From Scyliorhinus canicula (taxonomy: Eukaryota): 64,000 nucleotides of DNA. Where the stretch lies: the NCBI RefSeq assembly GCF_902713615.1, contig NC_052164.1, forward strand, positions 97,363,575 through 97,427,574, read 5' to 3'. This document shows, piece by piece, positions 1-64,000 of the stretch; the stretch's first letter is position 1; every line of letters begins with the position of its first letter. The notes under the pieces are model-generated. The model had not been told where the DNA came from and searched no databases. It worked only from the letters and a program-made list of their open reading frames with translations. The translations under genes were made by a program, and so were the position numbers.

Positions 1-680
1 ATCCAATTCATTTTTTTCAAGTAAGGAGCAATTTAACATGGCCAATCCACCTAACCTGCACATCTTTGGGTTGTGGGGGTGAAACCCACGCAGACACGGG
101 GAGAATGTGCAAACTCCTCACAGACAGTGGCCCAGGGCCGGGATTCGAACCCGGGTCCTCAGGGCCGTAGGCAGCAATGCTAACCACTGTGCCACCGTTC
201 CGCCCCTGGATCAGAGAATCCTGCCCCTATTTCCAGGTTTCAGCCATTAGTCGGCCAACACATCCGCCCTTGCAACTCACTGCCTTCTTACGCCAATTGT
301 AAAGCAAAAAGACTCATTACCCAATCGGATCCATAGATTCTTTACAGTGCAGAATGAGGTGAAATGCTTCACAGCTCCAGGGTCCCAGGTTCGATTCCCG
401 GCTGGGTCACTGTCTGTGTGGAGTCTGCACGTCCTCCCCCTGTGTGCATGAGTTTCCTCCGGGTGCTCCGGTTTCCTCCCACAGTCCAAAGATGTGCGGG
501 TTAGGTGGATTGGCCATGCTAAATTGCCCGTAGTGTCCTAAATAAAGTAAGGTTAAGGGGGGGGGGGGGGTTGTTGGGTTACGGGTATAGGGTGGATACG
601 TGGGTTTGAGTAGGGTGACCATGGCTCGGCACAACATTGAGGGCCGAAGGGCCTGTTCTGTGCTGTACTGTTCTATGTGC
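1..680. mobile_element. Two HE1-type SINEs (1-207 minus, ~365-680 plus), representative of many copies in the window
   Basis: Diagnostic CCAATCCACCTAACCTGCACATCTTTGG core and tRNA-derived head. Further copies near 2413-2890, 20205-20535, 22680-22897, 24055-24265, 35385-35710, 38413-38732, 43290-43615, 47840-48160, 58117-58440 and 62540-62880. Confidence 0.8.
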
Positions 681-1279
681 TATTTGGGACATCAAGTCTG
701 TACCGAGCCTCCGAAAAAGCTCTCTACCCAGGCTCAGTCCGCCACCCTATCCCTGTAACCCTGTGCATTGATCATGGCCAATCTACTTGACTTGAACATC
801 CTTGGACACGAGGGTGCAATTTTAGCCTGGCCAATCCACCTAACCGGCACATGGTTGGACTGTGGGAGGAAACCCACCCAGACATGCGGAGAATGTGCAA
901 ACTCTGCACAGACAGCTGGAATTGAACCCCTCCAATCTCTAATAATAATCTTGACTGTCACAAGTAATCTTACATTAACACTGCAATGAAGTTACTGTGC
1001 CTCGTAACTGAAATTTCTCACCCCTGGAATCTGTGGTAAACCTCTCTCCTGCTCACATCTGAATGTACCCTCCAGGGAGGGGAAGGGGGGGGGGGGGGGG
1101 TCGGTGTTTGTAAAATAGGATCACTGTTCTCTTTACAAGGTTCAATTTCAAGGACAAAGTGCAGCACATTTGGAGCACTGGAAATAAAAATCACAGGGAA
1201 AGATTTGGAAATCAATTGGAAATCGGTAGCGTGAACCAACATTGCTGCAATCGTGGCCAATTGAAGGTCTGTCCTGGCA

Positions 1280-1364
1280 GAACCGAAAGTAAATCGGTTT
1301 GGAGAACAAAGTTGGTTTCGTTTTCCGTCTCTGATCAGTGTCGGCAGGAATAGCCAAGCCGGAG
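1280..1364 (+). promoter_or_regulatory. Putative ISRE promoter and non-coding exon 1 of the 4381 gene
   Basis: IRF-like GAACCGAAAGT at 1280-1290 and ISRE GGTTTCGTTTTCC at 1314-1326. Inr-like TCAGT at 1335-1339, donor GAG|GTAAAG at 1364/1365, locally CpG-rich. Confidence 0.6.
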
Positions 1365-1594
1365 GTAAAGTGGGGTTTTCATTCTGAATTTTGGAAAGAG
1401 CTTTTAGGTGACTGTCGCTATTTTACACTGAGCGGGAAATCGACCCGTTTAAAGGTTGGCAGCGGTAAGGATGTTTAAATTCCCGGGTAGATGTGCTGAA
1501 TTGCAGAGAGTGGAAAATGGGATGTTGCAAATGCCACAGGAACCATTCGTTACCCCATCAGACAACACGTCTCACTGACTGAGGCTGAGAAAGT

Positions 1595-1620
1595 TGTGTG
1601 TGTGTGTGTGTGTGTGTGTG
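1595..1620. repeat. (TG)n microsatellite
   Basis: 13 TG units. Confidence 0.9.
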
Positions 1621-3580
1621 GCAGACATGGGCTATTTCTCAGACCCGCTCCTCTCTGAGAACTTTTGAACAACTTTCTGCAACTTCTTGTATCCAACCCG
1701 CCCGGGTTCCTGTCTGACGTTTTTGTTAATTTTGCTGGTTGATGCATTTGGGATAGTTAACTTGACTAACACGGGGGGGGGGAGGGGGGGGGGTAGGTTG
1801 TACTGAATTCTGCAGCACAGAAATAGGCCTGTTTGTGCTTCACTCCTCTCGGTCTCTCATCCACCCTATCAGCATATCCTTCTCTACCTTCTCCCCCTCT
1901 TGTACCTACCTGGATCCCACTGAAATTCACCTGTTTCCATTACTTCATCCATTCCTGGGGCAATGAGTTCCTCACCTCTCTTTGGAGTAAGGAGGTTTCT
2001 CCTGACTGAATTCCTTATTAACAGTGATCACCTTGAGGCTGCAGTTTTGTGCCCCTCTGGCCGTGCTTTCGACAGGGGAGGGCACGTAAAATAAGGTGGG
2101 TGCCAACTCCACCATCCTTCACCCACCCCCCAAACTTGTCCCCGTGATGCTTGGGATGAGTGGGAACTGAAATCCACAGCCCGCCTGCCCTATTCAAATA
2201 AATAATCAAGGGTCATTAAGCTTGTGAACAAGCCAATAGGCCGCGATAATACTCTGCCCACACCCAGCTGTGTACCCCTCTACCACGGCTGCATTCAGAG
2301 CCGGGTGCCCCTGGAGAGAGGGAGCATGATGTATCCACTGCTATCCTCAACACCACCTGTGCCCGTTTGGCCCCACAGGGGCTGGGCTGGGCTGCCTTAT
2401 CATAGAATCCCTGGGGCAGTATGGTGGTGCAGTGGTTAGCACTGCTGTCTCATGGCGCCAATTTCTCAGGTTCGGTCCCGGCTCTGGGTCACTGTCCGTG
2501 TGGAGTTTGCACATTCTCGCATGTTTGCGTGGGTTTCGCTCCCACAGCCCAAAGATGTGCAAGGTAGGTGGATTGGCCACGCTAAATTGCCGCTTAATTG
2601 GAAAAAATGAATTGGGTTCTCTAAATTTAAAAAATATCATAGAATCCTTACAGTGCCGAAGGAGGCCATTCAGCCCATCGAGTCTGCACCGATCCTCTGA
2701 AAGAGTACCCGACCTAGGCCCACTATCCCAGTAACCCCACCTAACCTTTTGGACACTATGGGGCAATTTAGCATGGCCAATCCACCTAACCTGCACATCT
2801 TTGGACTGTGGGAGGAAACCGGAGCACCCGGAGGAAACTGACGCAGACACGGGGAGAACGAGCAAACTCCCTACAGACAGTGACCCGAGGCCAGAATCTT
2901 CCGCACCTTTAGGGGCCAAACCCTCACATTGAGGGGCTAGGCCTGCGCCTGAGTGGTTCCCACTCCGCCGGCTGGCGTGAATGGCCTTTGGTGCCACGGC
3001 AGCCGGGGCCCAAAGGACTTCGCCAGCCGGCGTAAGTCCGCGCATGCGCGGCTGCAGACGTCATACCGGCACATGCGCAGAGGAGTGGGTCTCTTCCGCC
3101 TCCGCCATGGTGAAGACCATGGCGAAGGTGGAAGAAAAAAAGTGCCCCCACGGCACAGGCCCGCCGGCGATCGGTGGGCCCTGATTCTGGGTCAGGCCAC
3201 CGTGGGGGCACCCCCCGGGGTCAGAACGCCCCGCACAACCCCCAGAACCCCGGATCCCGCCCGCGCCGCCAATCCCACCAGTCATGTAGGTTGTTTACTC
3301 CACGCCGGCGGGAGAGGCCTGTCAGCGGTGGGACTTCGGCCCATTGCGGGCCGGAGAATCACTGCGGGGGGCCTGCCGACTGGCGCGGCGCGATTCCCGC
3401 CCCCGCAGAATCTCGGGGGGCGGACAATTCGGGACACGGCGGGGGCGGGATTGACGCCGGCCCCAGGCGATTCTCCGACCTCCCGCCTATTGTCTTCACC
3501 CTGTGTGAAGTACAGTATTGAGCATGCTCAATCTCTGACAGTGGAGTAATCCCAGGAGTTCAAATATTCACCAAAAAGGC

Positions 3581-4022
3581 AAAGAACAACAAAGAACAGC
3601 ACAGGAACAGGATCATGATGCCGGTATAAATTAAAACCTCTGCACTTCCGGGGTCTGTATCCCTCTATTCCCACCCTCCTCATATATTTGTCAAGGCACC
3701 TCTTAAACATCGCCATCATATCTGCTTCCACCGTATTCACCAGCAGCGAGTTCCAGGCACTTGCCACCCTCTGTGTAAAGAAACTTGCCTCGCACATCTC
3801 CTTTAAACTTTCCCCCTTCACCTTAAACCTATGTCGCCTGGTAATTGACTTCCACCCTCGGAAAAAGATCCTGACTATCCACTCTGTCCATGCCCTTCAT
3901 AATTTTGTAAACCTCCAACAGGTCACCCCCTCAACCTCCTTCATTCCAGCGAAAACAATCCGAGTTTGTCCAATCTCTCCTCATAGCTGATACGGTCCAG
4001 ACCAAGCAACATCCTGGTAAAG
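3581..4022 (-). mobile_element. CR1-type LINE 3' fragment
   Basis: FFTQRVASAWNSL...FKRCLDKYM is the CR1 ORF2 C-terminal motif. Confidence 0.75.
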
Positions 4023-4380
4023 CACTGGGACTAAAAGGATTAAATCAGGAGTGCAGGTTACACAGTCTAGACATGTATGGAATATTATGGAATGTTCTAA
4101 TCCTGCTGTTTAATGCAATTGAAGGATTTGAGAGGAAAGATAGATAGAAACAATTCCCTCACCTGGCGACAGTCGAGAACAAGGGTGCATGCTCCCCAAG
4201 GAAATCTAAAAGTATCTATTAATCTGTCAGTCAACCATAAATAAACCAATCACCTAGGCCAGGAGTTAAACATCAGCATCAGTGTACTTATGTCTGTGGC
4301 CGAGACCTTAGCAATACCATGTAAATGTTTTCCATTACAGGTCTCACGCGACTGCAGGAGAAGGTGATAAATACCAAAAA

Positions 4381-5022
4381 ATGTCCATTACATTTTACGG
4401 CTGGGAGGCCATCAATGAGGATAAAGGGCATCTGAAACCGGGGCAAAAGCTTCAAGATGGTAGAGGCTATACCATGTACCACGGGACCCACAAAAACAAT
4501 GCCGCAAAAATAATATGTTCAGGGTTTGTACCATCCGTAGATGGACTCCTGGGTCCAGGGGTATACATTAGCAGAGATAGGAATAAAGCAAGGGTGTACC
4601 CAAAGACAGTACCGAAAACTGACAGAGTGGTCTTCAAGCTGAAAGTTAGAGTTGGAAAAGTGAAGAAAATAGACAAGGATAACCATCCCCTGCAAAAAAC
4701 CTGGCATCAGCAAGGCTACGACTGTGCCTGGGTCCCACCAAATTGCGGGATGCAGTCCATTCCGAGTCAAAAAGAAGAAGACTGCGTCTGGGACCCCAAA
4801 CGGATAACGGTGGTGGATATCGCCTACGCAAATGACCTGGTCAAGAAAGATCTGAGGAAGCTGATAAGCGAACAGACGATGGCCAAGGAAGCGGATGTCA
4901 AGGATCAATGCAACGTCTGTGGCCACCGACAATATTCATCTCATGAAATTCAGAAATGCTGGGGTTGTGAGACGGTCGTCTGCCCTTTTATGAGCAAACA
5001 TGTTTGTAAAAAAGGGAGATAG
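4381..5022 (+). CDS. gig2: Gig2-like PARP-fold ADP-ribosyltransferase-domain protein, long type with C-terminal Cys/His finger (213 aa, single coding exon)
   Basis: Motifs YTMYHGT, GLLGPGVYISRD, ARVYP, VGKVKKID, HPLQKTW, GYDCAWVPP and EEDCVWDP are typical of Gig2. Splice acceptor tttccattacag ends at 4340; AATAAA at 5296-5301. Confidence 0.9.
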   Translation: MSITFYGWEAINEDKGHLKPGQKLQDGRGYTMYHGTHKNNAAKIICSGFVPSVDGLLGPGVYISRDRNKARVYPKTVPKTDRVVFKLKVRVGKVKKIDKDNHPLQKTWHQQGYDCAWVPPNCGMQSIPSQKEEDCVWDPKRITVVDIAYANDLVKKDLRKLISEQTMAKEADVKDQCNVCGHRQYSSHEIQKCWGCETVVCPFMSKHVCKKGR

Positions 5023-6896
5023 ATTTAGTGGGAGCTCTCTTTCAATCATTATTTCTGAATATTATTTGTCTCTTCAGTCCTACGCTTTCTCTTCTCTATT
5101 AATATTAAGAATATAGGAACAAGAAAAACGTCTTTACATCCAACGAGCTGTATTTTTCAGAGCTGAACCCCACTTCACCGCTTCTCACCATTTCCACCAA
5201 TTCTGTCCCTTTGCAGAAACATATTTGATTGCAGCATGGGCTCATTTCTATATTGGAATTACCTATGTCGCAGACAGTTTAACCCCTTTTGGACTAATAA
5301 ATGGGACTTTCGTTCTCAGCCCAAACTTCTAAATGTTTCATGAACACCTCCTTCACTGCCTCAGGGAGGCCGTGGTCAATGGTTGTCGCTGGATTAGTAA
5401 TGCAGACACCCGGGGTAATAATACTCTGAGGACCAGGGTTCCAATCCCACCACTGCAGATGATAAAACTTGAATTCAATAAAAAAATCTGGAATTAAAAG
5501 TCTAAGGATGACCAGGAAACCATTGTCGATTGTCGTAAAAACCCATCTGGTTCACTAATGTCCTTTAGGGAAGGAAATCTGCCGTCCATACCTGGTCTGG
5601 CCTACATGTGACTCCAGACCCACAGCAATGTGGTTGACTCTTAAATGCCCTCAGGGATGGGCAATAAATGCTAGCCCAGCCAGCAATGCCCACAATCCAT
5701 GAATGAACAAAAAAACACACATATGCACACACAACGTGGTGTATCTGTGCACACACAAACATATACAAATATATATGTACATGTATCCACACATACCCAC
5801 AGTCTTACACATACATTTTCTATTCATGTCATTCTCCCTTCTCTGCATCACAGATGTTTTTATATAGCAGATACAGGCTTGACTTGATATGTGTTGAGAA
5901 TTTCTCTCAATATTGACTATAGATCCCAATCTATCTGGATAACGATGTCTAACATCCTTCCAATAATGTACCTTTCACTACAAGCTGGTTGTTAAGCTTG
6001 CTGGTGCAGTCCTGCCAATCTTTGAGACACGGGATGTGATCCAACAGCCACGCTGTGCCCGAACAGCAGCTCGCCGTGGCGCAGCGTGGCCGATGATCCT
6101 GCTCCCGGGATCTACCCATTTCGCAACGTCTTGCGAGATCCAATGCGATCTTGCGAGATGTTGCAATGTAAATCCCGCCCAGAATGGGATCACGTTTTGG
6201 CAAATCTGCACATTAGAGCAAGGCAGTAAGCGAGACGGCACTGCGAGCATCGGGAAACACGCGGCTAAACACGCTCGCGAGGGGACCTTGTTCCCTTTTG
6301 GGAGAATCACGCCCATGGTGAGACATGGTGGGGTTGTGGCCACACTTTTTATACTATTTTGCACTTGCCACTCGAAGTGCTTGTTTGCCTATGTGGAGGA
6401 AACATACAAAGAGATACATTGAGTGCATTAACCTGTGCAAAACCACAACAAATGAACCCCTGAGAGTTTATCTTAAATATTAACTGCCATGTGGTAAGTT
6501 TTCACACTGGAAGAAATTATAAATGTAACATACATAAGCAGCAGAAGTCCTTCCCTAAAGAGTTAACAAACAAATTGTACATGCCACTAAGTTGTACAGT
6601 CCCAGGATGTTTCAGACTCAATACCCTAGTTTTCAGATGGAGTGATTCTCTGGTTGTTGTTAGCACACTGAGCTAAATCGCTGGTTTTGCAAAGCAAACC
6701 AAGGCAGGCCAGGAGCATGGTTCAATTCCTGTAACAGCCTCCCCAAACAGGTGCCGGAATGTGGCGACTAGGGGCTTTTCACAGTAACTTCATTGAAGCC
6801 TACTCGTGACAATAAGCGATTTTCATTTTCATTTCATTTCAATTGCTTAATCAACCTTGGGGTAGGAGGAGAAACATCAGCTCGGGTCCTGCTTAT

Positions 6897-7590
6897 GATC
6901 TTGGAGTACAAGTACACAGGCCCCTAAAGACAGCAGTTCAAGTAGACAAGGTTATAAAGAAAGCATCTGGAATGCTCTCCTTCATTGGCAGAGGTATAGA
7001 ATATAAAAGTCAGGATATAATGTTGGAATTGTATAAACACTGGTGAGGCCATAACTGGAGTATTGCGTGCAGTTCTGGTCACCACATTACAGGAAGTACG
7101 TTATTGCTGTGGAGAGAGTGCAGAGGAGGTTTAGATGAATGTCGTCAGGGCTGGAAAAGTGTGGCTATGAGGAGAGATTGGATAGGTTGGGGTTATTTTC
7201 CTTGGAACAAAGAAGGTTGAGGGGTGACTTAATTGAGATGTACAAAATTATGAGGGGAAGTGGTAGAGTGGACAGGATACAATTGTTTCCCTCCACGGAG
7301 AATTGTAGAACCAGGAACATAGATTCAAGATCAGTGGCAGAGGGTGTAGAGGGGACATGGGAAGAACTTTTTCACGCAGAGGGTAGTGTGAGTTTGGAAT
7401 TCACTGCCCCAGTTGGCGGTGGAGGCAGAAACTCTTTAAAAAGTATCTGGATCTGCACCTTAAGTGCTGTAAGCTACAGGCCTATGGATCGGGTGCAGGA
7501 AGGTGGAATTAGAAAGAACACCTGGGTGTACTTGGCCTGGCATGGACAAGATGGGCCAAATGGCCTCCTTCTGTGCTGTAACGTTTCTGT
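6897..7590 (+). mobile_element. CR1-type LINE 3' fragment
   Basis: Motifs DLGVQVH, KKASGMLSFIGRGIEYKS and YEERLDRLGLFSLEQRRLRGDLIEMYKIM. Confidence 0.85.
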
Positions 7591-9376
7591 GATAACCATC
7601 CAGTCTGATCCATGGAATCGTGCATAGGCAGGAAAATAATGGGTTGGACCTAGTTGTGACGCCCCACCATGGTTAAACAGCCAGCTCTGACTATTTAAGT
7701 GAACACACAATCAACGGCCACTGGATGCCTGGCCATAAGTGGGGCGGTGCACCCCAACAAGAGGAGGAGGGAGAAAATTGTAGCAGAGCAAGACACACAA
7801 AGGCCTGGGCCATTGTGATAACTGCTTTGTACGGATTGTGTTTCAGTGCCAGTTACAGCTCCGAAACACAAGGCGTGGAAGTGCTTTCCTCTTACAATAG
7901 TGTTGTGCCATATACAATATCAAGTTTACAGCCTCAACTAAACTGCCTTCTATTGTTGTCAGAATGAGAAGCAACATTAATTACATTTTACACCAAGCAT
8001 ATAATATTAACGCCAGGGTATATCATAGAATCCCTACAGTGCAGAAGGAGGCCATTTGGCCCATCGAGTCTGCAGCGGCCTCTGAAGGAGCACTCCGCCC
8101 AAGCTCACTCCCCCACCCTATCCTAATAACCCTTTAACCTAACTTACACATCTTTTTTTTGGATACTGAGGGGCAATTTTATAACAGCAGAATAGTTTCT
8201 TAACCTGTTTCAAATAACAGTTAAACAGTTGACAAGATAATTTCACATGCATGACATACATGAATTAACGTAACTGCCATCAGGGGAATTTAACCCTGAG
8301 TTCTGAGGAGATAAACCCAACACTAAATTCATACACTCTTAATAACCTGTTATATATAACCTGCATGCATATTTTCAAAGATGTACCACTTTCTGCAATG
8401 ATTTGCCTTTTCAATTGCAAATTACCACTGCCTATATTGTAAAACTGCATTAAAATGTCAGAGGAAATCAAGTTTGAGTCATCTTGTGTTCAATATTGTC
8501 ACAGCTCAATCCTGGGAAAGGAGCGCAGCTTTGGTGAAAAAGTTCTTGTCTAAGCATTTTCCATTTGTTTTATTTGTGAAGTAAAGTCGCCATTGTCCCA
8601 GACGACCATAGGCTGCTATCCCCTTCGAGGGACAGAGCTGACTGGTGGTGATTTAACCTGAGGGTCACCACACCTCAGATGAGGGGAAAGGTTGAATAAC
8701 CTCAGCCGGTACTGGAATTGAACCCTCGCTGCTGGCCTCGCTCATTACAAGCCAGCTGTCCAGCCAACTAAGCTAAATTGGGCCCCTTATTTAGCTGAAG
8801 GACATAAAAATAACTTTGGGATCATGTCATCACTTGCAGGTGAGGCATTGGGCCGAATTCTATGGCTCCTCCCGGAGTCAATGGAGTTTTGAACAGTTTG
8901 CGGCATTTTCTGGCCCTTCTCCATAGTGAGGCAGAATTGTCACTGGACTAGTAGACCAGAGACACAGAGTAATGTTCTGGGGACCCAGCTTCAAATCCCG
9001 CCACTGCAGATGGTGAAATTTGAATTCAATAAAAAAATCTGGAATTTAAAGTCTATTGATGACCGTGAAACCATTGTCTATTGTCGGAAAAACCCATCTG
9101 ATTTATTAATGTCCTTTAGGGAAGGAAATCTGTCGTCCTTACCTGGTCTGGCCTACTTGTGACTCCAGACCCACAGCAATGTGGGTCACTTAACTGCTCT
9201 TCAAGGGCAAATAGGAATGGGCAATAAATGCTGGCCCAGCCTGCGATGCCAACATCCCATGGACGAATAAAATATATATATAGTGACCATGGCATACAGT
9301 TCCACTGATTGTGTCTAAAAAAAAAAAATCACCTTTATTAGTGTCACAAGAAGGCTTATTGCATTAACATTGATTG

Positions 9377-9931
9377 TGGGACATATTGGCAGGAAATCCT
9401 GCTTTTTACAATATATAACTAATTCTTAACTATGTTGCAAATTGTATCTAACTCTGCAGTTTGCTGTACTTTCCATGTCTGCTGCTGGAATAACAGCCCT
9501 GTGTGCAAAACAAATGACTCATCACCAGGTGCGTACTCAGAGACAATGGACTATTAACAAACTTTGCCCAAGGTCTGAATGCCTGAAGATATCCCTGCTC
9601 TGCCCAGCTAGCCACAAGCTGAAGAATTCACAACAACAGGAAAAGGCTGTAGATTACAAACTAGTAACCATTTATGGCATGGACTGAGATAATGGAGGAC
9701 TAATTAGTTGCATGTAATGAATTGTGATGCGAATAAAGGTGATTGGCTGTATGTAAATGAGATTACAAACTGATTTCGCTTTCGAATCTGTATATTAACC
9801 CGTGTGAACCTTAGCTCAAGTGAGAAGTCTAAAGGCTGCGGAGCCTCAGGCCTTTCTCCCAGAATTCTGATATAATAAACTGCTTCTTTGCTCATCAAAA
9901 GGCCTTCGTGTGAATATTTTCACCTATAACA
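9377..9931 (+). mobile_element. Probable solo LTR inserted into a SINE
   Basis: Interrupts the SINE sequence cattaacattg/caatgaagttactg. TG...CA termini with ATTG duplication; internal ATTGG, TATA-like and AATAAA motifs in LTR order. Left edge uncertain by a few bases. Confidence 0.55.
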
Positions 9932-11599
9932 ATTGCAATGAAGTTACTGTGAAAATCACCTCGTCGCCACATTCCAGGCACCTGTCCGGGGAGGCTGGTA
10001 CGGGAATTGAACCGTGCTGCTGGCCTGCTTTAAAAGCCAGCGATTTAGCCTGGTGAGCTAAACCAGCCACATGTAGGCCAGACTACACAAGGATGGTTGA
10101 TTTTCTCCCGTAAGGACATTCGTGAACATGATGAGTTTTTACAACGTTCCGGTAGTTTCGTGACCATTATTAAAGACACTCGCATTTTATTCCACATTTA
10201 TTCATGAAATTTAAATGCCCTCAAGGTGTGCTCAGATTTGAAATCAGCTCTGTGAAGCGTTAGGCCAGCCGCTGGATTACCAGTTCTGCAGCATTACCGC
10301 TATATCACTCTGCCCCTGTTTTCTTTCTCCCTCTCTGGCCAACCTTCTGCACACTGTGTCCGTAAGCACATGGATAGTGTGAGAAAATGCTCCGCAGTGG
10401 CCTGCAAGTGACCAGCTAAATCCAACAGGCATAGGGCCTCCAAGGATCAAACTTTATTTTATGATGAGTCAGTAAGATAAATGATAGAAGGGCTGGAATT
10501 TGGACATTCTGAATTCTCCCTGTGTACCCGAACAGGCGCCTGAATGTGGCGACGAGGAGATTTTCACAGTAACTTCATTGCAGTGTTAATGTGAGCCTAC
10601 TTGTGACAATAAAGATTATTATTAATTGGCCTCAGAACCTGTTGCAGAAAAGAGGGAAAGCTGGCTGGGGAAACTGCACATGAGTATGACTAGACCACCA
10701 TAATAATAATAATTGCTTATTGCCTCAAGTAAGCTTCAGTGAAGTTACTGTGAAAAGCCGCCAGTCACCACATTCTGGTGCCTGTTCAGGGAGGCCAATT
10801 AAACTCGCGCTGCTGGCTTGTTCTGCATTACAAGCCAGCTGTTTAGCCCACTGTGCTAAACCAGCACCATATATCAATCGCTATTGAAAACCCAAAGGCA
10901 GAAATAAGGCCAGAAATTTTCATTGGAGCAGAGAATGTTGAAAGATCTGACAGCAAGATTTCAAGGTGCTGAACTTTGGTCAGGATCTATAGTTGATGAG
11001 TTAACAAATGAAGGGCTTGAATTTAAGATCTTAGTATGAAGAGAGAAGTTGGGAAAAGTGTTTAAAAACGAAATGAGCAATATTTGAAGAAGAAAAGTAG
11101 ACAAAAGATGGGGCAGGGGAACATCACTTATTGGAATGTTGTTGAGAGCTGGCATTGTGCAGCGGGCCGAATGGTCTTCTGCATTGGAAAGATCAACCAT
11201 TCTGTATGCGGACAGTAAGTGTGGTCAGGATTATGAGCCTCATGCCCAACATTCCCATGAGCAGAAAACTGATCAACACTTAAGTCGAGCCTAGGGTGGG
11301 ATAAAATCCATATGGACAAGGCTATCGGTATCCATAGAGCAGAACCCCAGCAAAGAGTTAACAGCACCTTCAGCTGAAGGAGGGGACAAAATTAATAAGC
11401 AGGAAAATCCCTCTGCATATCTTGAGGGGTAGTCAAGCCCTTGGAGTTTGAGGGAAGGCGAAGGCAGATGTTGGGACCGAGATCCAAGTCTGCTATTAGC
11501 AGCCCTCCAGCTCCCACTTAGCTCCAGCCTCTTTGAATGCATGGCTGGGCTCTTTAAGCATCAGAACGAGGCAGGCATTTTTTTCTATTTTAGGATACT

Positions 11600-11709
11600 G
11601 AAATTGAAAGTTAAATATTGCTAGTGTGAGCGAAGTCTAAGTGCTTCTCTTTAAAAGGAATCTACTCTAACAAAGTTTTTTATCCACTAATACAATTCAA
11701 ATCAAGTGG
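11600..11709 (+). promoter_or_regulatory. Putative ISRE promoter and non-coding exon 1 of the 14196 gene
   Basis: GAAATTGAAAGT at 11600-11611, TATA-like TTTAAAAG at 11650-11657, donor TGG|GTGAGT at 11709/11710. Confidence 0.55.
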
Positions 11710-12150
11710 GTGAGTATACTGATATTTTAAATATCAATATTTTACACTGTTTACTGATTGGTGTCTGAAAGCTGTGGCCACTGCAGACATGTATGATTAC
11801 TTCCTGATATTTCCTTCATTGCAGCTGCTTGATGTACATGTTTTACCGTTCAATACATGGAATCATTTTGTGTTTTGTTTTCTAAGTGTTGCACAGGTGC
11901 TGATTTAGTGCATAAATATTCTGAACAGGGGCTTAACAAACCAGGAAGTATCAGGTAAAATTCCCCACCGTGTTGAGTGATCTACTCTAACTGGGGTGGG
12001 GCTACAATCAGTCACGGTGCCCAGACAAGACAAACAATCAGGCTTTTTGTTCCCGATTATGATCCTGAGGAGTTTCCTGACAAAATGCAATGATCAGATG
12101 AAACCAAGAACCGGTTTTGTAATGATGATCTGAACAGTTGAATATCTTAC

Positions 12151-12793
12151 TGATGTGTTGGGTACTCTGGATCTGTGGAGACTGCGTTTACCTCAGCAGT
12201 AACATAGACAGGCTACCAACACTTGTAGAAGTACAACTCTATTTTATTTAACTACGAGCTGTTAAACATACTTGCACTGTGGGTTGACACTATGTTAGGT
12301 TTTTTTTTTAAATTTAGAGAACCCAATTATTTTTTCCAATTAAGGGGCAATTTAGAGTGGCCAATCTACCTATCCTGCACATCTTTGGGTTGTGGGGGTG
12401 AAACCCACGCAGACACGGGGAGAATGTGCAAACTCCACACGGACAGTGACCCAGGGCCGGGATTCGAACCCGGGTCCTCAGCGCCGTAGGCAGCAATGCT
12501 AACCACTGTGCCACCGTGCTGCCCTACACTATGTTAGGTTGACTGAAGACCTATGGCTAACCTGACCAGCCTATACTGCTAGCACATGGTAGATGTTTGT
12601 GCTACTGACTGCGGGCTCTGTCTGTCTCAGAGGCTGCATCCCGAATGAGCGGGAAAACTAGTGCCCTCTGGCTTTATAGTGACCGTGCCCAATCTGGTGA
12701 TTGGCTGCTGTGTTGTGTGTGTTGATTGGTCTTGCAGTGTGTCAGTCAGTGTGTGTCTATGCACCATCATATACTTATGTGTATATTATGACA
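12151..12793 (-). mobile_element. LTR-like element containing a nested HE1 SINE (12302-12525)
   Basis: TG...CA ends, but no clear TSD for the outer element. The nested SINE has a 15-bp TSD ACACTATGTTAGGTT (12287-12301, 12526-12540). Confidence 0.55.
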
Positions 12794-12949
12794 CTGGTAA
12801 TCATTGTGGAGGGTGAGTAGGTTTGACAGCCGGGAAATAGTACCCTGGCTTCAATCAACAAGTGCAACTGGAGAGAAATTTATGCAGCTAATTAGCTAGT
12901 AACCCAGCAATATAAATATTCTCGAGGAATTGCAGAGTGTTTCAGTAGA

Positions 12950-12980
12950 ATCGCTTCTCGCCCTTTTGGCTAAGATCAAG
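12950..12980 (+). pseudogene. 3'-truncated (tailless) U2 snRNA retropseudogene
   Basis: ATCGCTTCTCGCCCTTTTGGCTAAGATCAAG matches the U2 5' end with one mismatch. Flanked by a 19-bp TSD at 12931-12949 and 12981-12999 (one mismatch). Confidence 0.88.
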
Positions 12981-14195
12981 TGCAGAGTTTTTCAGTAGAG
13001 AAAGCAGCTTCTTGACCCATCGTGCCTCTTTCAGCATCTTGAAAGAGATTTCCAGACAGTCTCAAGCCCCATTCTATTCTAAAAGCCCTGCAAATGTTTC
13101 CCTTTCAATTACATATCAAAACTCTTTTTTAGAGTTAGTATTATTGAATCTCTTTTCAACACTCTTCCAGGCAGTATATTAATGACTGCTCACTACATAC
13201 AGATACCTCCTCATTTTCCCTCAGATTATTTTGACCGTTGCCAACTCTCCAACAGTGGAAACCTTGGGCGGGATTTCCGTTCCCCGAAGCCGATTTTGTA
13301 ATTGACGATCGGGAGAAGAATCCCTTTTGACGGTGAAATCGGGGACGGCACCTGTTTAATGCAGGTTTTGTATGCTCCGCCTCCTCCCAAACGGCATCGT
13401 CAAGTCGCGCGCCACACGCCACTGAGACAGCCTCTGATGGGCCGAGTTCCTGACGGCACGGTTCACTTCTGGTCTCAGCCGTCTGATTGGGATGCTAGGT
13501 AATGACGTGCTACATGGCCCGTCAACCCATGGGAATCCACTTGGGATGTGCGAAGTGCTCACTGAACCACGATTACCAATTTCCGCTAAGCAATTGCCTT
13601 CAGCTGTACGGCCAGAGGCCTCGGCAGTTGGCGGGGCTCATGGGTGGTCGGCTGGGGCGGACAGACAAAAACAAGCGTTTCCCCTGGAACAGGTACACAC
13701 GATCCAGGAGTTGGCTGATGGTGCCGCGAGCGGTTGCCTCTTGGATTCCCCCCCCAGCGCCCCCCAAAACCTCCCATGGTGGTCCACCCCTAGCCGACCG
13801 TCCAACACCCCCCCCATCAAGCACTGGGGCGGCAAGCCCAGCTCCCCCGGGTTCTTTGCTTGTGAGCAAAGATGCCTCACACAGCCACAGGCATGTACCT
13901 GATCACACACATCAATTTTTACAAGTAATGTTTCTAACATGCACATTTAGCATTGTAATTCATACAGACATTCACAAACAAGCTACATACACAACATGAG
14001 AGTGTTCACAGCATCACATAACAATCTTTTTACATGCACATGTACCCTACCCTTTTTAGAGTAGATTTTATCCAAATTATACAATTGTAAGATCAAGAAA
14101 TCTTCAAGGTGATATATCTGTTCAATTTTACAGTTGAATTTATTTTTGTTTTCTTCGTTACAGGTCCCTATTGAGCAGTCAGAACAAGTGGCGAG

Positions 14196-14843
14196 ATGGC
14201 GTTGACATTTTTTGGATGGGAGACTATTTATGACAATAATCATCATTTGCTGTCAAATCAGGAACCGAAGAATGGGACAGAATACATCATGTACCATGGC
14301 ACCACAGTCAGTAATGCAAGGTCTATCATACAAACAGGCTTCAGGCAATCAAGCAAGGGCATGCTAGGCCCTGGAGTCTATATTAGCAGAGACAAAGAGA
14401 AAGCTAAGAGGTATCCAATTAGTAGTCCAAGCGATAGAGTAATCTTAGTGTTAAAAGTACAAGTCGGAAAGGTCAAGATAATAGATAAAGAAAATCATCC
14501 TATGGCAAAGACTTGGTATCAACAGGGGTATGATACAGCTTGGGTCCCTCCCAACTGTGGGATGAGAAATGTTCCCAGTGGATTGGAGGAAGACTGTGTT
14601 TGGGATCCACAAAGAATCCGGGTAGTCGATGTAATAAATTCCCCCAATCCGGGAACAACACAGCAGTTGAAAGATTTGCTTCAAGCAAGATCGTACAGTA
14701 ACCCTGCGCCTGAGTCAGAGACAGCTGAGCACTGCGGTGTCTGTAAAAGCACCATGGCGCCTCCTCACCTGTTGCAGACCTGCTGGGGGTGTGGACAGAC
14801 CATCTGCCCTTTTATGGGAAGTCATTTCTGCGAGTCGAATTGA
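14196..14843 (+). CDS. gig2: Gig2-like ADP-ribosyltransferase-domain protein, long type with C-terminal Cys/His finger (215 aa)
   Basis: Motifs YIMYHGT, GMLGPGVYISRD, AKRYP, GYDTAWVPP and GLEEDCVWDP. Acceptor ttttcttcgttacag ends at 14163. Confidence 0.9.
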   Translation: MALTFFGWETIYDNNHHLLSNQEPKNGTEYIMYHGTTVSNARSIIQTGFRQSSKGMLGPGVYISRDKEKAKRYPISSPSDRVILVLKVQVGKVKIIDKENHPMAKTWYQQGYDTAWVPPNCGMRNVPSGLEEDCVWDPQRIRVVDVINSPNPGTTQQLKDLLQARSYSNPAPESETAEHCGVCKSTMAPPHLLQTCWGCGQTICPFMGSHFCESN

Positions 14844-15170
14844 AACCATCTCGACCCGATGGGACCGCCACCTGCCTCTATTTTTCAGTCTTTTTCTCCA
14901 CAGCTTTGACATTGCCTGCTTAACGAAATACTGCTGGGAATCTTGGCTCGGCACATTTACCTTTCTCCCCTGTTGGCCATGTCTGCTGGTTCATTGCCCT
15001 TGAAAAGAGAGTTATGATTGGCTTGGCTCTTGGAGGTGTGGAAACTGGAACTGTCCGACGCAGTGAATCTGATATCCTGCAGATCAAAATAAGTCAGGCA
15101 AAGTTTAATCAAAGGCACTTTGCTGGGGTAGATTCTGTCCACAATTAAGGGAAACCGGGAAATCCCTCTT

Positions 15171-15727
15171 TTTTAAAAAATAATTTTTATTGGATTTTTT
15201 TACAGAAAATATGACAACAAACAATGAAATGCAACAAAATAACCCCATAATAACTGTAACACCCCCAAGACCGTATCAACGCATGTATCACATCCCCCCC
15301 ACCCCCCAAACCCAGTGAACAACAACAGAACTTAAAAATAAATTAAAATTAAATAAACAAACATAGTCATCGTTCCCCCCCCCTTTTCCCACCCCCTCCT
15401 CCCCCCCTCCCCCCCGGGTTGCTGCTGCTGCTGTCCCAGTACCCTATCATTGAGCCAGGAAGTCGAGGAAAGGTTGCCACCGCCTAAAGAACCCTTGTAC
15501 CGATCCTCTCAGGGTGAATTTGACCTTCTCTAGCTTAATAAAACCCGCCATGTCATTGATCCAGGTCTCCACGCTTGGGGGCCTCGCATCCTTCCATTGT
15601 AGCAAGATCCTTCGCCGGGCTACTAGGGACGCAAAGGCCAGCACACCGGCCTCTTTCGCCTCCTGCACTCCCGGCTCCACCCCAACCCCAAAAATCGCGA
15701 GTCCCCAGCCTGGCTTGACCCTGGATC
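15171..15727 (-). mobile_element. Short 3' fragment of the same L1 family
   Basis: ORF 15447-15680 is nearly identical to the C-terminus of ORF 28922-29620. Flanked by an imperfect TSD, gggaaatccctctt (15157-15170) and gagaaattcctctt (15728-15741). Confidence 0.85.
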
Positions 15728-16706
15728 GAGAAATTCCTCTTGAATTGCTGAGAATTTTGAGAAATACAGAAACTGCCTTTAAGCAGCACCTTTCACAAAT
15801 TCAGGACATCCCAAAGCAGTTGAAACGGACAAAGATACTTATTGCATAAACAATTTGAGCATGGAGACTCTCTGCGAGCTCTCTCACACAGATCCTCTTC
15901 CTACACCTCCTATAACCGTACTAATCTCTTAAAACCTACTTCTAACACCAAGCCTTACTTCTAACACCAACCCTATCATTAAGAGTTCTCTTTTATGTTC
16001 TCTTGGCATTGTGTATTTTATGTTTGCCCTCCGCATTTTTCATGTATGGAATGATCCGTCTGGACTGTACGCAGAACAATACTTTTCACTGTACCTCGGT
16101 AGACCTGACATTAACCAAATCCAAATCAAAGCTGTTTAATCATGCGAACGTCATGCGTCCAATCAGCAATTTTGAATTTCTGTGTTTGGATCAATGAGTC
16201 AATTATGATGTAATTCGAAGCCGCTTACTGCCAGTTGGAGGGTGGCTATTGGTATGTGATATCGCGTTTACATCCCCAGGGTTTCCCCGAGTCACTGACC
16301 CACAATTGGAAAAATTTATGACAAGGAAGAAGGATCATTATATTAAAATAACATCTGATGTGGATAATAGCAACAGTGCTGGAGGATCATGTTTTAAGTT
16401 CTGAAGATTAGTTATTATTATCCAGCAATATGAGTTCTCACAACGGGGAGAAATGTTGAAGATTAAGTTTGAAATCTGGCAGTGGAAACACTAGGCTGGA
16501 TCCCCCCCCCCCCCCCCCCCCCCCCCCAGCAGCGTATTTCTCCCGGCGGCGTGTCATTCTCTATTCCCGCCGCTTGCCAATGGAATTTCCTATTGAAGAC
16601 ACCCCACACCGCCGGGGAACAGAGAATCCCGCCAGCCAGGGATATTACCTGAAATAATGAGACTGCACTATAATCCATTATATTTTTAGACTACTTCTGT
16701 AGTTAA

Positions 16707-16929
16707 AGGGGCTGGTTTAGCTCAAGGGGCTGGTTTAGCTCAAGGGGCTGGTTTAGCTCACAAGGCTAAATCGCTGGCTTATAAAGCAGACCAAGCAGGC
16801 CAGCAGCACGGTTCGATTCCCGTACCAGCCTCCCCGGACAGGCGCCGGAATGTGGCGACTAGGGGCTTTTCACAGTAACTTCATTGAAGCCTACTCGTGA
16901 CAATAAGCGATTTTCATTTTCATTTCATT
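16707..16929 (+). mobile_element. Second tRNA-derived SINE family (tail GGCGACTAGGGGCTTTTCACAGTAACTTCATTG) with triplicated head
   Basis: Related copies near 6650-6840, 25475-25665, 44674-44850, 50100-50280 and 60377-60560. Confidence 0.7.
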
Positions 16930-17169
16930 AAAGAATCCTAAACTAGGAAGACAACATGAAAAGATAAATCTGTGCCAAGGACAATATTATAACCTTCTCC
17001 AAGTCCAGATGGCACATTTCGATTCACTTTATTACTGCCAACTAGAGACTTGATTCTATTGCGAGGCCTTTCTAAGCCAATCTTTCTCGGAACTTTGGGA
17101 ATAGGTGTTGGATATTTGGATATGGGGTTGGACCGAACACTGACTTCATCCAAATATAATAGTTTTTTA

Positions 17170-17835
17170 AAAATTTGTTACTGGGATGTGGGCACCACTA
17201 GCTAGGCCAACATTTATTGTCCATCCCTAGTTGCCTTTGAGAAGGTGGTGGGAGTTGCTTTCTTGAACCGCTACAGTCCCTGGAGTGTAGGTACAACAGC
17301 AGTGCTGCTAGGGAGAGAGATCCAGGAGTTTTGCCCCAGTGACAGTGAAGGAACGGCAATATATTTCCAAATCAGGATCGTGAGTGACTTGGAGGGAACC
17401 TCCAGGTGGGGGTGATCCCAGGTATCTGCTGCTCTTGTCCTTCTAGGTGGTAGTGGTTGTGGGTTTGGAAGGTGTTGCCTAAGGGACCCCTTGGTGAGTT
17501 CCTGCAGTGCAGCTTGTAGATTGTACACACGGCTGCTACAGTGTGTCGGTGTGGAGGGAGTGAAAGTTTGTGGAAGGGGGAGCAATCAAGCGGGCTGCTT
17601 TGTCCTGGATGGTGTTGAGCTTCTTGAGTGTTGTTGGAGCTGCACTCATCCAGGAAAGTGGAGATTATTCCATTACACTCCTGACTTGTGCCTTATAGAT
17701 GGTGGACAGGCGAGGGGGGGGGGTGAGGAGATGAGTTACTCGCTGTGGGATCCCTAGCCTTTGACCTGCCGTGGTAGCCACAGTATTAATATGGCTAGTC
17801 CAGTTCAGTTTCTGGTCAATGGTAACCCCTAGGAT
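17170..17835 (-). mobile_element. Degenerate CR1/L2-clade LINE 3' fragment
   Basis: Reverse complement carries CCATCCAGGACAAAGCAGCCCGCTTG and an SWNSLP-like segment. Related + strand copies sit in each unit (~31730-32200, 40160-40615, 51705-52175, 61980-62450). Confidence 0.6.
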
Positions 17836-20800
17836 TTAAATTGGCACCACTTAGGGTTAATAAAAATAAAATTAGATCATAACTTGAGGGGAAAAGATGA
17901 GAATGAGTAAACTGAAATGAGCTGCCGTAAGAGATTATTTTCTATGATACATGTTATGTAACATTGTGTGCAGACATGAGTATTTGTAACTTAAAATCTT
18001 TAATAAATATGCGAGCTATTTTGATGTTGTGGTTGGATTTCTTATTAATATGAATACAAGGCTGGAAAAAAAAATTCTGAATTACTGAAACGAGGGCCGT
18101 GATTCAGTGGGCTCATTGTGCTCGAGCAAGAGAGGCCAAAAACAAGATTCGCTCTGGGCGCCAAACCATTTGCAATGCAACCAGCCCGCTCCTGTAGGCG
18201 AAATTGGAATTCCACCGTAGCATGATGAGAAACCAATTACCACCACTTAAACCCCATTTCCATGCAATTAACGGGAGTCACCCCCAAATCCAACAGCCTC
18301 CCGTCATTCACCCCCCCCCCCCCCCCCCCAGCAAGTGGTCACGCTGGCACCAATTAGTACTCCTTTTTAGAACGTGACAATGGTAGAAGGGTTGTTGCGG
18401 AGGTCCGAGGAGGTGAGTAGCCATCATCGCTCACAGACATTGAGCCCGGGGGCATTGGCCTTGATGCCCCTGTCCTCGGAGAGTGGTGGAGGGCAACTGG
18501 GTTGGGGGGGGGGGATCCACCCTTGGCTGGGGTGCTCCGCTATGGGGGTTCAGAGCTCGGGAGGGGGGGGGGGGGGGAAAGGGGTGCTCCGCAGAGGGGG
18601 GGGGGAGGGGAACCTATGCCACGCCAACCCCTAGATTGTGTGTACCCGTTCCCGGGGCAAACCTTGTCCCTGCCTGTCTGCCCCACTGACCACCCATAAC
18701 CCCCACTGATTGTGAGGGCTCTGGCCATGCGGCTGGAGGCTATTGCTAAGAGGCAATTGGCACTCGTAGTTAAGTGAGAACTTCACACATCCCTTTAAAA
18801 TTACAGAGCAGAGAGGAAACTGCAGGGCTGTGACACAAATTGAATCATTCTTTTGAGGAACTGCCACAGGCAAGATGGGCAGAATGGCCTCCTTCTGTGC
18901 CACATCATTCTATGAAGCTATGGAAAGACAAAATTGCTCTTTCTGCAAAGACATAGTGAATTATGAAATGTATTCTCTATAAATGCATTTAAGAGTGTGT
19001 TTCCGTGACCCTGACAATTTTTCAGTCCATCTTGGGTGGGGAGTCACAGAATATTGTGCACTTTTTGCACCTGGCCACAACCCTGCCTCTGCACACCCCT
19101 CCCCTCTGCATTTCCCAGTGGTTACACCCAGAGATGCTTGTCCATGTATGGGTGGGTCTCTTCAATTTGCAAACCAGCCTCAAGATTGTTTTACTTTTAA
19201 TCAGTTATTTTCCTTCACAATCTCGTTCTCAAAGTTCCAACACAGAACATGGTGCTTCCCAAGACCCGAGGGATTGATTCATCAGTCATCCTTACTGGTC
19301 CTCTAGATTCCTCTCATTTCTTTGCCTGTGACCATTAAATTCCTTTCTCAAAGTTGCTTCTAAAATCTTACTTGGATCAGAAGTGGTTTTTCACCCGACA
19401 GGAAAAAGATACTATTCATATATAACGTCGCATATCAGAAAGCCATCTCAGTACAACGACTGTACATACAATTCATGTACTTTATCTGACAGTTCACGAC
19501 TAGTATTAAGCATTACACTTTATTTTAAATGACGACAATTATTTTAAAGTAATACAAATCAGGACAGAAAAGCAAAATGGTATCTCCTGACACAACAGGA
19601 ACGGACTCTGTACGTGCCACATTCTTCTCTTCCAAGGGCACACATTCCTAAATTGGAACTTCTATTTAACCCTTTCCCCAGAGTTCAATTTTACACAAAG
19701 ACTCATTTCGGCGAAGGGCACAATGATTGCTAATGTCGACCCGTGTGTGATGGCGTGCAGATAAATATGCCGGGACGGCTGATGCTGTTTTTCGAGGAGT
19801 AGTCTGGGGCAAATTTAAACTAATACGGTTCAGTGGGTTACCCTTAATGTCGCCAAGTTTTGCACCATAAAATCCATTCGAAGTGCGGACCAAATCGAAA
19901 TAAATGGTGGTCCTGTGAGTGAAAAGGAACTTAATTTGGAGAAGCCTTTATTTCAAAGCAGTTGGAAAGTAAGAATAAGGATGGCTTGCTGCAATTATAT
20001 GTTGTTTTGTTGAGGACAGACCTGTAGTGCTGAGTACAGTTTGGTCTGATGTATGGAAGAATATATTTGCCTTAGAGAGGGTGGGTGGAAGGAATGGCTG
20101 CAATAAAAGTTCATTTGATTGATTCCTGGGATAAGAGGTTTGGCCATTGAGGAGAGATTGGGTAAAATACATCAATATCCACTGGAATTTAGGAGAATTA
20201 GAGAACATAGATCATACAGTGCAGAAGGAGGCCATTCAGCCCATTGAGTCTGCACCGACCCATTTAAGCCCTTGCTTCCACCCGAACCCCGTAACCCAAT
20301 GACCTCTTCTGACCTTTTTAGTTATTTATCATGGCCAATCCACCTAACCTGCACATCTTTGGACTGTGGGAGGAAACCGGAGCACCCGGAGGAAACCCAC
20401 GCAGACACGGGGAGAACATGCAGATTCCGCACAGTCAGTGACCCAGCGGGGCATCGAACCTGGGACCCTGGCGCTGTGATGCCACAGTGCTATCCACTTG
20501 TGCTACCGTGCTGCCATCCACTTGTGTTACCGTACTACCTAATGGAAGGTATGCCATAAGAGGTAATGGGAAGGTTTCAAATACCTAGCAGGTTTGGCAT
20601 GGTAGCCCCTGAGAAGAAACAATCCGGAAACATGGGCCACATTCTCGGGATGAGGGGACTGACCATTTAAGACTTAGATGAGAAGTAATTTCTTCACTCA
20701 GATGGTTGTGAATCTTTGTAATTCTCCGGAGGGTTGTGGGTGCTCATCCATTGAGTATATTCAAGACTGAGATCCAAGATGCTTGGGCACAAAGGGAATC

Positions 20801-22897
20801 AAGGAATACAGGGATCAGGAGGTGAGGTGAGTTTGTTGCAGAAAATCAGTCATGATTTTATTAAACCATAGAGCAGATTCAATGGGGAACATGGTCGACA
20901 CCTTATGTGCGTATGCCAGTCCGAAATTTACATTTTGCCAGTTTAACCTAGTGTCCTCCTTGTCCCTCCCTCATAATTTAGTGAAAAGTAGCTCCCCAGG
21001 TTGACCTCTTCCACATGGTTTACTATCTTGAGGACCTGTATACCGTCACCTCTCAGACTGCTTCATTCAACATGGTGTTGCCCAAGTTCCATTTCAGTTT
21101 TTCTTCACGATTGAGGCCTCAAACTCATAATCACAGGTTTATGGCTCCTCTGACCTCCACCAAATAACCCATTATTGATAATAATAATCTTTATTGTCAC
21201 AAGTAGGCTTGCACTAACACTTCAATTAAATTACTGTGAAAAGCCCCCTGTTGCCACATTCCGGTTCCTGTTCGGGTACACAGAGGGAGAATTCAGAATG
21301 TCCAAATTACCGAACAGCACGTCTTTCGCGACTTGTGGGAGGAAATCGGAGCACCCGGGGGAAACCCACGCAGACACGTTGAGAATGTGCAGACTCCTCA
21401 CACAGACAGTGACCCAAGCCGGGAATTGAACCTGGGACCCTGGTGCTGTGAAGCAACAGTGCTAACCACTGTGTGACTGTGCCACCCCATAATGTATAGT
21501 AGACCATAATGTAGCCTGACAGCCCAGTGTGCCACAGAGGGACTGCTGCATTGTGTGAGGTTCCCCATTTTTGGATGCAACGCTAAAGAAATGACCAGTG
21601 ATAAAGGATGATGTGTGATAGGGAGGCAAAGGAGAAACATGAATTTGTTGGAGATGCAAGGGTAATGCTCGGTTATTGCTTGCAGGCTGCGGAAGTGCCT
21701 GTTTACCGCAGCTTGGCACAGAGAGGTAAGCTATCTGGTGAATCAACGTGACAGCCATTATGCAGCAATGGGTTAATTCAACACTGCAAAATAAAAAACT
21801 TAAATATTCACGGTTTCGTAGAATAAATAAGATCAGAATCAAATTAAAGGCATCAAATAAGGTCTTAATTCTATAATGTGAGTGCTTATGTTAAGAAGTA
21901 AGCTGTTAGCAACAGGAAACATCTGTTTTTTCACCCACTGGGTGGGGTTTCTTTTCTCCTGAACAGCAATGTTTCACTTTCAATTCAGCTAAATGACAGT
22001 GTCTATTTCGGAATGAACATAGTTTCATGATGTGACATATTTTGGTTCTCAGTTAATTAAAAACAGGGGTGCGCAACCACTGCTGAGTACAATTTTTGCT
22101 TCCACAATTTGAGTTCATCGTCCTCTCCAGGAGCTACAGCTGGTTCTGTTTCCCCCAGCCAATGGCAATCTTGACACATTTTCTCCAAGAGGCCACTCTT
22201 CATTTGTGTGCCAGCTGGCACGGGTATATGATGTAGCCCTCCGCCTAAATTCAATCCTGGCCGTACGTGCTCAGCTGCACACATTCTGGCATGAAGTAGC
22301 GGCCAATGGTCAGCTTTGAGAATCCTACTAGAATCCGACTGGATACTACCCCTTCCAAGTCCAGGCTCTTTGCCATGAACTGCTTTTTCCTTGCCAATTG
22401 ATTGGCCTGCTGCACACAGGCTAACTTTTCTTCTTTAGTTTCAAATTCAAAAAAGTTAAAGTTAGATTCTTTTGACTTCTTTGGTCTAACTTGGACATTC
22501 TGTGAATAAACCCATTTTTACAGTTGATTTTTGGTAATCGAGGGTTGCTGGAAAAAGCAGCATTTATTGCCCGTGTTCAGTTGTCCAGCACCTGTACAGT
22601 GTAGGATTGAGTGACATGTAAGGTAGACTAGGTATAAACTAGTTAAACTAGGGAGCAGCTGTTCCCCTTAGTTCTTTTAAAAAAAAATTTAGAGTACCCA
22701 ATTATTTTTCTTCCAATTAAGGGGCAATTTGGCATGGCCAATCCACCTACCCTGCACATCTATGGTTTGTGGGGCGAAACCCACACAAACACGGGGAGAA
22801 TGTGCAAACTCCACACGGAGAGTGACCGGGAGCTGGGATCGAACCTGGGACCTCAGCGCTGTAGGCAGCAGTGCTAACCACTGCGCCACCATGCCAC

Positions 22898-23210
22898 GTT
22901 GAAGGGTCAGTTATGAGGGGACAGAAGTTCAAGGTGAGGGGCATGAGATTCAGGGGGGATTTGAGGAAAATCTTCTTTACCCAGAGGGTGGTGGTGGTCT
23001 GGAATGCGCTGCCTGGGAGGGTGGTAGAGCTGGGTTGCCTCACATCCTTTGAAACCATGTGGATGAGCACATGGCACATCATAGCGTTCAAGGCTATGGG
23101 CCAGGTGCTGGCAAATGGGATTAGGTAGGTAGGTCAGGTGTCTTTCATGCCTCGGTGCAAACTCAATAGGCCAAAGATCCTCTTCTGGACTGTATTATTG
23201 ATTCTGTGAT
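22898..23210 (+). mobile_element. CR1-type LINE 3' fragment
   Basis: Motif RFRGDLRKIFFTQRVVVVWNALP. Confidence 0.75.
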
Positions 23211-26200
23211 TAAATATTAGGTTTCATTTCCTGAAAGACATCAGTGAACCAGTTGTGGCAGTAACATCATAGAACCAGAGAGTGATACACCAAAGAAGGC
23301 CATTATCTGAATATTGCCTTGCCATCGACAATAGGCCACCTGGCCTGCAATATGAAGCTACTATCGCAGGTCTTCAGAAACACAGGAAGACATTGTCAAT
23401 ATAGCAGTAAAGGAGGGGGCAGTTCCAACACTGGATAGGAATGTAGCTGGGATGTTGTGCCTATTTGCATATGCATTTGCATATTAAAATAAAGTACTTT
23501 TCAACATACCTGCTAATTCAAAGCCTCATCATTCAACATTCAAAATATTGTACCACACACAAAGCTGGTGGTCAACCATCCCTCAACCATGGCATCCTCC
23601 ATCCATTCACACCCGCACAGTCCCTTGAATCCCACAGCTCAACATCCTATAGTCTACAGCTACAATATCCTTCAGCCCAAATGAATCCATATGTTCACTA
23701 AATCGCACCTCCACTTTTCCACAGGTCCATTAAGTACAGGCAGAAGTTCTATTTTAGTACGGTGGCAATTTTCTTGTGTCTGAGGAAGGAAGTTGGGGGT
23801 TCAAGGTCCGCAGCGCGTGCACTGCCAGAAAGAACGGTGAAAGCAGATTTAATAACTTTCAAAAGGAAATTGTAAATATTTGAAATGAGAAAGAATGCAG
23901 GGGTATGAAGAAAAAGAAGGGAGTGGTCTGAATTGGATCGTTCGTTCAATTGGATCATTTCTGTGCTGATAATTCTAAGATTTACTGATCGTGTTGTTGT
24001 ATAATGCAATTGACCCCATTTGGAATGGTATGTGCTGTTTTGTTAACTTGGTAATAACGGTAGTTAGCACTGCTGCCTCACGGCGCCAAGAACCCGGGTT
24101 CGACCCCGGCCCCGGGTCACTGTCCATGTGGAGTTTGCACATTCTCCCCGTGTCTGCTTGGGTCTCACCCCCACAACCCAAAGATGTGCAGGGTAGGTGG
24201 ATTGGCCATGCTAAATTGCCCCTTAATTGGAAAAAAAGAATTAAGTACTCTAAATTTATAAAAATAAACTTGGTAATAACAAGAAAAGAGGAACAAGAGT
24301 AATTATGTCCCCTGTGATTTCTACAGCTAAGAAATGTTAAGGGTCTTTGTGCAGAGAGAATTGAAATCTTCAAGTTCATGAAACAGTGTGAGGAGTTTCT
24401 GTAGCTTAATTGTTCCGCATGGTGAAGGATCAGAAATTTAAAATGAGAAAGTTCAGAGGACGATATGAGATATCACGGTGGTGCAGTGGTTAGCACTGCT
24501 GCCTCACAGTGCCAGGGATCCAGGTTCGAGTTTTCAGATTGACGAAGGTAGACATTGTGAGGTTTTTTTCCAGGGAAGACATGGAGTGTAAGAGAGAGAA
24601 GTGACTGAGAAATATGGTTGAAAGTTTGGTAGTTGGGCCTAATCCCTGAGAAAACATTTATTTATCAGGTGTGGTGTCTTTACCAGGGCCACGGTTTCGA
24701 TTCCCGCTTGAGTGACCATCTGTGCAGAGTCTGCGTGAGTTTCCTCCGGGTGCTCCGGTTTCCTCCCACAAAGTCCCGAAAGACGTGCTTATTAGGTGAA
24801 TTGGACATTCTGAATTCTCCCTCTGTGCTCCCGAATGTGGTGACGAGGGAGTTTTCACAGTCACTTTATTGCAGTGTTAATGTAAGCCTACTTGTGACAA
24901 TAATGAAGATTATTATTATTTGGCAGTTTCTATTAAACTTTACTTGATACAGTTTTTGCATTTCCTACTTTTACATTTCTGCTAAAATGGGGACAAGTAT
25001 GAAGTTGGCTGGGCAATGAGTGCAACATCTTACTAACTTGGTGTAATCATTATTAAGCACAAATGTTGTGAGGCAAGCTAGACTTCAAAGGCAGCTAAAC
25101 TGTAAATCACAGTGAGTCACCACTTGCAAATAATGTCGGAATTTTCCACCGTTGGGATTTTACGCTACCGTCAATGGCGGCTGGAATTCTCCGGACGTTG
25201 GGATTCGCTGTTCCCGCCGGCAGCGCCCACCCATACACGGGTTTCCAGGCAAGCATGGGGTTGGCTTCAATGGGAAATCTCATTGGCAAGCGGCTGGAGT
25301 AGAGAATCCCGCCGTCAGCGAACGACGCGCCTCCAAGAAACACACAGCCGGGCAACCGGACAATCTGGATTGTCCAATGGTTCGCCGCATTTTCCAATCC
25401 AACTTCCCTCCATGACGGGACTGTAAAATTCAGCCCGGAATACCAATCAGGTCACCTTTGATGGTTTATTTGTAAAGGGCTGGTTAAGCACACTCAGCTA
25501 AATCGCTGGCTTTTAAAGCAGACCAAGCAGGCCAGCAGCACGGTTCGATTCCTGTACCAGCCTCCCCGAACAGGCGGCAGAATGTGGCGACTAGGGGCTT
25601 TTCACAGTAACTTCATTGAAGCCTACTCGTGACAATAAGCGATTTTCATTTTTTTTCATTTCATTTTCTTTCTAATCCATTTTTAGTTACCCCTCCCCTA
25701 CCCCAAATGATCATGGCTAATTTCATTCTTTGAGGGTTGTTTTCAAGCTTTGTACAGCCTGTAAAAATAAAGTAAGCATTTTCTCAGTTAGTTCAAAGGA
25801 ATGTCCTCTCAACCTGAGCAATGCTTTCTTCCTGCTGTTTTCTGCTGAGTGTCAGGAGGCTGAAGATTGGTGTACAACAGGTTGGTGAAACTATATTTAG
25901 GTTGTTGCGTGAAATCTGGAGCATTTTTAGTAAATTTTACCACGGGACAAGGAAACATCTGAATGAAAAATACCTACTTTTCACTTATAATTATTGACTT
26001 AACAATTGGAATATCAAGCTTCAAAACTGTGTATTCTGAGAAATTTCACCTCATTATTACAAAGACAACTTAAACATATTCTTCTACAGAGGAAAGACTG
26101 AAATTGCTAGTCAGAATTAAATTAAGGAAATTTGTTTATGTCGGCCTTTCACAACAGCTGGACCAGTCAAAGCACTTTCCAGTCAATTAGGTACTTTTGA

Positions 26201-27373
26201 AATGTAGTCACTGATAAAATATACAAAATGGGGCAGACAATTTGTGTGTAGCAAACACCAGCAACGTAACAATGACCTGGTAACCTATTTTTGTGATGTT
26301 GCTGAGTGATAAATATTGGATAACTCCCCTGTTCTTCTTTGAAATTGTGCCATGGGATCTTTTGCATCGACTCAAGCAGGCAGACGCGGTGTCAATTTAA
26401 CATTTCACTCAAAGGACGATGCCTCCAACAGTGTGACACTCCCTCAGTGCTGAAGCTGAAATGGAAGTTGAAGTGTCACTGAGAGAGAAGGGTTCTACCA
26501 AAGGAGCTGACATGAAGCCCACAATTCATCCAATTTTCTTTTAAAAATAATACACCACAAAGTACAATTAAAAATCTTCTTTAAATGACCTGCTGTGCTC
26601 TGCTGTTGATGGTCAGAAATGTATCATATTGAACAGTTTCTTAATGCTTAGGATCATTTCCTTTATTTCCCTCCAATTGTGTTTAATCCAGGGGTGCTGG
26701 CAGCCCTCACCCTCATCCCCTGCGTGCCCATTCTTTATATGTGAGCTATAGCGACGAGTGCCAGGTAGGATATTCTGCTACTGGGGCATCACAGTTAAAG
26801 CGAATCCTGCCTTTACTCGATATTCATGGCAGGAAGTGCTTTTCATCAAATGATTGAAAGCAGAGATTGTAGGGGATCAGGGTTATGAGGAGAAGGCAGG
26901 AGAATGGGGATGAGAAACATATCAGCCATGATTGAATGGTGGAGCAGACTCGATGGGCCAAATGGCCTATTTCGGCTCCTATGTCTTATTGTTTGAGATG
27001 AGCAAAAATAAGAGTAGCGCCCCACCGATGTAGTTAAGTTTCTTAATTCAGCACAATTTTGGGATCAAATCCAGGGACTGGTTTAGCACAGTGGGTTAAA
27101 CAGCTGGCTTGTAATGCAGAACAGCAGCGCGGGTTCAATTCCCGTACTGGCCTACCCGAACAGGCGCCAGAATGTCAAATCCACGCTCTATATCAGTGCA
27201 TTTTTAAGTGTAAGGGTTATTGGAGGGTTTCACCAGTGAGCACTAATAGCATCAGGGAAATGTACATCAATTTAAAATTGCGGAAAATTCAATACAGAAT
27301 TAAAAATGTATTTTCTGCATTTAAGTTTTCTTTCCTTTGTTCAAGGTTAAGTTAACAAGTTCACCGGATTACC

Positions 27374-27492
27374 ATGGCTGATTACAGAGATATGTGGGCT
27401 GAAGAGGATGGGCCTGGTTTTGTTCCACCAAAGCTTCAAAGCTATATAGCACCAGAGAATGGCAATAATGTCAATTCCTTTCTCAAACATGG
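27374..27492 (+). pseudogene. Truncated short-type Gig2 pseudogene with the 60765-like N-terminus
   Basis: Reads MADYRDMWAEEDGPGFVPPKLQSYIAPENG, then a 33-bp in-frame deletion removes the MYHGT segment. The sequence runs into a GC-rich repeat at ~27491 and the rest of the gene is missing. Confidence 0.85.
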
Positions 27493-27622
27493 GGCTGGAT
27501 TCTCCGACCCCCCCCGCCGGGTCAGAGAATCGCCAGGGGGCAGCGTCAATCCCGCCCCCACCAGCCGCCGAATTCTCCGGCACCGGATATTCTGCAGGGG
27601 ATGGTAATTGCGCCGCACCGGT

Positions 27623-27657
<35 letters not shown>

Positions 27658-27737
27658 CGATTCTCCGGCCCGCGATGGGCTGAAGTCCCGCTGCTGTAAT
27701 GCCTGTCCCGCCGGCGTGAATCAAACCACCTCCCTCT
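27491..27737. mobile_element. GC-rich TIR-type repeat fragment at a deletion junction
   Basis: Starts GGGGCTGGATTCTCCG. Same family, in reverse orientation, as the repeat at ~2890-3487. Confidence 0.6.
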
Positions 27738-28434
27738 GGGTCAGGAATGTATCACGATGCCTCGAACAGCTTCATAATGCTTAAGATTATTTCCTTTATT
27801 TCCCTCCAATTGTGTTTAATCCAAGGGTGCTGGCAGCCCTCACCCTAATCCCCTGCATAACCATTCTTTATATGTGAGCTATAGTGACGAGTGCCAGGTA
27901 GGATATTCTACTACTGGGGCATCACCATTAAACCAAATCCTGTCTTTACTCTATATTCATGGCAGGATGGGCTTTTCAGCAAGTGATCGAAAGCAGAGAT
28001 TGCAGATCAGGGGTTACGTGGAGAAGGAAGGAGAATGGGGATGAGAAAATATCAGCCATGATTGAATGGCGGGGCAGACTCGATGGGCCGAGTGGCCTAA
28101 TTCTGCTCCTATGTCTTATGGTTTTACGGTTTCATCCATGTTGTTTGAGATTATCAAAAATAAGAGTAGCGTCCCACCGATGTAATTAAGTTTCTTAATT
28201 CAGCACAATTGTGGTACTTTGGGGAGAAAAAAGACAGTTGATACCACTAAAGGCATTGCTTAATTCAGCACAATTGTGGGGTAAAATCCACATTCTTAGT
28301 CAGTGCATTTTCAAGTATAAGGGTGATGATTGTGTGAAATTGCTGAAGATTTGCATTTGAATTAAAAATGTTTTTTCTGCTTTAAATTTTCTTTCCTTTG
28401 TTAAAGGTTAAGTTGACAAGTTGACCGGATTACC

Positions 28435-31009
28435 ATGGCTGATTACAGAGATATTTGGGCTGAAGAGGATGGACCTGGTTTTGTTCCAACAAAACTTCAA
28501 AGTTGTACAGCACCACGAGATGACAAGATCTATGTGATGTACCATGGAACCCGTGCCAGTGATGTCGATTCCATTCGCAAAATTAGTTTCCAACAATCCA
28601 AAGGTGGCATGCTGGGCCCTGGAGTCTATGTCAGTAGAGACATTAGGGAAGCCAGCAGATATCCACTGGGTCTGCGGGACAGTCAGAAGGCTGTGCTTAA
28701 GTTAAGAGTGAATGTGGGAAAAGCCATAAAGATAAATTATCTTTTTCTTAAAATAATTTTTATTGGAATATTTTGAAAAATATATATCAACAAAACAATA
28801 ATAACAATAATAATAATAAACACCCCCGGCATCCGTAACAACGCATATAACAAACCCCCCACACCCCCCCAACTCCAATAAACAACAGAATAAATTAACA
28901 ATAAGCAAATTAACTTAAACACTATCCCCCTAAACCCCCCATCCCCTTTTCCCACCCTCCCCCCCGGGTTGCTGCTGCTGACCTAGTACCTTGTCGTTGA
29001 GCCAGAAAGTCGAGGAAAAGCTGCCACCTCCTAAAGAACACTTGTACCGACCCCCTCAGGGCGAACATAACCCTCTCCAACTTAATGAATCCCGCCATGT
29101 CATTAATCCAAGTCTCCACACTCGGAGGTCTCGCATCTTTCCACTGCAGCAAGATCCTCCGCCGGGCTACTAGGGACGCAAAGGCCAAGACATCGGCTTC
29201 TTTCGCCTCCTGCACTCCCGGCTCCACCCCAACCCCAAATATCGCGAGTCCCCAGCCTGGCTTGGCCCTGGATCCCACCACCCTCGACACCGTCCCCGCC
29301 ACCCCCTTCCAGAACTCCTCCAGTGCCGGACATGCCCAGAACATATGGGCATGGTTCGCTGGACTCCCCGAATACCTGATGCACTGGTCTTCGCCCCCAA
29401 AGAACCTACTCATCCTAGATCCGGACATGTGGGCCCGGTGTAGCACCTTGAACTGGATGAGACTAAGCCTCGCACATGCAGAGGAGGAGTTCACCCTCTC
29501 CAGGGCGTCCGCCCATGTCCCCTCCTCAATCTGCTCCCCCAGCTCCACCTCCCACTTAGCCTTCAGCTCCTCTACCGATGCCTCCCCCACCTCCTGCATT
29601 ACCTGGTAGATGTCAGACACCTACCCATCCCCGACCCACACCCCCGAAAGCACCCTATCCCTTACCCTCCGCGGGGGCAGCAAAGGGAACCCCTCCACCT
29701 GTCGTCTAGCAAACGCCTTGACCTGAAGGTACCTGAACATATTCCCCGGGGGGAGCTCAAACCTCTCCTCCAGTTCACCAAGGCTCGCGAACCTCCCGTC
29801 AATAAACCGGTCTCCCAACTTCCTAATGCCCGCCCTGTGCCACCCCAGGAACCCACCATCCATGTTCCCTGGGACAAACCGGTGGTTCCCCCGCAGCGCG
29901 GATCTTCCACCGAGCCCCCCACTTCCCCCCTGTGTCGCCTCCATTGCCCGCAAATTTTTAGGGTGGCTGCCACCACCGGGCTCGTGGTGTACCTCGTTGG
30001 AGGGAGCGGCAACGGAGCCGTTACCAGTGCCTTCAGGCTCGTGCCTCCGCAGGAAGCCATCTCCATCCTTTTCCACGCTGCTCCCTCCCCCTCCATTACC
30101 CACTTGCGTACCATAGAGACATTAGCCGCCCAATTGTACCCAGAGAGGTTGGGCAGCGCCAGCCCCCCTCTATCCCTGCCCCGCTCCAAAAAGACCCTCC
30201 TGACCCTCGGAGTCCCGTGCGCCCAAACAAATCCCAGAATGCTGCTGTTCACCCTCCTAAAAAGGCCCTCGGAACAAAAATGGGGAGGCACTGAAACAAA
30301 AACAAAAACCTCGGGAGCACCGTCATTTTAACGGACTGTACTCTACGCGCCAACGACAACGGCAGCATGTCCCACCTTTTAAATTCCTCCTCCATCTGCT
30401 CCACCAACCTAGTAAAATTGAGCTTGTGCAGAGTCCCCCAGCTCCTAGCCACCTGAACCCCCAGGTACCTAAAACTCCTCACTGCCCTCTTTAGCGGGAG
30501 CCTACCAATCCCCTCCTCCTGATCTCCCGGGTGCACGACAAACAGCTCACTCTTGCCCAGGTTCAATTTATATCCCGAGAAACTCCCGAACTCAGCAAGA
30601 ATCTCCATCACCTCCGGCATTCCCCCCACCGGGTCTGCTACATACAACAGCAAGTCATCCGCATACAGCGACACTCGGTGCTCCTCCCCACCTCGCACCA
30701 AACCCCTCCACCTCCTTGACTCCCTGAGAGCCATGGCAAGAGGCTCTATAGCTAGCGCAAAAAGCCAGGGGGACAGGGGGCACCCCTGCCTCCTCCCACG
30801 GTGGAATAAAGATAAATTATCAAGGACACCCATATTAGAAGACATGGCGTAGTCATGGCTACGACACTGCCTGGTGTCCTCTCAATTGTGGGATGGTACC
30901 AAGTGGGCTGGAGGAAGATTGTGTCTCAGATCCTACCAGAATAAAATTTGTTGAAGTCCTTCGCCCAAAACGTTGGGGGGACCCCGGGGCCTACCCTGAT
31001 GAGTACTGA
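28435..31009 (+). pseudogene. Short-type Gig2 pseudogene split by an L1 insertion, with a premature stop
   Basis: 5' half spans 28435-28741. 3' half resumes at ~30822 (HPY*KTWRSHGYDTAW...YPDEY). CAG>TAG stop at 30836-30838; original stop at 31007-31009. Confidence 0.9.
28742..30805 (-). mobile_element. 5'-truncated L1/Tx1-clade LINE (ORF2 reverse transcriptase and C-terminal part, frameshifted)
   Basis: Motifs RQGCPLSP, LYADDLLLY, SGYKLN, FRYLGV, GGLALPN and HMFWACP. Perfect 16-bp target-site duplication ATAAAGATAAATTATC at 28726-28741 and 30806-30821. Confidence 0.93.
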
Positions 31010-34000
31010 ATTAAATAGTGGTCAGCGAAAACAGAGGTGTGGGGTGGTGGGATGGGCAGGGGATTTCTACAATTATACTCTGTCTTGGGCTAGGGAGGGA
31101 AGGTTCTACCATGTTCTTGCTATTGAGGTTGGCCTTGTGTGAACAACAGGGGATAATGGGATTGAGTTAAATGTGAAGCTCCACAATCACAGAGCCTGAC
31201 AACACCCATTGGAGTAATTGTTTTGCAGACTCAGCTCCTGGCAATGAAACCTACGCGCCAAGGGGCACAAATGAGAATATTGGTCACTGACGCCATCATA
31301 TCCCATTCTCAGTGCCCCTCAGCTCCCGGATCAGAGTCTCTAAGCTCATACCTCATTGTATAGATTCACACATGAGAAATGGTTATACCAACACAGATGA
31401 AGCAGAGTCTCAGTGTGAGTCACTGCCGTCAGTAGAGGAACAGGGTATTTTGGGGAGAAAAAAGTCGGCTGATGTCACTAAAGGCATTGCAGAAAACTCA
31501 GAGGTGAAGGTAAATCTAACCTTCTTTGAAGGACAATTTGTCAAAGCAATCACTTTGTATCATTCACTTTGTGATGTGAAAAACCATTGATTTGTACTTT
31601 TATACAAACCAAATAAAATTATTGACTGTCCTTTTCTGTAGTAAACCAATAGTAATGGAATGAAATGGACACTAAAAGAATTGTGCTTGTCCAATCTGTA
31701 AAATAAAATATTCTGTTTAACATAAAAGGTCTTCCCTGGATGAGTGTGGCTCCAACAACACTCTAGATGTTGGACAGCATCCAGGACAAAGCAGCCCGCT
31801 TAGTTCACACCTCTTCCATTACCTTTAACATTCACTCCCTCCATCACTGACGCACAGTGGTTGCCGTGTGTACCATCTGTAAGATGCACTGCTGCAACTC
31901 AACAAGGTTTCTTCAAAAGCACCTTCCGAACCTACAACATTTACCACATAGAAGGACAAGGGCAGCAGCTACAACGTCGCCTCCAAGTCACTCACCATCC
32001 TGACTTGAAAATGAATCATTGTTCATTCACTGTCACGAGGTCAACGTCCTGGAATTCCCTTCCGAACAGCACCTTGGGTGTACCTACACCACATGGACTG
32101 CAGTGGCTTATGAAGGCAACTCACCACCACCTTCTCAAGGGCAATGAAGGGATGGGCAATAAATGCTGCCCTGGTCAGTGATGCCAACATCCCGTGAGCA
32201 AATGTGTGGTGTGGGGTGACGGTGCACTTTTACTCCCTCTGCTTGTTGGAAATTAATGGAGGTTAATCGCTAAGCGATGACCCTAATGCTTTGTTTTCAC
32301 CTTGTTACAGTGTTGCTGAGAATGTAGGCAAGTACGCACAGTACTGAGGAGAATGTCCGCAAATTAGGATTGTAATTGTCTCACTGAGAGGAAAGCTCCG
32401 ATGGACCCTTCACTCGGTGACCAAGCTGGGGTTTGTCAACTTGTTGAGTGGGGATGGGGCAGATGTCCAACTTGAGATTTAGCCAACTTGACAGGAAGTA
32501 AGGCAAGCTGGGAAACAGAGGATCAATAGACGGAGACAGGAAGCTGCAAACAATTGGGCAGCACGGTAGTACAATGGTTAGCATTGTTGCTTCATAGCTC
32601 CAGGGACCCGGGTTCGATTCCTGGTTTGGGTCATGATTGTGCGGAGTCTGTACATTCTCCCTGTGTCTGCGTAGGTTTCCTCTGGGTGCTCCGGTTTCCT
32701 CCCACAAGTCCCAAAAGTTGTACTGTTAGGTAATTTGAACATTCTGAACGCTCCCTCTGTGTACCCGAACAGGCGCCTAAATGTGGCGACTAGGGGCTTT
32801 TCACAGTAACTTCATTGCAGTGTTAATGCCAGCCTACTTGTGACAATAAAGATCATTATTATTATAAACGTGCTGACTTAAAATGGAGGCTGAAAATGGG
32901 GCTGGAATATCGAGGCTGCAGACGTAGCCACAATAGATGACTTCTAAATGTTTGCAAAGGTGTAACCCCCCCTGATTGTACAGTCTACAAAGCTGATGGT
33001 CAACCCATCCCTCAACCATGGCATCCTCCATCCATTCACACCCGCACAGTCCCTTGAATCCCACAGCTCAACATCCTATAGTCTGCAGCTACAATATCCC
33101 GCAGCCCAAATGAATCCACATCCTCACTAAATCACACCTCCACTTTTCCACAGGTCCATTAAGTACAGGCACAAGTACGGCGGCAATTTTCTTGCGTCTG
33201 AGGAAGGAAGTTGGGGGTTCAAGGCCCACACACGAGTCTCCTGGCTGACACAGAGCAGGCCTGAAATGAAAGGGAAAATGTTGGAAAATCTCAGCAAGTC
33301 TGGCAGCATCTGTAGGGAGAGAAAAGAGCTAACCTTTCGCGTCCGATGACTCTTTGTCAAAGCAGGCCTGAGTGAGTGTCATCATTTTGATGAGATAGGG
33401 CCAAGTGCAGACTTTTCTGCCGCTCAAGATTTTCCAGCGTCCAATTAGATGAGGCAGATTTTTACCTTTTCTCCATTAACCTGACTTTCTTCCATACCCA
33501 TTGACACACTTACCTAACGAAAATCTACTTCAGTCTTGATAACTCCACTTGGAGTTTGATCAATGATCTGATCGAGGTCTTTAAAATCTTAAAAGAAATT
33601 GTTAGGTTAGATATGGTCATTCTGATGGAATGCCATCAACATGAAACATTTACTCTGTTGCTCTCTCCACAGGTGCTGCATCTCAGTTTTTCCAGCATTT
33701 CCTACGTTTATTTTAGATTTCCAGTGTCTGCAGCAGTTTGCTCTCGCCTTGAGATTTCCTGATGATCTGACCAACCTTTGTGCCTCAACCAAGACTAAAC
33801 ACAGAGAGCAGTTGAAACTGATCTTGAGCGGCAACGCAAAAACAATGACTGGAATTCTCCGGCCGTTGGGATTCACTGTTCCCGCTGGCAGTGCACTCCC
33901 ACCCGCAGCATTCCCAGCGGCGTGGGGTAGCTTCGATGGGAAATCGCATCGACAAGCGACGGGAATAGAGAATCCCGCCGCCAGTGAACGCCGCACAGCC

Positions 34001-34783
34001 GGGAAACACGCGGCCGGGGGACCGAAGAATCAAGCCCAATGATTGCAAATCGGCAGCCACTATTGTCTGGCATCTTATTCTAATTTACATTGATCAAACT
34101 GAGCAAGAAAAATGGTAAAAACATAAAACTAGCTGAAGATTTGTCATAGCCCCTCCTTGCACCGAGACCAATTTCATTCCCACTTATTTCCACAACTGTT
34201 TGTGAGATCGTGCTGGGCACAAATTGTCTCCAGTGTTCGCTATTGTAGATCAATCATTACACTTTTAAACGTATGTCATTGGCAGCAAAGGTCTAGAAGT
34301 TGCGATACAAATACAAGTGCTGAGTTGACTGACCGACCGTCAGCTCCACTCATGGGTTACATATTATGTTGTAGCTCTTCATTACAACTTTACCAGTCTG
34401 TTATGGACAATGTCTAGCCAAAACATAAGTGTTGCCATCATTGGCTCTTTAATCCCAATTTCTGCTCATTTAAGGACTGCAATTAATTTGGTCAAATACA
34501 ATAAAAGAAACATTTTCGGTCAGCGGGAAAAAAAAGAATGTTGAAAACGTGAAGGACATAGAATATTTATATTGAATATTGTCACAAATAGGCATGTCTC
34601 CCTCTTCTGACGGATTGCTGGCAGGAAGTGAGGGGTCGTGATAGGGTTTCCGTAAAATTTATTAAACTGTTAAAAAATGTTAAGGGTGTGGTACTTGATT
34701 AGCAGCACCTCCATTTTGATCATCCCTGAATTGTTTTGATTCAAGGATGCTTTCGACAATGTAACGCTGTTTTGCGGGGAATT

Positions 34784-34863
34784 GAAACTGAAACTTTGAA
34801 AATTACATTATAAAGACCAGCTGTGTGCACATCTCACTGCAGAGGTACTAACCGAGCAGTGAG
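34784..34863 (+). promoter_or_regulatory. ISRE-TATA promoter and non-coding exon 1 of the 38938 gene
   Basis: GAAACTGAAACT at 34784-34795, TATAAAG at 34809-34815, Inr-like TCACT with its A at 34836, donor GAG|GTGAGT at 34863/34864. Confidence 0.75.
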
Positions 34864-36611
34864 GTGAGTGCGTGAACTCCTTGCATTCCAATTCCTGATA
34901 TGTTGTAAAAGAACTGGAAGGGACTTGTAGAAAATATTTCTTCCTGCAGCGAGTGCACTGCCAGAAGGAACGGTGAAAGCAGATTCAATAACTTTGAAAA
35001 AGAAACGATTAAATATTTGAATTGAAAAAGAATCCAGGCCTGTGAGGAAAAAGAAGGGAGTGGCATCGATTGGATCGTTCGTTCAAAATCTGTTTCTGTG
35101 CTGTTAATTCTAAGACTTACTGATAGTGTTGTTGTATAATGCAATCGACCCCATCTGGAATCGTTGGTGGTGTTTTGTTAACTTGGTAATAAGGAGGGAA
35201 GAGCAACAAAAATAATAATGTCCCCTGGGATTTAAACAGCTAAGAAATTTAACCATCTTTGTGCTGAGAGAATTGAAGTCCTCAAGTTCATGAAACGGTT
35301 TGAGGAGTTTCCGTAGATCAATTGTTCCGCATGGTGAAGGATCATAAATTTAAAATAAGAAAGTTCAAAGGTAGATATGAGATATCACAGTGGCGCAGTG
35401 GTGAGCACTGCTGCCTCACAGCTCCAGGGACCTGGGTTCAATTCGGGTCCTGGGTCACTGTCTGTGCGGAGTCTTCACGCTCTCACCGTCTCTGCATGGG
35501 TTTCCTCTGGGTGCTCCGGTTTCCTCCCACAGTCCAAAGGTGTGCAGGTGAGGTGGATTGGCCATGCTAAATTGCCCCTTAGTGTCCAGGGATGTACAAG
35601 TTAGGTTATGGAGTTATGTGGATAAGGAGGGGGTGGATGGGCGAGTGGACATGTGTCGGTGGTGAATTGATGGGCTGAATGGCCTCCTTCGTAACTGTAG
35701 GGATTCTATGATGTCAGTTTTTCAGCCTGACGATGGGAGACATTGTGAAATATGTTACCAGGGAAGGCACTGAATTTAAGCGAGAGAAGTGACTGAGAGA
35801 TATGGTTATAAGGTTGGCAGTTGGGTTCAATCCCTGAGAAAAAATGTATTTATCGGGGGTGGTGTCCTCCAGATCACAGTTCAAATACAGCCAATGTTCC
35901 TTCAATTGTTTTTGTGTATTGTCTATTTATTGTATCAGGTGGTGGGCGTTAGTTGACTGAGCATTTATGCATCTTAATGAATGTTGTATAACCTGTTAGT
36001 TCCACTGCAAAGGACATTTCTGATTGCTGTGCACACGCATGGTTTAGAGGGAACATTGTTCATAGTATTCAACTCAGTTTCCTATTCAAAATATTGTTGA
36101 GGTTATACTTTATACTCGTACATTTTGAAGTTATGTTGTGTTATGCTTCAATTCCCCGCTGGGTCACTCTCTGTGCGGAGTCTGCACGTTCTCCCCGTGT
36201 CTGCGTGGGTTTCCTCCGGATGCTCCGGTTTCCTCCCACAAGTCCCAAAAGACATGCTTATTAGGTGAATTGGACATTCTGAATTCTCCCTCTGTGCACC
36301 CAAACATGACTAGGGGATTTTCACAGTAACTTCATTGCAGTGTTAATGTAAGCCTACTTGTGACAATAATAAAGATTCTTATTATTAATATTATGGCAGT
36401 TTACATTAAACTTTACTTGATATAGTTTTTGCGTTTCCTAATTTTACATTCCGCTAGAATAGGAACGAGTGTGAAGTTGGCTGTGCAATGTGTGCAACAT
36501 CTTACATACTTGGTGCAATCATTATTAAGGACAGGTGGTGTGAGGCAAGCTCGACTTCAAAGGCAGCTAAACTGTAAATCACAGTGAGTCACCACTTTCA
36601 AATAAGGTCGG

Positions 36612-36919
36612 TGATGGAACCATCAATTCACTAGACACGTGCTTTAAGATATGAACAGTGGTTTTAATCGACTTACAACAGAGCCAGCCTGTTCCGCGTT
36701 GAACTCTCGATGAACTGAACGACTGGCTCTGAGCATTGGTATTTATACAGCCGTCCAGGGGGAGGAGTCGTGGGCGGAGCCAAGGGTGGACCCCTGTACA
36801 AACGCCTAAGCATTCCCAGCGCTACTCCCCCTAGTTGTCGGGCAACGCAACTGCGCTTACAAATGCATGTTCTCATGTATATACAATACAGTGTGAATTA
36901 CGGAGTTACATTCACCACA
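36612..36919 (-). mobile_element. Solo LTR (308 bp)
   Basis: TG...CA termini and 5-bp TSD GTCGG (36607-36611, 36920-36924). Paralogous units show the empty site (~25136, ~44329). Confidence 0.8.
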
Positions 36920-38937
36920 GTCGGAATTTTCCACCGGTGGGATTTTACCCGACCGCTGAAGTCAATGGAGGTCGGAAATCTCCAGACGTTGGAATTCTCT
37001 GTTCCCGCCGGCAGTGCCCACCCATACACGGGTTTCCAGGTGATGTGGCGCGGCTTCAATGGGAAATCTCATTGACAAGCAGTGGGAAGAGAGAATCCCG
37101 CCGTTACTGAACGGTGGACCTCCGAGAAACACACGGCTGGGCGACCGGGGAATCTGGATTTTTCAATGGCTCGCCGCATTTTCCAATCCATGATGGGGCT
37201 ATAAAATTCAGCCCCGAATACCAATCACGTCACCGTTGACGGTTCATTTGTCACTTTCTAATCCATTTTTAGCTGCTCCTCCCCACCCCAAATGATCATG
37301 GTTAATTTCATTCTTTGAGGGTTGTTTTCAAGCTTTGTGCAGCCTGTAAAAAAAGGTAAGCATTTTCTCTGTTAGTCCAAAGGAATGTCCTCTCAACCTG
37401 AGCAATGCTTTCTTCCTGCTGTTTTCTGGTGAGTGTCAGGAGGTTGGAAATTGACGTACAACAGGTTGGTGAAACTACATTTAGATTGTTGCGTGAAATC
37501 TTGAGTGTTTTTAGTGAATTTTACCAAGGGACAAGGAAGAATTTGAATGGAAAATACCTACTTTTCACTTATAATTATTGACTTAACAATTGGAATGTCG
37601 AGCTTCAAAATTGTGTATTCTGAGAAATTTCACCTCATTATTACAAAGACAATTTAAACATATTCTTCTACAAAGGAAAGACTGAAATCGCTAGTCATAA
37701 TTAAATTAAATATATTCATTTATGTCGACCTTTCACAACAGCTGGACCTGTCAAAGCACTTTCCAGTTAATTAAGTACTTTTGAAATGTAGTCACTGTTA
37801 AAATATACAAAATGTGGCTGCCAATTTGCGTGTAGCAAACTCCAGCAACGTGACAACGACCTGGTAACCTGTTTCTGTGATGTTGGTTGAGTGATAAATA
37901 TTGCTGCTGATGGTCAAGAATGTATCACGATGCCTCGAACAGCTTCATAATGCTTAAGATTATTTCCTTTATTTCCCTCCAATTGTGTTTAATCTAAGGG
38001 TGCTGGCAGCCCTCACCCTAATCCCCTGCATAACCGTTCTTTATATGTGAGCTATAGCGGCGGGTGCCAGGTAGGATATTCTACTACTGGGGCATCACCA
38101 TTAAACCAAATCCTGTCTTTACTCTATATTCATGGCAGGATGGGCTTTTCAGCAAGTGATTGAGAGCAGAGATTGCAGATCAGGGGTTATGGGGAGAAGG
38201 AAGGAGAATGGGGATGAGAAAATATCAGCCATGATTGAATGGCGGAGCAGACTCGATGGGCCGAATGGCCTAATTCTGCTCCTATGTCTTATGGTTTTAC
38301 GGTTTCATCCATGTTGTTTGAGATTATCAAAAATAAGAGTAGCGTCCCACCGGTGTAATTAAGTTTCTTAATTCAGCACAATTGTGGTATTTTGGGGAGA
38401 AAAAAGACAGTTACACATAGAACAGTACAGCACAGAACAGGCCCTTCGGCCCTCGATGTTGTGCCGAGCAATGATCACCCCACTTAACCCACGTAACCTG
38501 TATACCCGTAACCCAACAATCCCCCCATTAACCTTACACTACGGGCAATTTAGCATGGCCAATCCACCTAACCTGCACATCTTTGGACTGTGGGAGGAAA
38601 CCAGAGCACCCGGAGGAAACCCACGCACACATGGGGAGGACGTGCAGACTCCACACAGACAGTGACCCAGCTGGGAATCGAACCTGGGACCCTGGAGCTG
38701 TGAAGCATTGTTGCTAACCACCATGCTACCGTGATGCCACTAAAGGCATTGCTTAATTCAGCACAATTGTGGGGTCAAATCCACGTTCTATGTCAGTGCA
38801 TTTTCAAGTATAAGGGTTATGAGAGGCCCTAACAATGTGAAATTGCTGAAGATTTGCAACTGAATTAAAAATTTATTTTCTGCTTTAAATTTTCTTTCTT
38901 TTGTTCAAGGTCAAGTTGACAAGTTGTCCGGGTTACC

Positions 38938-39432
38938 ATGGCTGATTACAGAAATATTTGGGCTGAAGAGGATGGACCTGGTTTTGTTCCAATACAACTT
39001 CAAAGTTGTACAGCACCACGAGATGACAAGATCTATGTGATGTACCATGGAACCCGTGCCAGTGATGTCGATTCCATTCGCAAAAATGGTTTCCAACGAT
39101 CCAAGGATGGCATGCTGGGCCCTGGAGTCTATGTCAGTAGAGACATTAGGAAAGCCAGCAGGTATCCACTGAATCTGCATGACAGTCAGAAGGCTGTGCT
39201 TAAGTTAAGGGTAAATGTGGGAAAAGTCAAAAAGATTGATCGTCAAGGACACCCATATCAGAAGACATGGCGTAGTCATGGCTACGACACTGCCTGGTGT
39301 CCTCCCAATTGTGGGATGGTACCAAGTGGGCTGGAGGAAGATTGTGTCTCAAATCCTACCAGAATAAAAGTTGTTGAAGTCCTTCACCCAAAAGCTTGTG
39401 GGGACCCCTGGGACTACCCTGAAGAGTACTGA
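38938..39432 (+). CDS. gig2: Gig2-like protein, short type (164 aa), intact
   Basis: Motifs YVMYHGT, GMLGPGVYVSRD, ASRYP, GYDTAWCPP and GLEEDC. Acceptor AG at 38908-38909, strong Kozak accATGg, AATAAA at 40042-40047. Confidence 0.9.
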   Translation: MADYRNIWAEEDGPGFVPIQLQSCTAPRDDKIYVMYHGTRASDVDSIRKNGFQRSKDGMLGPGVYVSRDIRKASRYPLNLHDSQKAVLKLRVNVGKVKKIDRQGHPYQKTWRSHGYDTAWCPPNCGMVPSGLEEDCVSNPTRIKVVEVLHPKACGDPWDYPEEY

Positions 39433-41830
39433 ATTAAATAGTGGTCAGCGAAAACAGAGGTGTGGGGTGGTGGGATGGGCTGGGGTTTTCTACAATTATA
39501 CTCTGTCTTGGGCTAGGGAGGGAAGGTTCTACCATGTTCTTGCTATTGAGGTTGGCCTTGTGTGAACAACAGGGGATAATGGGATTGAGTTAAATGTGAA
39601 GCTCCACAATCACAGAGCCTGACAACACTCATAGGAGTAATTGTTTTGCAGACTCAGCTCCTGGCAATGAAACCTACGCGCCAAGGGGCACAAATGAGAA
39701 TATTGGTCACTGATGCCACCATATCCCATTCTCAGTGCCCCTCAGCTCCTGGATCAAAGGCTCTGAGCTCATACCTCATTATAGAGATTCACACATGAGA
39801 AATGGTTATACCAATACAGATGGAGCAGAGTCTCAGTGTGAGTCACTGCCGTCAGTAGAGGAACAGGGTATTTTGGGGAGAAAAAAGACAGTTGATGTCA
39901 CTAAAGGCTTTGCAGAAAAATCAGAGGTAAAGGTAAATCTAACCTTCTTTGAAGGACAATTTGTCAAAGCAATCACTTTGTATCATTCACTTTGTGATGT
40001 GAAAACTATTAATTGTTGTACTTAATGTTTTCTACAAAACAAATAAAATTATTGACTGTCCTTTTCTGTAGTAAACCAATAGTAATGGAATGAAATGGAT
40101 ACTAAAAGAATTGTGCTTGTCCAATCTGTGAAAAAATTCTTCTTCTTAATGTAAAAGGTCTTGCCTGGATGAGTGTGGCTCCAGCAACACTCTGGAAGTT
40201 GGACAGCATCCAGGACAAAGCAGCCCGCTTGGTTCTCACCTCATCCATCACTCCCTCCATCACCGACGCGCAGTGGTCGCCGTGTGTACCATCTGTAAGA
40301 TGCACTGCTGCAACTCAACAAGGTTTCTTCAACAGCACCTTCCGAACCTACAACATCTACCACATAGAAGGTCAAGGGCAGCAGCTACAACTTCTCCTCC
40401 AAGTCACTCACCATCTTGACTTGAAAATGAATCATTGTTCATTCACTGTCACAGGGTCAACGTCCTGGTATTTCCTTCCGAACAGCACCTTGGGTGTACC
40501 TACACCACATGGGCTGCAGTGGCTTATGAAGGCAGCTCACCACCACCTTCTCAAGGGCAACGAAAGGATGGGCAATAGATGCTGCCCTGGTCAGTGATGC
40601 CAACATCCCGTGAGCAAATGTGGGGTGTGGGGTGAGGGTGCACTTTCACTCTCTCTGCTTGGTGGAAACTAATGGAGGTTAATCGCTCAGCGATGACCCT
40701 AATGCTTTGTTTTCACCTTGTCACAGTGTTGCCGAGAATGTACGCAAGTGCGCACAGTACTGAGGAGAATGTCCGCAAATTAGGACTGTAATTGTCTCAC
40801 TGAGAGGAAAGTTCCGATGGATCCTTCACTCGGTGACCAAGCTGGGGTTTGTCAGCCTGTTGAGTGGGGATGGGGCAGATGTCCAACTTGAGATTTAGCC
40901 AACTTGACAGGAAGTAGGGCAAGCTGGGAAACAGAGGATCAATAGACGGAGCCAGGAAGCTGCGAACAGTTGGGTGGCACGGTAGCAAAATAGTTAGCAC
41001 AGTTGCTTCATCGCTCCAGGGTCCCAGGTTCGATTCTCGGCTTGGGTCATGACTGTGCGGAGTCTGTACATTCTCCCAGTGTCTGCGTAGGTTTCCTCCG
41101 GGTGCTCCGGTTTCCTCCCACAAGTCACAAATGTTGAGCTGTTAGGTAATTTGAAAATTCTGAACTCTCCCTCTGTGTACCCGAACAGGCGCCGGAATGT
41201 GGCGACTAGGGGCTTTTCACAGTAACTTCATTGCAGTGTTAATGCCAGCCTACTTGTGACAATAAAGATCATTATTATTATAAACATGCTGACTTAAAAT
41301 GGCGGCTGAAAATGGGACTGGAATATCGAGGCTGCAGACGTAGCCACATTGGATGACATCAAAATGTTTGCAAAGGTATAACCTCCCCTGATTGTACAGT
41401 CCACAAAGTTGATGGTCAACCATCCCTCAACCATGGAATCCTCCATCCATTCACACCTGCACAGTCCCTTGAATCCCACAGCTCAACATCCTATAGTCTG
41501 CAGCTACAATATCCCGCAGCCCAAATGAATCCACATCCTCACTAAATCACACCTCCACTTTTCCACAGGTCCATTAAGTACAGGCACAAGTTTTATTTTA
41601 GTACGGTGGGAATTTTCTTGTGTCTGAGGAAGGAAATTGGGGGTTCAAGGCCCACAAAAGCATTGCCTGGCTGACACAGAGCAGGACTGAGTGAGTGTCA
41701 TCATTTTGATGAGATGGGGCCAAGTGTAGACTTTTCAGCCGCTCAAGGTTTTCCAGCGACCAATTAGATGAGGCAGATTTCTACCTTCTCTCCATTAACC
41801 TGACTTTCTTTGATATCCATTGACACAGTT

Positions 41831-42054
41831 TTTTAAAATAAATTTAGATTACCCAATTATTTTTTCCAATTAAGGGGCAATTTAGCATGGCCAATCCACC
41901 TACTCTGCACATTTTTGGGTTGTGGGGGCGAAACCCTTGCAGACACGGGGAGAATGTGCAAACTCCACACGGACAGTGACCCAGAGCCAGGATCGAACCT
42001 GGGACCTCAGCGCCGTGAGGCGGTTGTGCTAACCACTAGGCCACCGTGCTGCCC
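41831..42054 (-). mobile_element. HE1-type SINE
   Basis: tRNA-like A/B boxes and core GGTGGATTGGCCATGCTAAATTGCCC. 16-bp TSD ATCCATTGACACAGTT (41815-41830, 42055-42070). Confidence 0.85.
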
Positions 42055-42164
42055 ATCCATTGACACAGTTAACTAACAAAAATCTACTTCAATCTTGTAA
42101 GCTCCACTTAGAGTTTGATCAGTGAACTGATCGAGGTGTTTAAAATCTTAAAATAAATTGTTAG

Positions 42165-42398
42165 AAGGGCAGCACGGTGGCCTAGTGGTTAGCACAACCG
42201 CCTCACAGCGCTGAGGTCCCAGGTTCGATCCCGGCTCTGGGTCACTACCCGTGTGGAGTTTGCACATTCTCCCCGTGTCTGCGTGGGTTTCGCCCCCACA
42301 ACCCAAAGATGTGCAGAGTAGGTGGATTGGCCACGCTAAATTGCCCCTTAATTGGAAAAAATAATTGGGTAATCTAAATTTAAAAAAAAAATTAAAAA
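42165..42398 (+). mobile_element. HE1-type SINE
   Basis: Same family as 41831-42054. TSD AAATTGTTAG (42155-42164, 42399-42408). Confidence 0.85.
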
Positions 42399-42682
42399 AA
42401 ATTGTTAGGTTCGATGAATGTTGAAAGAAACTAATAAGAATGTTGAAAACGTGAAGGACAGAGAATATTTATATTGAATATTGTCACAAATAGGCATGTC
42501 TCCCTCTTCTGACGGATCGCTGGCAAAAAGTGAGGGGTCGTGATAGGGTTTCCTTAAAATTTATTAAACTGTTAAAAATGTTAAGGGTGTGGTACTTGAT
42601 TAGCAGCACCTCCATTTGATTGTCCCTCAATTGTTTCGATTCAAGGATGCTTTCGACAACGTAACGCTGTTTTGAGGGAATT

Positions 42683-42768
42683 GAAACTGAAACTTTGAAA
42701 ATTACATTATAAAGACCAGCTGTGTGCACATCTCACTGCAGAGTTACTAGCTGAGGGGCAAGATGAGT
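42683..42768 (+). promoter_or_regulatory. Orphan ISRE-TATA promoter with mutated splice donor; its unit has no coding exon
   Basis: GAAACTGAAACT at 42683-42694, TATAAAG at 42708-42714. Donor reads AAG|ATGAGT (G>A at 42763). Confidence 0.7.
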
Positions 42769-45700
42769 GCGTGAACTCCCTAAAGTTCTGTTCCTGATAA
42801 ATTGTAAAAGAACTGGAAGGGACTTGTAGAAAATATTTCTTCCTGCAGCGAGTGCACTGCCAGAAGGAACAGTGAAAGCAGATTCAATAACTTTAAAAAA
42901 GAAATTATTAAATATTTGAATTGAAAAAGGATGCAGGCCTGTGAGGAAAAGGAAAGGAGTGGTATCAATTGGATAGTTTGCTCAAAGCCTGTTTCTGTGC
43001 TGTTAATTCTAAGATTTACTGATAGTGTTGTTGTATAATGCAGTCAACCCCATCTGGAATAGTGTGTGGTGTTTTGTTAATTTGACAATAACGAGAAAAG
43101 AGCAACAAAAGTAATTATGTCCCCTGGAATTTAAACAGCTAAGAAAGTTACCCATCTTTGTGCTGAGAGAACTTAAGTCCTCAAGTTCATGAAATGGTTT
43201 GAGGAGTTTCCGTAGGTCAATTGTTCCGCATGGTGAAGGATCATAAATTTAAAATAAGAAAGTTCAGAGGAAGATATGCAGATAACAGGTATCACGGTGG
43301 AGCAGTGGTTAGCACTGTTGCTTCACAGCTCCAGGGTCCCAGGTTCGATTCCCCACTGGGTCACTGTCTGTGCGGAGTCTGCACGTTCTCTCCATGTCTG
43401 CGTGTGCTTCCTCCGGGTGCTCCGGTTTCCTCCCACAGTCCAAAGATGTGCAGATTAGGTGGATTGGCCATGCTAAATTGCCCTTAGTGTCCAGGGATGT
43501 ACAAGTTAGGTTATGGAGTTATGTGGATAAGGAGGGGGTGGATGGGCGAGTGGACATGGGTCGGTGCTGACTTGATGGGCTGAATGGCCTCCTTCTGAAC
43601 TGTAGAGATTCTATGATATCAATTTTTCAGACTAACGATGGTCATTGTGAGATTTGTTACCAGAGAAGGCACTGAATAGAAGAGAGAGAAGTGACTGAAA
43701 GATGTGGCTGAAATGTTGGTAGTTTGGTTTAATCCCTGAGAAAACATTTAGTTATTGATGATGGTAGGTGGGATTCTCCATCCCGCTGCACCTGTTCCCT
43801 GGGGTGATCTGCCCCCCCGCCTGCAGCGGGAACCACCGTTCCGGCAGCTGGCCAATGGGGTTTTCCACTGTGGGCACTCCAATGCCGTCGGGAAATCCAC
43901 GGGAGTGAGCGCGCTGCCGGCAAAACGGAGGATCCCGCCGACGGAGAATCCATCCCAGTGTTTTTATTTTTCCCTTCCAGCTCATAATTGTGAACACAGA
44001 CTTGCAGCCAATGTTCCTTCAATTGCTTTTGTGTATGGTCTATTTATTGCACCATGTGGTGGGCGTTGGTTGACTGAGCATTTATGCATCAAAACGAATG
44101 TTGCATAACCTGTTGGTAGTTGCTATTAAACTTTATTTGATACAGTTTTTGCATTTCCTAGTTTTACATTCCCGTTAGAATAGGGACGAGTATGAAGTTG
44201 GCTGTGCAATGAGTGCAACATCTTACAAACTTGGTGCAATCATTATTCAGGACAGGTGTTGTGAGGCAAGCTAGACTTCAAAGGCAGCTAAACTGTAAAT
44301 CACAGTGAGTCACCACTTGCAAATAATTGTCGGAACTTTCCACTGGTGGGAGTTTACGCTCCCGCTGAAGTCAATGGCGGCTGGAATTCTCCGGACGTTG
44401 GGATCTTCTTTTGCCGCCGGCAGCGCCCACCCATACACGGGTTTCCAGGCAAGCATGGGGTTGGCTTCATTGGAAAATCTCATTGGCAAGCGGCTGGAGT
44501 AGAGAATCCCGCCGTCAGCGAACGGCGCGCCTCCAAGAAACACACAGCCGGGCAACCGGACAATCTGGATTTTCCAATGGTTCGCCGCATTTTCCAATCC
44601 AACTTCCCTCCATGGCGAGACTGTAAAATTCAGCCCGGAATACCAATCAGGTCACTTTTGACGGTTTATTTGTAAAGGGCTGGTTAAGCACACTGGGCTA
44701 AATCGCTGGCTTATAAAGCAGATCAAGCAGGCCAGCAGCACGGTCCGATTCTCGTACCAGCCTCCCCGGACAGGCGCCGGAATGTGGCGACTAGGGGCTT
44801 TTCACAGTAACTTCATTGAAGCCTACTTGTGACAATAAGCGATTTTCATTCCAACACCACTAGGGCTATGTTGTGAAAACTCGGAAGAAGATGACATTTG
44901 AAACATTAAAGTAACACTGAGAATGCCTGAGGCTTTTTAAATGAAAGGGAGAAGTCCCACAAGGGGTTAACAGCAGCAGCCTGTTTTGAAAGCAGACAAC
45001 TTCACAGACAGGGAAGAAAACAGATAGGAAAAGAAAAAAGTTAGAAAAGTCATTTGTTTGACTTAAACTCTTAAAGTTATATGAAAGGGAACAGTATTTC
45101 ACTAATCTTTAAGCAATGAATTATTTTTGAACAATTAAGAAAAGCAGCCAGAATCTAAAGTATAAGATAAGGAACAACTGTTAAGTGTGAAAAGTTGCTG
45201 ACACTGGTAATAAAGTGAAACAACTGATTTACAAATTAAGAAAACGAGAAGGTGACAAAGTTACACTATAACGTATATCATTTTTGAAGTTAAAACCTTT
45301 TAGAAGATGGCCAAAGCAGATAAAGTTAGAGACAAGAGGGGATAACCCTAACGTGACAGTAGCTTAACCCAAAGATGACCCGGGTTGAATCTGAGAAAAC
45401 CCATTAAAAAGGACATAAATCCAAAAGGGTGCTGTATAAGACACAGACAAATTAATTACATGTTAAGCAAAGCGAGAAAGTTCCAGTCAGGAATGGAGAG
45501 CTGGTGAGCATGAAGCTGCACTGTCGCTGTTAAAGTAGCGCCACGCTTCTAAACCGATAAAACTTAGCTTTCAAACGGTCAAGCAGGCAGTCTGAAGGGT
45601 GTCAGGTGCACAGGTTAAGGGGCCCTAAATTGCCATAGAAACTGGGGAAAATGAGCAGATAATCAGAATCTTCCTCGGTGATGGGACAAGCAACATCGAC

Positions 45701-45991
45701 AGACCGAGCAGCCCAGAGAAGCGAGCAGGAGACCAAAAGTTAAAGAAAACTGATTGTCAAGAGAGACGTGAAAGTCTGCAACTGGTCCGAACAAGAAAAT
45801 ATCTTTTTACCTTTCTGTAAAAGTAGTTATTCTCTTTTGACTTGAACATAATGTTAAGTTCAAATTGATAACGTGAAAGAGTGGTCATTATAATTTTCTT
45901 TAGAAAGTTTACTTTACTTCACTTAGCAAGCCGGACCCGTGTGTAAGTTACTAAGTGCTAAGTAAATAAAATTCTTCTATGAACATACAGG

Positions 45992-46876
45992 TACTCCGGA
46001 CAGCCGCTCACAACATCACCCAGACCAGGCGCTGACCCCTTGCTCGTTGCACTCACACACCCTCCGCCCGTGGACATGTCCTTGGAGCTGCGTCCCATCC
46101 CCTGGGTGTTAGGGTGTTGGCTGCTGTGTGTGAGGTGTTGCCTCCCACAGTGTTCAGGATACTGGGCAATGACTCCCACATGGTACATGGCCCCCCCTAC
46201 CCATGGGAATCCACTTGGGATGTGTGAAGTGGTCACTTAACTAGAATTGCCAATTCCCTATAAGCAATTGCCTTCAGCTGTACGGCCAGAGGCCTCAGCA
46301 GTTGGCATGGGTTATGGGTGGTCGGTGGGGCAGACGGGCAGAGACAAGGTTTGCTGCCTGAACGTGTACACATGATCCAGGGGTTGGCGTGGTGGTGCCG
46401 CAAGCAGTTACCTCCTGGTTGCCCCCAGAGCGCTTCCCTCCCCAACCTCCCATCGTGGCCCACCCCCAGCCAAGTGTCCCCCACCACCAGCCCAGGGTCC
46501 ACCATGCCCCACCAAGCCTGTGGGCAAAGATGGCTGCTCACCTCCTTGGCTCCCCACAGAAGCCATTCTGCCAGGTTCCCATTTTACAAAAGGAGTGCTA
46601 ATCGGCGCCGGCGTGACCACTTTCTGGGGAGGCCGCTCAAAGATGGGAGGCTGTTGGATATGGGGTGGCTGTTTTAAAATGTCGGTAAATAGGGCTTAAG
46701 TGGTGATAATTGGCTTCTGCCCTTGCTACGGCAAGATCCAGATTTCACCTACGGGAGCGGGTCGGTTGCATCGTAATCTGTTTGGCGCCTGGCCCCGGTC
46801 TAGATTTTGGCTTCCCGCTATTCAGCAGCCTCGTTTCGTTTGAGCGAGATTGCTATGAGGCCGGAGAATCGCGCCC
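45992..46876. mobile_element. GC-rich non-autonomous DNA-transposon fragment, possibly Harbinger-related
   Basis: Ends in the TIR-like GGAGAATCGCGCCC. Shares internal sequence (cccatgggaatccacttgggatgtg) with 13266-13900; similar pieces at 18094-18790 and 57065-57153. Confidence 0.55.
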
Positions 46877-47241
46877 ATTATGTTGGAGCTGTTTATTACA
46901 ACTATACCAGTCTGTTGTGGACAATGTCTGGCCAAAGGATCAGGGATCAGTGTTGCCATCATTGGCTCTTTAATCCCAATTTCTGATTATTTAATTGGTC
47001 AAATACAAATAAAAAAACATTTCAGTCAATGGGAAGAAAAAAGAATGCTGACAAAGTGAAGGACAGAGAGTACTGGCATATCTCCCCCATCTGACAGATT
47101 GCTGGCAGGAAGTGGGGGGTTTCTGTAAAATTTATTAAACTTGTTAAAACATGTGAAGGGTGCGGAACTTGCTTTGCATCTCCACCCTTTGACCGTCCCT
47201 CAAGGATGTTATCGACTACGTAACGGTCTTTTGGAGGAATT

Positions 47242-47321
47242 GAAACTGAAACTTTGAACATTAGGTTATAAAGTCCAGATGTGTGCATATCTCACTGCAG
47301 TGTCACAGATCGAGGGGAGAG
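47242..47321 (+). promoter_or_regulatory. ISRE-TATA promoter and non-coding exon 1 of the 50488 gene
   Basis: GAAACTGAAACT at 47242-47253, TATAAAG at 47267-47273, Inr A at 47294, donor GAG|GTGAGT at 47321/47322. Confidence 0.75.
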
Positions 47322-48671
47322 GTGAGTGCGTGAACTCCCTACATTTCAGTTCCTGATAAACTATGAAAGAACTAAAAGGGAGATATAGAAAACAGTTTTT
47401 CCTGCAGTGAGTGCTGTGCCAGAAAGAACGGTGAAAGCAGATTTAATAACTTTCAAAAGGAAATTATTAAATATTTGAAATACAAAAGAGTGCAGCACTG
47501 TGAGGAAAAAGAAGGGAGTGGCATTATTGGATCGTTCGTTCAAAGCCTGTTTCTGTGCTGTTAATTCTAAGATTTACTGATAGTGTTGTTGTATAATGCA
47601 ATCGACCCCATCTGGAATAGTGTGTGGTGTTTTGTTAACTTGATAATATCGAGAGAAGAGCAACAAAGGGAATTATGTCCCCTGGGATTAAAACAGCTAA
47701 GAAAGTTACCCATCTTTGTGCTGAGAGAATTGAAGTCTTCAATTCATGAAACGGTGTGAGGAGTTTCTGTAGCTCAATTGTCCCGCATGGTGAAGGATTA
47801 TGAATTTAAAATGAGGAAGTTCAGAGGAATTGTGAGATATCACGGAGGTGCAGTGGTTAGCACTGTTGCCTCACAACGCAAGGACCCGGGTTTGATTCCG
47901 GCCTTGGGTGATTGTCTGTGTGAAGTTTGCACGTTCTCTCCGTGTGTGCATGGATTTCCTCCGGGTGCTCCGGTTTCGTTCCACAGTTCAAAGGTGGGTA
48001 CGTGAGGTGGATTGGCCATGTTAAAATGACCCTTAGTGTCCAGGGATGTGCAGGTTAGGTTATGGAGTTACGGGGATAAGGAGGGGTGGATAGGCGTGTG
48101 GACATGGGTCGGTGCTAACTTGATGAGTGAATAACTTCCGTCTGAACTATCGAGATTCTATATCAGTATTTCAGACTAACGATGGTCATTGTGAGATTAG
48201 TTACCAGGGAAGGCACTGAATGTAAGAGAGAGAAGTGACTCAGAGATATGGTTAAAAGGTTGATAGCTGGGTTTAATCCATGAGAAAACATTTATTTATT
48301 GGTGGTGGTGTCTTTATTTCTCTACTCCAGATAACAGTTTAAATACAGCCAATGTTCTTTCAATTGTTTTTGTGGTTTATTTATTGCATCAGGTGGTGGG
48401 CTGAGCATTTATGCATCTCTGGGATGTTGCATACCTGTTGGGTCCACTGCAAAGAACATTTCGGATTGCTGTGCGCACACATGGTTTAGAGGGAACATTG
48501 TTCATAGTATTGAACTCAGTTTCCTGTTCGAAATATTACGGAGGTTAATCTTTATACTTGTACATTTTGAAGTTATGCTGTGCTATACTTCACAGCGCCA
48601 GGATCCCAGGTTCAATTCCCGGCTTGGGTCACTATCTGTGCGGAGTCTATATGTTCTCCCCGTGTCTGCGT

Positions 48672-48702
<31 letters not shown>

Positions 48703-50487
48703 ACAAGTCCCAAAAGACGCGTTTGTTTGGTGAATTAGACATTCTGAATTCTTCCTCTGTGCACCTGAATGTGGTGACTCGGGGCTTTTCACAGTAACTT
48801 CATTGCATTGTTAATGTAAGCCTACTTGTGACAATAATAAAGATTATTCTTATTATTATGGCAGTTGCTATTAAACTTTCCGTGATATAGTTTTTGCATT
48901 TCCTAATTTTGCATTCCCGTTAGAATAGGGACGAGTATGAAGTTGGCTGTGCAATGAGTGCAACATCTTACAAACTTGGTGTAATCATTATTAAGGACAA
49001 GTGTTGTGAGGCAAGCTAGACTTCAAAGGCAGCTAAACTGTAAATCATAGAGAGTCACCACTTGCAAATAATGTCAGAACTTTCCACGGGTGGGGTTTTA
49101 CGCTCCCGCTGAAGTCAATGGAGGCTGGAATTCTCCGGCTGTTGGGATTCTCTGTTCCCGCCACTCACGGGGATAAGTGGCGGGAAGAGAGGATCCCGCC
49201 GTTACTGAACGGTGGACCTCTGAGAATAGTGACTTAATCAGTGATTAACAATTGGAATATCAAGCTTCAAAACTGCGTATTCTGAGAAATTTCTCCTCAT
49301 TATTACAAAGACAATTTAAACATATTCTTCTGCAGAGGAAAGACTGAAATCGCGTGTCATAGTTAAATGAAATATATTAATTTATGTCAGCCTTTCACAA
49401 CAGCTGGACCTGTCAAAGTACTTTCCAGTTAATTAGGTACTTTTGAAATGTAGTCACTGTTAAAATATACAAAATGTGGCTGCCAATTTGCGTGTAGCAA
49501 ACTCCAGCAAGGTAACAACCACCTGATAACCTGTTTCTGTGATGTTGGTTGAGTGATAAATATTGCTGCTGATGGTCGGGAATGTATCACGATGCCTCGA
49601 ACAGCTTCTTAATGCTGTCGGTCATTTCCTTTATTTCCCTCCAATTGTGTTTAATCCAAGGGTGCTGGCAGCCCTCACCCTAATCCCCTCCGTGCTCATT
49701 CTTTATATGTGAGCTATAGCGACGAGTGCCAGGTAGGATATTCTGCTACTGGGGCCTCACAATTAAACCGAATCCTGTCTTTACTCGATATTCATGCCAG
49801 GAAGTGCTTTTCAGCAAGTGATCGAAAGCAGAGATTGCAGGAGATCAGAGGTTATAGGGAGAAGGCAGGAGAATGGGGATGAGAAAATATCAGCCACGAT
49901 TGAATGGCGGGGCAGACTTATCATGGAATTTACAGTGCAGAAGGAGGCCATTCATTGATGGGCCAAATGACCTAATTCTGCTCCTATCTCTTATGGTCTT
50001 ACTGTTTCATCCTTATTGTTAGAGATGAGCAAAAATAAGAGTAGCATCCCACCGATGCAGTTAAGTTTCTTAATTCAGCACAATTTTGGGATCAAAACCA
50101 GGGGCTAGTTTAGCACAGTGGGCTAAACAGCTGGCTTGTAATGCAGAACAAGGCCAGCAGCGCAGGTTCAATTCTTGTACCAGCCTCCCCGAACATGCGC
50201 CAAAATGTGGTGTGTAGGGGCTTTTCATAGTAATTTCATTGAAGCCTCATGTGAGGATAAGTGATTATTATTATTAATTTTATTATTTTAAAATCCACGC
50301 TCTATGTCTGTGCACTTTTAAGTGTAAGTGTCATTGGAGGAGTTCACCAGTGAGCACTAATAGCATCAGGGAAATGTACAGCAATATCAAATTGTGGAAA
50401 ATTCAATACAGAATTAAAAATGTATTTTCTGCATTTAAGTTTTCTTTCCTTTGTTCAAGGTCAAGTTGACAAGTTGACTGGATTACC

Positions 50488-50982
50488 ATGGCTGATTACA
50501 GAAATATTTGGGCTGAAGAGGATGGACCTGGTTTTGTTCCAACAAAACTTCAAAGTTGTATAGCACCACAAGATGACAAGATCTATGTGATGTACCATGG
50601 AACCCGTGCCAGTGATGTCGATTCCATTCGCAAAAATGGTTTCCAACGATCCAAGGATGGCATGCTGGGCCCTGGAGTCTATGTCAGTAGAGACATTAGG
50701 AAAGCCAGCAGATATCCACTGGATCTGCGTGACAGTCAGAAGGCTGTGCTTAAGTTAAGAGTGAATGTGGGAAAAGTCATAAAGATAAATTATCAACGAC
50801 ACCCATATCAGAAGACATGGCGTAGTCATGGCTACGACACTGCCTGGTGTCCTCCCAATTGTGGGATGGTACCAAGTGGGCTGGAGGAAGATTGTGTCTC
50901 AAATCCGACCAGAATAAAAGTTCTTGAAGTCCTTCGCCCAAAAGCTTGGGGGGACCCCTGGGCCTACCCTGATGAGTACTGA
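50488..50982 (+). CDS. gig2: Gig2-like protein, short type (164 aa), intact, apparently chimeric
   Basis: Same motifs as the 38938 gene. Acceptor AG at 50458-50459, AATAAA at 51585-51590. Confidence 0.9.
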   Translation: MADYRNIWAEEDGPGFVPTKLQSCIAPQDDKIYVMYHGTRASDVDSIRKNGFQRSKDGMLGPGVYVSRDIRKASRYPLDLRDSQKAVLKLRVNVGKVIKINYQRHPYQKTWRSHGYDTAWCPPNCGMVPSGLEEDCVSNPTRIKVLEVLRPKAWGDPWAYPDEY

Positions 50983-53184
50983 ATTAAATAGTGGTCAGCG
51001 AAAACAGAGGTGTGGGGTGGTGGGATGGGAAGGGGATTTCTATACTCTGTCTAGGGCTAGCGAGGGAAGGTTCTGCCATGTTCTTGCTATTGAGGTTGGC
51101 CTTGTGTGAACAACAGGGGATAATGGAATTGAGTTAAATGTGAAGCTCCACAATCACAGAGCCTGACAACACCCATTGGAGTAATTGTTTTGCAGACTCA
51201 GCTCCTGGCAATGAAACCTATGCGCTAAGGGGCACAAATGAGAATATTAGTCCCTGACACCATCATATCTCATTCTCAGCGCCCCTCAGCTCCCGGATCA
51301 GAGTCCCTGAGCTCATACCTCATTATATAGATTCACACATGAGAAATGGTTATACCAATTCAGATGAAGCAGAGTCTCCGTGTGAGTCACTGCCGTCAGT
51401 AGAGGAACAGGGCATTTTGGGGAGAAAAAAGACAGTTGATGTCACTGAAGGCAATACAGGGAAATCAGAGGTAAAGGTAAATCTAACCTTCTTTGAAGGA
51501 CAATTTGTCAAAGCAATCACTTTGTATCATTCACTTTGTGATGTGAAAAACCATCGATTTGTACTTAATGTTTCATACAAACCAAATAAAATTATTGACT
51601 GTCTTTTTCTGTAATAAACCAATAGCACTGGAATGAAATGGATACTAAAAGAATTGTGCTTGTCCAATCTGTAAAAAAAAAAATTCTGATTAACATAAAA
51701 GGTCTTGCCTGGATGAGTGTGGCTCCAACAACACTCTGAAAGTTGGACAGCATCCAGGACAAAGCAGCCCGCTTAGTTCTCACCTCATCCATCACCTTTA
51801 ACATTCACTCCCTCCATCACTGACGCACAGTGGCAGCCGTGTATACCATCTATAAGATGCACTGCTGCAACTCAGCAAGGTTCCTTCAACAGCACCTTGA
51901 GAACTGACAACATCTACCACATAGAAGGACAAGGGCAGCAGCTACAACGTCGCCTCCAAGTCACTCACCATCCTGACTTGGAAATACATCACCGTTCATT
52001 CACTGTCACTGGGTCAAAATCCTGGAATTCCCTTCCTAACAGCACTGTGGGTGTACCTACACCACATGGACTGCTGTGGTTTACAAAGGCAGCTCACCAC
52101 CACCTTCTCAAGGGCAATGAAGGGATGGGCAATAGATGCTGCCCTGGTCAGTGATGCCAACATCCCGTGAGCAAATGTGTGGTGTGGGGTGAGGGTGCAC
52201 TTTTACTCCCTCTGCTTGGTGGAAACTAATGGAGGTTAATCGCTGAGCGATGATTCGAATGTTTTGTTTTCACCTTGTCACAGTGTTGCCGAGAATGTAC
52301 GCAAGTACGCACAGTACTGAGGAGAACGTACGCAAATTAGGATTGTAATTGTCTCACTGAGTGGAAAGTTCCGATGGATCCTTCACTCGGTGACCAAGCT
52401 GGGGTTTGTCAGCCTGTTGAGTGGGGATGGGGCAGATGTCCAACTTGAGAGTTACCCAACTTGATAGGAAGGATGGCAAGCTGAGACTCAGAGGATCAAT
52501 AGATCGAACCGGGAAGCTGCAAACAGTTGGACAACATGGTAGCACAGTGATTAGCACTGTTGCTTCACAGTGCCGGGGTCCGCGGTTCAATCCCTGGCTT
52601 GGGTCACTGTCTGTGCGGAGTCTGCACGTTCTCGCTGTGTCTGCGTGGGTTTCCTGCGGGTGCTCCGGTTTACTCCCACAAGCCACGAAAGACGTGCTGT
52701 TAGGTCATTTGGGCATTCTGAACTCTCCCTTTCTGTACCGACAAATGCCGGAATGTGGTGACTAGGGGATTTTCACAGTAACTTCATTGCAGTGTTAATG
52801 TAAGCCTACTTGTGACAATAAAGATTATTATTCTTATAAACATGCTGATTTAAAATGCAGGCTGAGAATGGGGCTGGAATATCGAGGCTGCAGACAACGC
52901 CACATTGGTTGACATCTAAATGGTTGGAAATTGGCAGGGGATAAGGTATAACCTCCCCTGATTGTACAGTCCACAAATCTGGTGGTCAACCATCCCTCAA
53001 CCATGGCGTCCTCCATCCATTCACACCTGTACAGTCCCTTGAATCCCAACATGTTGAAGCTCAACATCCTATCGTCTGCAGCTACAATATCCCACAGACT
53101 GAATGATTCCATATTCTCACTAAATTGCACCTCCACCTTTCCACACGTGCGTTAAGTACAGGCACAAGTCTTATATTTAGTACA

Positions 53185-55658
53185 GCACTCGGAGTTCTGC
53201 TGGATCCCAGGATCCAGCTGGGTCCCAGCCTGATGCTTAGCCTGTGGCATTGGGTTACCTGGAGCTGATGGAGACGATAGGGAGCGGCTGGGACATTCAG
53301 AGAGAGAAGGCAGTTTCACTCCAACAGGTCCATAGCCGATTAGAGGAGTCCCAGAGGCTACGGGCACAGGAGATGGCGCTGGCAATGCATGGCACTGAGG
53401 CCAACACTGCTAAGGTGGCGACTGCGGTGGAGAGCTTGGTGCACAACGTCAGGGCCATTAGTGAAGGTGTCCAAGGCATCGCACAGTTGGTGATGGCCAT
53501 AGCTGAGTGTCTCGGCTGAATGTCTGCCTTGGCGGGGGATGCCATCCAGCACCAGGCCGACCTTGGTGAGTTTCTGCGGGTCACGTCCCGCTCTCAGGTG
53601 GGCATGGCCGAGGCGCTGCGGTGCTTCTCCCAGTCTCAGATGGGGATTGCTGAGGCGCTGCAGAGCATGTCTCAGTCACAGACGACCATCACCGAGGGTG
53701 TTGGCACGATGGTGCGGATCATGGGGATCCGCCAGGGCTGGCTAAGCCAGACGATACAGGGGCAGCTGGAGCTCGAACCAGCTGCCCCTCCACCTCCAGG
53801 GGGTACTGACCGGGAAGAGAGGTGGCGCTGGGTGCCAACCTGGACCCGCCCCAGGAGTTTTGACGTTGGCCTCCAGCTCCCCCGGGTTCCACCCCTCTGA
53901 TGAGGCCGCGCTTTGGACTCAGCACACGGGACAGAGTGGCACGACTGTGCATGTGCGTCGACAAGTGAGCTGGGGCCGGTCCCAGAGCTGCCAGAGGATA
54001 CCCGCCAGGGGCATTGAAGGCCGCAGGACAAGTTAAGCAGCTGGCACCCTCCACTGCTGCTGTGCGTCCTGGGGAAACACCTAGACATAGTGGTGGAGCT
54101 GGGAGGACCTGATACAGCGCAGATCACTTAGAGCACTGGGGGAGAGGGGGTGGGCTCGGGGGATAGGTAGGTGGTGAGAGGGGTGTCGAGGGAGGCGGTT
54201 GGCAGGGTGGGTGGGGGTGGGCGACACCATCGGGAGAGTAGGGTCTGGTATAAAACATGAAACAACCTTGGGCACAACCAGTAGGAAGCCTCTGTCACTT
54301 CCCTTCCGCAATGCACATGCAGGTGATGGGTGTGAGCGAGCACTCAGCAGACAGGCAGGGGTCAGACTGTAGCATAGATTGAGGAGCACCAGCGCTCAGC
54401 CCTCTGCAGGTTACCATCACCCTCCTGCCCTCGACAGTGGCCTTCTGATGCGGCCGACACCGTCCCAGCCCCTCTGGAGTGAGGTGACATCTACCCTGGG
54501 GGAGTGGGAAATGGGGGTGGCGGGATGGGTCAGGTAGCGATGATGGACCAGGCGCTGCCTCCTCGTGCTCAACCTCCTCGTGCTCGTCCTTATCCTCTTC
54601 AGAGGTGGCCACATGTTCAGCATTACCAACCTCCGGCACGTCGCCCCGCTGTTGTGCCAGGTCGTGCAGACCACAACAAAGTGGACGACCCTCCACGCGG
54701 TGTACCGCAGGGCACCGCCGGGGCGGTCAAGGCATCGGAACCGCATCTTGAGGAGTCTGATGCACCGCTCGGTGACAGTCCGGCTGGCTGATTGGGTCTT
54801 GTTGTAGCGGGTCTCCGCTTCGGTCTCCGGCCTCTGTCTTGGCCTCAATAGCCAGGTCCTCAGCAGATACCCCTTATCCCCCAAGAGCCAGCTGCCTACC
54901 CTGGCGTGCCCCTCAAAGAGGGAAGGGATGTCTGACCTCCCCAGGATTTAACTGTCGTGCACACGCCCCGGGAAGCGTGCACACACCTGCATTATCTTCA
55001 TCTGGTGGTCGCACACGAGCTGTAAGCTGAGGGAGTGGAACCTCTTTCAGTTAACATGGGGCACCTCCATATGACCCGGTGAGCACAGGGCAACATGCGT
55101 GGAATCTATTACCCCCTGGACCTGGGCCATCCCAGCGATGATGGACGAACCTACTGTCCGGGCATCTTGCTGGGCTTAGTCCATGTCAAAGATGATGTAG
55201 TCTTCCACCCGGGCATACAGAGCATCCGTTACCTTTCGGCGGGTTGTGGCCTGTGAGATACTACACAGGTCCCCGCTTGAGCCCTGGGATAATCCCGTGG
55301 CATAAACGTTCAGGGCTGCGGTAGCCGTGGCCTGCCACAGGGGGTGGGTGTCCACCTCCTCCACGTGGTGCCAAGTCCGCAAGGACATGGGACAGGTGTT
55401 GCACCATTTCCTATTGAGGCGGAGCCTCCTGCGGCACGCGCTGTCCGTCATCTGTTTGTATGAACAGCAGCCCCTGTACACCCTTGGCCATCATGGGACT
55501 CCCCCCTCCGGGCCCCTCCTTGACCTGATGGGCGGCCGGGTCCTCAGGGTGTGGGGCAGGGTACGGCACATGGGCCGCTGCCTTGAGCATCTGCTGCCGC
55601 TGCTACCGCCATCTCCGTCATCTGTCCGCATCGCGTAGCCCCAACACCACTAGGGCTA
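53185..55658 (-). mobile_element. Degenerate PIF/Harbinger DNA transposon: transposase on the - strand, fragments of a convergent second ORF on the + strand
   Basis: GDKGYLLRTWLLRP...PETEAETRYN...ERCIRLLKMRFRCLD (54417-54884) and ALNVYATGLSQGSSGDLCSISQAT (55176-55481) are HARBI1-like. Heptad-like + strand ORFs lie at 53244-53900. Boundaries approximate. Confidence 0.8.
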
Positions 55659-56985
55659 TGTTGTGAAAACTCGGAAGGATATGACATTTGAAACATGAAA
55701 GTAACACTGAGAATGCCTGAGGCTTTTTAAATGAAAGGGAGAAGTCCCACAAGGGGTTAACAGCAGCAGCCTGTTTTGAAAGCAGACAACTTCACAGACA
55801 GGGAAGAAAACAGATAGGAGCTTCATTTTAATTTACAAGTTAGAAAAGTCATTTGTTTGACTTAAACTCTTAAAGTTATATGGAAGGGAACAGTATTTCA
55901 CTAATCTTTAAGCAATGAATTATTTTTGAACAATTAAGAAAAGCAGCCAGAATCTAAAGTATAAGATAAGGAACAACTGTTAAGTGTGAAAAGTTGCTGA
56001 CACTGGTAATAAAGTGAAACAACTGATTTACAAATTAAGAAAACGAGAAGGTGACAAAGTTACACTATAACGTCTATCATTTTTGAAGTTAAAACCTTTT
56101 AGAAGATGGCCAAGGCAGATAAAGTTAGAGACAAGAGGGGATAACCCTAACATGACAGTAGCTTAACCCAAAGATGACCCGGGTTGAATCTGAGAAAACC
56201 CATTAAAAAGGACATAAATCCAAAAGGGTGCTGTCTAAGACACAGACAAATTAATTGCATGTTAAGCAAAGCGAGAAAGTTCCAGTCAGGAATGGAGAGC
56301 TGGTGAGGATGAAGCTGCACTGTCGCTGTTAAAGTAGCGCCACGCTTCTAAACCGATAAAACTTAGCTTTCAAACGGTCAAGCAGGCAGTCTGAAGGGTG
56401 TCAGGTGCACAGGTTAAGGGGCCCCAAATTGCTATAGAAACTGGGGAAAATGAGCAGATAATCAGAATCTTCCTCGGTGATGGGACAAGCAACATCGACA
56501 GACCGAGCAGCCCAGAGAAGCGAGCAGGAAACCAAAAGTTAAAGAAAACTGATTGTCAAGAGAGACGTGAAAGTCTGCAACTGGTCCGAACAAGAAAAGA
56601 TCTTTTTACCTTTCTGTAAAAGTACTTATTCTCTTTTGACTTGAACATAAAGTTAAGTTCAAATTGATAACGTGAAAGAGTGGTCATTATAATTTTCTTT
56701 AGAAAGTTTACTTTACTTCACTTAGCAAGCCGGACCCGTGTGTAAGTTACTAAGTGCTAAGTAAATAAAATTCTTCTATGAACATACAGGTTATGCCGGG
56801 GAATAACTTGAAACACTAGTTTTACCCGAATAGCACCCGCCGAAGTCTGCGTAGGAGTTAGGGAGTGAGAATCCCTGCTCACCATCTAGAATAAATTGAC
56901 CCTTTTTGGTCTGGGGGAATTGTAAGAATAGTGGTGGTGTCAATATCTGTAAGGCATTGGGAGAAGGTGTTAGACTAACAAACAG
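55659..56985. repeat. AT-rich LTR-like or unclassified segment, duplicated at 44869-45991
   Basis: Begins TGTTGTGAAAAC right after the Harbinger remnant. A near-identical ~1.1 kb copy lies 10.8 kb upstream. Confidence 0.45.
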
Positions 56986-57518
56986 TGTTGGCTCCCACCC
57001 CGGGCACCTCCCCCAATCACCCCCCCCCCCCCCCCCCCCCCCCCCGGCCCCCCCACTCCCAACACTAGACGCGGGTCTAGATTTTGGCTTCCCGCTATTC
57101 AGCAGCCTCGTTCCGTTTGAGCGAGATTGCTATGAGGCCGGAGAATCGCGCCCATTATGTTGGAGCTGTTTATTACAACTATACCAGTCTGTTGTGGACA
57201 ATGTCTGGCCAAAGGATCAGGGATCAGTGTTGCCATCATTGGCTCTTTAATCCCAATTTCTGATTATTTTATTGGTCAAATACAAATAAAAAAACATTTC
57301 AGTCAATGAAAAGAAAAAAGAATGCTGACAAAGTGAAGGACAGAGAGTACTGGCATATCTCCCCTATCTGTCGGATTGCTGGCAGGAAGTGGGGGGTTTC
57401 TGTAAAATTTATTAAACTTGTTAAAACATGTGAAGGGTGCGGAACTTGCTTTGCATCTCCACCATTCAACCGTACCTCAAGGATGTTATCGACTACGTAA
57501 CGGTCTTTTGGAGGAATT

Positions 57519-57598
57519 GAAACTGAAACTTTGAACATTAGGTTATAAAGTCCAGATGTGTGCATATCTCACTGCAGTGTCACAGATCGAGGGGAGAG
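57519..57598 (+). promoter_or_regulatory. ISRE-TATA promoter and non-coding exon 1 of the 60765 gene
   Basis: GAAACTGAAACT at 57519-57530, TATAAAG at 57544-57550, Inr A at 57571, donor GAG|GTGAGT at 57598/57599. Confidence 0.75.
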
Positions 57599-60500
57599 GT
57601 GAGTGCGTGAACTCCCTACATTTCAGTTCCTGATAAACTATGAAAGAACTAAAAGGGAGATATAGAAAACAGTTTTTCCTGCAGTGAGTGCTGTGCCAGA
57701 AAGAACGGTGAAAGCAGATTTAATAACTTTCAAAAGGAAATTATTAAATATTTGAAATGCAAAAGAGTGCAGCACTGTGAGGAAAAAGAAGGGAGTGGCA
57801 TTGATTGGATCGTTCGTTCAAAGCCTGTTTCTGTGCTGTTAATTCTAAGATTTACTGATAGTGTTGTTGTATAATGCAATCGACCCCATCTGGAATAGTG
57901 TGTGGTGTTTTGTTAACTTGATAATATCGAGAGAAGAGCAACAAAGGGAATTATGTCCCCTGGGATTAAAACAGCTAAGAAAGTTACCCATCTTTGTGCT
58001 GAGAGAATTGAAGTCTTCAATTCATGAAACGGTGTGAGGAGTTTCTGTAGCTCAATTGTCCCGCATGGTGAAGGATTATGAATTTAAAATGAGGAAGTTC
58101 AGAGGAACTGTGAGATATCACGGAGGTGCAGTGGTTAGCACTGTTGCCTCACAACGCAAGGACCCGGGTTTGATTCCGGCCTTGGGTGATTGTCTGTGTG
58201 GCGTTTGCACGTTCTCTCCGTGTGTGCATGGATTTCCTCCGGGTGCTCCGGTTTCGTTCCACAGTTCAAAGGTGGGTACGTGAGGTGGATTGGCCATGAT
58301 AAAATGACCCTTAGTGTCCAGGGATGCGCAGGTTAGGTTATGGAGTTACGGGGATAAGGAGGGGTGGATAGGCGTGTGGACATGGGTCGGTGTTAACTTG
58401 ATGAGTGAATAACTTCCGTCTGAACTATCGAGATTCTATATCAGTCTTTCAGACTAACGATGGTCATTGTGAGATTAGTTACCAGGGAAGGCACTGAATG
58501 TAAGAGAGAGAAGTGACTCAGAGATATGGTTAAAAAGTTGATAGCTGGGTTTAATCCCTGAGAAAACATTTATTTATTGGGGGTGGTGTCTTTATTTCTC
58601 TCCTCTAGATCACAGTTTAAATACAGCCAATGTTCTTTCAATTGTTTTTGTGGTTTATTTATTGCATCAGGTGGTGGGCTGAGCATTTATGCATCTCTGG
58701 GATGTTGCATACCTGTTGGGTCCACTGCAAAGTACATTTCGGATTGCTGTGCGCACACATGGTTTAGAGGGAACATTGTTCATAGTATTGAACTCAGTTT
58801 CCTGTTCGAAATATTATGGAGGTTAAATTTTATACTTGTACATTTTGAAGTTATGTTGTGCTATACTTCACAGCGCCAGGATCCCAGGTTCAATTCCCGG
58901 CTTGGGTCACTATCTGTGCGGAGTCTATATGTTCTCCCCGTGTCTGCGTAGGTTTCCTCCGGGCACTCCGGTTTCCTTCCACAAGTCCCAAAAGACGCGT
59001 TTGTTTGGTGAATTGGACATTCTGAATTCTTCCACTGTGCACCCGAATGTGGCGACTCGGGGCTTTTCACAGTAACTTCACTGCATTGTTAATGTAAGCC
59101 TACTTGTGACAATAATAAAGATTATTCTTATTATTATGGCAGTTGCTATTAAACTTTCCGTGATATGGTTTTTGCATTTCCTAATTTTACATTCCCGTTC
59201 GAATAGGGACGAGTATGAAGTTGGCTGTGCAATGAGTGCAACATCTTACAAACTTGGTGTAATCGTTATTAAGGACAAGTGTTGTGAGGCAAGCTAGACT
59301 TCAAAGGCAGCTAAACTGTAAATCATAGTGAGTCACCACTTGCAAATATGTCGGAACTTTCCACGGGTGGGATTTTACGCTCCCGCTGAAGTCATTGGAG
59401 GCTGGAATTCTCCGGCTGTTGGGATTCTCTGTTCCCGCCACTCACGGGGATAAGTGGCGGGAAGAGAGGATCCCGCCGTTACTGAACGGTGGACCTCTGA
59501 GAATAGTGACTTAATCAGTGATTAACAATTGGAATATCAAGCTTCAAAACTGCATATTCTGAGAAATTTCTCCTCTTTATTACAAAGACAACTTAAACAT
59601 ATTCTTCTGCAGAGGAAAGACTGAAATCGCGTGTCATAGTTAAATGAAATATATTAATTTATGTCAGCCTTTCACAACAGCTGGACCTGTCAAAGTACTT
59701 TCCAGTTAATTAAGTACTTTTGAAATGTAGTCACTGTTAAAATATACAAAATGTGGCTGCCAATTTGCGTGTAGCAAACTCCAGCAAGGTAACAACCACC
59801 TGATAACCTGTTTCTGTGATGTTGGTTGAGTGATAAATATTGCTGCTGATGGTCGGGAATGTATCACGATGCCTCGAACAGCTTCTTAATGCTGTCGATC
59901 ATTTCCTTTATTTCCCTCCAATTTTGTTTAATCCAAGGGTGCTGGCAGCCCTCACCCTAATCCCCTGCGTGCTCATTCTTTATATGTGAGCTATAGCGGC
60001 GAGTGCCAGGTAGGATATTCTGCTACTGGGGCCTCACAATTAAACCGAATCCTGTCTTTACTCGATATTCATGCCAGGAAGTGCTTTTCAGCAAGTGATC
60101 AAAAGCAGAGATTGCAAGAGATCAGAGGTTATAGGGAGAAGGCAGGAGAATGGGGATGAGAAAATATCAGCCACAATTGAATGGCAGGGCAGACTTATCA
60201 TAGAATTTACAGTGCAGAAGGAGGCCATTCGTTGATGGGCCAACTGACCTAATTCTGCTCCTATCTCTTCTGGTCTTACTGTTTCACCCTAATTGTTAGA
60301 GATGAGCAAAAATAAGAGTAGCATCCACCCGATGCAGTTAAGTTTCTTAATTCAGCACAATTTTGGGATCAAAACCAGGGGCTGGTTTAACACCGTGGGC
60401 TAAACAGCTGGCTTGTAATGCAGAACAAGGCCAGCAGCGCAGCTTCAATTCCTGTACCAGCCTCCCCGAACAGGTGCCAAAATGTGGTGAGTAGGGGCTT

Positions 60501-60764
60501 TTCATAGTAATTTCATTGAAGCCTCATGTGAGGATAAGTGATTATTATTATTAATTTTATTATTATTAAATCCACGCTCTATGTCTGTGCATTTTTAAGT
60601 GTAAGTGTCATTGGAGGAGTTCACCAGTGAGCACTAATAGCATCAGGGAAATGTACAGCAATGTCAAATTGTGGAAAATTCAATACAGAATTAAAAATGT
60701 ATTTTCTGCATTTAAGTTTTCTTTCCTTTGTTAAAGGTTAAGTTGACAAGTTGACCGGATTACC

Positions 60765-61259
60765 ATGGCTGATTACAGAGATATGTGGGCTGAAGAGGAT
60801 GGGCCTTGTTTTGTTCCACCAAAGCTTCAAAGCTATATAGCACCAGAGAATGGCAGGATCTATGTGATGTACCATGGAACCTCTGCCAGTAATGTCGATT
60901 CCATTCTCAAAAATGGTCTCCAACGATCCAAGGATGGCATGCTGGGCCCTGGAGTCTATGTCAGTAGAGACATTAGGAAAGCCAGCAGATATCCAATGGA
61001 GCTGTATGACAATCAGAAGGCTGTGCTTAAGTTAAGGGTGAATGTGGGAAAAGTCATAAAGATTGATTATCAAGGACACCCATATCAGAAGACATGGCGT
61101 CGTCATGGCTTCGACACTGCCTGGTGTCCTCCCAATTGCGGGATGGTACCAAGTGGGCTGGAGGAAGATTGTGTCTCAAATCCTACCAGAATAAAAGTTG
61201 TTGATGTCCTTCCCCCAAAAGCTTGGGGGGACCCCTGGGCCTACCCTGATGAGTACTGA
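60765..61259 (+). CDS. gig2: Gig2-like protein, short type (164 aa), intact
   Basis: Same motifs as the 38938 gene. Acceptor AG at 60735-60736, AATAAA at 61862-61867. Confidence 0.9.
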   Translation: MADYRDMWAEEDGPCFVPPKLQSYIAPENGRIYVMYHGTSASNVDSILKNGLQRSKDGMLGPGVYVSRDIRKASRYPMELYDNQKAVLKLRVNVGKVIKIDYQGHPYQKTWRRHGFDTAWCPPNCGMVPSGLEEDCVSNPTRIKVVDVLPPKAWGDPWAYPDEY

Positions 61260-63526
61260 ATTAAATAGTGGTCAGCGAAAACAGAGGTGTGGGGTGGTGG
61301 GATGGGCTGGGGTTTTCTACAATTATACTCTGTCTTGGGCTAGGGAGGGAAGGTTCTACCATGTTCTTGATATTGAGGTTGGCCTTGTGTGAACAACAGG
61401 GGATAATGGGATTGAGTTAAATGTGAAGCTCCACAATCACAGAGCCTGACAACACCCATTGGAGTAATTGTTTTGCAGACTCAGCTCCTGGCAATGAAAC
61501 CGACGCGCCAAGGGGCACAAATGAGAATATTAGTCCCTGACACCATCATATCTCATTCTCAGTGCCCCTCAGCTCCCGGATCAGAGTCTCTAAGCTCATA
61601 CCTCATTGTATAGATTCACACATGGGAAATGGTTATACCAACAGAGATGAAGCAGAGTCTCAGTGTGAGTCACTGCCGTCAGTAGAGGAACAGGGCATTT
61701 TGGGGAGAAAAAAGACAGTTGGTGTCACTAAAGGCATTGCAGGGAAATCAGAGGTAAAGGTAAATCTAACCTTCTTTGAAGGACAATTTGTCAAAGCAAT
61801 CACCTTGTATCATTCACTTTGTGAAGTGAAAAACCATTGATTTGTACTTTTATACAAACCAAATAAAATTATTGACTGACCTTTTCCGTATTAAACCAAT
61901 AGTAATGGAACGAAATGGATACTAAAAGGATTGTGCTTGTCCAATCTGGGAAAAAATTATTCTGCTTAATGTAAAATCCTTGCCTGGATGAGTGTGGCTC
62001 CAATAACATTCAAGAAGTCGGACTGCATCCAGGACAAAGCAGCCCGCTTGGTTCTCACCTCATCCATTACCTTTAACATTCACTCCCTCCATCACTGACG
62101 CACAGTGGCAGCCGTGTATACCATCTATAAGATGCACTGCTGCAACTCAGCAAGGTTCCTTCAACAGCACCTTCAGAACTGACAACATCTACCACATAGA
62201 AGGATAGGGGCAGCAGCTACAAATTCTTCTCCAAGTCACTCACCATCCTGACTTGAAAATGCATCACCGTTCATTCACTGTCACTGGGTCAAAATCCTGG
62301 AATTCCCTTCCTAACAGCACTGTGGCTGTACCTACACCACATGGACTGCTGTGGTTTATGAAGGCAGCTCACCACCACCTTCTCAAGGGCAATGATGGGA
62401 TTGGCAATAAAGGCTACCCTGGTCAGTGATGCCAACATCCCGTGAGAAAATGTGTGGTGTGGGGTGAGGGTGCACTTTCACTCCCTCTGCTTGGTGGAAC
62501 CTAATGGAGGTTAATTGCCAAGTGATGACCCTATTGCTTTCATAGAATCATAGAATTTACAGTGCAGAAGGAAGCCATTTGGTCCATCGAGTCTGCACCG
62601 GCCCTTGGAAAGAGCACCCCACTTAAACCCACACCTCCACCCATAACCCAGTAACACCACCTGACGTTCTTGGAGACCAAGGGCAATTTAACATGGCCAA
62701 TCCACCTAACCTGTACATCTTTGGACTGTGGGAAGAATCCGGAGCACCCGGAGGAAACCCACGCAGACACGGGGAGAATGTGCAGACTCCGCACAGACAG
62801 TGACCCAAGCCGGGAATCGAACCTGGGCCCCTAGAGCTGTGAAGCAACGGTGCTCACTATTCTACTACTGTGCCACCCTTTGTTTTGGCATTGTTACAGT
62901 ATCGATGCCACTGAGGAGAATGTACGCAAATTGGTATGGTAATTGTCTCACTGAGAGGAAAGTTCCGATGGATCCTTCACTCGGTGACCAAGCTGGGGTT
63001 TGTCAGCCTGTTGAGTGGGGATAGGGCAGTTGTCCAATTTGAGATTTAGCCAATTTGACAGGAAGGAGGACAAGCTGGGAATCAGAGTATCAATAGACTG
63101 AGCCGCGAAACATCAAACATGCTGACTTAAAATGGAGACTGAAAATGGGAGTGGAAAGTTGAGGCCGAAGATGAAGCCACATTGGTTGACATCTAAATGT
63201 TTGGAAATTTGCAAGGGACAAGGCATAACCTCCCCTGACACCTTTGAACTCCCCTCCCCTGCCATTGATTCCATCACTAGATCTGTCACCCAACAGAGGC
63301 ACCAAAGGCTAAGTTCAAAGGTTACATTTGTGGGGTCAGGAGCCTCAGGACATTCCCTTGGCCCACACAAAGTACGCTTGTGCAGCCTGCGCCCCATTCA
63401 CCTGCCTCCCCAACCTCACAGTGACTTACCCGATTGCCCAACCACATGGCCACTTACTCTGCTTGCTGATCTGACGTGACCTGAACCCCAGTTTCCTGTC
63501 TGTCCCTCCATAACCCTCGACCACTC

Positions 63527-63831
63527 TGATGTGACCATCAATTCACACAACACGTTGTTGGAAGTGAACAGTGGTTTTAATGATGTTACAACGGAGCCTG
63601 CCTGCGACGAGATGAACTGTCAGGCTGGCTCAGACTGCCAGGCTTTATACTTCCGGTTAGTGGGAGGAGCCATGGGCGGGGCCATGGGCGGAGCCAAGGG
63701 TGAAGCCCAGTACAAACTCCTCATCTCCCCCTATGGGCAGAGCCGCGCAACTGCTTGTATACCAAGCTTACACAGACACAGTACATCATAGATAATAACA
63801 GTGTGAATTACACAGACTGTGATTCACCACA
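63527..63831 (-). mobile_element. Solo LTR (305 bp), same family as 36612-36919
   Basis: TG...CA termini, 5-bp TSD CACTC, shared ends tgat..accatcaattcac and attcaccaca. Confidence 0.8.
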
Positions 63832-64000
63832 CACTCCTCCCTCACCGATTAGAAATCTGTCTAATTCGGCTTTGACTGTGTTCAACGACACAGCCTTCAC
63901 CTCTCTTTGCAGAAGAGGATGCCAAAGACTGACCACCCATAGTTCTTGGGCTGTGGAAGTATCACCATTATGCCAGATCAAGTATTGATCAACAGTCACC

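Follow-up and report, generated by a model that had tools for sequence, protein, structure and literature searches.

The occurrence of Gig2 in sharks and rays, tandem Gig2 clusters and the weak similarity of the gene products to PARPs were all reported in 2013 (PMC3617106). Members of the family combine a weakly PARP-like N-terminal stretch with a C-terminal region that is conserved and specific to Gig2 (Zhang et al. 2013, PMC3617106). In teleosts, Gig2 genes are established ISGs (PMC3617106). The family had been described before, as had both protein forms, and the locus described here adds a well-described, ordinary example and no new kind of system. It lies in a 64,000 bp window of the Scyliorhinus canicula genome. 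We consider it likely that it consists of an old gig2p-type pair (A1 and A2) followed by a young, unstable array of short Gig2 genes, and that these genes are ISRE-driven and would encode PARP-type ADP-ribosyltransferases.

The ORF list of the window contained five intact Gig2 ORFs on the plus strand, two of them long and three short (Table 1). Two further short-type copies, both broken (psi1 and psi2), were found in the window by tblastn, and one promoter copy in the window was without a gene. The sequence-only reading had counted five ORFs, two pseudogenes and one orphan promoter, and all were recovered from the ORF list, tblastn and the promoter elements. Its start of the locus, 1280, coincides with an IRF/ISRE-like element, the first in the A1 promoter, and its end, 61867, falls in the conserved AATAAA signal of B3, the last gene. 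Rfam gave no hits on the window, and the ARAGORN calls were weak tRNA-like SINE heads. A sigma-70 promoter scan was set aside as irrelevant for a vertebrate locus.

Table 1. Features of the catshark Gig2 locus (positions within the window)
Feature	Position	Strand	Description
A1 promoter and putative non-coding exon 1	1280..1366	+	
A1 promoter element	1280-1290		GAACCGAAAGT
A1 promoter inverted ISRE	1314-1326		GGAAAACGAAACC
A1 donor	GT at 1365-1366		GGAG/GTAAAG
A1 acceptor	ends at 4357		CAG
A1	4381..5022	+	long Gig2 (gig2p type), 213 aa; ART core and Cys/His tail
A2 promoter and putative exon 1	11600..11711	+	
A2 ISRE	11600-11611		GAAATTGAAAGT
A2 TATA-like	11650-11657		TTTAAAAG
A2 donor	GT at 11710-11711		GG/GTGAGT
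A2 acceptor	ends at 14163		CAG
A2	14196..14843	+	long Gig2 (gig2p orthologue), 215 aa
psi1	23810..27465	+	promoterless partial unit
psi2	27739..31617	+	short-type gene without own promoter; poly(A) signal at 31612
LINE	28742..30805	-	5'-truncated non-LTR retrotransposon (RVT_1), A-rich 3' end; splits psi2
B1 promoter module	34784..34865	+	
B1 ISRE	34784-34795		GAAACTGAAACT
B1 TATA	34808-34815		TTATAAAG
B1 donor	GT at 34864-34865		G/GTGAGT
B1 acceptor	ends at 38909		AAG
B1	38938..39432	+	short canonical Gig2, 164 aa; poly(A) signal at 40042
Orphan promoter	42683..42771	+	ISRE and TATA intact, same as the three short genes
B2 promoter module	47242..47323	+	ISRE 47242-47253, TATA 47266-47273, donor GT 47322-47323
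B2	50488..50982	+	short Gig2, 164 aa; poly(A) signal at 51585
B3 promoter module	57519..57600	+	ISRE 57519-57530, TATA 57543-57550, donor GT 57599-57600
B3	60765..61259	+	short Gig2, 164 aa; poly(A) signal at 61862-61867

All five proteins have the PARP-like N-terminal and Gig2-specific C-terminal parts. A2 was 57% identical to named teleost gig2p across 98-99% of its length (zebrafish Gig2P: 57% over 98%). B1 was 62% identical to the crucian carp 'interferon inducible protein', the founding Gig2 (E 8e-54), and 61% identical to zebrafish Gig2I. Among sharks, A1 had 90% identity to Scyliorhinus torazame proteins and 71% to its Chiloscyllium orthologue. A2 had 78% identity to Chiloscyllium and 80% to Heterodontus. 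The shark origin proposed in the sequence-only reading was borne out. The named matches were all from fishes, lamprey, coelacanth or amphibians, which fits the restriction of the family to non-amniotes among named sequences. A representative search returned 268 clusters at E<=1e-30, including multi-unit and some long multi-domain members.

A phylogenetic tree built from the core only placed A1 and A2 in a long clade and B1-B3 in a short clade with support of 100/98. The claimed membership of the Gig2 family is borne out by this nesting and by identities of 57-62% to teleost Gig2, and the two claimed architectures, long with a Cys/His tail and short without, correspond to the two supported clades. 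Each clade in the core tree contained cartilaginous, ray-finned and lobe-finned members. On the sequence tree, the long and short forms are equally ancient and both predate the jawed-vertebrate radiation. The finger-tailed form had been proposed as the older lineage, which the two equally ancient clades (100/98) contradict. Since both forms predate that radiation, "minimal" does not fit the short form in the sense of a derived enzyme; it is the canonical founder architecture. The distinction between older and younger genes held for the local copies, with A1-A2 shared with Chiloscyllium and, according to its gene table, Heterodontus, and the short copies recent, but not for the lineages of the two forms. 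Within the core tree A1 was a divergent, fast-evolving paralogue (end branch 0.64), and B1-B3 grouped in a species-level clade with ray and skate genes as its sister group. The gene order A1-A2-B-B was also found in S. torazame, where the RefSeq model fuses four tandem Gig2 genes into one 759-aa protein labelled Gig2.

The Pfam PARP family (PF00644) scored above its cut-off in five of five proteins, covering only residues ~26-105. The HGT, GVY, AxxY and EED motifs, which the sequence-only reading had listed for each intact ORF, were invariant in all five and in 51 family members. Beyond the PF00644 match, HP-QKTW-GYDTAW-PP-CGM-SG-EEDC was invariant or nearly so across the 51 members. A PARP/ART fold had been claimed, and the A2 and B1 models matched PARP and tankyrase catalytic domains. 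In Foldseek the A2 model (pLDDT 83.6) matched PARP1/2/3 and tankyrase (TNKS2) with a probability of 1.0. In VIA-align the B1 model (pLDDT 86.3) aligned to tankyrase-2 with a Z of 11.1 and an rmsd of 2.8 A over 129 residues. When A1 was searched as a single sequence against PDB sequences only insignificant matches were obtained, so a family profile was needed. The profile search aligned the Gig2 H and Y to the catalytic H and Y of PARP10/PARP3. In the modelled structure, equal end offsets of the structural alignment would place H34 at PARP1 H862 and E132 at E988, which we take to be the catalytic H and E of that enzyme. Pfam matches to exotoxin A, diphtheria toxin and ART-PolyVal were below cut-off and were rejected as family assignments; they reflect the shared H-Y-E ART superfamily. 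The products would be PARP-type ADP-ribosyltransferases, small and cytosolic, in which the H-Y-Y-E NAD+ site is complete. Their targets, in host or virus, may undergo mono- or oligo-ADP-ribosylation.

The tail of the long form has eight ligands, C-x2-C-x7-H-x4-C-x2-C-x4-C-x5-H-x-C. The spacing was identical in 24 of 26 long sequences and each ligand was invariant in 25-26 of the 26; A1 and A2 contain the full pattern. The zf-nanos Pfam match to the tail was non-significant (E 0.78). The tail, predicted to bind two zinc ions, would probably aim the long enzyme at a partner, either protein or nucleic acid.

Each live gene would be a two-exon unit of a very short non-coding exon 1, an intron of 2.4-4 kb and a single exon holding the whole ORF. 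Every intact gene had an ISRE just upstream of the tiny putative non-coding exon 1 (~25-30 nt). This proximal ISRE would drive exon 1, accompanied by a TATA box except in A1, whose promoter (1280..1366) has none. All three elements of the A1 promoter were kept at the orthologous locus of Chiloscyllium. The A2 promoter lies within a block of ~480 bp conserved with Chiloscyllium. An inverted ISRE-like motif at 13096 was rejected as the A2 promoter; it lies outside this block, and the conserved ISRE, TATA and donor are those in Table 1. The order and approximate spacing of the short-gene ISRE-TATA-donor module were conserved in whale shark and skate. The orphan promoter has GATGAGT at the donor position (GT to AT), no coding exon was found downstream, and it belongs to a stretch of 1.3 kb (42433-43755) that duplicates the B1 promoter and 5' intron. 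GAAANNGAAAS occurred 10 times against 1.9 expected, with 6 of the 10 at promoter positions, and GAS/STAT sites (TTCNNNGAA) were not enriched (26 observed, 21.5 expected). The suggestion of interferon control agrees with the presence of ISRE modules at all live promoters and their conservation in other elasmobranchs; from these modules we infer that interferon/IRF signalling would switch the genes on.

The short copies show the rapid turnover that had been proposed for them, with two dead copies, a dead promoter and mosaic units. Psi1 contains the greater part of intron 1 together with the acceptor (27336-27345). Of a B3-like exon 2 it retains the first ~30 codons (27374-27465), after which homology stops in unrelated repeat sequence. 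The coding pieces of psi2 lie at 28435-28740 and 30806-31006, with an in-frame TAG at 30836-30838. The LINE between them has a perfect 16-bp target-site duplication on either side (28726-28741 and 30806-30821). The B2 unit is mosaic; its promoter and intron resemble those of B3 (97-99.7%), and its coding exon resembles that of B1 (96%). Overall the repeat units differed by 1-18% in a mosaic pattern, with one LINE insertion and one truncation among the short copies. Only the local short copies are young, and they show mosaic gene-conversion patterns. The short array would evolve by unequal crossing-over, gene conversion, retrotransposon hits and truncation, while the catalytic core would stay constrained and variable positions change fast.

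The proteins may not be working transferases; they could have kept the ART fold, perhaps with NAD+/ADP-ribose binding, and serve as adaptors or regulate signalling, for instance through a boost to IRF/interferon pathways. No enzymatic activity was reported for any Gig2 protein in the literature searched, the core is far smaller than PARP catalytic domains (~130 against ~230 residues), and the title of a grass carp study attributes the antiviral activity of Gig1/Gig2 to an IFN-independent pathway. However, the H, Y, Y and E-E-D residues are invariant in 51 sequences spanning >400 million years, and the B1 model spans the whole tankyrase ART subdomain. Such conservation is difficult to account for unless the proteins have a catalytic or NAD+-dependent role, and a non-enzymatic one is unlikely. 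Some of the genes, chiefly A1 and A2, may be constitutive or tissue-specific, their ISRE-like motifs giving basal IRF control or being inactive, which we consider rather unlikely. In zebrafish ZFL cells poly(I:C) did not induce Gig2N, O, P or Q (PMC3617106), and Gig2P is the orthologue type of A1/A2. Eight salmon gig genes with ISREs gave no response; ISRE presence is partly uncoupled from response and is no guarantee of induction. The A2 ISRE also carries one mismatch in Chiloscyllium. Against this, IFNphi1 induced gig2p and gig2o in zebrafish larvae (bioRxiv 10.1101/693333), and the A1/A2 elements lie in conserved blocks directly 5' of conserved splice donors.

The short genes raise the further question of decay. 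Pairwise dN/dS among B1-B3 was 0.86-1.29 over few sites, and therefore drift could be under way in one or more of the intact short copies. Of the five short-type coding copies, two are dead, and the additional promoter copy no longer has a splice donor. The B1-B3 proteins had no exact-sequence match in a collection of 15 billion proteins, and they are for that reason without an independent gene model. That B1-B3 are recent duplicates drifting toward pseudogenes, in an array that is decaying and not diversifying adaptively, is nevertheless doubtful; each of the three still has an intact ORF with all the family-invariant residues, the differences among them tend to lie outside conserved columns (6/74 compared to 25/90, p=0.0013), and none of the promoter, donor, acceptor or poly(A) signals is disrupted. 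It is highly improbable that the array is an assembly artefact of collapsed or duplicated haplotypes. The B2 and B3 units reach 99.7% identity in places; otherwise only the general risk of repeated regions speaks for it. The units differ in TE content, flanks and coding sequence (amino-acid identity 83-91%), S. torazame has a gene model with this order, and skate also has tandem short copies. Because the repeat units are 1-18% different and the window contains no N and no gaps, a duplicated assembly was rejected.

The young, unstable short array beside an old gig2p-type pair gives a fully resolved cartilaginous-fish Gig2 locus with both ancient branches of the family side by side. The analysis demonstrated the family identity and fold of the proteins, the conservation of their motifs, the anatomy of the genes, their conserved ISRE modules and the dynamics of the array, while induction, catalysis and targets are inferred. 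Catshark, whale shark and skate share the ISRE-TATA-mini-exon module, which is evidence at the sequence level that interferon control of Gig2 is older than the split between sharks and rays. This bears on reconstruction of the ancestral vertebrate ISG set, in which Gig2 is counted as fish-specific or lost in tetrapods. The S. torazame fusion and the short genes without a protein record matching their ORFs in the collection searched point to a probable annotation problem. More speculatively, and we regard it as quite unlikely, Gig2 may already have been an ISRE-driven ISG in the elasmobranch, probably the jawed-vertebrate, ancestor, split into two effectors. The gig2p type would bind nucleic acid through its conserved two-zinc tail and ADP-ribosylate viral RNA/DNA ends or nucleic-acid-bound protein, and the short type would be a free, fast-diversifying ART domain in an arms race against viral antagonists. 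If true, amniotes would have lost an ancient arm of antiviral ADP-ribosylation.

Compared with known systems, Gig2 shares the ART fold and an H-Y-E type NAD+ site with PARP catalytic domains (PARP1/2/3, tankyrase, PARP10), and both have HGT and G-x-G-[VI]-Y motifs. Identity is only 16-20%, however, and the Gig2 core has ~130 residues compared to ~230. Gig2 is without the helical regulatory subdomain or other PARP accessory domains, and its specific C-terminal half (W-x-PP-x-CGM ... EEDC) is unmatched by the PF00644 model. A1 and A2 have the 213-220 aa architecture of gig2p (zebrafish DreGig2P and its teleost, sturgeon, coelacanth and caecilian orthologues) and sit in the same tree clade, but sharks carry two tandem copies, of which A1 is fast-evolving. 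Long and short types are adjacent in this locus, whereas zebrafish gig2p and gig2o lie together on a chromosome other than that of the main Gig2 cluster (PMC3617106). B1-B3 differ from the canonical single-unit teleost Gig2 proteins (crucian carp Gig2, zebrafish Gig2D-L; PMC3617106) in belonging to a cartilaginous fish, in forming a species-level clade and in being known here from sequence. The teleost proteins are ~155-165 aa and 61-62% identical to B1-B3, and the HGT, GVY, AxxY and EED positions are invariant in both. In both, the genes are clustered in tandem, have expanded within the lineage and left pseudogenes, and carry ISREs in their promoters.

Five intact Gig2 genes were found in the window. 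Two are long genes of the gig2p type with an ART core and a Cys/His tail (A1 and A2), and three are short canonical genes (B1 to B3). A tblastn search of the window with the five proteins gave two extra short-type remnants (psi1 and psi2), and a further copy of the short-gene promoter was also present. The sequence-only reading had listed these genes, remnants and the orphan promoter as a Gig2 cluster. Its inventory and coordinates were recovered and its interpretation was correct; the locus is a clearly resolved case of a family already known. The window contains no N bases.

Features of the Gig2 array and of the repeats within it (window coordinates)
Feature	Position	Strand	Description
A1	4381-5022	+	intact ORF, 213 aa
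A2	14196-14843	+	intact ORF, 215 aa
B1	38938-39432	+	intact ORF, 164 aa
B2	50488-50982	+	intact ORF, 164 aa
B3	60765-61259	+	intact ORF, 164 aa
psi1	27374-27465		about 30 codons left, homology then ends
psi2	28435-28740 and 30806-31006		two coding pieces, split
Short-gene promoter module	34784		B1
Short-gene promoter module	47242		B2
Short-gene promoter module	57519		B3
Orphan promoter	42683		ISRE and TATA intact, donor GATGAGT, no following coding exon
Further ISRE-like motif	34996-35006		B1 intron 1
Further ISRE-like motif	42946-42956		orphan copy
Target-site duplication	28726-28741 / 30806-30821		perfect, 16 bp
In-frame TAG	30836-30838		psi2 3' piece
Second LINE copy	15167-15727		just 3' of A2
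GC-rich insert	53183-55641		between B2 and B3 units, GC 0.54-0.56
Transposase ORF	54417-54884	-	DDE_Tnp_4 (Harbinger/PIF-like) fragment
SINE-like repeat, copies including	3-205, 2414-2634, 12300-12525, 22685-22894, 24060-24270, 41839-42054, 42167-42391, 38413-38731 region		last copy in B1 intron, just 5' of exon 2
tRNA-like heads of SINE-like repeat	129-210, 12448-12533		weak, called by ARAGORN

All five proteins exceeded the Pfam gathering cut-off for the PARP catalytic domain (PF00644), and the HGT, GVY, AxxY and EED motifs are invariant in them. The closest matches of A2 were from sharks (Heterodontus 80%, Chiloscyllium 78%). B1 matched proteins of 150-165 aa, including the founding crucian carp Gig2 ('interferon inducible protein', 62%), zebrafish Gig2I and Gig2L, and coelacanth, bichir, sturgeon, Xenopus, skate and ray copies. 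A representative search put the family at 268 clusters (E<=1e-30), which makes it a large one. That search also returned long proteins (989, 943, 1109 and 769 aa), each with one strong Gig2-type domain inside a far larger sequence. A maximum-likelihood tree was constructed from the catalytic-core columns only, leaving out the tail. It split into one clade of long and one of short proteins (100/98 for each), both with cartilaginous, ray-finned and lobe-finned members, so the two architectures predate the jawed-vertebrate radiation. A2 fell with the long genes of Heterodontus and Chiloscyllium (99/95), and A1 was a paralogue on a long branch (end branch 0.64). B1-B3 grouped by themselves (100/100), and their sister group was the short genes of rays and skates.

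The ADP-ribosyltransferase-like fold of the proteins was borne out by structural models of A2 and B1, both of which match PARP/tankyrase catalytic domains. The A2 AlphaFold2 model had a pLDDT of 83.6 (core >87, tail 60-77), and its residues 25-143 matched the catalytic domains of PARP2, PARP1, tankyrase and PARP3 (Foldseek probability 1.0, E ~4e-6). The B1 model (pLDDT 86.3, pTM 0.81) aligned to the whole ART subdomain of tankyrase-2 (1007-1160) and PARP1 (846-1010) with Z 11.1 and rmsd 2.8 A over 129 of 164 residues, so the short protein is a complete, minimal ART domain. In the family profile YHGT aligns with the catalytic His of PARP10 and PARP3, and GPGVY with the Tyr of their G-K-G-[VI]-Y. 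In the alignment of A2 (25-143) to PARP1 (853-999), H34 and E132 stand as far from the two ends as H862 and E988 do in PARP1. Y62 and Y73 are 11 residues apart, like the two NAD+-stacking tyrosines of PARP1. The H, Y, Y and E-E-D residues are invariant across 51 family members. Of 26 long sequences, 25-26 retain the eight Cys/His ligands of the tail and 24 retain their exact spacing, which fits a putative two-zinc module.

The short-gene promoter module consists of GAAACTGAAACT, 12 nt, TTATAAAG, ~48 nt and the donor G/GTGAGT. An intron of 3.1-4.0 kb follows, then a polypyrimidine tract and an AAG acceptor 28 nt 5' of the ATG; a conserved AATAAA lies ~605 nt past the stop. GAAANNGAAAS occurred 10 times in the window against 1.9 expected by chance, six times at promoter positions. 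In B1 and in the orphan copy, a further ISRE-like motif lies within intron 1, ~210-260 bp 3' of the promoter ISRE. The ISRE-TATA-donor module was also found 5' of a short copy in whale shark and 3.1 kb 5' of a short gene of the skate Rhinoraja longicauda, with order kept and spacing nearly so. The next unit of the skate locus (L001) has the module again, 12.9 kb away (19771), and a partial second short copy (11678-12064) lies 1.2 kb 3' of the intact gene. Skates thus likewise carry a tandem array that includes broken copies.

The A1 promoter comprises GAACCGAAAGT (1280-1290), an inverted GGAAAACGAAACC (1314-1326) and the donor GGAG/GTAAAG, all three conserved in Chiloscyllium. That of A2, at 11600, comprises GAAATTGAAAGT, TTTAAAAG and the donor GG/GTGAGT within a ~480-bp block conserved with Chiloscyllium; a motif at 13096 was rejected in its favor. 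In A2 intron 1 (13270-13290), a GAS-like TTCCCCGAA shares bases with an NF-kB-like GGGATTTCCG; GAS sites were not enriched in the window overall. Good comparative evidence points to IRF/ISGF3 control of these genes. Published induction data point in different directions: in ZFL cells, poly(I:C) did not induce zebrafish Gig2P (PMC3617106), IFNphi1 induced zebrafish gig2p and gig2o (bioRxiv 10.1101/693333), and eight ISRE-bearing gig genes of salmon did not respond (bioRxiv 10.1101/2025.07.01.662619).

A1 and A2 share 51% amino-acid and ~67% nucleotide identity and are old duplicates. Their Chiloscyllium orthologues match the window in order, strand and ~9.8 kb spacing, and in Heterodontus a 214-aa PARP-domain gene lies upstream of the A2 orthologue. 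The short-gene units are ~10-11 kb each. Over 5.4 kb, B2 and B3 units share 96% identity. In a sliding window, promoter and intron show 97-99.7% and the coding exon only ~93%; the B2 exon is 96% identical to that of B1. Such a mosaic is in keeping with gene conversion or unequal crossing-over, and it speaks against an artefact of duplicated assembly. Pairwise dN/dS among B1-B3 was 0.86-1.29, based on few sites. Their 31 variable positions avoid family-conserved columns (6/74 vs 25/90, Fisher p=0.0013), so constraint on the core persists.

The psi1/psi2 unit has no promoter, and its similarity to the other units starts within intron 1. Psi2 is interrupted by a ~2.06 kb minus-strand, 5'-truncated non-LTR retrotransposon with an RVT_1 domain, an A-rich 3' end and a target-site duplication. 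A second copy of its 3' part (79.6% identity) lies elsewhere in like orientation. Both strands carry copies of a SINE-like repeat of ~200 bp, more than 12 in all.

A1 clustered with Scyliorhinus torazame proteins at 90% identity, which marks the genome as that of a catshark relative. One member of that cluster, the 759-aa S. torazame RefSeq 'gig2o' (XP_072343848.1), consists head-to-tail of A1- (90%), A2- (93%) and two short-type units (85-86%) in the order seen at 4381-61259 of the window, and is probably a fused model spanning four neighbouring genes. A 15-billion-protein collection did not contain B1-B3 as exact sequences, and no report of Gig2 enzymology was found in the literature searched.

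Zhang et al. 2013 (PMC3617106) reported Gig2 from lampreys, sharks/rays (ESTs of little skate and spiny dogfish), ray-finned fishes and amphibians, and reported it as absent from amniotes. The same paper described clusters in tandem that include pseudogenes, expansion within lineages and weak PARP similarity, and comparative work places Gig2 among PARP-related ARTs (PMC5512222). Against the literature searched, three features are modestly new: both ancient branches adjacent in an elasmobranch, an ISRE-TATA-mini-exon module common to sharks and a skate, and a strictly conserved gig2p Cys/His tail.

Follow-up and report, generated by a model that had tools for sequence, protein, structure and literature searches.

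Putative interferon-responsive promoters and very short non-coding first exons in a tandem Gig2 gene cluster of the catshark Scyliorhinus canicula

The 64,000-nucleotide stretch of the catshark genome analysed here (NC_052164.1, positions 97,363,575 to 97,427,574; hereafter the window) is a tandem cluster of Gig2 genes (GCRV-induced gene 2, PARP-like). The features described below make it probable that each of its five intact genes is a two-exon, interferon-inducible unit of its own, driven by an ISRE promoter and beginning with a tiny non-coding exon 1. This view rests on the sequence motifs and the distances between them, on the splice sites, on the conservation of these features in three other elasmobranch orders and on their agreement with gene models of other species.

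The five intact genes, two long (A and B) and three short (S1, S2 and S3), have uninterrupted ORFs, all of which matched PF00644, the PARP-like catalytic domain, above its gathering score (small proteins of ~150-220 aa). Searches with these ORFs returned 539 homologues at E<=0.001, with 56-69% identity to named Gig2-type proteins; the named homologues included zebrafish Gig2-like DreI and DreL, an interferon-inducible protein of crucian carp, and gig2o and gig2p of sharks and rays. Proteins of S. torazame were ~90% identical to those of the catshark. Existing catshark records enter A (213 aa) and B (215 aa) as separate proteins; an exact look-up of the 164-aa S1, S2 and S3 products in the protein collection returned no record, nor did further searches for homologues bring up any catshark model of them. 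The whole coding sequence lies within a single exon in all five genes, with an acceptor-to-ATG distance of 28-40 nt. A pyrimidine tract precedes the acceptors of both the long genes (4341 in A, 14164 in B) and the short genes (38910, 50460 and 60737), the latter each lying 28 nt from the ATG. Each unit ends in a stop codon and is followed by poly(A) signals, one of which, in S1, lies ~610 nt past the stop codon. Since a strong acceptor precedes the coding exon, each coding exon needs an upstream exon.

Table 1. Features of the Gig2 cluster, in window coordinates (a slash marks the exon-intron boundary)
Feature	Position	Strand	Details
Gene A ISRE GGAAAACGAAACC	1314..1326	-	TATA-less promoter
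Gene A predicted non-coding exon 1	1337..1364	+	5' end ~1337-1346, i.e. 19-28 nt; donor GGAG/GTAAAG at 1365
Gene A predicted 5'UTR intron	1365..4340	+	2976 nt; donor and acceptor sequences
Gene A exon 2	4341..5022	+	40-nt leader and CDS 4381-5022, 213 aa; PARP-like Gig2, Cys/His tail
Gene B ISRE TGAAATTGAAAGT	11599..11611	+	
Gene B TATA-like box TTTAAAAGG	11650..11658	+	
Gene B predicted non-coding exon 1	11681..11709	+	~24-29 nt; donor GTGG/GTGAGT at 11710
Gene B predicted 5'UTR intron	11710..14163	+	2454 nt; holds a second conserved ISRE, 13095-13107, minus strand
Gene B exon 2	14164..14843	+	32-nt leader and CDS 14196-14843, 215 aa
S1 ISRE TGAAACTGAAACT	34783..34795	+	motif scan; conserved across species
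S1 TATA box TATAAAG	34809..34815	+	
S1 predicted non-coding exon 1	34836..34863	+	without ATG; donor GAG/GTGAGT at 34864
S1 predicted 5'UTR intron	34864..38909	+	4046 nt
S1 exon 2	38910..39432	+	28-nt leader, Kozak ACCATGG, CDS 38938-39432, 164 aa
Orphan module copy	42682..42764	+	ISRE, TATA and initiator intact; donor GT to AT at 42763
S2 module	47241..47321	+	ISRE 47241-47253, TATA 47267-47273, exon 1 end 47321
S2 predicted 5'UTR intron	47322..50459	+	3138 nt
S2 exon 2	50460..50982	+	CDS 50488-50982, 164 aa
S3 module	57518..57598	+	ISRE 57518-57530, TATA 57544-57550, exon 1 end 57598
S3 predicted 5'UTR intron	57599..60736	+	3138 nt
S3 exon 2	60737..61259	+	CDS 60765-61259, 164 aa

A candidate for this upstream exon had been proposed in an earlier note on the same DNA, which described four units sharing a 12-mer followed by TATAAAG. 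Scanning the window recovered exact copies of GAAACTGAAACT on the plus strand at 34784, 42683, 47242 and 57519; the chance expectation for this motif in the window, allowing up to one mismatch, is 0.57 matches. TATAAAG begins 25 nt after the motif start in all four units and is followed by TCACTGCAG, with an initiator-like CA downstream. The sequence GAG/GTGAGT stands 80 nt past the motif start in three of the four. A simple 5' splice-site matrix gives these donors (34864, 47322 and 57599) a score of 11.5; among the window's 3697 GT sites, just 8 score 11 or more. The remaining copy, at 42683, reads AAG/ATGAGT at the donor position, confirming the earlier claim that its donor is mutated, and the donor is thus lost; this copy sits in a truncated duplicate (~42493-44418) that lacks a downstream coding exon. 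The proposal of a 28-nt exon 1 running from a TCACT start fared less well. Its donor position held in the three intact units, but the start site kept across species is more likely to be the conserved CA within GCAG, which would shorten the exon to 23 nt (in S1, 28 nt from A34836 and 23 nt from the CA at 34841). Exon 1 may be 19-28 nt long rather than exactly 28 nt.

Among the short-gene copies, the S1 type and the S3 type are ~76% identical, and S2 and S3 are 98% identical. Because the four short-gene modules are young paralogous copies, they amount to one observation rather than four. Their promoter identity (0.82-0.88) is not above that of the intron (0.85-0.97; 35047-35366), and the intron contains two invariant runs that exceed the ISRE block in length. 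In a local k-mer check, positions 36183-36219 of the S1 intron proved to be part of a repeat that is copied into every Gig2 intron.

A broader scan used a published fish ISRE consensus, DGAAANNGAAASH, which matched the window 8 times against 1.31 expected; six of the eight matches are sites named in the earlier note. Six of the consensus ISREs precede a predicted exon 1 donor by 38-110 nt, with start sites placed by TATA spacing. The two long genes had been said to follow the same logic as the short ones from different upstream sequence, and this description is borne out: a search for homology among the promoters of A, B and the short genes found none, yet each has an ISRE and a donor, with those of the long genes present as described (ISREs at 1314 and 11600, donors at 1365 and 11710).

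The gene A donor is of only moderate strength (score 6.6). It is kept in Heptranchias, however, together with 12 of the 13 bases of the ISRE. Furthermore, the translation across the predicted junction, PSRR/SHATAGEG, matches the N-terminus of the S. torazame A model, PSLR/FHLTAGEG, whose 693-nt coding sequence is spread over 5280 bp. An alternative A donor at 1465 scores higher (8.2) but was rejected, as it is not kept in Heptranchias and yields GWQR where S. torazame has PSxR. The donor of gene B scores 8.6. Its ISRE falls within a 23-nt block that is identical in Heptranchias and forms the regional identity peak; the TATA-like box keeps 10 of 11 columns, and the donor is kept, with an 8-nt insertion ahead of it. 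In the Mustelus model, a CDS exon (...QFKSSR/) ends at the point orthologous to the B donor.

The four short-gene modules count once, and the independent support comes from comparison between species. The module of ISRE, TATA box and donor was found with like geometry 2.3-3.1 kb upstream of short Gig2 ORFs in Heptranchias, Rhincodon and Rhinoraja. The sevengill shark Heptranchias has modules at 31243 and 38558, with the donor at +80 (score 11.5). In the whale shark Rhincodon, the module at 1557 has TATAAAA at +25 and a donor at +75 that is the best GT of the contig (score 11.7). Its ISRE copy reads GGGAAACCGAAACT and resembles GGAAANNGAAACT, the form found within ~100 bp of the start in mammalian ISG promoters such as those of ISG15 and IFIT2. 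The skate Rhinoraja has modules at 6879 and 19771, with the donor at +74 (score 10.2); the gene downstream of the 19771 copy would fall beyond the locus end, which places that copy outside the statement on distance. A Logan contig from a skate turned out to be unspliced genomic sequence. Module donors rank among the very best GT sites of each locus. Catshark and Heptranchias flanks align at ~65-70%, and because shark non-coding DNA evolves slowly and these flanks align widely, the Heptranchias footprint is weakened. Between the skate and catshark units, in contrast, no other non-coding sequence aligned except a likely transposon fragment. In addition, gene models of three sharks cross the predicted exon 1/exon 2 junctions, namely those of S. 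torazame for A, Mustelus for B and Carcharodon for a short gene. Together with the precedent of zebrafish gig2i (see below), the cross-species modules and gene-model junctions support reading these elements as promoters with short non-coding first exons, as the earlier note had suggested.

Other explanations of the cluster are conceivable. A single long gig2o gene encoding several domains might run from upstream of A, with the units as its exons, in which case the ISRE modules would be internal exons or alternative internal promoters and the donors would serve read-through splicing. Models of 617-905 aa do join A-type, B-type and at least one short-type domain in S. torazame, Mustelus, Cetorhinus, Carcharodon, Heptranchias and Chiloscyllium, and multi-domain Gig2 proteins are frequent in bony fishes and amphibians. 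The linker in Carcharodon and Mustelus is in fact the promoter module in translation (ELKLKL, for example, is the ISRE in codons), but catshark reading frames through the modules are interrupted by stop codons, and across the six fused models the linkers vary widely in both length (~6 to 78 residues) and sequence. One Heptranchias linker exon appears to be transposon-derived, and the implied donor at the A-to-B join of that species lacks a GT. The A and B ORFs all stop at conserved positions in catshark and Heptranchias DNA alike, and the poly(A) signals after each unit, as well as the separate catshark records for A and B, argue against a single gene. Finally, a canonically spaced TATA box fits a promoter and not an internal exon. 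We consider the single-gene explanation unlikely.

It seems less likely still that the motifs are inherited passengers of young duplication and slowly evolving shark DNA, with no promoter role and with true starts elsewhere, for instance near the coding exons. The intron's equal or higher identity and longer invariant runs among the paralogues would fit such a history, as would the wide stretches over which catshark and Heptranchias intergenic DNA can be aligned. The order and spacing of the module are nevertheless preserved in the skate, although nothing else aligns there apart from coding sequence and the one likely transposon fragment; the ISRE is a local identity peak at B, and the donors both stand among the very best GT sites per locus and are used by the gene models of other sharks. 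In the case of gene B alone, the active promoter might lie not at 11599 but at another ISRE-like site, either 9774-9783 or the intronic 13095-13107, although this too we regard as very improbable. The former offers a minus-strand GAAAGCGAAA at 9774 and a donor-like GT at 9820 (score 7.5), but it lacks a TATA box, fails the stricter fish consensus, and lies outside all blastn matches to the Heptranchias locus; this candidate, which is also not homologous to the A promoter, was rejected. The region of the 13095 site is conserved in Heptranchias at 25 of 26 bases, but the best donor downstream of it scores 2.8, too low to be usable. At 11599, by comparison, ISRE, TATA-like box and donor are all conserved, and the donor is the one used by the Mustelus model.

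The layout that we favour, an ISRE promoter followed by a non-coding exon 1, is already known for the Gig2 family in bony fishes, so that the catshark case is expected. Zebrafish gig2i (DreI) could no longer be induced by poly I:C, interferon or virus once its ISRE was mutated (PMC3296712). Re-reading the zebrafish gig2i DNA, we found the ISRE core GAAACTGAAA followed by a donor; the 5'UTR intron measures 319 bp, and the ATG comes 13 nt past its acceptor. As predicted for the catshark, the core lies ~40-50 nt upstream of the start and is accompanied by a TATA box, a non-coding exon 1 and a GT-AG 5'UTR intron; however, the zebrafish exon 1 is 70 nt and its intron 319 bp, compared with 19-28 nt and 2.5-4.0 kb predicted for the catshark. 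Flounder Gig2 has a non-coding exon 1 of ~44 bp with the start codon in exon 2, and both it and the antifreeze genes derived from it have the two exons, the first short and non-coding, that are predicted for the catshark, although the exon 1 sequences of this teleost cannot be aligned to the shark ones and an ISRE analysis was not reported (PMC9122973). In Atlantic salmon, gig2 forms tandem paralogues, most with ISREs <=2 kb from the start, and tandem copies have promoter elements in common; there, the presence of an ISRE did not predict the response of every paralogue, and cartilaginous fish were not covered (bioRxiv 10.1101/2025.07.01.662619). Gig2 genes are absent from mammals (PMC3617106). 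A search for literature on catshark Gig2 or its transcripts found none.

Taken together, these features suggest the following sequence of events. Sensing of interferon or virus would lead ISGF3 or IRF factors to bind the ISRE, ~45-55 nt upstream of the start site; the short genes and B, though not gene A, also have a TATA or TATA-like box ~27-32 nt ahead of that site. Transcription would begin just ~19-28 nt ahead of the 5' splice site, producing a very short non-coding exon 1, and the 5'UTR intron of 2.5-4.0 kb would then be spliced out. Exon 2 would supply a leader of 28-40 nt, the complete coding sequence and a 3'UTR with its own poly(A) signal. The exact start sites, the use of these junctions in catshark RNA and the interferon inducibility of the Gig2 genes are what we infer from the DNA. 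Small RNA-like contig sets contained 35-42% of the sampled words from a stretch that is 67% exon 2, figures that are shares only and contain no junctions. A length of 19-28 nt is unusually short for a first exon, which counts against the proposed layout, and to our knowledge a very short non-coding first exon is not general to ISGs. A bolder and rather doubtful reading would make the ISRE, TATA box and micro-exon an ancient module of fixed geometry, with the leader and cap-proximal donor under constraint and the DNA doubling as a coding linker in some sharks. If correct, the module would have been kept since before the split of sharks and rays, perhaps since the ancestor common with bony fishes, and its capped leader of ~20-28 nt may couple interferon-driven initiation to splicing-dependent expression.

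The two-exon structures proposed here would supply the cluster with correct gene models. Its short genes returned no exact match in the protein collection searched, and automated models in six other sharks fuse the corresponding units, with promoter DNA translated as protein. Defined promoter fragments would also become usable for interferon-reporter assays in sharks, for which, as far as we know, tools are scarce. The Gig2 layout of ISRE and non-coding exon, experimentally tested only in zebrafish, is thereby extended to cartilaginous fishes, which suggests that the wiring of Gig2 to interferon signalling is older than the split between cartilaginous and bony fishes.

All five open reading frames of the cluster, those of the two long genes A and B and of the short genes S1, S2 and S3, contain a PARP catalytic-like domain (PF00644) scoring above the gathering score, and their homologues are members of the Gig2 family: zebrafish Gig2-like DreI and DreL, a crucian carp interferon-inducible protein, and gig2o and gig2p of sharks and rays. 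The closest named proteins are those of S. torazame (~90% identity), and exact matches of the long ORFs A and B are present in assembly GCA_902713615.2, that of the small-spotted catshark, Scyliorhinus canicula. An insertion (28741-30805) with reverse-transcriptase-like ORFs on the minus strand interrupts a sixth short coding exon after roughly residue 101. The intron homology of this broken unit begins at 23810, and the ISRE, TATA and exon 1 module is absent from it; the copy is probably dead.

Coordinates of the Gig2 cluster features and of the modules in other elasmobranchs (the latter in the numbering of their own loci)
Feature	Position	Strand	Detail
Gene A ISRE	1314-1326	minus	GGAAAACGAAACC
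Gene A donor	1365		acceptor 4341
Gene A ORF	4381-5022	+	213 aa
Gene B ISRE	11599		TGAAATTGAAAGT
Gene B motif	11650		TTTAAAAGG
Gene B donor	11710		acceptor 14164
Gene B ORF	14196-14843	+	215 aa
Sixth short Gig2 coding exon	28435-28740 + 30806-31006		protein-versus-window search
S1 ORF	38938-39432	+	164 aa
S2 ORF	50488-50982	+	164 aa
S3 ORF	60765-61259	+	164 aa
Copies of the 36183-36219 repeat	near 2838, 12410, 20396, 42267, 48653, 58931, 62758
Heptranchias modules	31243, 38558		ISRE GAAACTGAAAC, then AATAAAG box, CACTGCAGAG retained
Rhincodon module	1557		reads GGGAAACCGAAACT, TATAAAA at +25
Rhinoraja modules	6879, 19771		donors at +74, score 10.2

Comparative and gene-model evidence, rather than reads, supports the proposal of the earlier note that ISRE-containing modules are promoters, each with a short, predicted non-coding exon 1. 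In the short genes, GAAACTGAAACT is found exactly at 34784, 42683, 47242 and 57519, as described previously, and a four-way alignment places the start of TATAAAG 25 nt past the motif, followed by TCACTGCAG. Three units have GAG/GTGAGT 80 nt past the motif, whereas the 42683 copy, whose donor is indeed mutated, reads AAG/ATGAGT. Scored by a simple donor matrix, each of the three intact donors reaches 11.5; of the 3697 GT sites of the window, only 8 score 11 or more. The short-gene acceptors have pyrimidine tracts and lie 28 nt 5′ of each ATG, the leader terminates in ACCATGG, and exon 1 contains no ATG. The sole CA dinucleotide kept in all four lineages lies within GCAG, 21-23 nt 5′ of the donor and 27-32 nt 3′ of the TATA start, so that the first exon may have a length of 23 nt instead of the 28 nt claimed earlier, although an initiator consensus fits either candidate start site.

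The short-gene units are young duplicates, and the four identical motifs therefore represent one observation. S2 and S3 are 98% identical over an aligned 1.75 kb, as against ~76% for S1-type versus S3-type. Among the paralogues two invariant runs are longer than the ISRE block with its 23 invariant bases, promoter conservation is not above that of the intron, and comparison within the window cannot demonstrate function. The 42683 copy lies in a truncated duplicate (~42493-44418) comprising promoter, exon 1 and partial intron only, and a protein-versus-window search found no coding exon downstream of it.

The stretches 35090-35143 and 35167-35301, ~230-440 nt into the short-gene intron, hold the two longest four-paralogue invariant runs (26 and 27 nt) and a 138-nt block 77.5% identical to whale shark (locus L003, 1977-2113); they could represent a regulatory element close to the promoter, or else an alternative exon. 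In S2 (47242-50982) the promoter and intron are ~96-98% identical to those of S3, and yet its protein is nearer that of S1 (90.9% vs 85.4%), a pattern that suggests gene conversion or unequal exchange inside the array. The segment at 36183-36219 is a C/T/G-rich portion of a dispersed repeat, copies of which occur in each Gig2 unit's intron.

The short-gene module was present in all three Gig2 loci compared, from the skate Rhinoraja longicauda (L002), the whale shark Rhincodon typus (L003) and the sevengill shark Heptranchias perlo (L004). Its donor lies at +80 in Heptranchias (score 11.5) and at +75 in Rhincodon, where it is the top GT of the contig (11.7); the score of the Rhinoraja donors is attained by only 3 of the 1070 GT sites of that locus. 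Except for the Rhinoraja module at 19771, whose expected downstream gene falls past the end of the locus compared, all are situated 2.3-3.1 kb 5′ of a short Gig2 coding exon with an acceptor in front of it. A composite module pattern, drawn up post hoc from the matched sequences (chance expectation in the window: none), matches only these sites, three in the window, two in Rhinoraja, one in Rhincodon and two in Heptranchias.

The long genes, as the earlier note held, have ISREs and donors of their own. The fish ISRE consensus, taken from the zebrafish DreI paper, has eight matches in the window against 1.31 expected, and six of the eight are sites already named. Catshark and Heptranchias non-coding DNA is collinear, with ~65-70% identity. 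In gene B a 23-base block including the ISRE is identical in the two species, and identity is highest there within a 700-nt comparison (0.87-0.90 vs 0.62 overall); 10 of the 11 columns of the TATA-like box agree, and the donor GGTGAG is retained beyond an 8-nt insertion. In gene A, Heptranchias keeps 12 of the 13 ISRE bases, an identical upstream block, GGAACCGAAAGTAAAT, and the donor GAG/GTAA. A catshark GT at 1465 scores higher as gene A donor but is not conserved in Heptranchias, and was rejected.

Further Heptranchias-conserved blocks surround gene A exon 1 (1283-1294, 1381-1410 and 1437-1462). One is upstream and contains GAAAGTAAA; the other two fall no more than 100 nt into the intron, and one intron block, TTCTGAATTTTGGAAAG, loosely resembles a STAT or GAS site. 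A second strict ISRE at 13095-13107 (minus strand), in the predicted gene B 5′UTR intron ~1.07 kb 5′ of the acceptor, may be an intronic enhancer; 25 of 26 bases of its surroundings are kept in Heptranchias (L004 17415). A block at 21930-22040, in the intergenic DNA that separates gene B from the first short-type unit, is likewise conserved (L004 28490-28620) and contains a strict ISRE, GAAAGTGAAAC, at 21970-21982 (minus strand) and an ISRE-like site at 21946-21957. No good donor lies near this block, and it may be an enhancer or the promoter of something unannotated.

Models from other sharks, themselves predictions made by others, put introns at the sites that the earlier note predicted. A partial S. 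torazame protein has the N-terminus PSLR/FHLTAGEGDKYQKM, and the catshark sequence spliced 1364/4341 translates as PSRR/SHATAGEGDKYQK, as opposed to FHYR when unspliced. The S. torazame gene A model covers 5280 bp with a CDS of 693 nt, and therefore has a ~4.6 kb intron. A Mustelus model contains RILKLKVKYC...SLKGI...QFKSSR/TLCDS...GEM, which is the gene B promoter and exon 1 translated; this segment ends at the orthologue of 11709 and is joined to the exon 2 leader. Similarly, a Carcharodon model has ELKLKLRKLSYK...AELLTALRE/VCLFTM, the short-gene module as codons, ending 3-4 codons past AELLT, at the catshark donor position.

The main alternative treats the units as exons of a single multi-domain gig2o gene. 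Automated models from six other sharks chain A-, B- and short-type units in single gig2o proteins of 617-905 aa (P0123, P0134, P0186, P0187, P0192 and P0193), but the stops after the A and B ORFs are conserved in catshark and Heptranchias, poly(A) signals follow every unit, and in the catshark the frames across the modules are interrupted by stops. Moreover, the linkers differ widely among models in length and sequence, Heptranchias has a transposon-like linker exon and an implied A-to-B donor without GT, and A and B are separate proteins in the catshark's own records. At least two of the six models translate promoter DNA as linker, ELKLKL, for example, being the ISRE as codons. We consider a single gene unlikely; the chained models are likely over-merged or derived from read-through transcripts, and read-through chimeras may occur as minor products. 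Two weaker readings are more doubtful still. That the motifs are passengers is very improbable; between Rhinoraja and catshark units BLAST yields no alignment beyond coding sequence and one likely transposon fragment, and retention of the module in the skate is therefore not simply slow drift. There is little probability, too, that gene B is instead transcribed from a promoter at 9774 or 13095.

For the favoured reading, of promoters with a short first exon, we infer where transcription begins, that catshark RNA is spliced at these junctions and that interferon induces the genes. At 38650-39432, 67% of which is exon 2, small RNA-like contig sets from six studies contain 35-42% of the sampled words and DNA sets 38-87%, shares compatible with, though no proof of, exon 2 expression without the adjoining intron.

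Our literature search found no paper on catshark Gig2, and Gig2 in sharks and rays was previously known from ESTs only (PMC3617106). For zebrafish gig2i (DreI) the transcription start has been reported, together with an exon 1 of 70 nt, a 319-bp 5′UTR intron, a TATA box and an ISRE at -48 to -39, mutation of which abolished induction (PMC3296712). In zebrafish DNA we found AGAAACTGAAAGC and, 118 nt further downstream, a GAG/GTAAGC donor; the intron is exactly 319 bp long, and the ATG comes 13 nt beyond the acceptor. Flounder Gig2 has a non-coding exon 1 of ~44 bp (PMC9122973), and most salmon gig2 paralogues have ISREs near their start sites (bioRxiv 10.1101/2025.07.01.662619). The catshark layout is of the same kind, although its introns are much longer and its predicted first exon is shorter; the catshark genes are thus further examples of an already known Gig2 layout.

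What the first reader, a model, noticed from the sequence alone, without database searches (positions are those of the whole stretch)
4909..5007. C-terminal C-x2-C-x7-H-x4-C-x2-C-x4-C-x5-H-x-C finger on the long Gig2 paralogs
Seen: identical spacing of eight Cys/His residues in CNVC...HVC (4381 gene) and CGVC...HFC (14196 gene), with divergent intervening residues. The motif is absent from the short type. Established: the AN1 zinc finger is C-x2-C-x9-12-C-x1-2-C-x4-C-x2-H-x5-H-x-C. Inference: a two-zinc AN1-like variant with one His ligand relocated, possibly a targeting or nucleic-acid/ubiquitin-system module fused to the ART domain.
Basis: partly seen in the sequence, partly recalled or inferred. 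Interest (0 to 1): 0.7.

Follow-up and report, generated by a model that had tools for sequence, protein, structure and literature searches.

The report
Undescribed zinc finger on shark Gig2 enzymes
Two interferon-type antiviral ADP-ribosyltransferase (Gig2) genes of a catshark end in a 33-residue module with eight invariant Cys/His residues, conserved from sharks to teleosts and salamanders; it matches no named zinc-finger family, and I found it described in no paper.

Summary
Window 4909-5007 encodes C177-C209 of a 213-aa Gig2 protein with the spacing C-x2-C-x7-H-x4-C-x2-C-x4-C-x5-H-x-C. The second long paralog carries the same spacing at 14733-14831. The short paralogs lack it.

The motif is not chance. 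It occurs nowhere else in six frames and in none of 100 shuffles. 82 of the 120 listed homologs (sharks, coelacanth, lungfish, caecilians, salamanders, ray-finned fishes) carry it at the extreme C-terminus. The eight ligands are the only invariant columns in a 65-sequence tail alignment.

The "AN1-like" reading holds only as a resemblance in spacing. No Pfam finger model, AN1 included, reaches its threshold. The AN1 sixth-ligand position is Met/Gln/Leu in 86 of 90 tails and never His or Cys. Fold searches give only weak hits spread over MYND, FYVE, PHD, RING, B-box and AN1. An exhaustive profile search of 1.84 billion proteins found the finger only on Gig2/PARP-type proteins.

My reading: a Gig2-specific two-zinc module, probably cross-braced, tethered by a helix to an apparently active H-Y-E ART domain, and acting as a target- or partner-docking unit. 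Zinc binding, the zinc-ligand topology and the function are all untested.

The scan holds only first-reader notes on this same window, none on other DNA.

The parts
4339..4340 (+). AG of the splice acceptor just upstream of the start codon. The whole coding sequence, finger included, lies in this last exon.
   Evidence: The sequence reads ttccattacag|gtctcacg. An RNA-like contig (run X1, record 3) follows the genome from 4339 onward, and 59 of its letters do not lie on the laid stretch. Depth is about zero at 4010-4277 in two of the four runs.
4381..5022 (+). Coding sequence of long Gig2 paralog 1 (213 aa plus stop), of the gig2o/p type.
   Evidence: ORF list. It is 90% identical to a Scyliorhinus torazame protein and 51-57% identical over its full length to zebrafish gig2p, coelacanth, lungfish and salamander proteins.
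4381..4830 (+). PARP-type ADP-ribosyltransferase domain (about residues 1-150), with invariant H34, Y62 and E132/E133.
   Evidence: Pfam PARP scores 30.3 bits against a cut-off of 26.7. Invariant columns are listed. AF2 pLDDT exceeds 90. Foldseek finds PARP4, PARP1, PARP2 and tankyrase ART domains at E 2e-6 to 1e-4.
4834..4893 (+). Predicted linker helix (residues 152-171) between the ART domain and the finger.
   Evidence: DSSP on the whole-protein AF2 model gives helix H152-171. The 10-residue block means are 98 for 151-160 and 87 for 161-170.
4909..5007 (+). The finger, C177-C209. Knuckle 1 is C177/C180 (4909-4920). H188 is at 4942-4944. Knuckle 2 is C193-W-G-C196 (4957-4968). C201 is at 4981-4983. 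H207-x-C209 is at 4999-5007.
   Evidence: Small beta hairpins are predicted around both C-x2-C knuckles.
14196..14843 (+). Coding sequence of long Gig2 paralog 2 (215 aa plus stop).
   Evidence: ORF list. It is 51% identical to paralog 1.
14733..14831 (+). The second copy of the finger (C180-C212 of paralog 2), with the same spacing.
38938..39432 (+). Short Gig2 paralog (164 aa) without the finger. It serves as a comparator.
   Evidence: It falls in the fingerless clade of the ART tree.
50488..50982 (+). Short Gig2 paralog (164 aa) without the finger.
60765..61259 (+). Short Gig2 paralog (164 aa) without the finger.

Best explanation
The last ~35 residues of the long (gig2o/p-type) Gig2 proteins form a small metal-stabilised domain of their own kind. 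It has eight invariant Cys/His ligands for two zinc ions, a nearly invariant Trp inside the second C-x2-C knuckle, and a few conserved hydrophobic residues (I/V200, F/L/Y203) that would form its mini-core.

The most likely wiring is interleaved (cross-braced), as in AN1, PHD, FYVE and MYND fingers. Zinc A would be held by C177, C180 and C201, with H188 from the first loop taking the place of the missing sixth ligand. Zinc B would be held by C193, C196, H207 and C209.

The domain hangs on a ~20-residue helix behind a compact PARP-type ART domain that keeps the H-Y-E residues. I infer that the domain does not catalyse. Instead it docks the enzyme on its target or partner, more likely a protein than bulk nucleic acid, so that the interferon-induced ART modifies the right substrate.

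The module is old. It was already present in the common ancestor of sharks and bony vertebrates, and it defines one of two ancient Gig2 subfamilies. The other, fingerless subfamily sits next to it in the same shark gene cluster.

Shown here: the motif, its invariance, its restriction to Gig2, and the lack of a match to named families. Inferred: zinc binding, the wiring and the function.
For: - **Motif.** It is exact in both long genes and absent elsewhere in the window.
- **Conservation.** 82 of 120 listed homologs, from sharks to teleosts and salamanders, carry it at the extreme C-terminus, with only the first loop varying (5-10 residues). The eight ligands are the only invariant columns of 65 tails, and W194 is above 90%. 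Per-position table: W 89/90, I/V 90/90, F/L/Y 90/90, K/R206 79/90.
- **Cytosolic context.** There is no signal peptide and the enzyme is of cytosolic type, so Cys/His invariance points to metal binding rather than disulfides (sequence).
- **Fold prediction.** AF2 predicts beta hairpins around both knuckles, with finger pLDDT 61-81. The nearest ESM Atlas models are other Gig2 proteins with the same tail fold (TM 0.61 and 0.55, rmsd 1.4-2.2 A over 40-42 residues), so two predictors agree on the fold.
- **Fold class.** All weak fold hits are cross-braced two-zinc fingers: FYVE, PHD, MYND, B-box, RING and AN1.
- **Restriction to Gig2.** A profile search of 1.84 billion representatives gave 11 hits. 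Eight carry a PARP domain. The other three are fragments that read as pieces of Gig2 proteins, though no Pfam family was found in them. Some hits are fused gene models.
- **ART domain.** It has a PARP fold with invariant H34, Y62 and E132/E133.
- **Phylogeny.** In the tree of 173 ART units, a fingerless clade of 71 (SH-aLRT 89) holds the window's short genes and a lamprey protein. The other 102 units are mostly finger-bearing.
- **Expression.** RNA-like contigs from four studies cover the whole ORF including the finger, with no joint listed inside it.
- **Interferon context.** Zebrafish gig2o and gig2p are induced by IFN-phi1 (bioRxiv 10.1101/693333).
Against: - No metal measurement exists.
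- Model coordinates could not be inspected, so the wiring rests on analogy. Two other wirings fit the spacing equally well.
- The function has no direct evidence. A docking test of the finger against its own ART domain gave no verdict.
- The strict H-x4-C and C-x4-C spacings would also be natural for sequential, knuckle-like sites.
- In the 2013 family paper zebrafish gig2N/O/P/Q were not induced by poly(I:C) in ZFL cells, so the antiviral role of the long type is less certain than that of the short type.
Confidence: 0.6

Rival explanations
1. It is a divergent member of the AN1 zinc-finger family. It would have the same interleaved two-zinc fold, with the sixth ligand moved to the first loop and the last loop shortened by three residues.
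For: The spacing C-x2-C-x12-C-x2-C-x4-C and the terminal H-x-C fit the AN1 consensus quoted in PMC3305619. A hydrophobic residue precedes the fifth Cys, as I recall for AN1 (from memory). AN1 models do appear among the weak fold hits: PDB ranks 44 and 50, AFDB rank 9, Atlas TM 0.37.
Against: Pfam zf-AN1 is not matched by the window's tail at E<=10, nor is it among the 25 most-matched families of 65 tails. The tail profile finds no AN1 chain in the PDB at E<=10. The sixth-ligand position is never His or Cys in 90 tails, and the C5-H7 distance is 5 rather than 8. MYND, FYVE and PHD score as well or better in every fold search.
Confidence: 0.1
2. It is two sequential zinc sites, not interleaved: a Nanos-like CCHC knuckle (C177, C180, H188, C193) followed after two residues by a second CCHC site (C196, C201, H207, C209). 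The two-residue spacer would be LIM-like. The unit would act as an RNA-binding element that brings the ART to viral or cellular RNA.
For: The first four ligands have exactly the spacing of the second Nanos finger, C-x2-C-x7-H-x4-C, as seen in the alignment to PDB 5kl1_B. zf-nanos is a recurrent weak Pfam hit (8 of 65 tails, best E 0.002). All spacings from H188 to C209 are rigid, as expected for chelate loops. A C-W-x-C-G knuckle with Trp recalls retroviral nucleocapsid knuckles, where the Trp stacks on bases (from memory). Other antiviral PARPs (PARP12, PARP13, PARP7) use zinc fingers to bind RNA (established knowledge).
Against: AF2 puts C193-x2-C196 at the tip of one beta hairpin, the usual geometry of a knuckle whose two Cys hold the same metal. 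The zf-nanos scores (13.9-15.9 bits on this window's tail) are far below the 27-bit cut-off. Finger net charge varies from -7 to +7 and is -1 in the second shark paralog, which is unlike a general RNA binder. Fold hits are to cross-brace fingers, not knuckles or LIM domains; there is one CRP1 (a LIM-domain protein) hit at E 1.5.
Confidence: 0.2
3. The finger is not a targeting module. It is an intramolecular structural or regulatory element that packs on its own ART domain, for example gating the NAD+ or substrate face, or it is an oligomerisation element.
For: The finger always follows an ART unit at a nearly fixed distance (~25-30 residues), through a conserved helix with a nearly invariant Leu (L158). 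The whole-chain AF2 pTM is 0.74.
Against: The docking test of ART(1-172) against finger(173-213) with two Zn gave no verdict (score 0.03), which is not evidence either way. pLDDT drops in the stretch between helix and finger (block means 66 for 171-180 and 61 for 181-190), as for a tethered module. The fingerless subfamily has the same ART core and needs no such element.
Confidence: 0.12
4. The Cys/His pattern does not bind zinc. It could form disulfides or an Fe-S site, or be a conserved but metal-free peptide.
For: No metal data exist. AF2 and ESM models carry no metal.
Against: The protein has no signal peptide and belongs to a cytosolic enzyme family. Two invariant His among six Cys, two C-x2-C knuckles and an H-x-C pair are typical zinc ligation. 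Eight ligands invariant across more than 400 million years (established divergence time of sharks and bony vertebrates), with 31% mean identity elsewhere, fit structural metal sites.
Confidence: 0.04

Closest known systems
AN1-type zinc finger (Pfam PF01428; ZFAND proteins)
   Same: Eight Cys/His ligands in about 35 residues for two zinc ions. The spacings C-x2-C, about 12 residues, C-x2-C, x4, C and the terminal H-x-C are the same. The interleaved fold class is predicted for both.
   Different: The sixth ligand (C5-x2-H) is absent; that position is Met/Gln/Leu. The last loop is 3 residues shorter. There is an extra invariant His four residues before the third Cys. There is no HMM match, and the fold similarity is no better than to other finger classes.
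Nanos zinc-finger domain (Pfam PF05741), second CCHC finger
   Same: The first four ligands have identical spacing, C-x2-C-x7-H-x4-C.
   Different: The second half (C-x4-C-x5-H-x-C) has no Nanos counterpart. The score is far below the Pfam cut-off. The predicted hairpin geometry favours interleaved rather than sequential sites.
Generic cross-brace two-zinc fingers (FYVE, PHD, MYND, B-box, RING)
   Same: There are two beta-hairpin knuckles, and a ligand lies four residues after the second knuckle. These families are the only structural neighbours found, although the hits are weak.
   Different: The third ligand 'pair' is a single Cys. The fourth pair is H-x-C. All TM scores are 0.40 or less and all E-values are 0.24 or more. 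None of the families' signature residues are present.
Zinc-finger-bearing antiviral PARPs of amniotes (PARP12, PARP13/ZAP, PARP7)
   Same: The architecture and logic are the same: an interferon-linked ART of the PARP superfamily joined to small zinc modules that select the target (established knowledge).
   Different: Those fingers are N-terminal CCCH RNA-binding fingers with one zinc each. Here there is a single C-terminal eight-ligand module of a different pattern, on a minimal ~150-residue ART.
Gig2 family (Zhang et al. 2013, PMC3617106); zebrafish gig2o/gig2p
   Same: The window's long genes are full-length orthologs or paralogs (51-57% identity). The family is a known interferon- and virus-induced, non-amniote ART family.
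   Different: The family paper describes only an N-terminal PARP-like part and a conserved C-terminus with no known domain. It contains no mention of cysteine or zinc. The finger-bearing and fingerless split is not described there.

Membership tests
zf-AN1 (PF01428) | Match to the Pfam family model at or above its gathering score | tested here: not met
   There is no zf-AN1 row for the window's tail at E<=10. zf-AN1 is not among the 25 families most often matched by 65 tails at E<=1.
zf-AN1 (PF01428) | Ligands 5 and 6 as C-x2-H, then x5 to H7 (consensus in PMC3305619) | tested here: not met
   The position C201+3 is M51/Q26/L9, with single K, T, E and I, in 90 tails and is never H or C. The C201-to-H207 distance is x5 rather than x8.
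zf-AN1 (PF01428) | C-x2-C-x(9-12)-C-x(1-2)-C-x4-C at the start and H-x-C at the end | tested here: met
   The window has C-x2-C-x12-C-x2-C-x4-C...H-x-C. In homologs the C2-C3 gap is 10-15 residues and is 12 in 58 of 90.
zf-AN1 (PF01428) | AN1 fold as the best structural neighbour | tested here: not met
zf-nanos (PF05741) | Two CCHC fingers, C-x2-C-x12-H-x10-C and C-x2-C-x7-H-x4-C (the first spacing is from memory), and a match to the family model | tested here: not met
   Only the second spacing is present. The scores are 13.9-15.9 bits against a cut-off of 27.
Cross-brace (interleaved) two-zinc finger class | Four ligand pairs, with pairs 1+3 and 2+4 each sharing a zinc | tested here: inconclusive
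   Pairs 1, 2 and 4 are present, and pair 3 is a lone Cys. Hairpins are predicted at both knuckles. Only weak fold hits to this class were found.
Zinc-binding domain in general | Stoichiometric zinc bound by the conserved Cys/His | not testable with these tools
   It needs ICP-MS or a PAR assay on purified protein. The invariance of all eight ligands is indirect support only.
PARP catalytic domain (PF00644) / Gig2 family | Family model match, PARP fold and H-Y-E-type residues | tested here: met
   The score is 30.3 bits against a cut-off of 26.7. Foldseek hits PARP4, PARP1 and PARP2 at E about 1e-5 to 1e-6. H34, Y62, E132 and E133 are invariant in 67 sequences; their assignment to the triad is by motif inspection.

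The most novel reading that the evidence does not exclude
The tail is the founding example of an unnamed zinc-finger family with a new ligand arrangement: a cross-brace finger whose third ligand pair is reduced to one Cys and completed by a His from the first loop. It would have been invented once in early jawed vertebrates. It would serve as the substrate-selecting module of an ancient antiviral ADP-ribosyltransferase lineage that amniotes later lost.
Probability: 0.35. Interest if true: 0.6.

Novelty: new variant of a known kind. Interest (0 to 1): 0.45.

Why it matters
Gig2 genes are among the most strongly virus- and interferon-induced genes of fishes, yet how they work is unknown. The family paper calls everything beyond the PARP-like part a region with no known domain. 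A strictly conserved, separable metal module on one ancient subfamily gives a concrete handle on mechanism. Deleting or mutating it should change partners, substrates or localisation, and it can be used as bait to find the enzyme's targets. It also splits the family into two architecturally distinct lineages that already sat side by side in the shark ancestor. Finally, it adds an unclassified member to the catalogue of small two-zinc folds.

Tried and rejected
1. **Pfam scans of the tail and of 65 tails.** They gave only sub-threshold, scattered hits: Siva, FYVE, DZR_2, zf-FCS, zf-nanos, zf-C2HC5 and zf-Sec23_Sec24. I read these as shared Cys-rich composition, not homology. The Siva hits probably come from a shared C-W-G-C-G-like stretch (from memory, not checked).
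2. **Tail profile against PDB sequences.** Nothing was significant.
4. **Protein-language-model look-alike search of residues 170-213.** No usable hit.
5. **Complex prediction of ART(1-172) with finger(173-213) and two Zn.** No verdict (score 0.03, partner pLDDT 44-54). It counts neither for nor against docking.
6. **Search for decayed finger relics downstream of the short genes by tblastn of 91 tails.** The best hits lie about 680 bp past the stops of two short copies (31685-31750 and 51658-51753; best E 5e-4 for one query). They contain a stop codon and lack the later ligands. The fingerless clade is as old as lampreys, so a neutral relic could not have survived. I rejected these hits as chance within a recently duplicated flank.
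7. **Literature searches.** The terms were Gig2 with zinc, zinc finger, cysteine and ADP-ribosyl. No paper in the held library mentions the finger. Subscription journals are not covered.
8. **Model coordinates.** They were not available to scripts, so ligand-to-ligand distances could not be measured.
9. **Profile-profile comparison with AN1, MYND, FYVE or LIM alignments.** It was not run, because no tool-supplied sequences of those families were at hand.

Full report
**What is there.** The window is a tandem cluster of Gig2 (grass carp reovirus-induced gene 2) ADP-ribosyltransferase genes, all on the + strand. It comes from a catshark-like genome: the best hit is a Scyliorhinus torazame protein at 90% identity.
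- Two genes are "long": 4381-5022 (213 aa) and 14196-14843 (215 aa).
- Three genes are "short": 38938, 50488 and 60765 (164 aa each).
- A fourth short copy is split by a retroelement.

The stated coordinates 4909-5007 encode exactly C177 to C209 of the first long protein, CNVCGHRQYSSHEIQKCWGCETVVCPFMSKHVC. This is C-x2-C-x7-H-x4-C-x2-C-x4-C-x5-H-x-C. The second long gene has the same spacing at 14733-14831, and only 7 of its 25 non-ligand positions are identical. The short genes stop shortly after the catalytic domain and have no such tail. A regex for the motif hits only these two places in six frames, and nothing in 100 shuffles of the window.

**Conservation.** A search with the whole protein returned 347 homologs.
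- Of the 120 listed, 52 have the exact spacing and 82 have it once the first loop may be 5-10 residues. The motif always lies within a few residues of the C-terminus.
- The carriers include five shark genera, coelacanth, lungfish, caecilians, salamanders, gar, bowfin, sturgeon and many teleosts. Among them are the named zebrafish genes gig2p, gig2o and DreN.
- In an alignment of 65 distinct tails the eight Cys/His residues are the only invariant columns, while mean column identity is 31%. The Trp inside the second knuckle is above 90%.
- A per-position table over 90 tails gives the refined pattern C-x-[LVI]-C-x(5,10)-H-x-[IVL]-[QE]-x-C-W-x-C-x3-[IV]-C-x-[FLY]-x3-H-x-C.

The protein has no signal peptide and belongs to a cytosolic enzyme family. 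Invariant Cys/His therefore most plausibly mean structural zinc, with two ions for eight ligands. This is inference; no tool can measure metal.

The Gig2 tail shares its first five ligands and its terminal H-x-C. The tests of membership fail, however.
- Pfam's zf-AN1 model does not match the window's tail even at E<=10. It is not among the 25 families most often touched by the 65 tails.
- A profile of the tails finds no AN1 chain among all PDB sequences. The only recognisable weak hit is the second Nanos finger, which has the same C-x2-C-x7-H-x4-C spacing.
- The position where AN1 has its sixth ligand is Met, Gln or Leu in 86 of 90 tails and never His or Cys. The following loop is three residues shorter.

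AlphaFold2 models of the tail (pLDDT 64 overall, 68-78 in the finger) and of the whole protein (finger 61-81) show small beta hairpins around both C-x2-C knuckles. Foldseek and VIA-align find no significant neighbour. The weak hits are spread over FYVE, PHD, MYND, B-box, RING and AN1, that is, the whole class of interleaved two-zinc fingers. In the ESM Atlas the nearest models are other Gig2 proteins with the same tail fold (TM 0.61 and 0.55, rmsd 1.4-2.2 A). Next come MYND at 0.40, FYVE at 0.38 and AN1 at 0.37. The resemblance to AN1 is therefore real at the level of spacing, but it is not evidence of membership.

**Is it found elsewhere?** An exhaustive HMMER search with the tail profile against 1.84 billion representative proteins gave 11 hits at E<=0.001.
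- Eight carry a PARP catalytic domain. The other three are fragments in which Pfam found nothing, but which read as pieces of Gig2 proteins.
- Two hits are gene models fused with neighbouring genes.
- One fused model from another shark strings together long-1, long-2 and a short gene in the same order as in this window.

At this sensitivity the finger exists only behind Gig2 ART units. Some teleosts have ART-ART-finger proteins (P0002, P0004, P0128).

**Anatomy of the host protein.**
- Residues 1-150 form a compact PARP-type ART domain: Pfam PARP above threshold, pLDDT above 90, and Foldseek hits to PARP4, PARP1, PARP2 and tankyrase.
- His34 (H-G-T), Tyr62 (G-x-G-V-Y) and Glu132/133 are invariant in 67 sequences. 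By motif inspection these look like an intact H-Y-E triad.
- A predicted helix (152-171) leads to the finger. Confidence dips between helix and finger, as for a tethered module.
- The whole coding sequence lies in one exon behind a splice acceptor at 4339/4340.
- Contigs of four RNA-like public runs from four studies cover about 4340 to 5470-5540 without any joint listed inside the ORF. One contig leaves the genome exactly at the acceptor. The finger is thus part of the expressed message, with the caveat that the runs' RNA nature is a guess by the tool.

**Evolution.** I built a maximum-likelihood tree of 173 ART units cut from all fetched proteins. It separates a fingerless clade of 71 units (SH-aLRT 89) from 102 units that mostly carry the finger. 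The fingerless clade holds the window's three short genes, a lamprey protein, and gar, bichir, sturgeon and frog proteins. The finger state changes seven times on the tree, mostly through N-terminal units of two-unit proteins, truncated models and one teleost subgroup. Both subfamilies were therefore present before sharks and bony vertebrates split. In this shark they still lie side by side, whereas in zebrafish they are on different chromosomes (chr 5 for gig2o/p, chr 21 for the classic cluster; PMC3617106). The tree is unrooted, so gain and loss cannot be told apart.

**Mechanism.** Three wirings fit the spacing.
1. Interleaved: {C177, C180, H188, C201} and {C193, C196, H207, C209}.
2. Sequential, Nanos- or LIM-like: {C177, C180, H188, C193} and {C196, C201, H207, C209}.
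3. Nested: {C193, C196, C201, H207} inside {C177, C180, H188, C209}.

I favour the first (about 55%). The second C-x2-C sits at a predicted hairpin tip, and every structural neighbour, however weak, is a cross-brace finger whose ligand four residues after the second knuckle pairs with the first knuckle.

For function I commit to a target- or partner-docking module for the ART, by analogy with the zinc fingers of PARP12, PARP13 and PARP7 (established knowledge). I lean to protein rather than bulk nucleic-acid recognition, because the finger's net charge ranges from -7 to +7 among orthologs and is +4 and -1 in the two shark paralogs. A test of whether the finger docks on its own ART domain gave no verdict.

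On induction the papers differ. Zebrafish gig2o and gig2p are induced by IFN-phi1 in one study (10.1101/693333), but they were not induced by poly(I:C) in ZFL cells in another (PMC3617106). ISRE-like cores (GAAANNGAAAS) are enriched in the window, 10 found against 1.9 expected. They include sites 3 kb upstream of long-1 and 1-2.6 kb upstream of long-2. This is consistent with interferon control but was not tested further.

**Novelty.** The genes and the family are known and annotated. The finger is not. The family paper speaks only of a conserved C-terminus without known domain and never mentions cysteine or zinc. A 2025 preprint on gig gene structure does not mention it either. No paper in the held library links Gig2 with a zinc finger, and Pfam has no model for it. 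Subscription journals could not be searched. I class the finger as a new variant of a known kind: a small two-zinc finger, probably cross-braced, with an unusual ligand set. Interest is moderate.

Noticed in passing
window 28435-28737 and 30809-31006 (+), with 28922-30845 (-) between them: There is a sixth Gig2 copy of the short type. Residues 1-101 and 99-164 are separated by about 2 kb that carries reverse-transcriptase-like ORFs on the opposite strand (YADDLLLY motif). The gene is therefore disrupted by, or carries in an intron, a LINE-type insertion. A further fragment (residues 1-43) lies at 27374-27508.
   Followed up: partly
window 1315, 11600, 13096, 34784, 42683, 47242, 57519 and others: ISRE-like cores GAAANNGAAAS occur 10 times against 1.9 expected (0 of 100 shuffles reach 10). 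The perfect GAAACTGAAAC recurs 3.2-4.1 kb upstream of three short genes; a fourth copy, at 42683, lies about 7.8 kb upstream of the next gene. Other sites lie upstream of both long genes. These are likely interferon-responsive promoters, with a 5' UTR exon and an intron before each coding exon.
   Followed up: partly
P0121 (672-aa gene model from another shark): This is a fused gene model that strings long-1, long-2 and a short Gig2 in the same order as in this window. The cluster order is thus conserved among sharks, and automatic annotation merges the genes.
   Followed up: partly
P0010 (Heterodontus francisci, isoform X3, 176 aa): This is a predicted isoform of the long-1 ortholog that ends just before the finger (…KEKVKGY). 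It hints at a finger-less splice form. No listed joint lies inside the catshark ORF in the four runs laid; these were contigs only, and 35 more joints were not shown.
   Followed up: partly
P0127 (989 aa) and P0002/P0004/P0128: P0127 is a Gig2-PXA/PX (sorting-nexin-like) fusion model that loses the last two finger ligands and is probably an annotation artefact. P0002, P0004 and P0128 are teleost proteins with two ART units followed by one finger.
   Followed up: no
window 4892 and 4971: Two variants appear in RNA-like runs of the same species label. C>T at 4892 gives A171V in the linker (one run). G>T at 4971 gives E197D at a non-ligand finger position (two runs). A run labelled as a second organism shows 10 substitutions in the ART part and none in the 99-nt finger.
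   Followed up: no
window 31685-31901, 40282-40317, 51658-51753: Paralogous 3' flanks of the short genes lie about 680 bp past their stops. They contain a Cys-rich pseudo-match to the finger (ACPICKKKNSD*HKRS…). I judged this a chance match within a recently duplicated flank.
   Followed up: yes
window about 2400-2940 and 5480-5750: These are interspersed repeats with very high summed contig depth in all four runs (1e4-1e5 against 10-40 for the gene). They bound the transcript-covered region of long-1.
   Followed up: no
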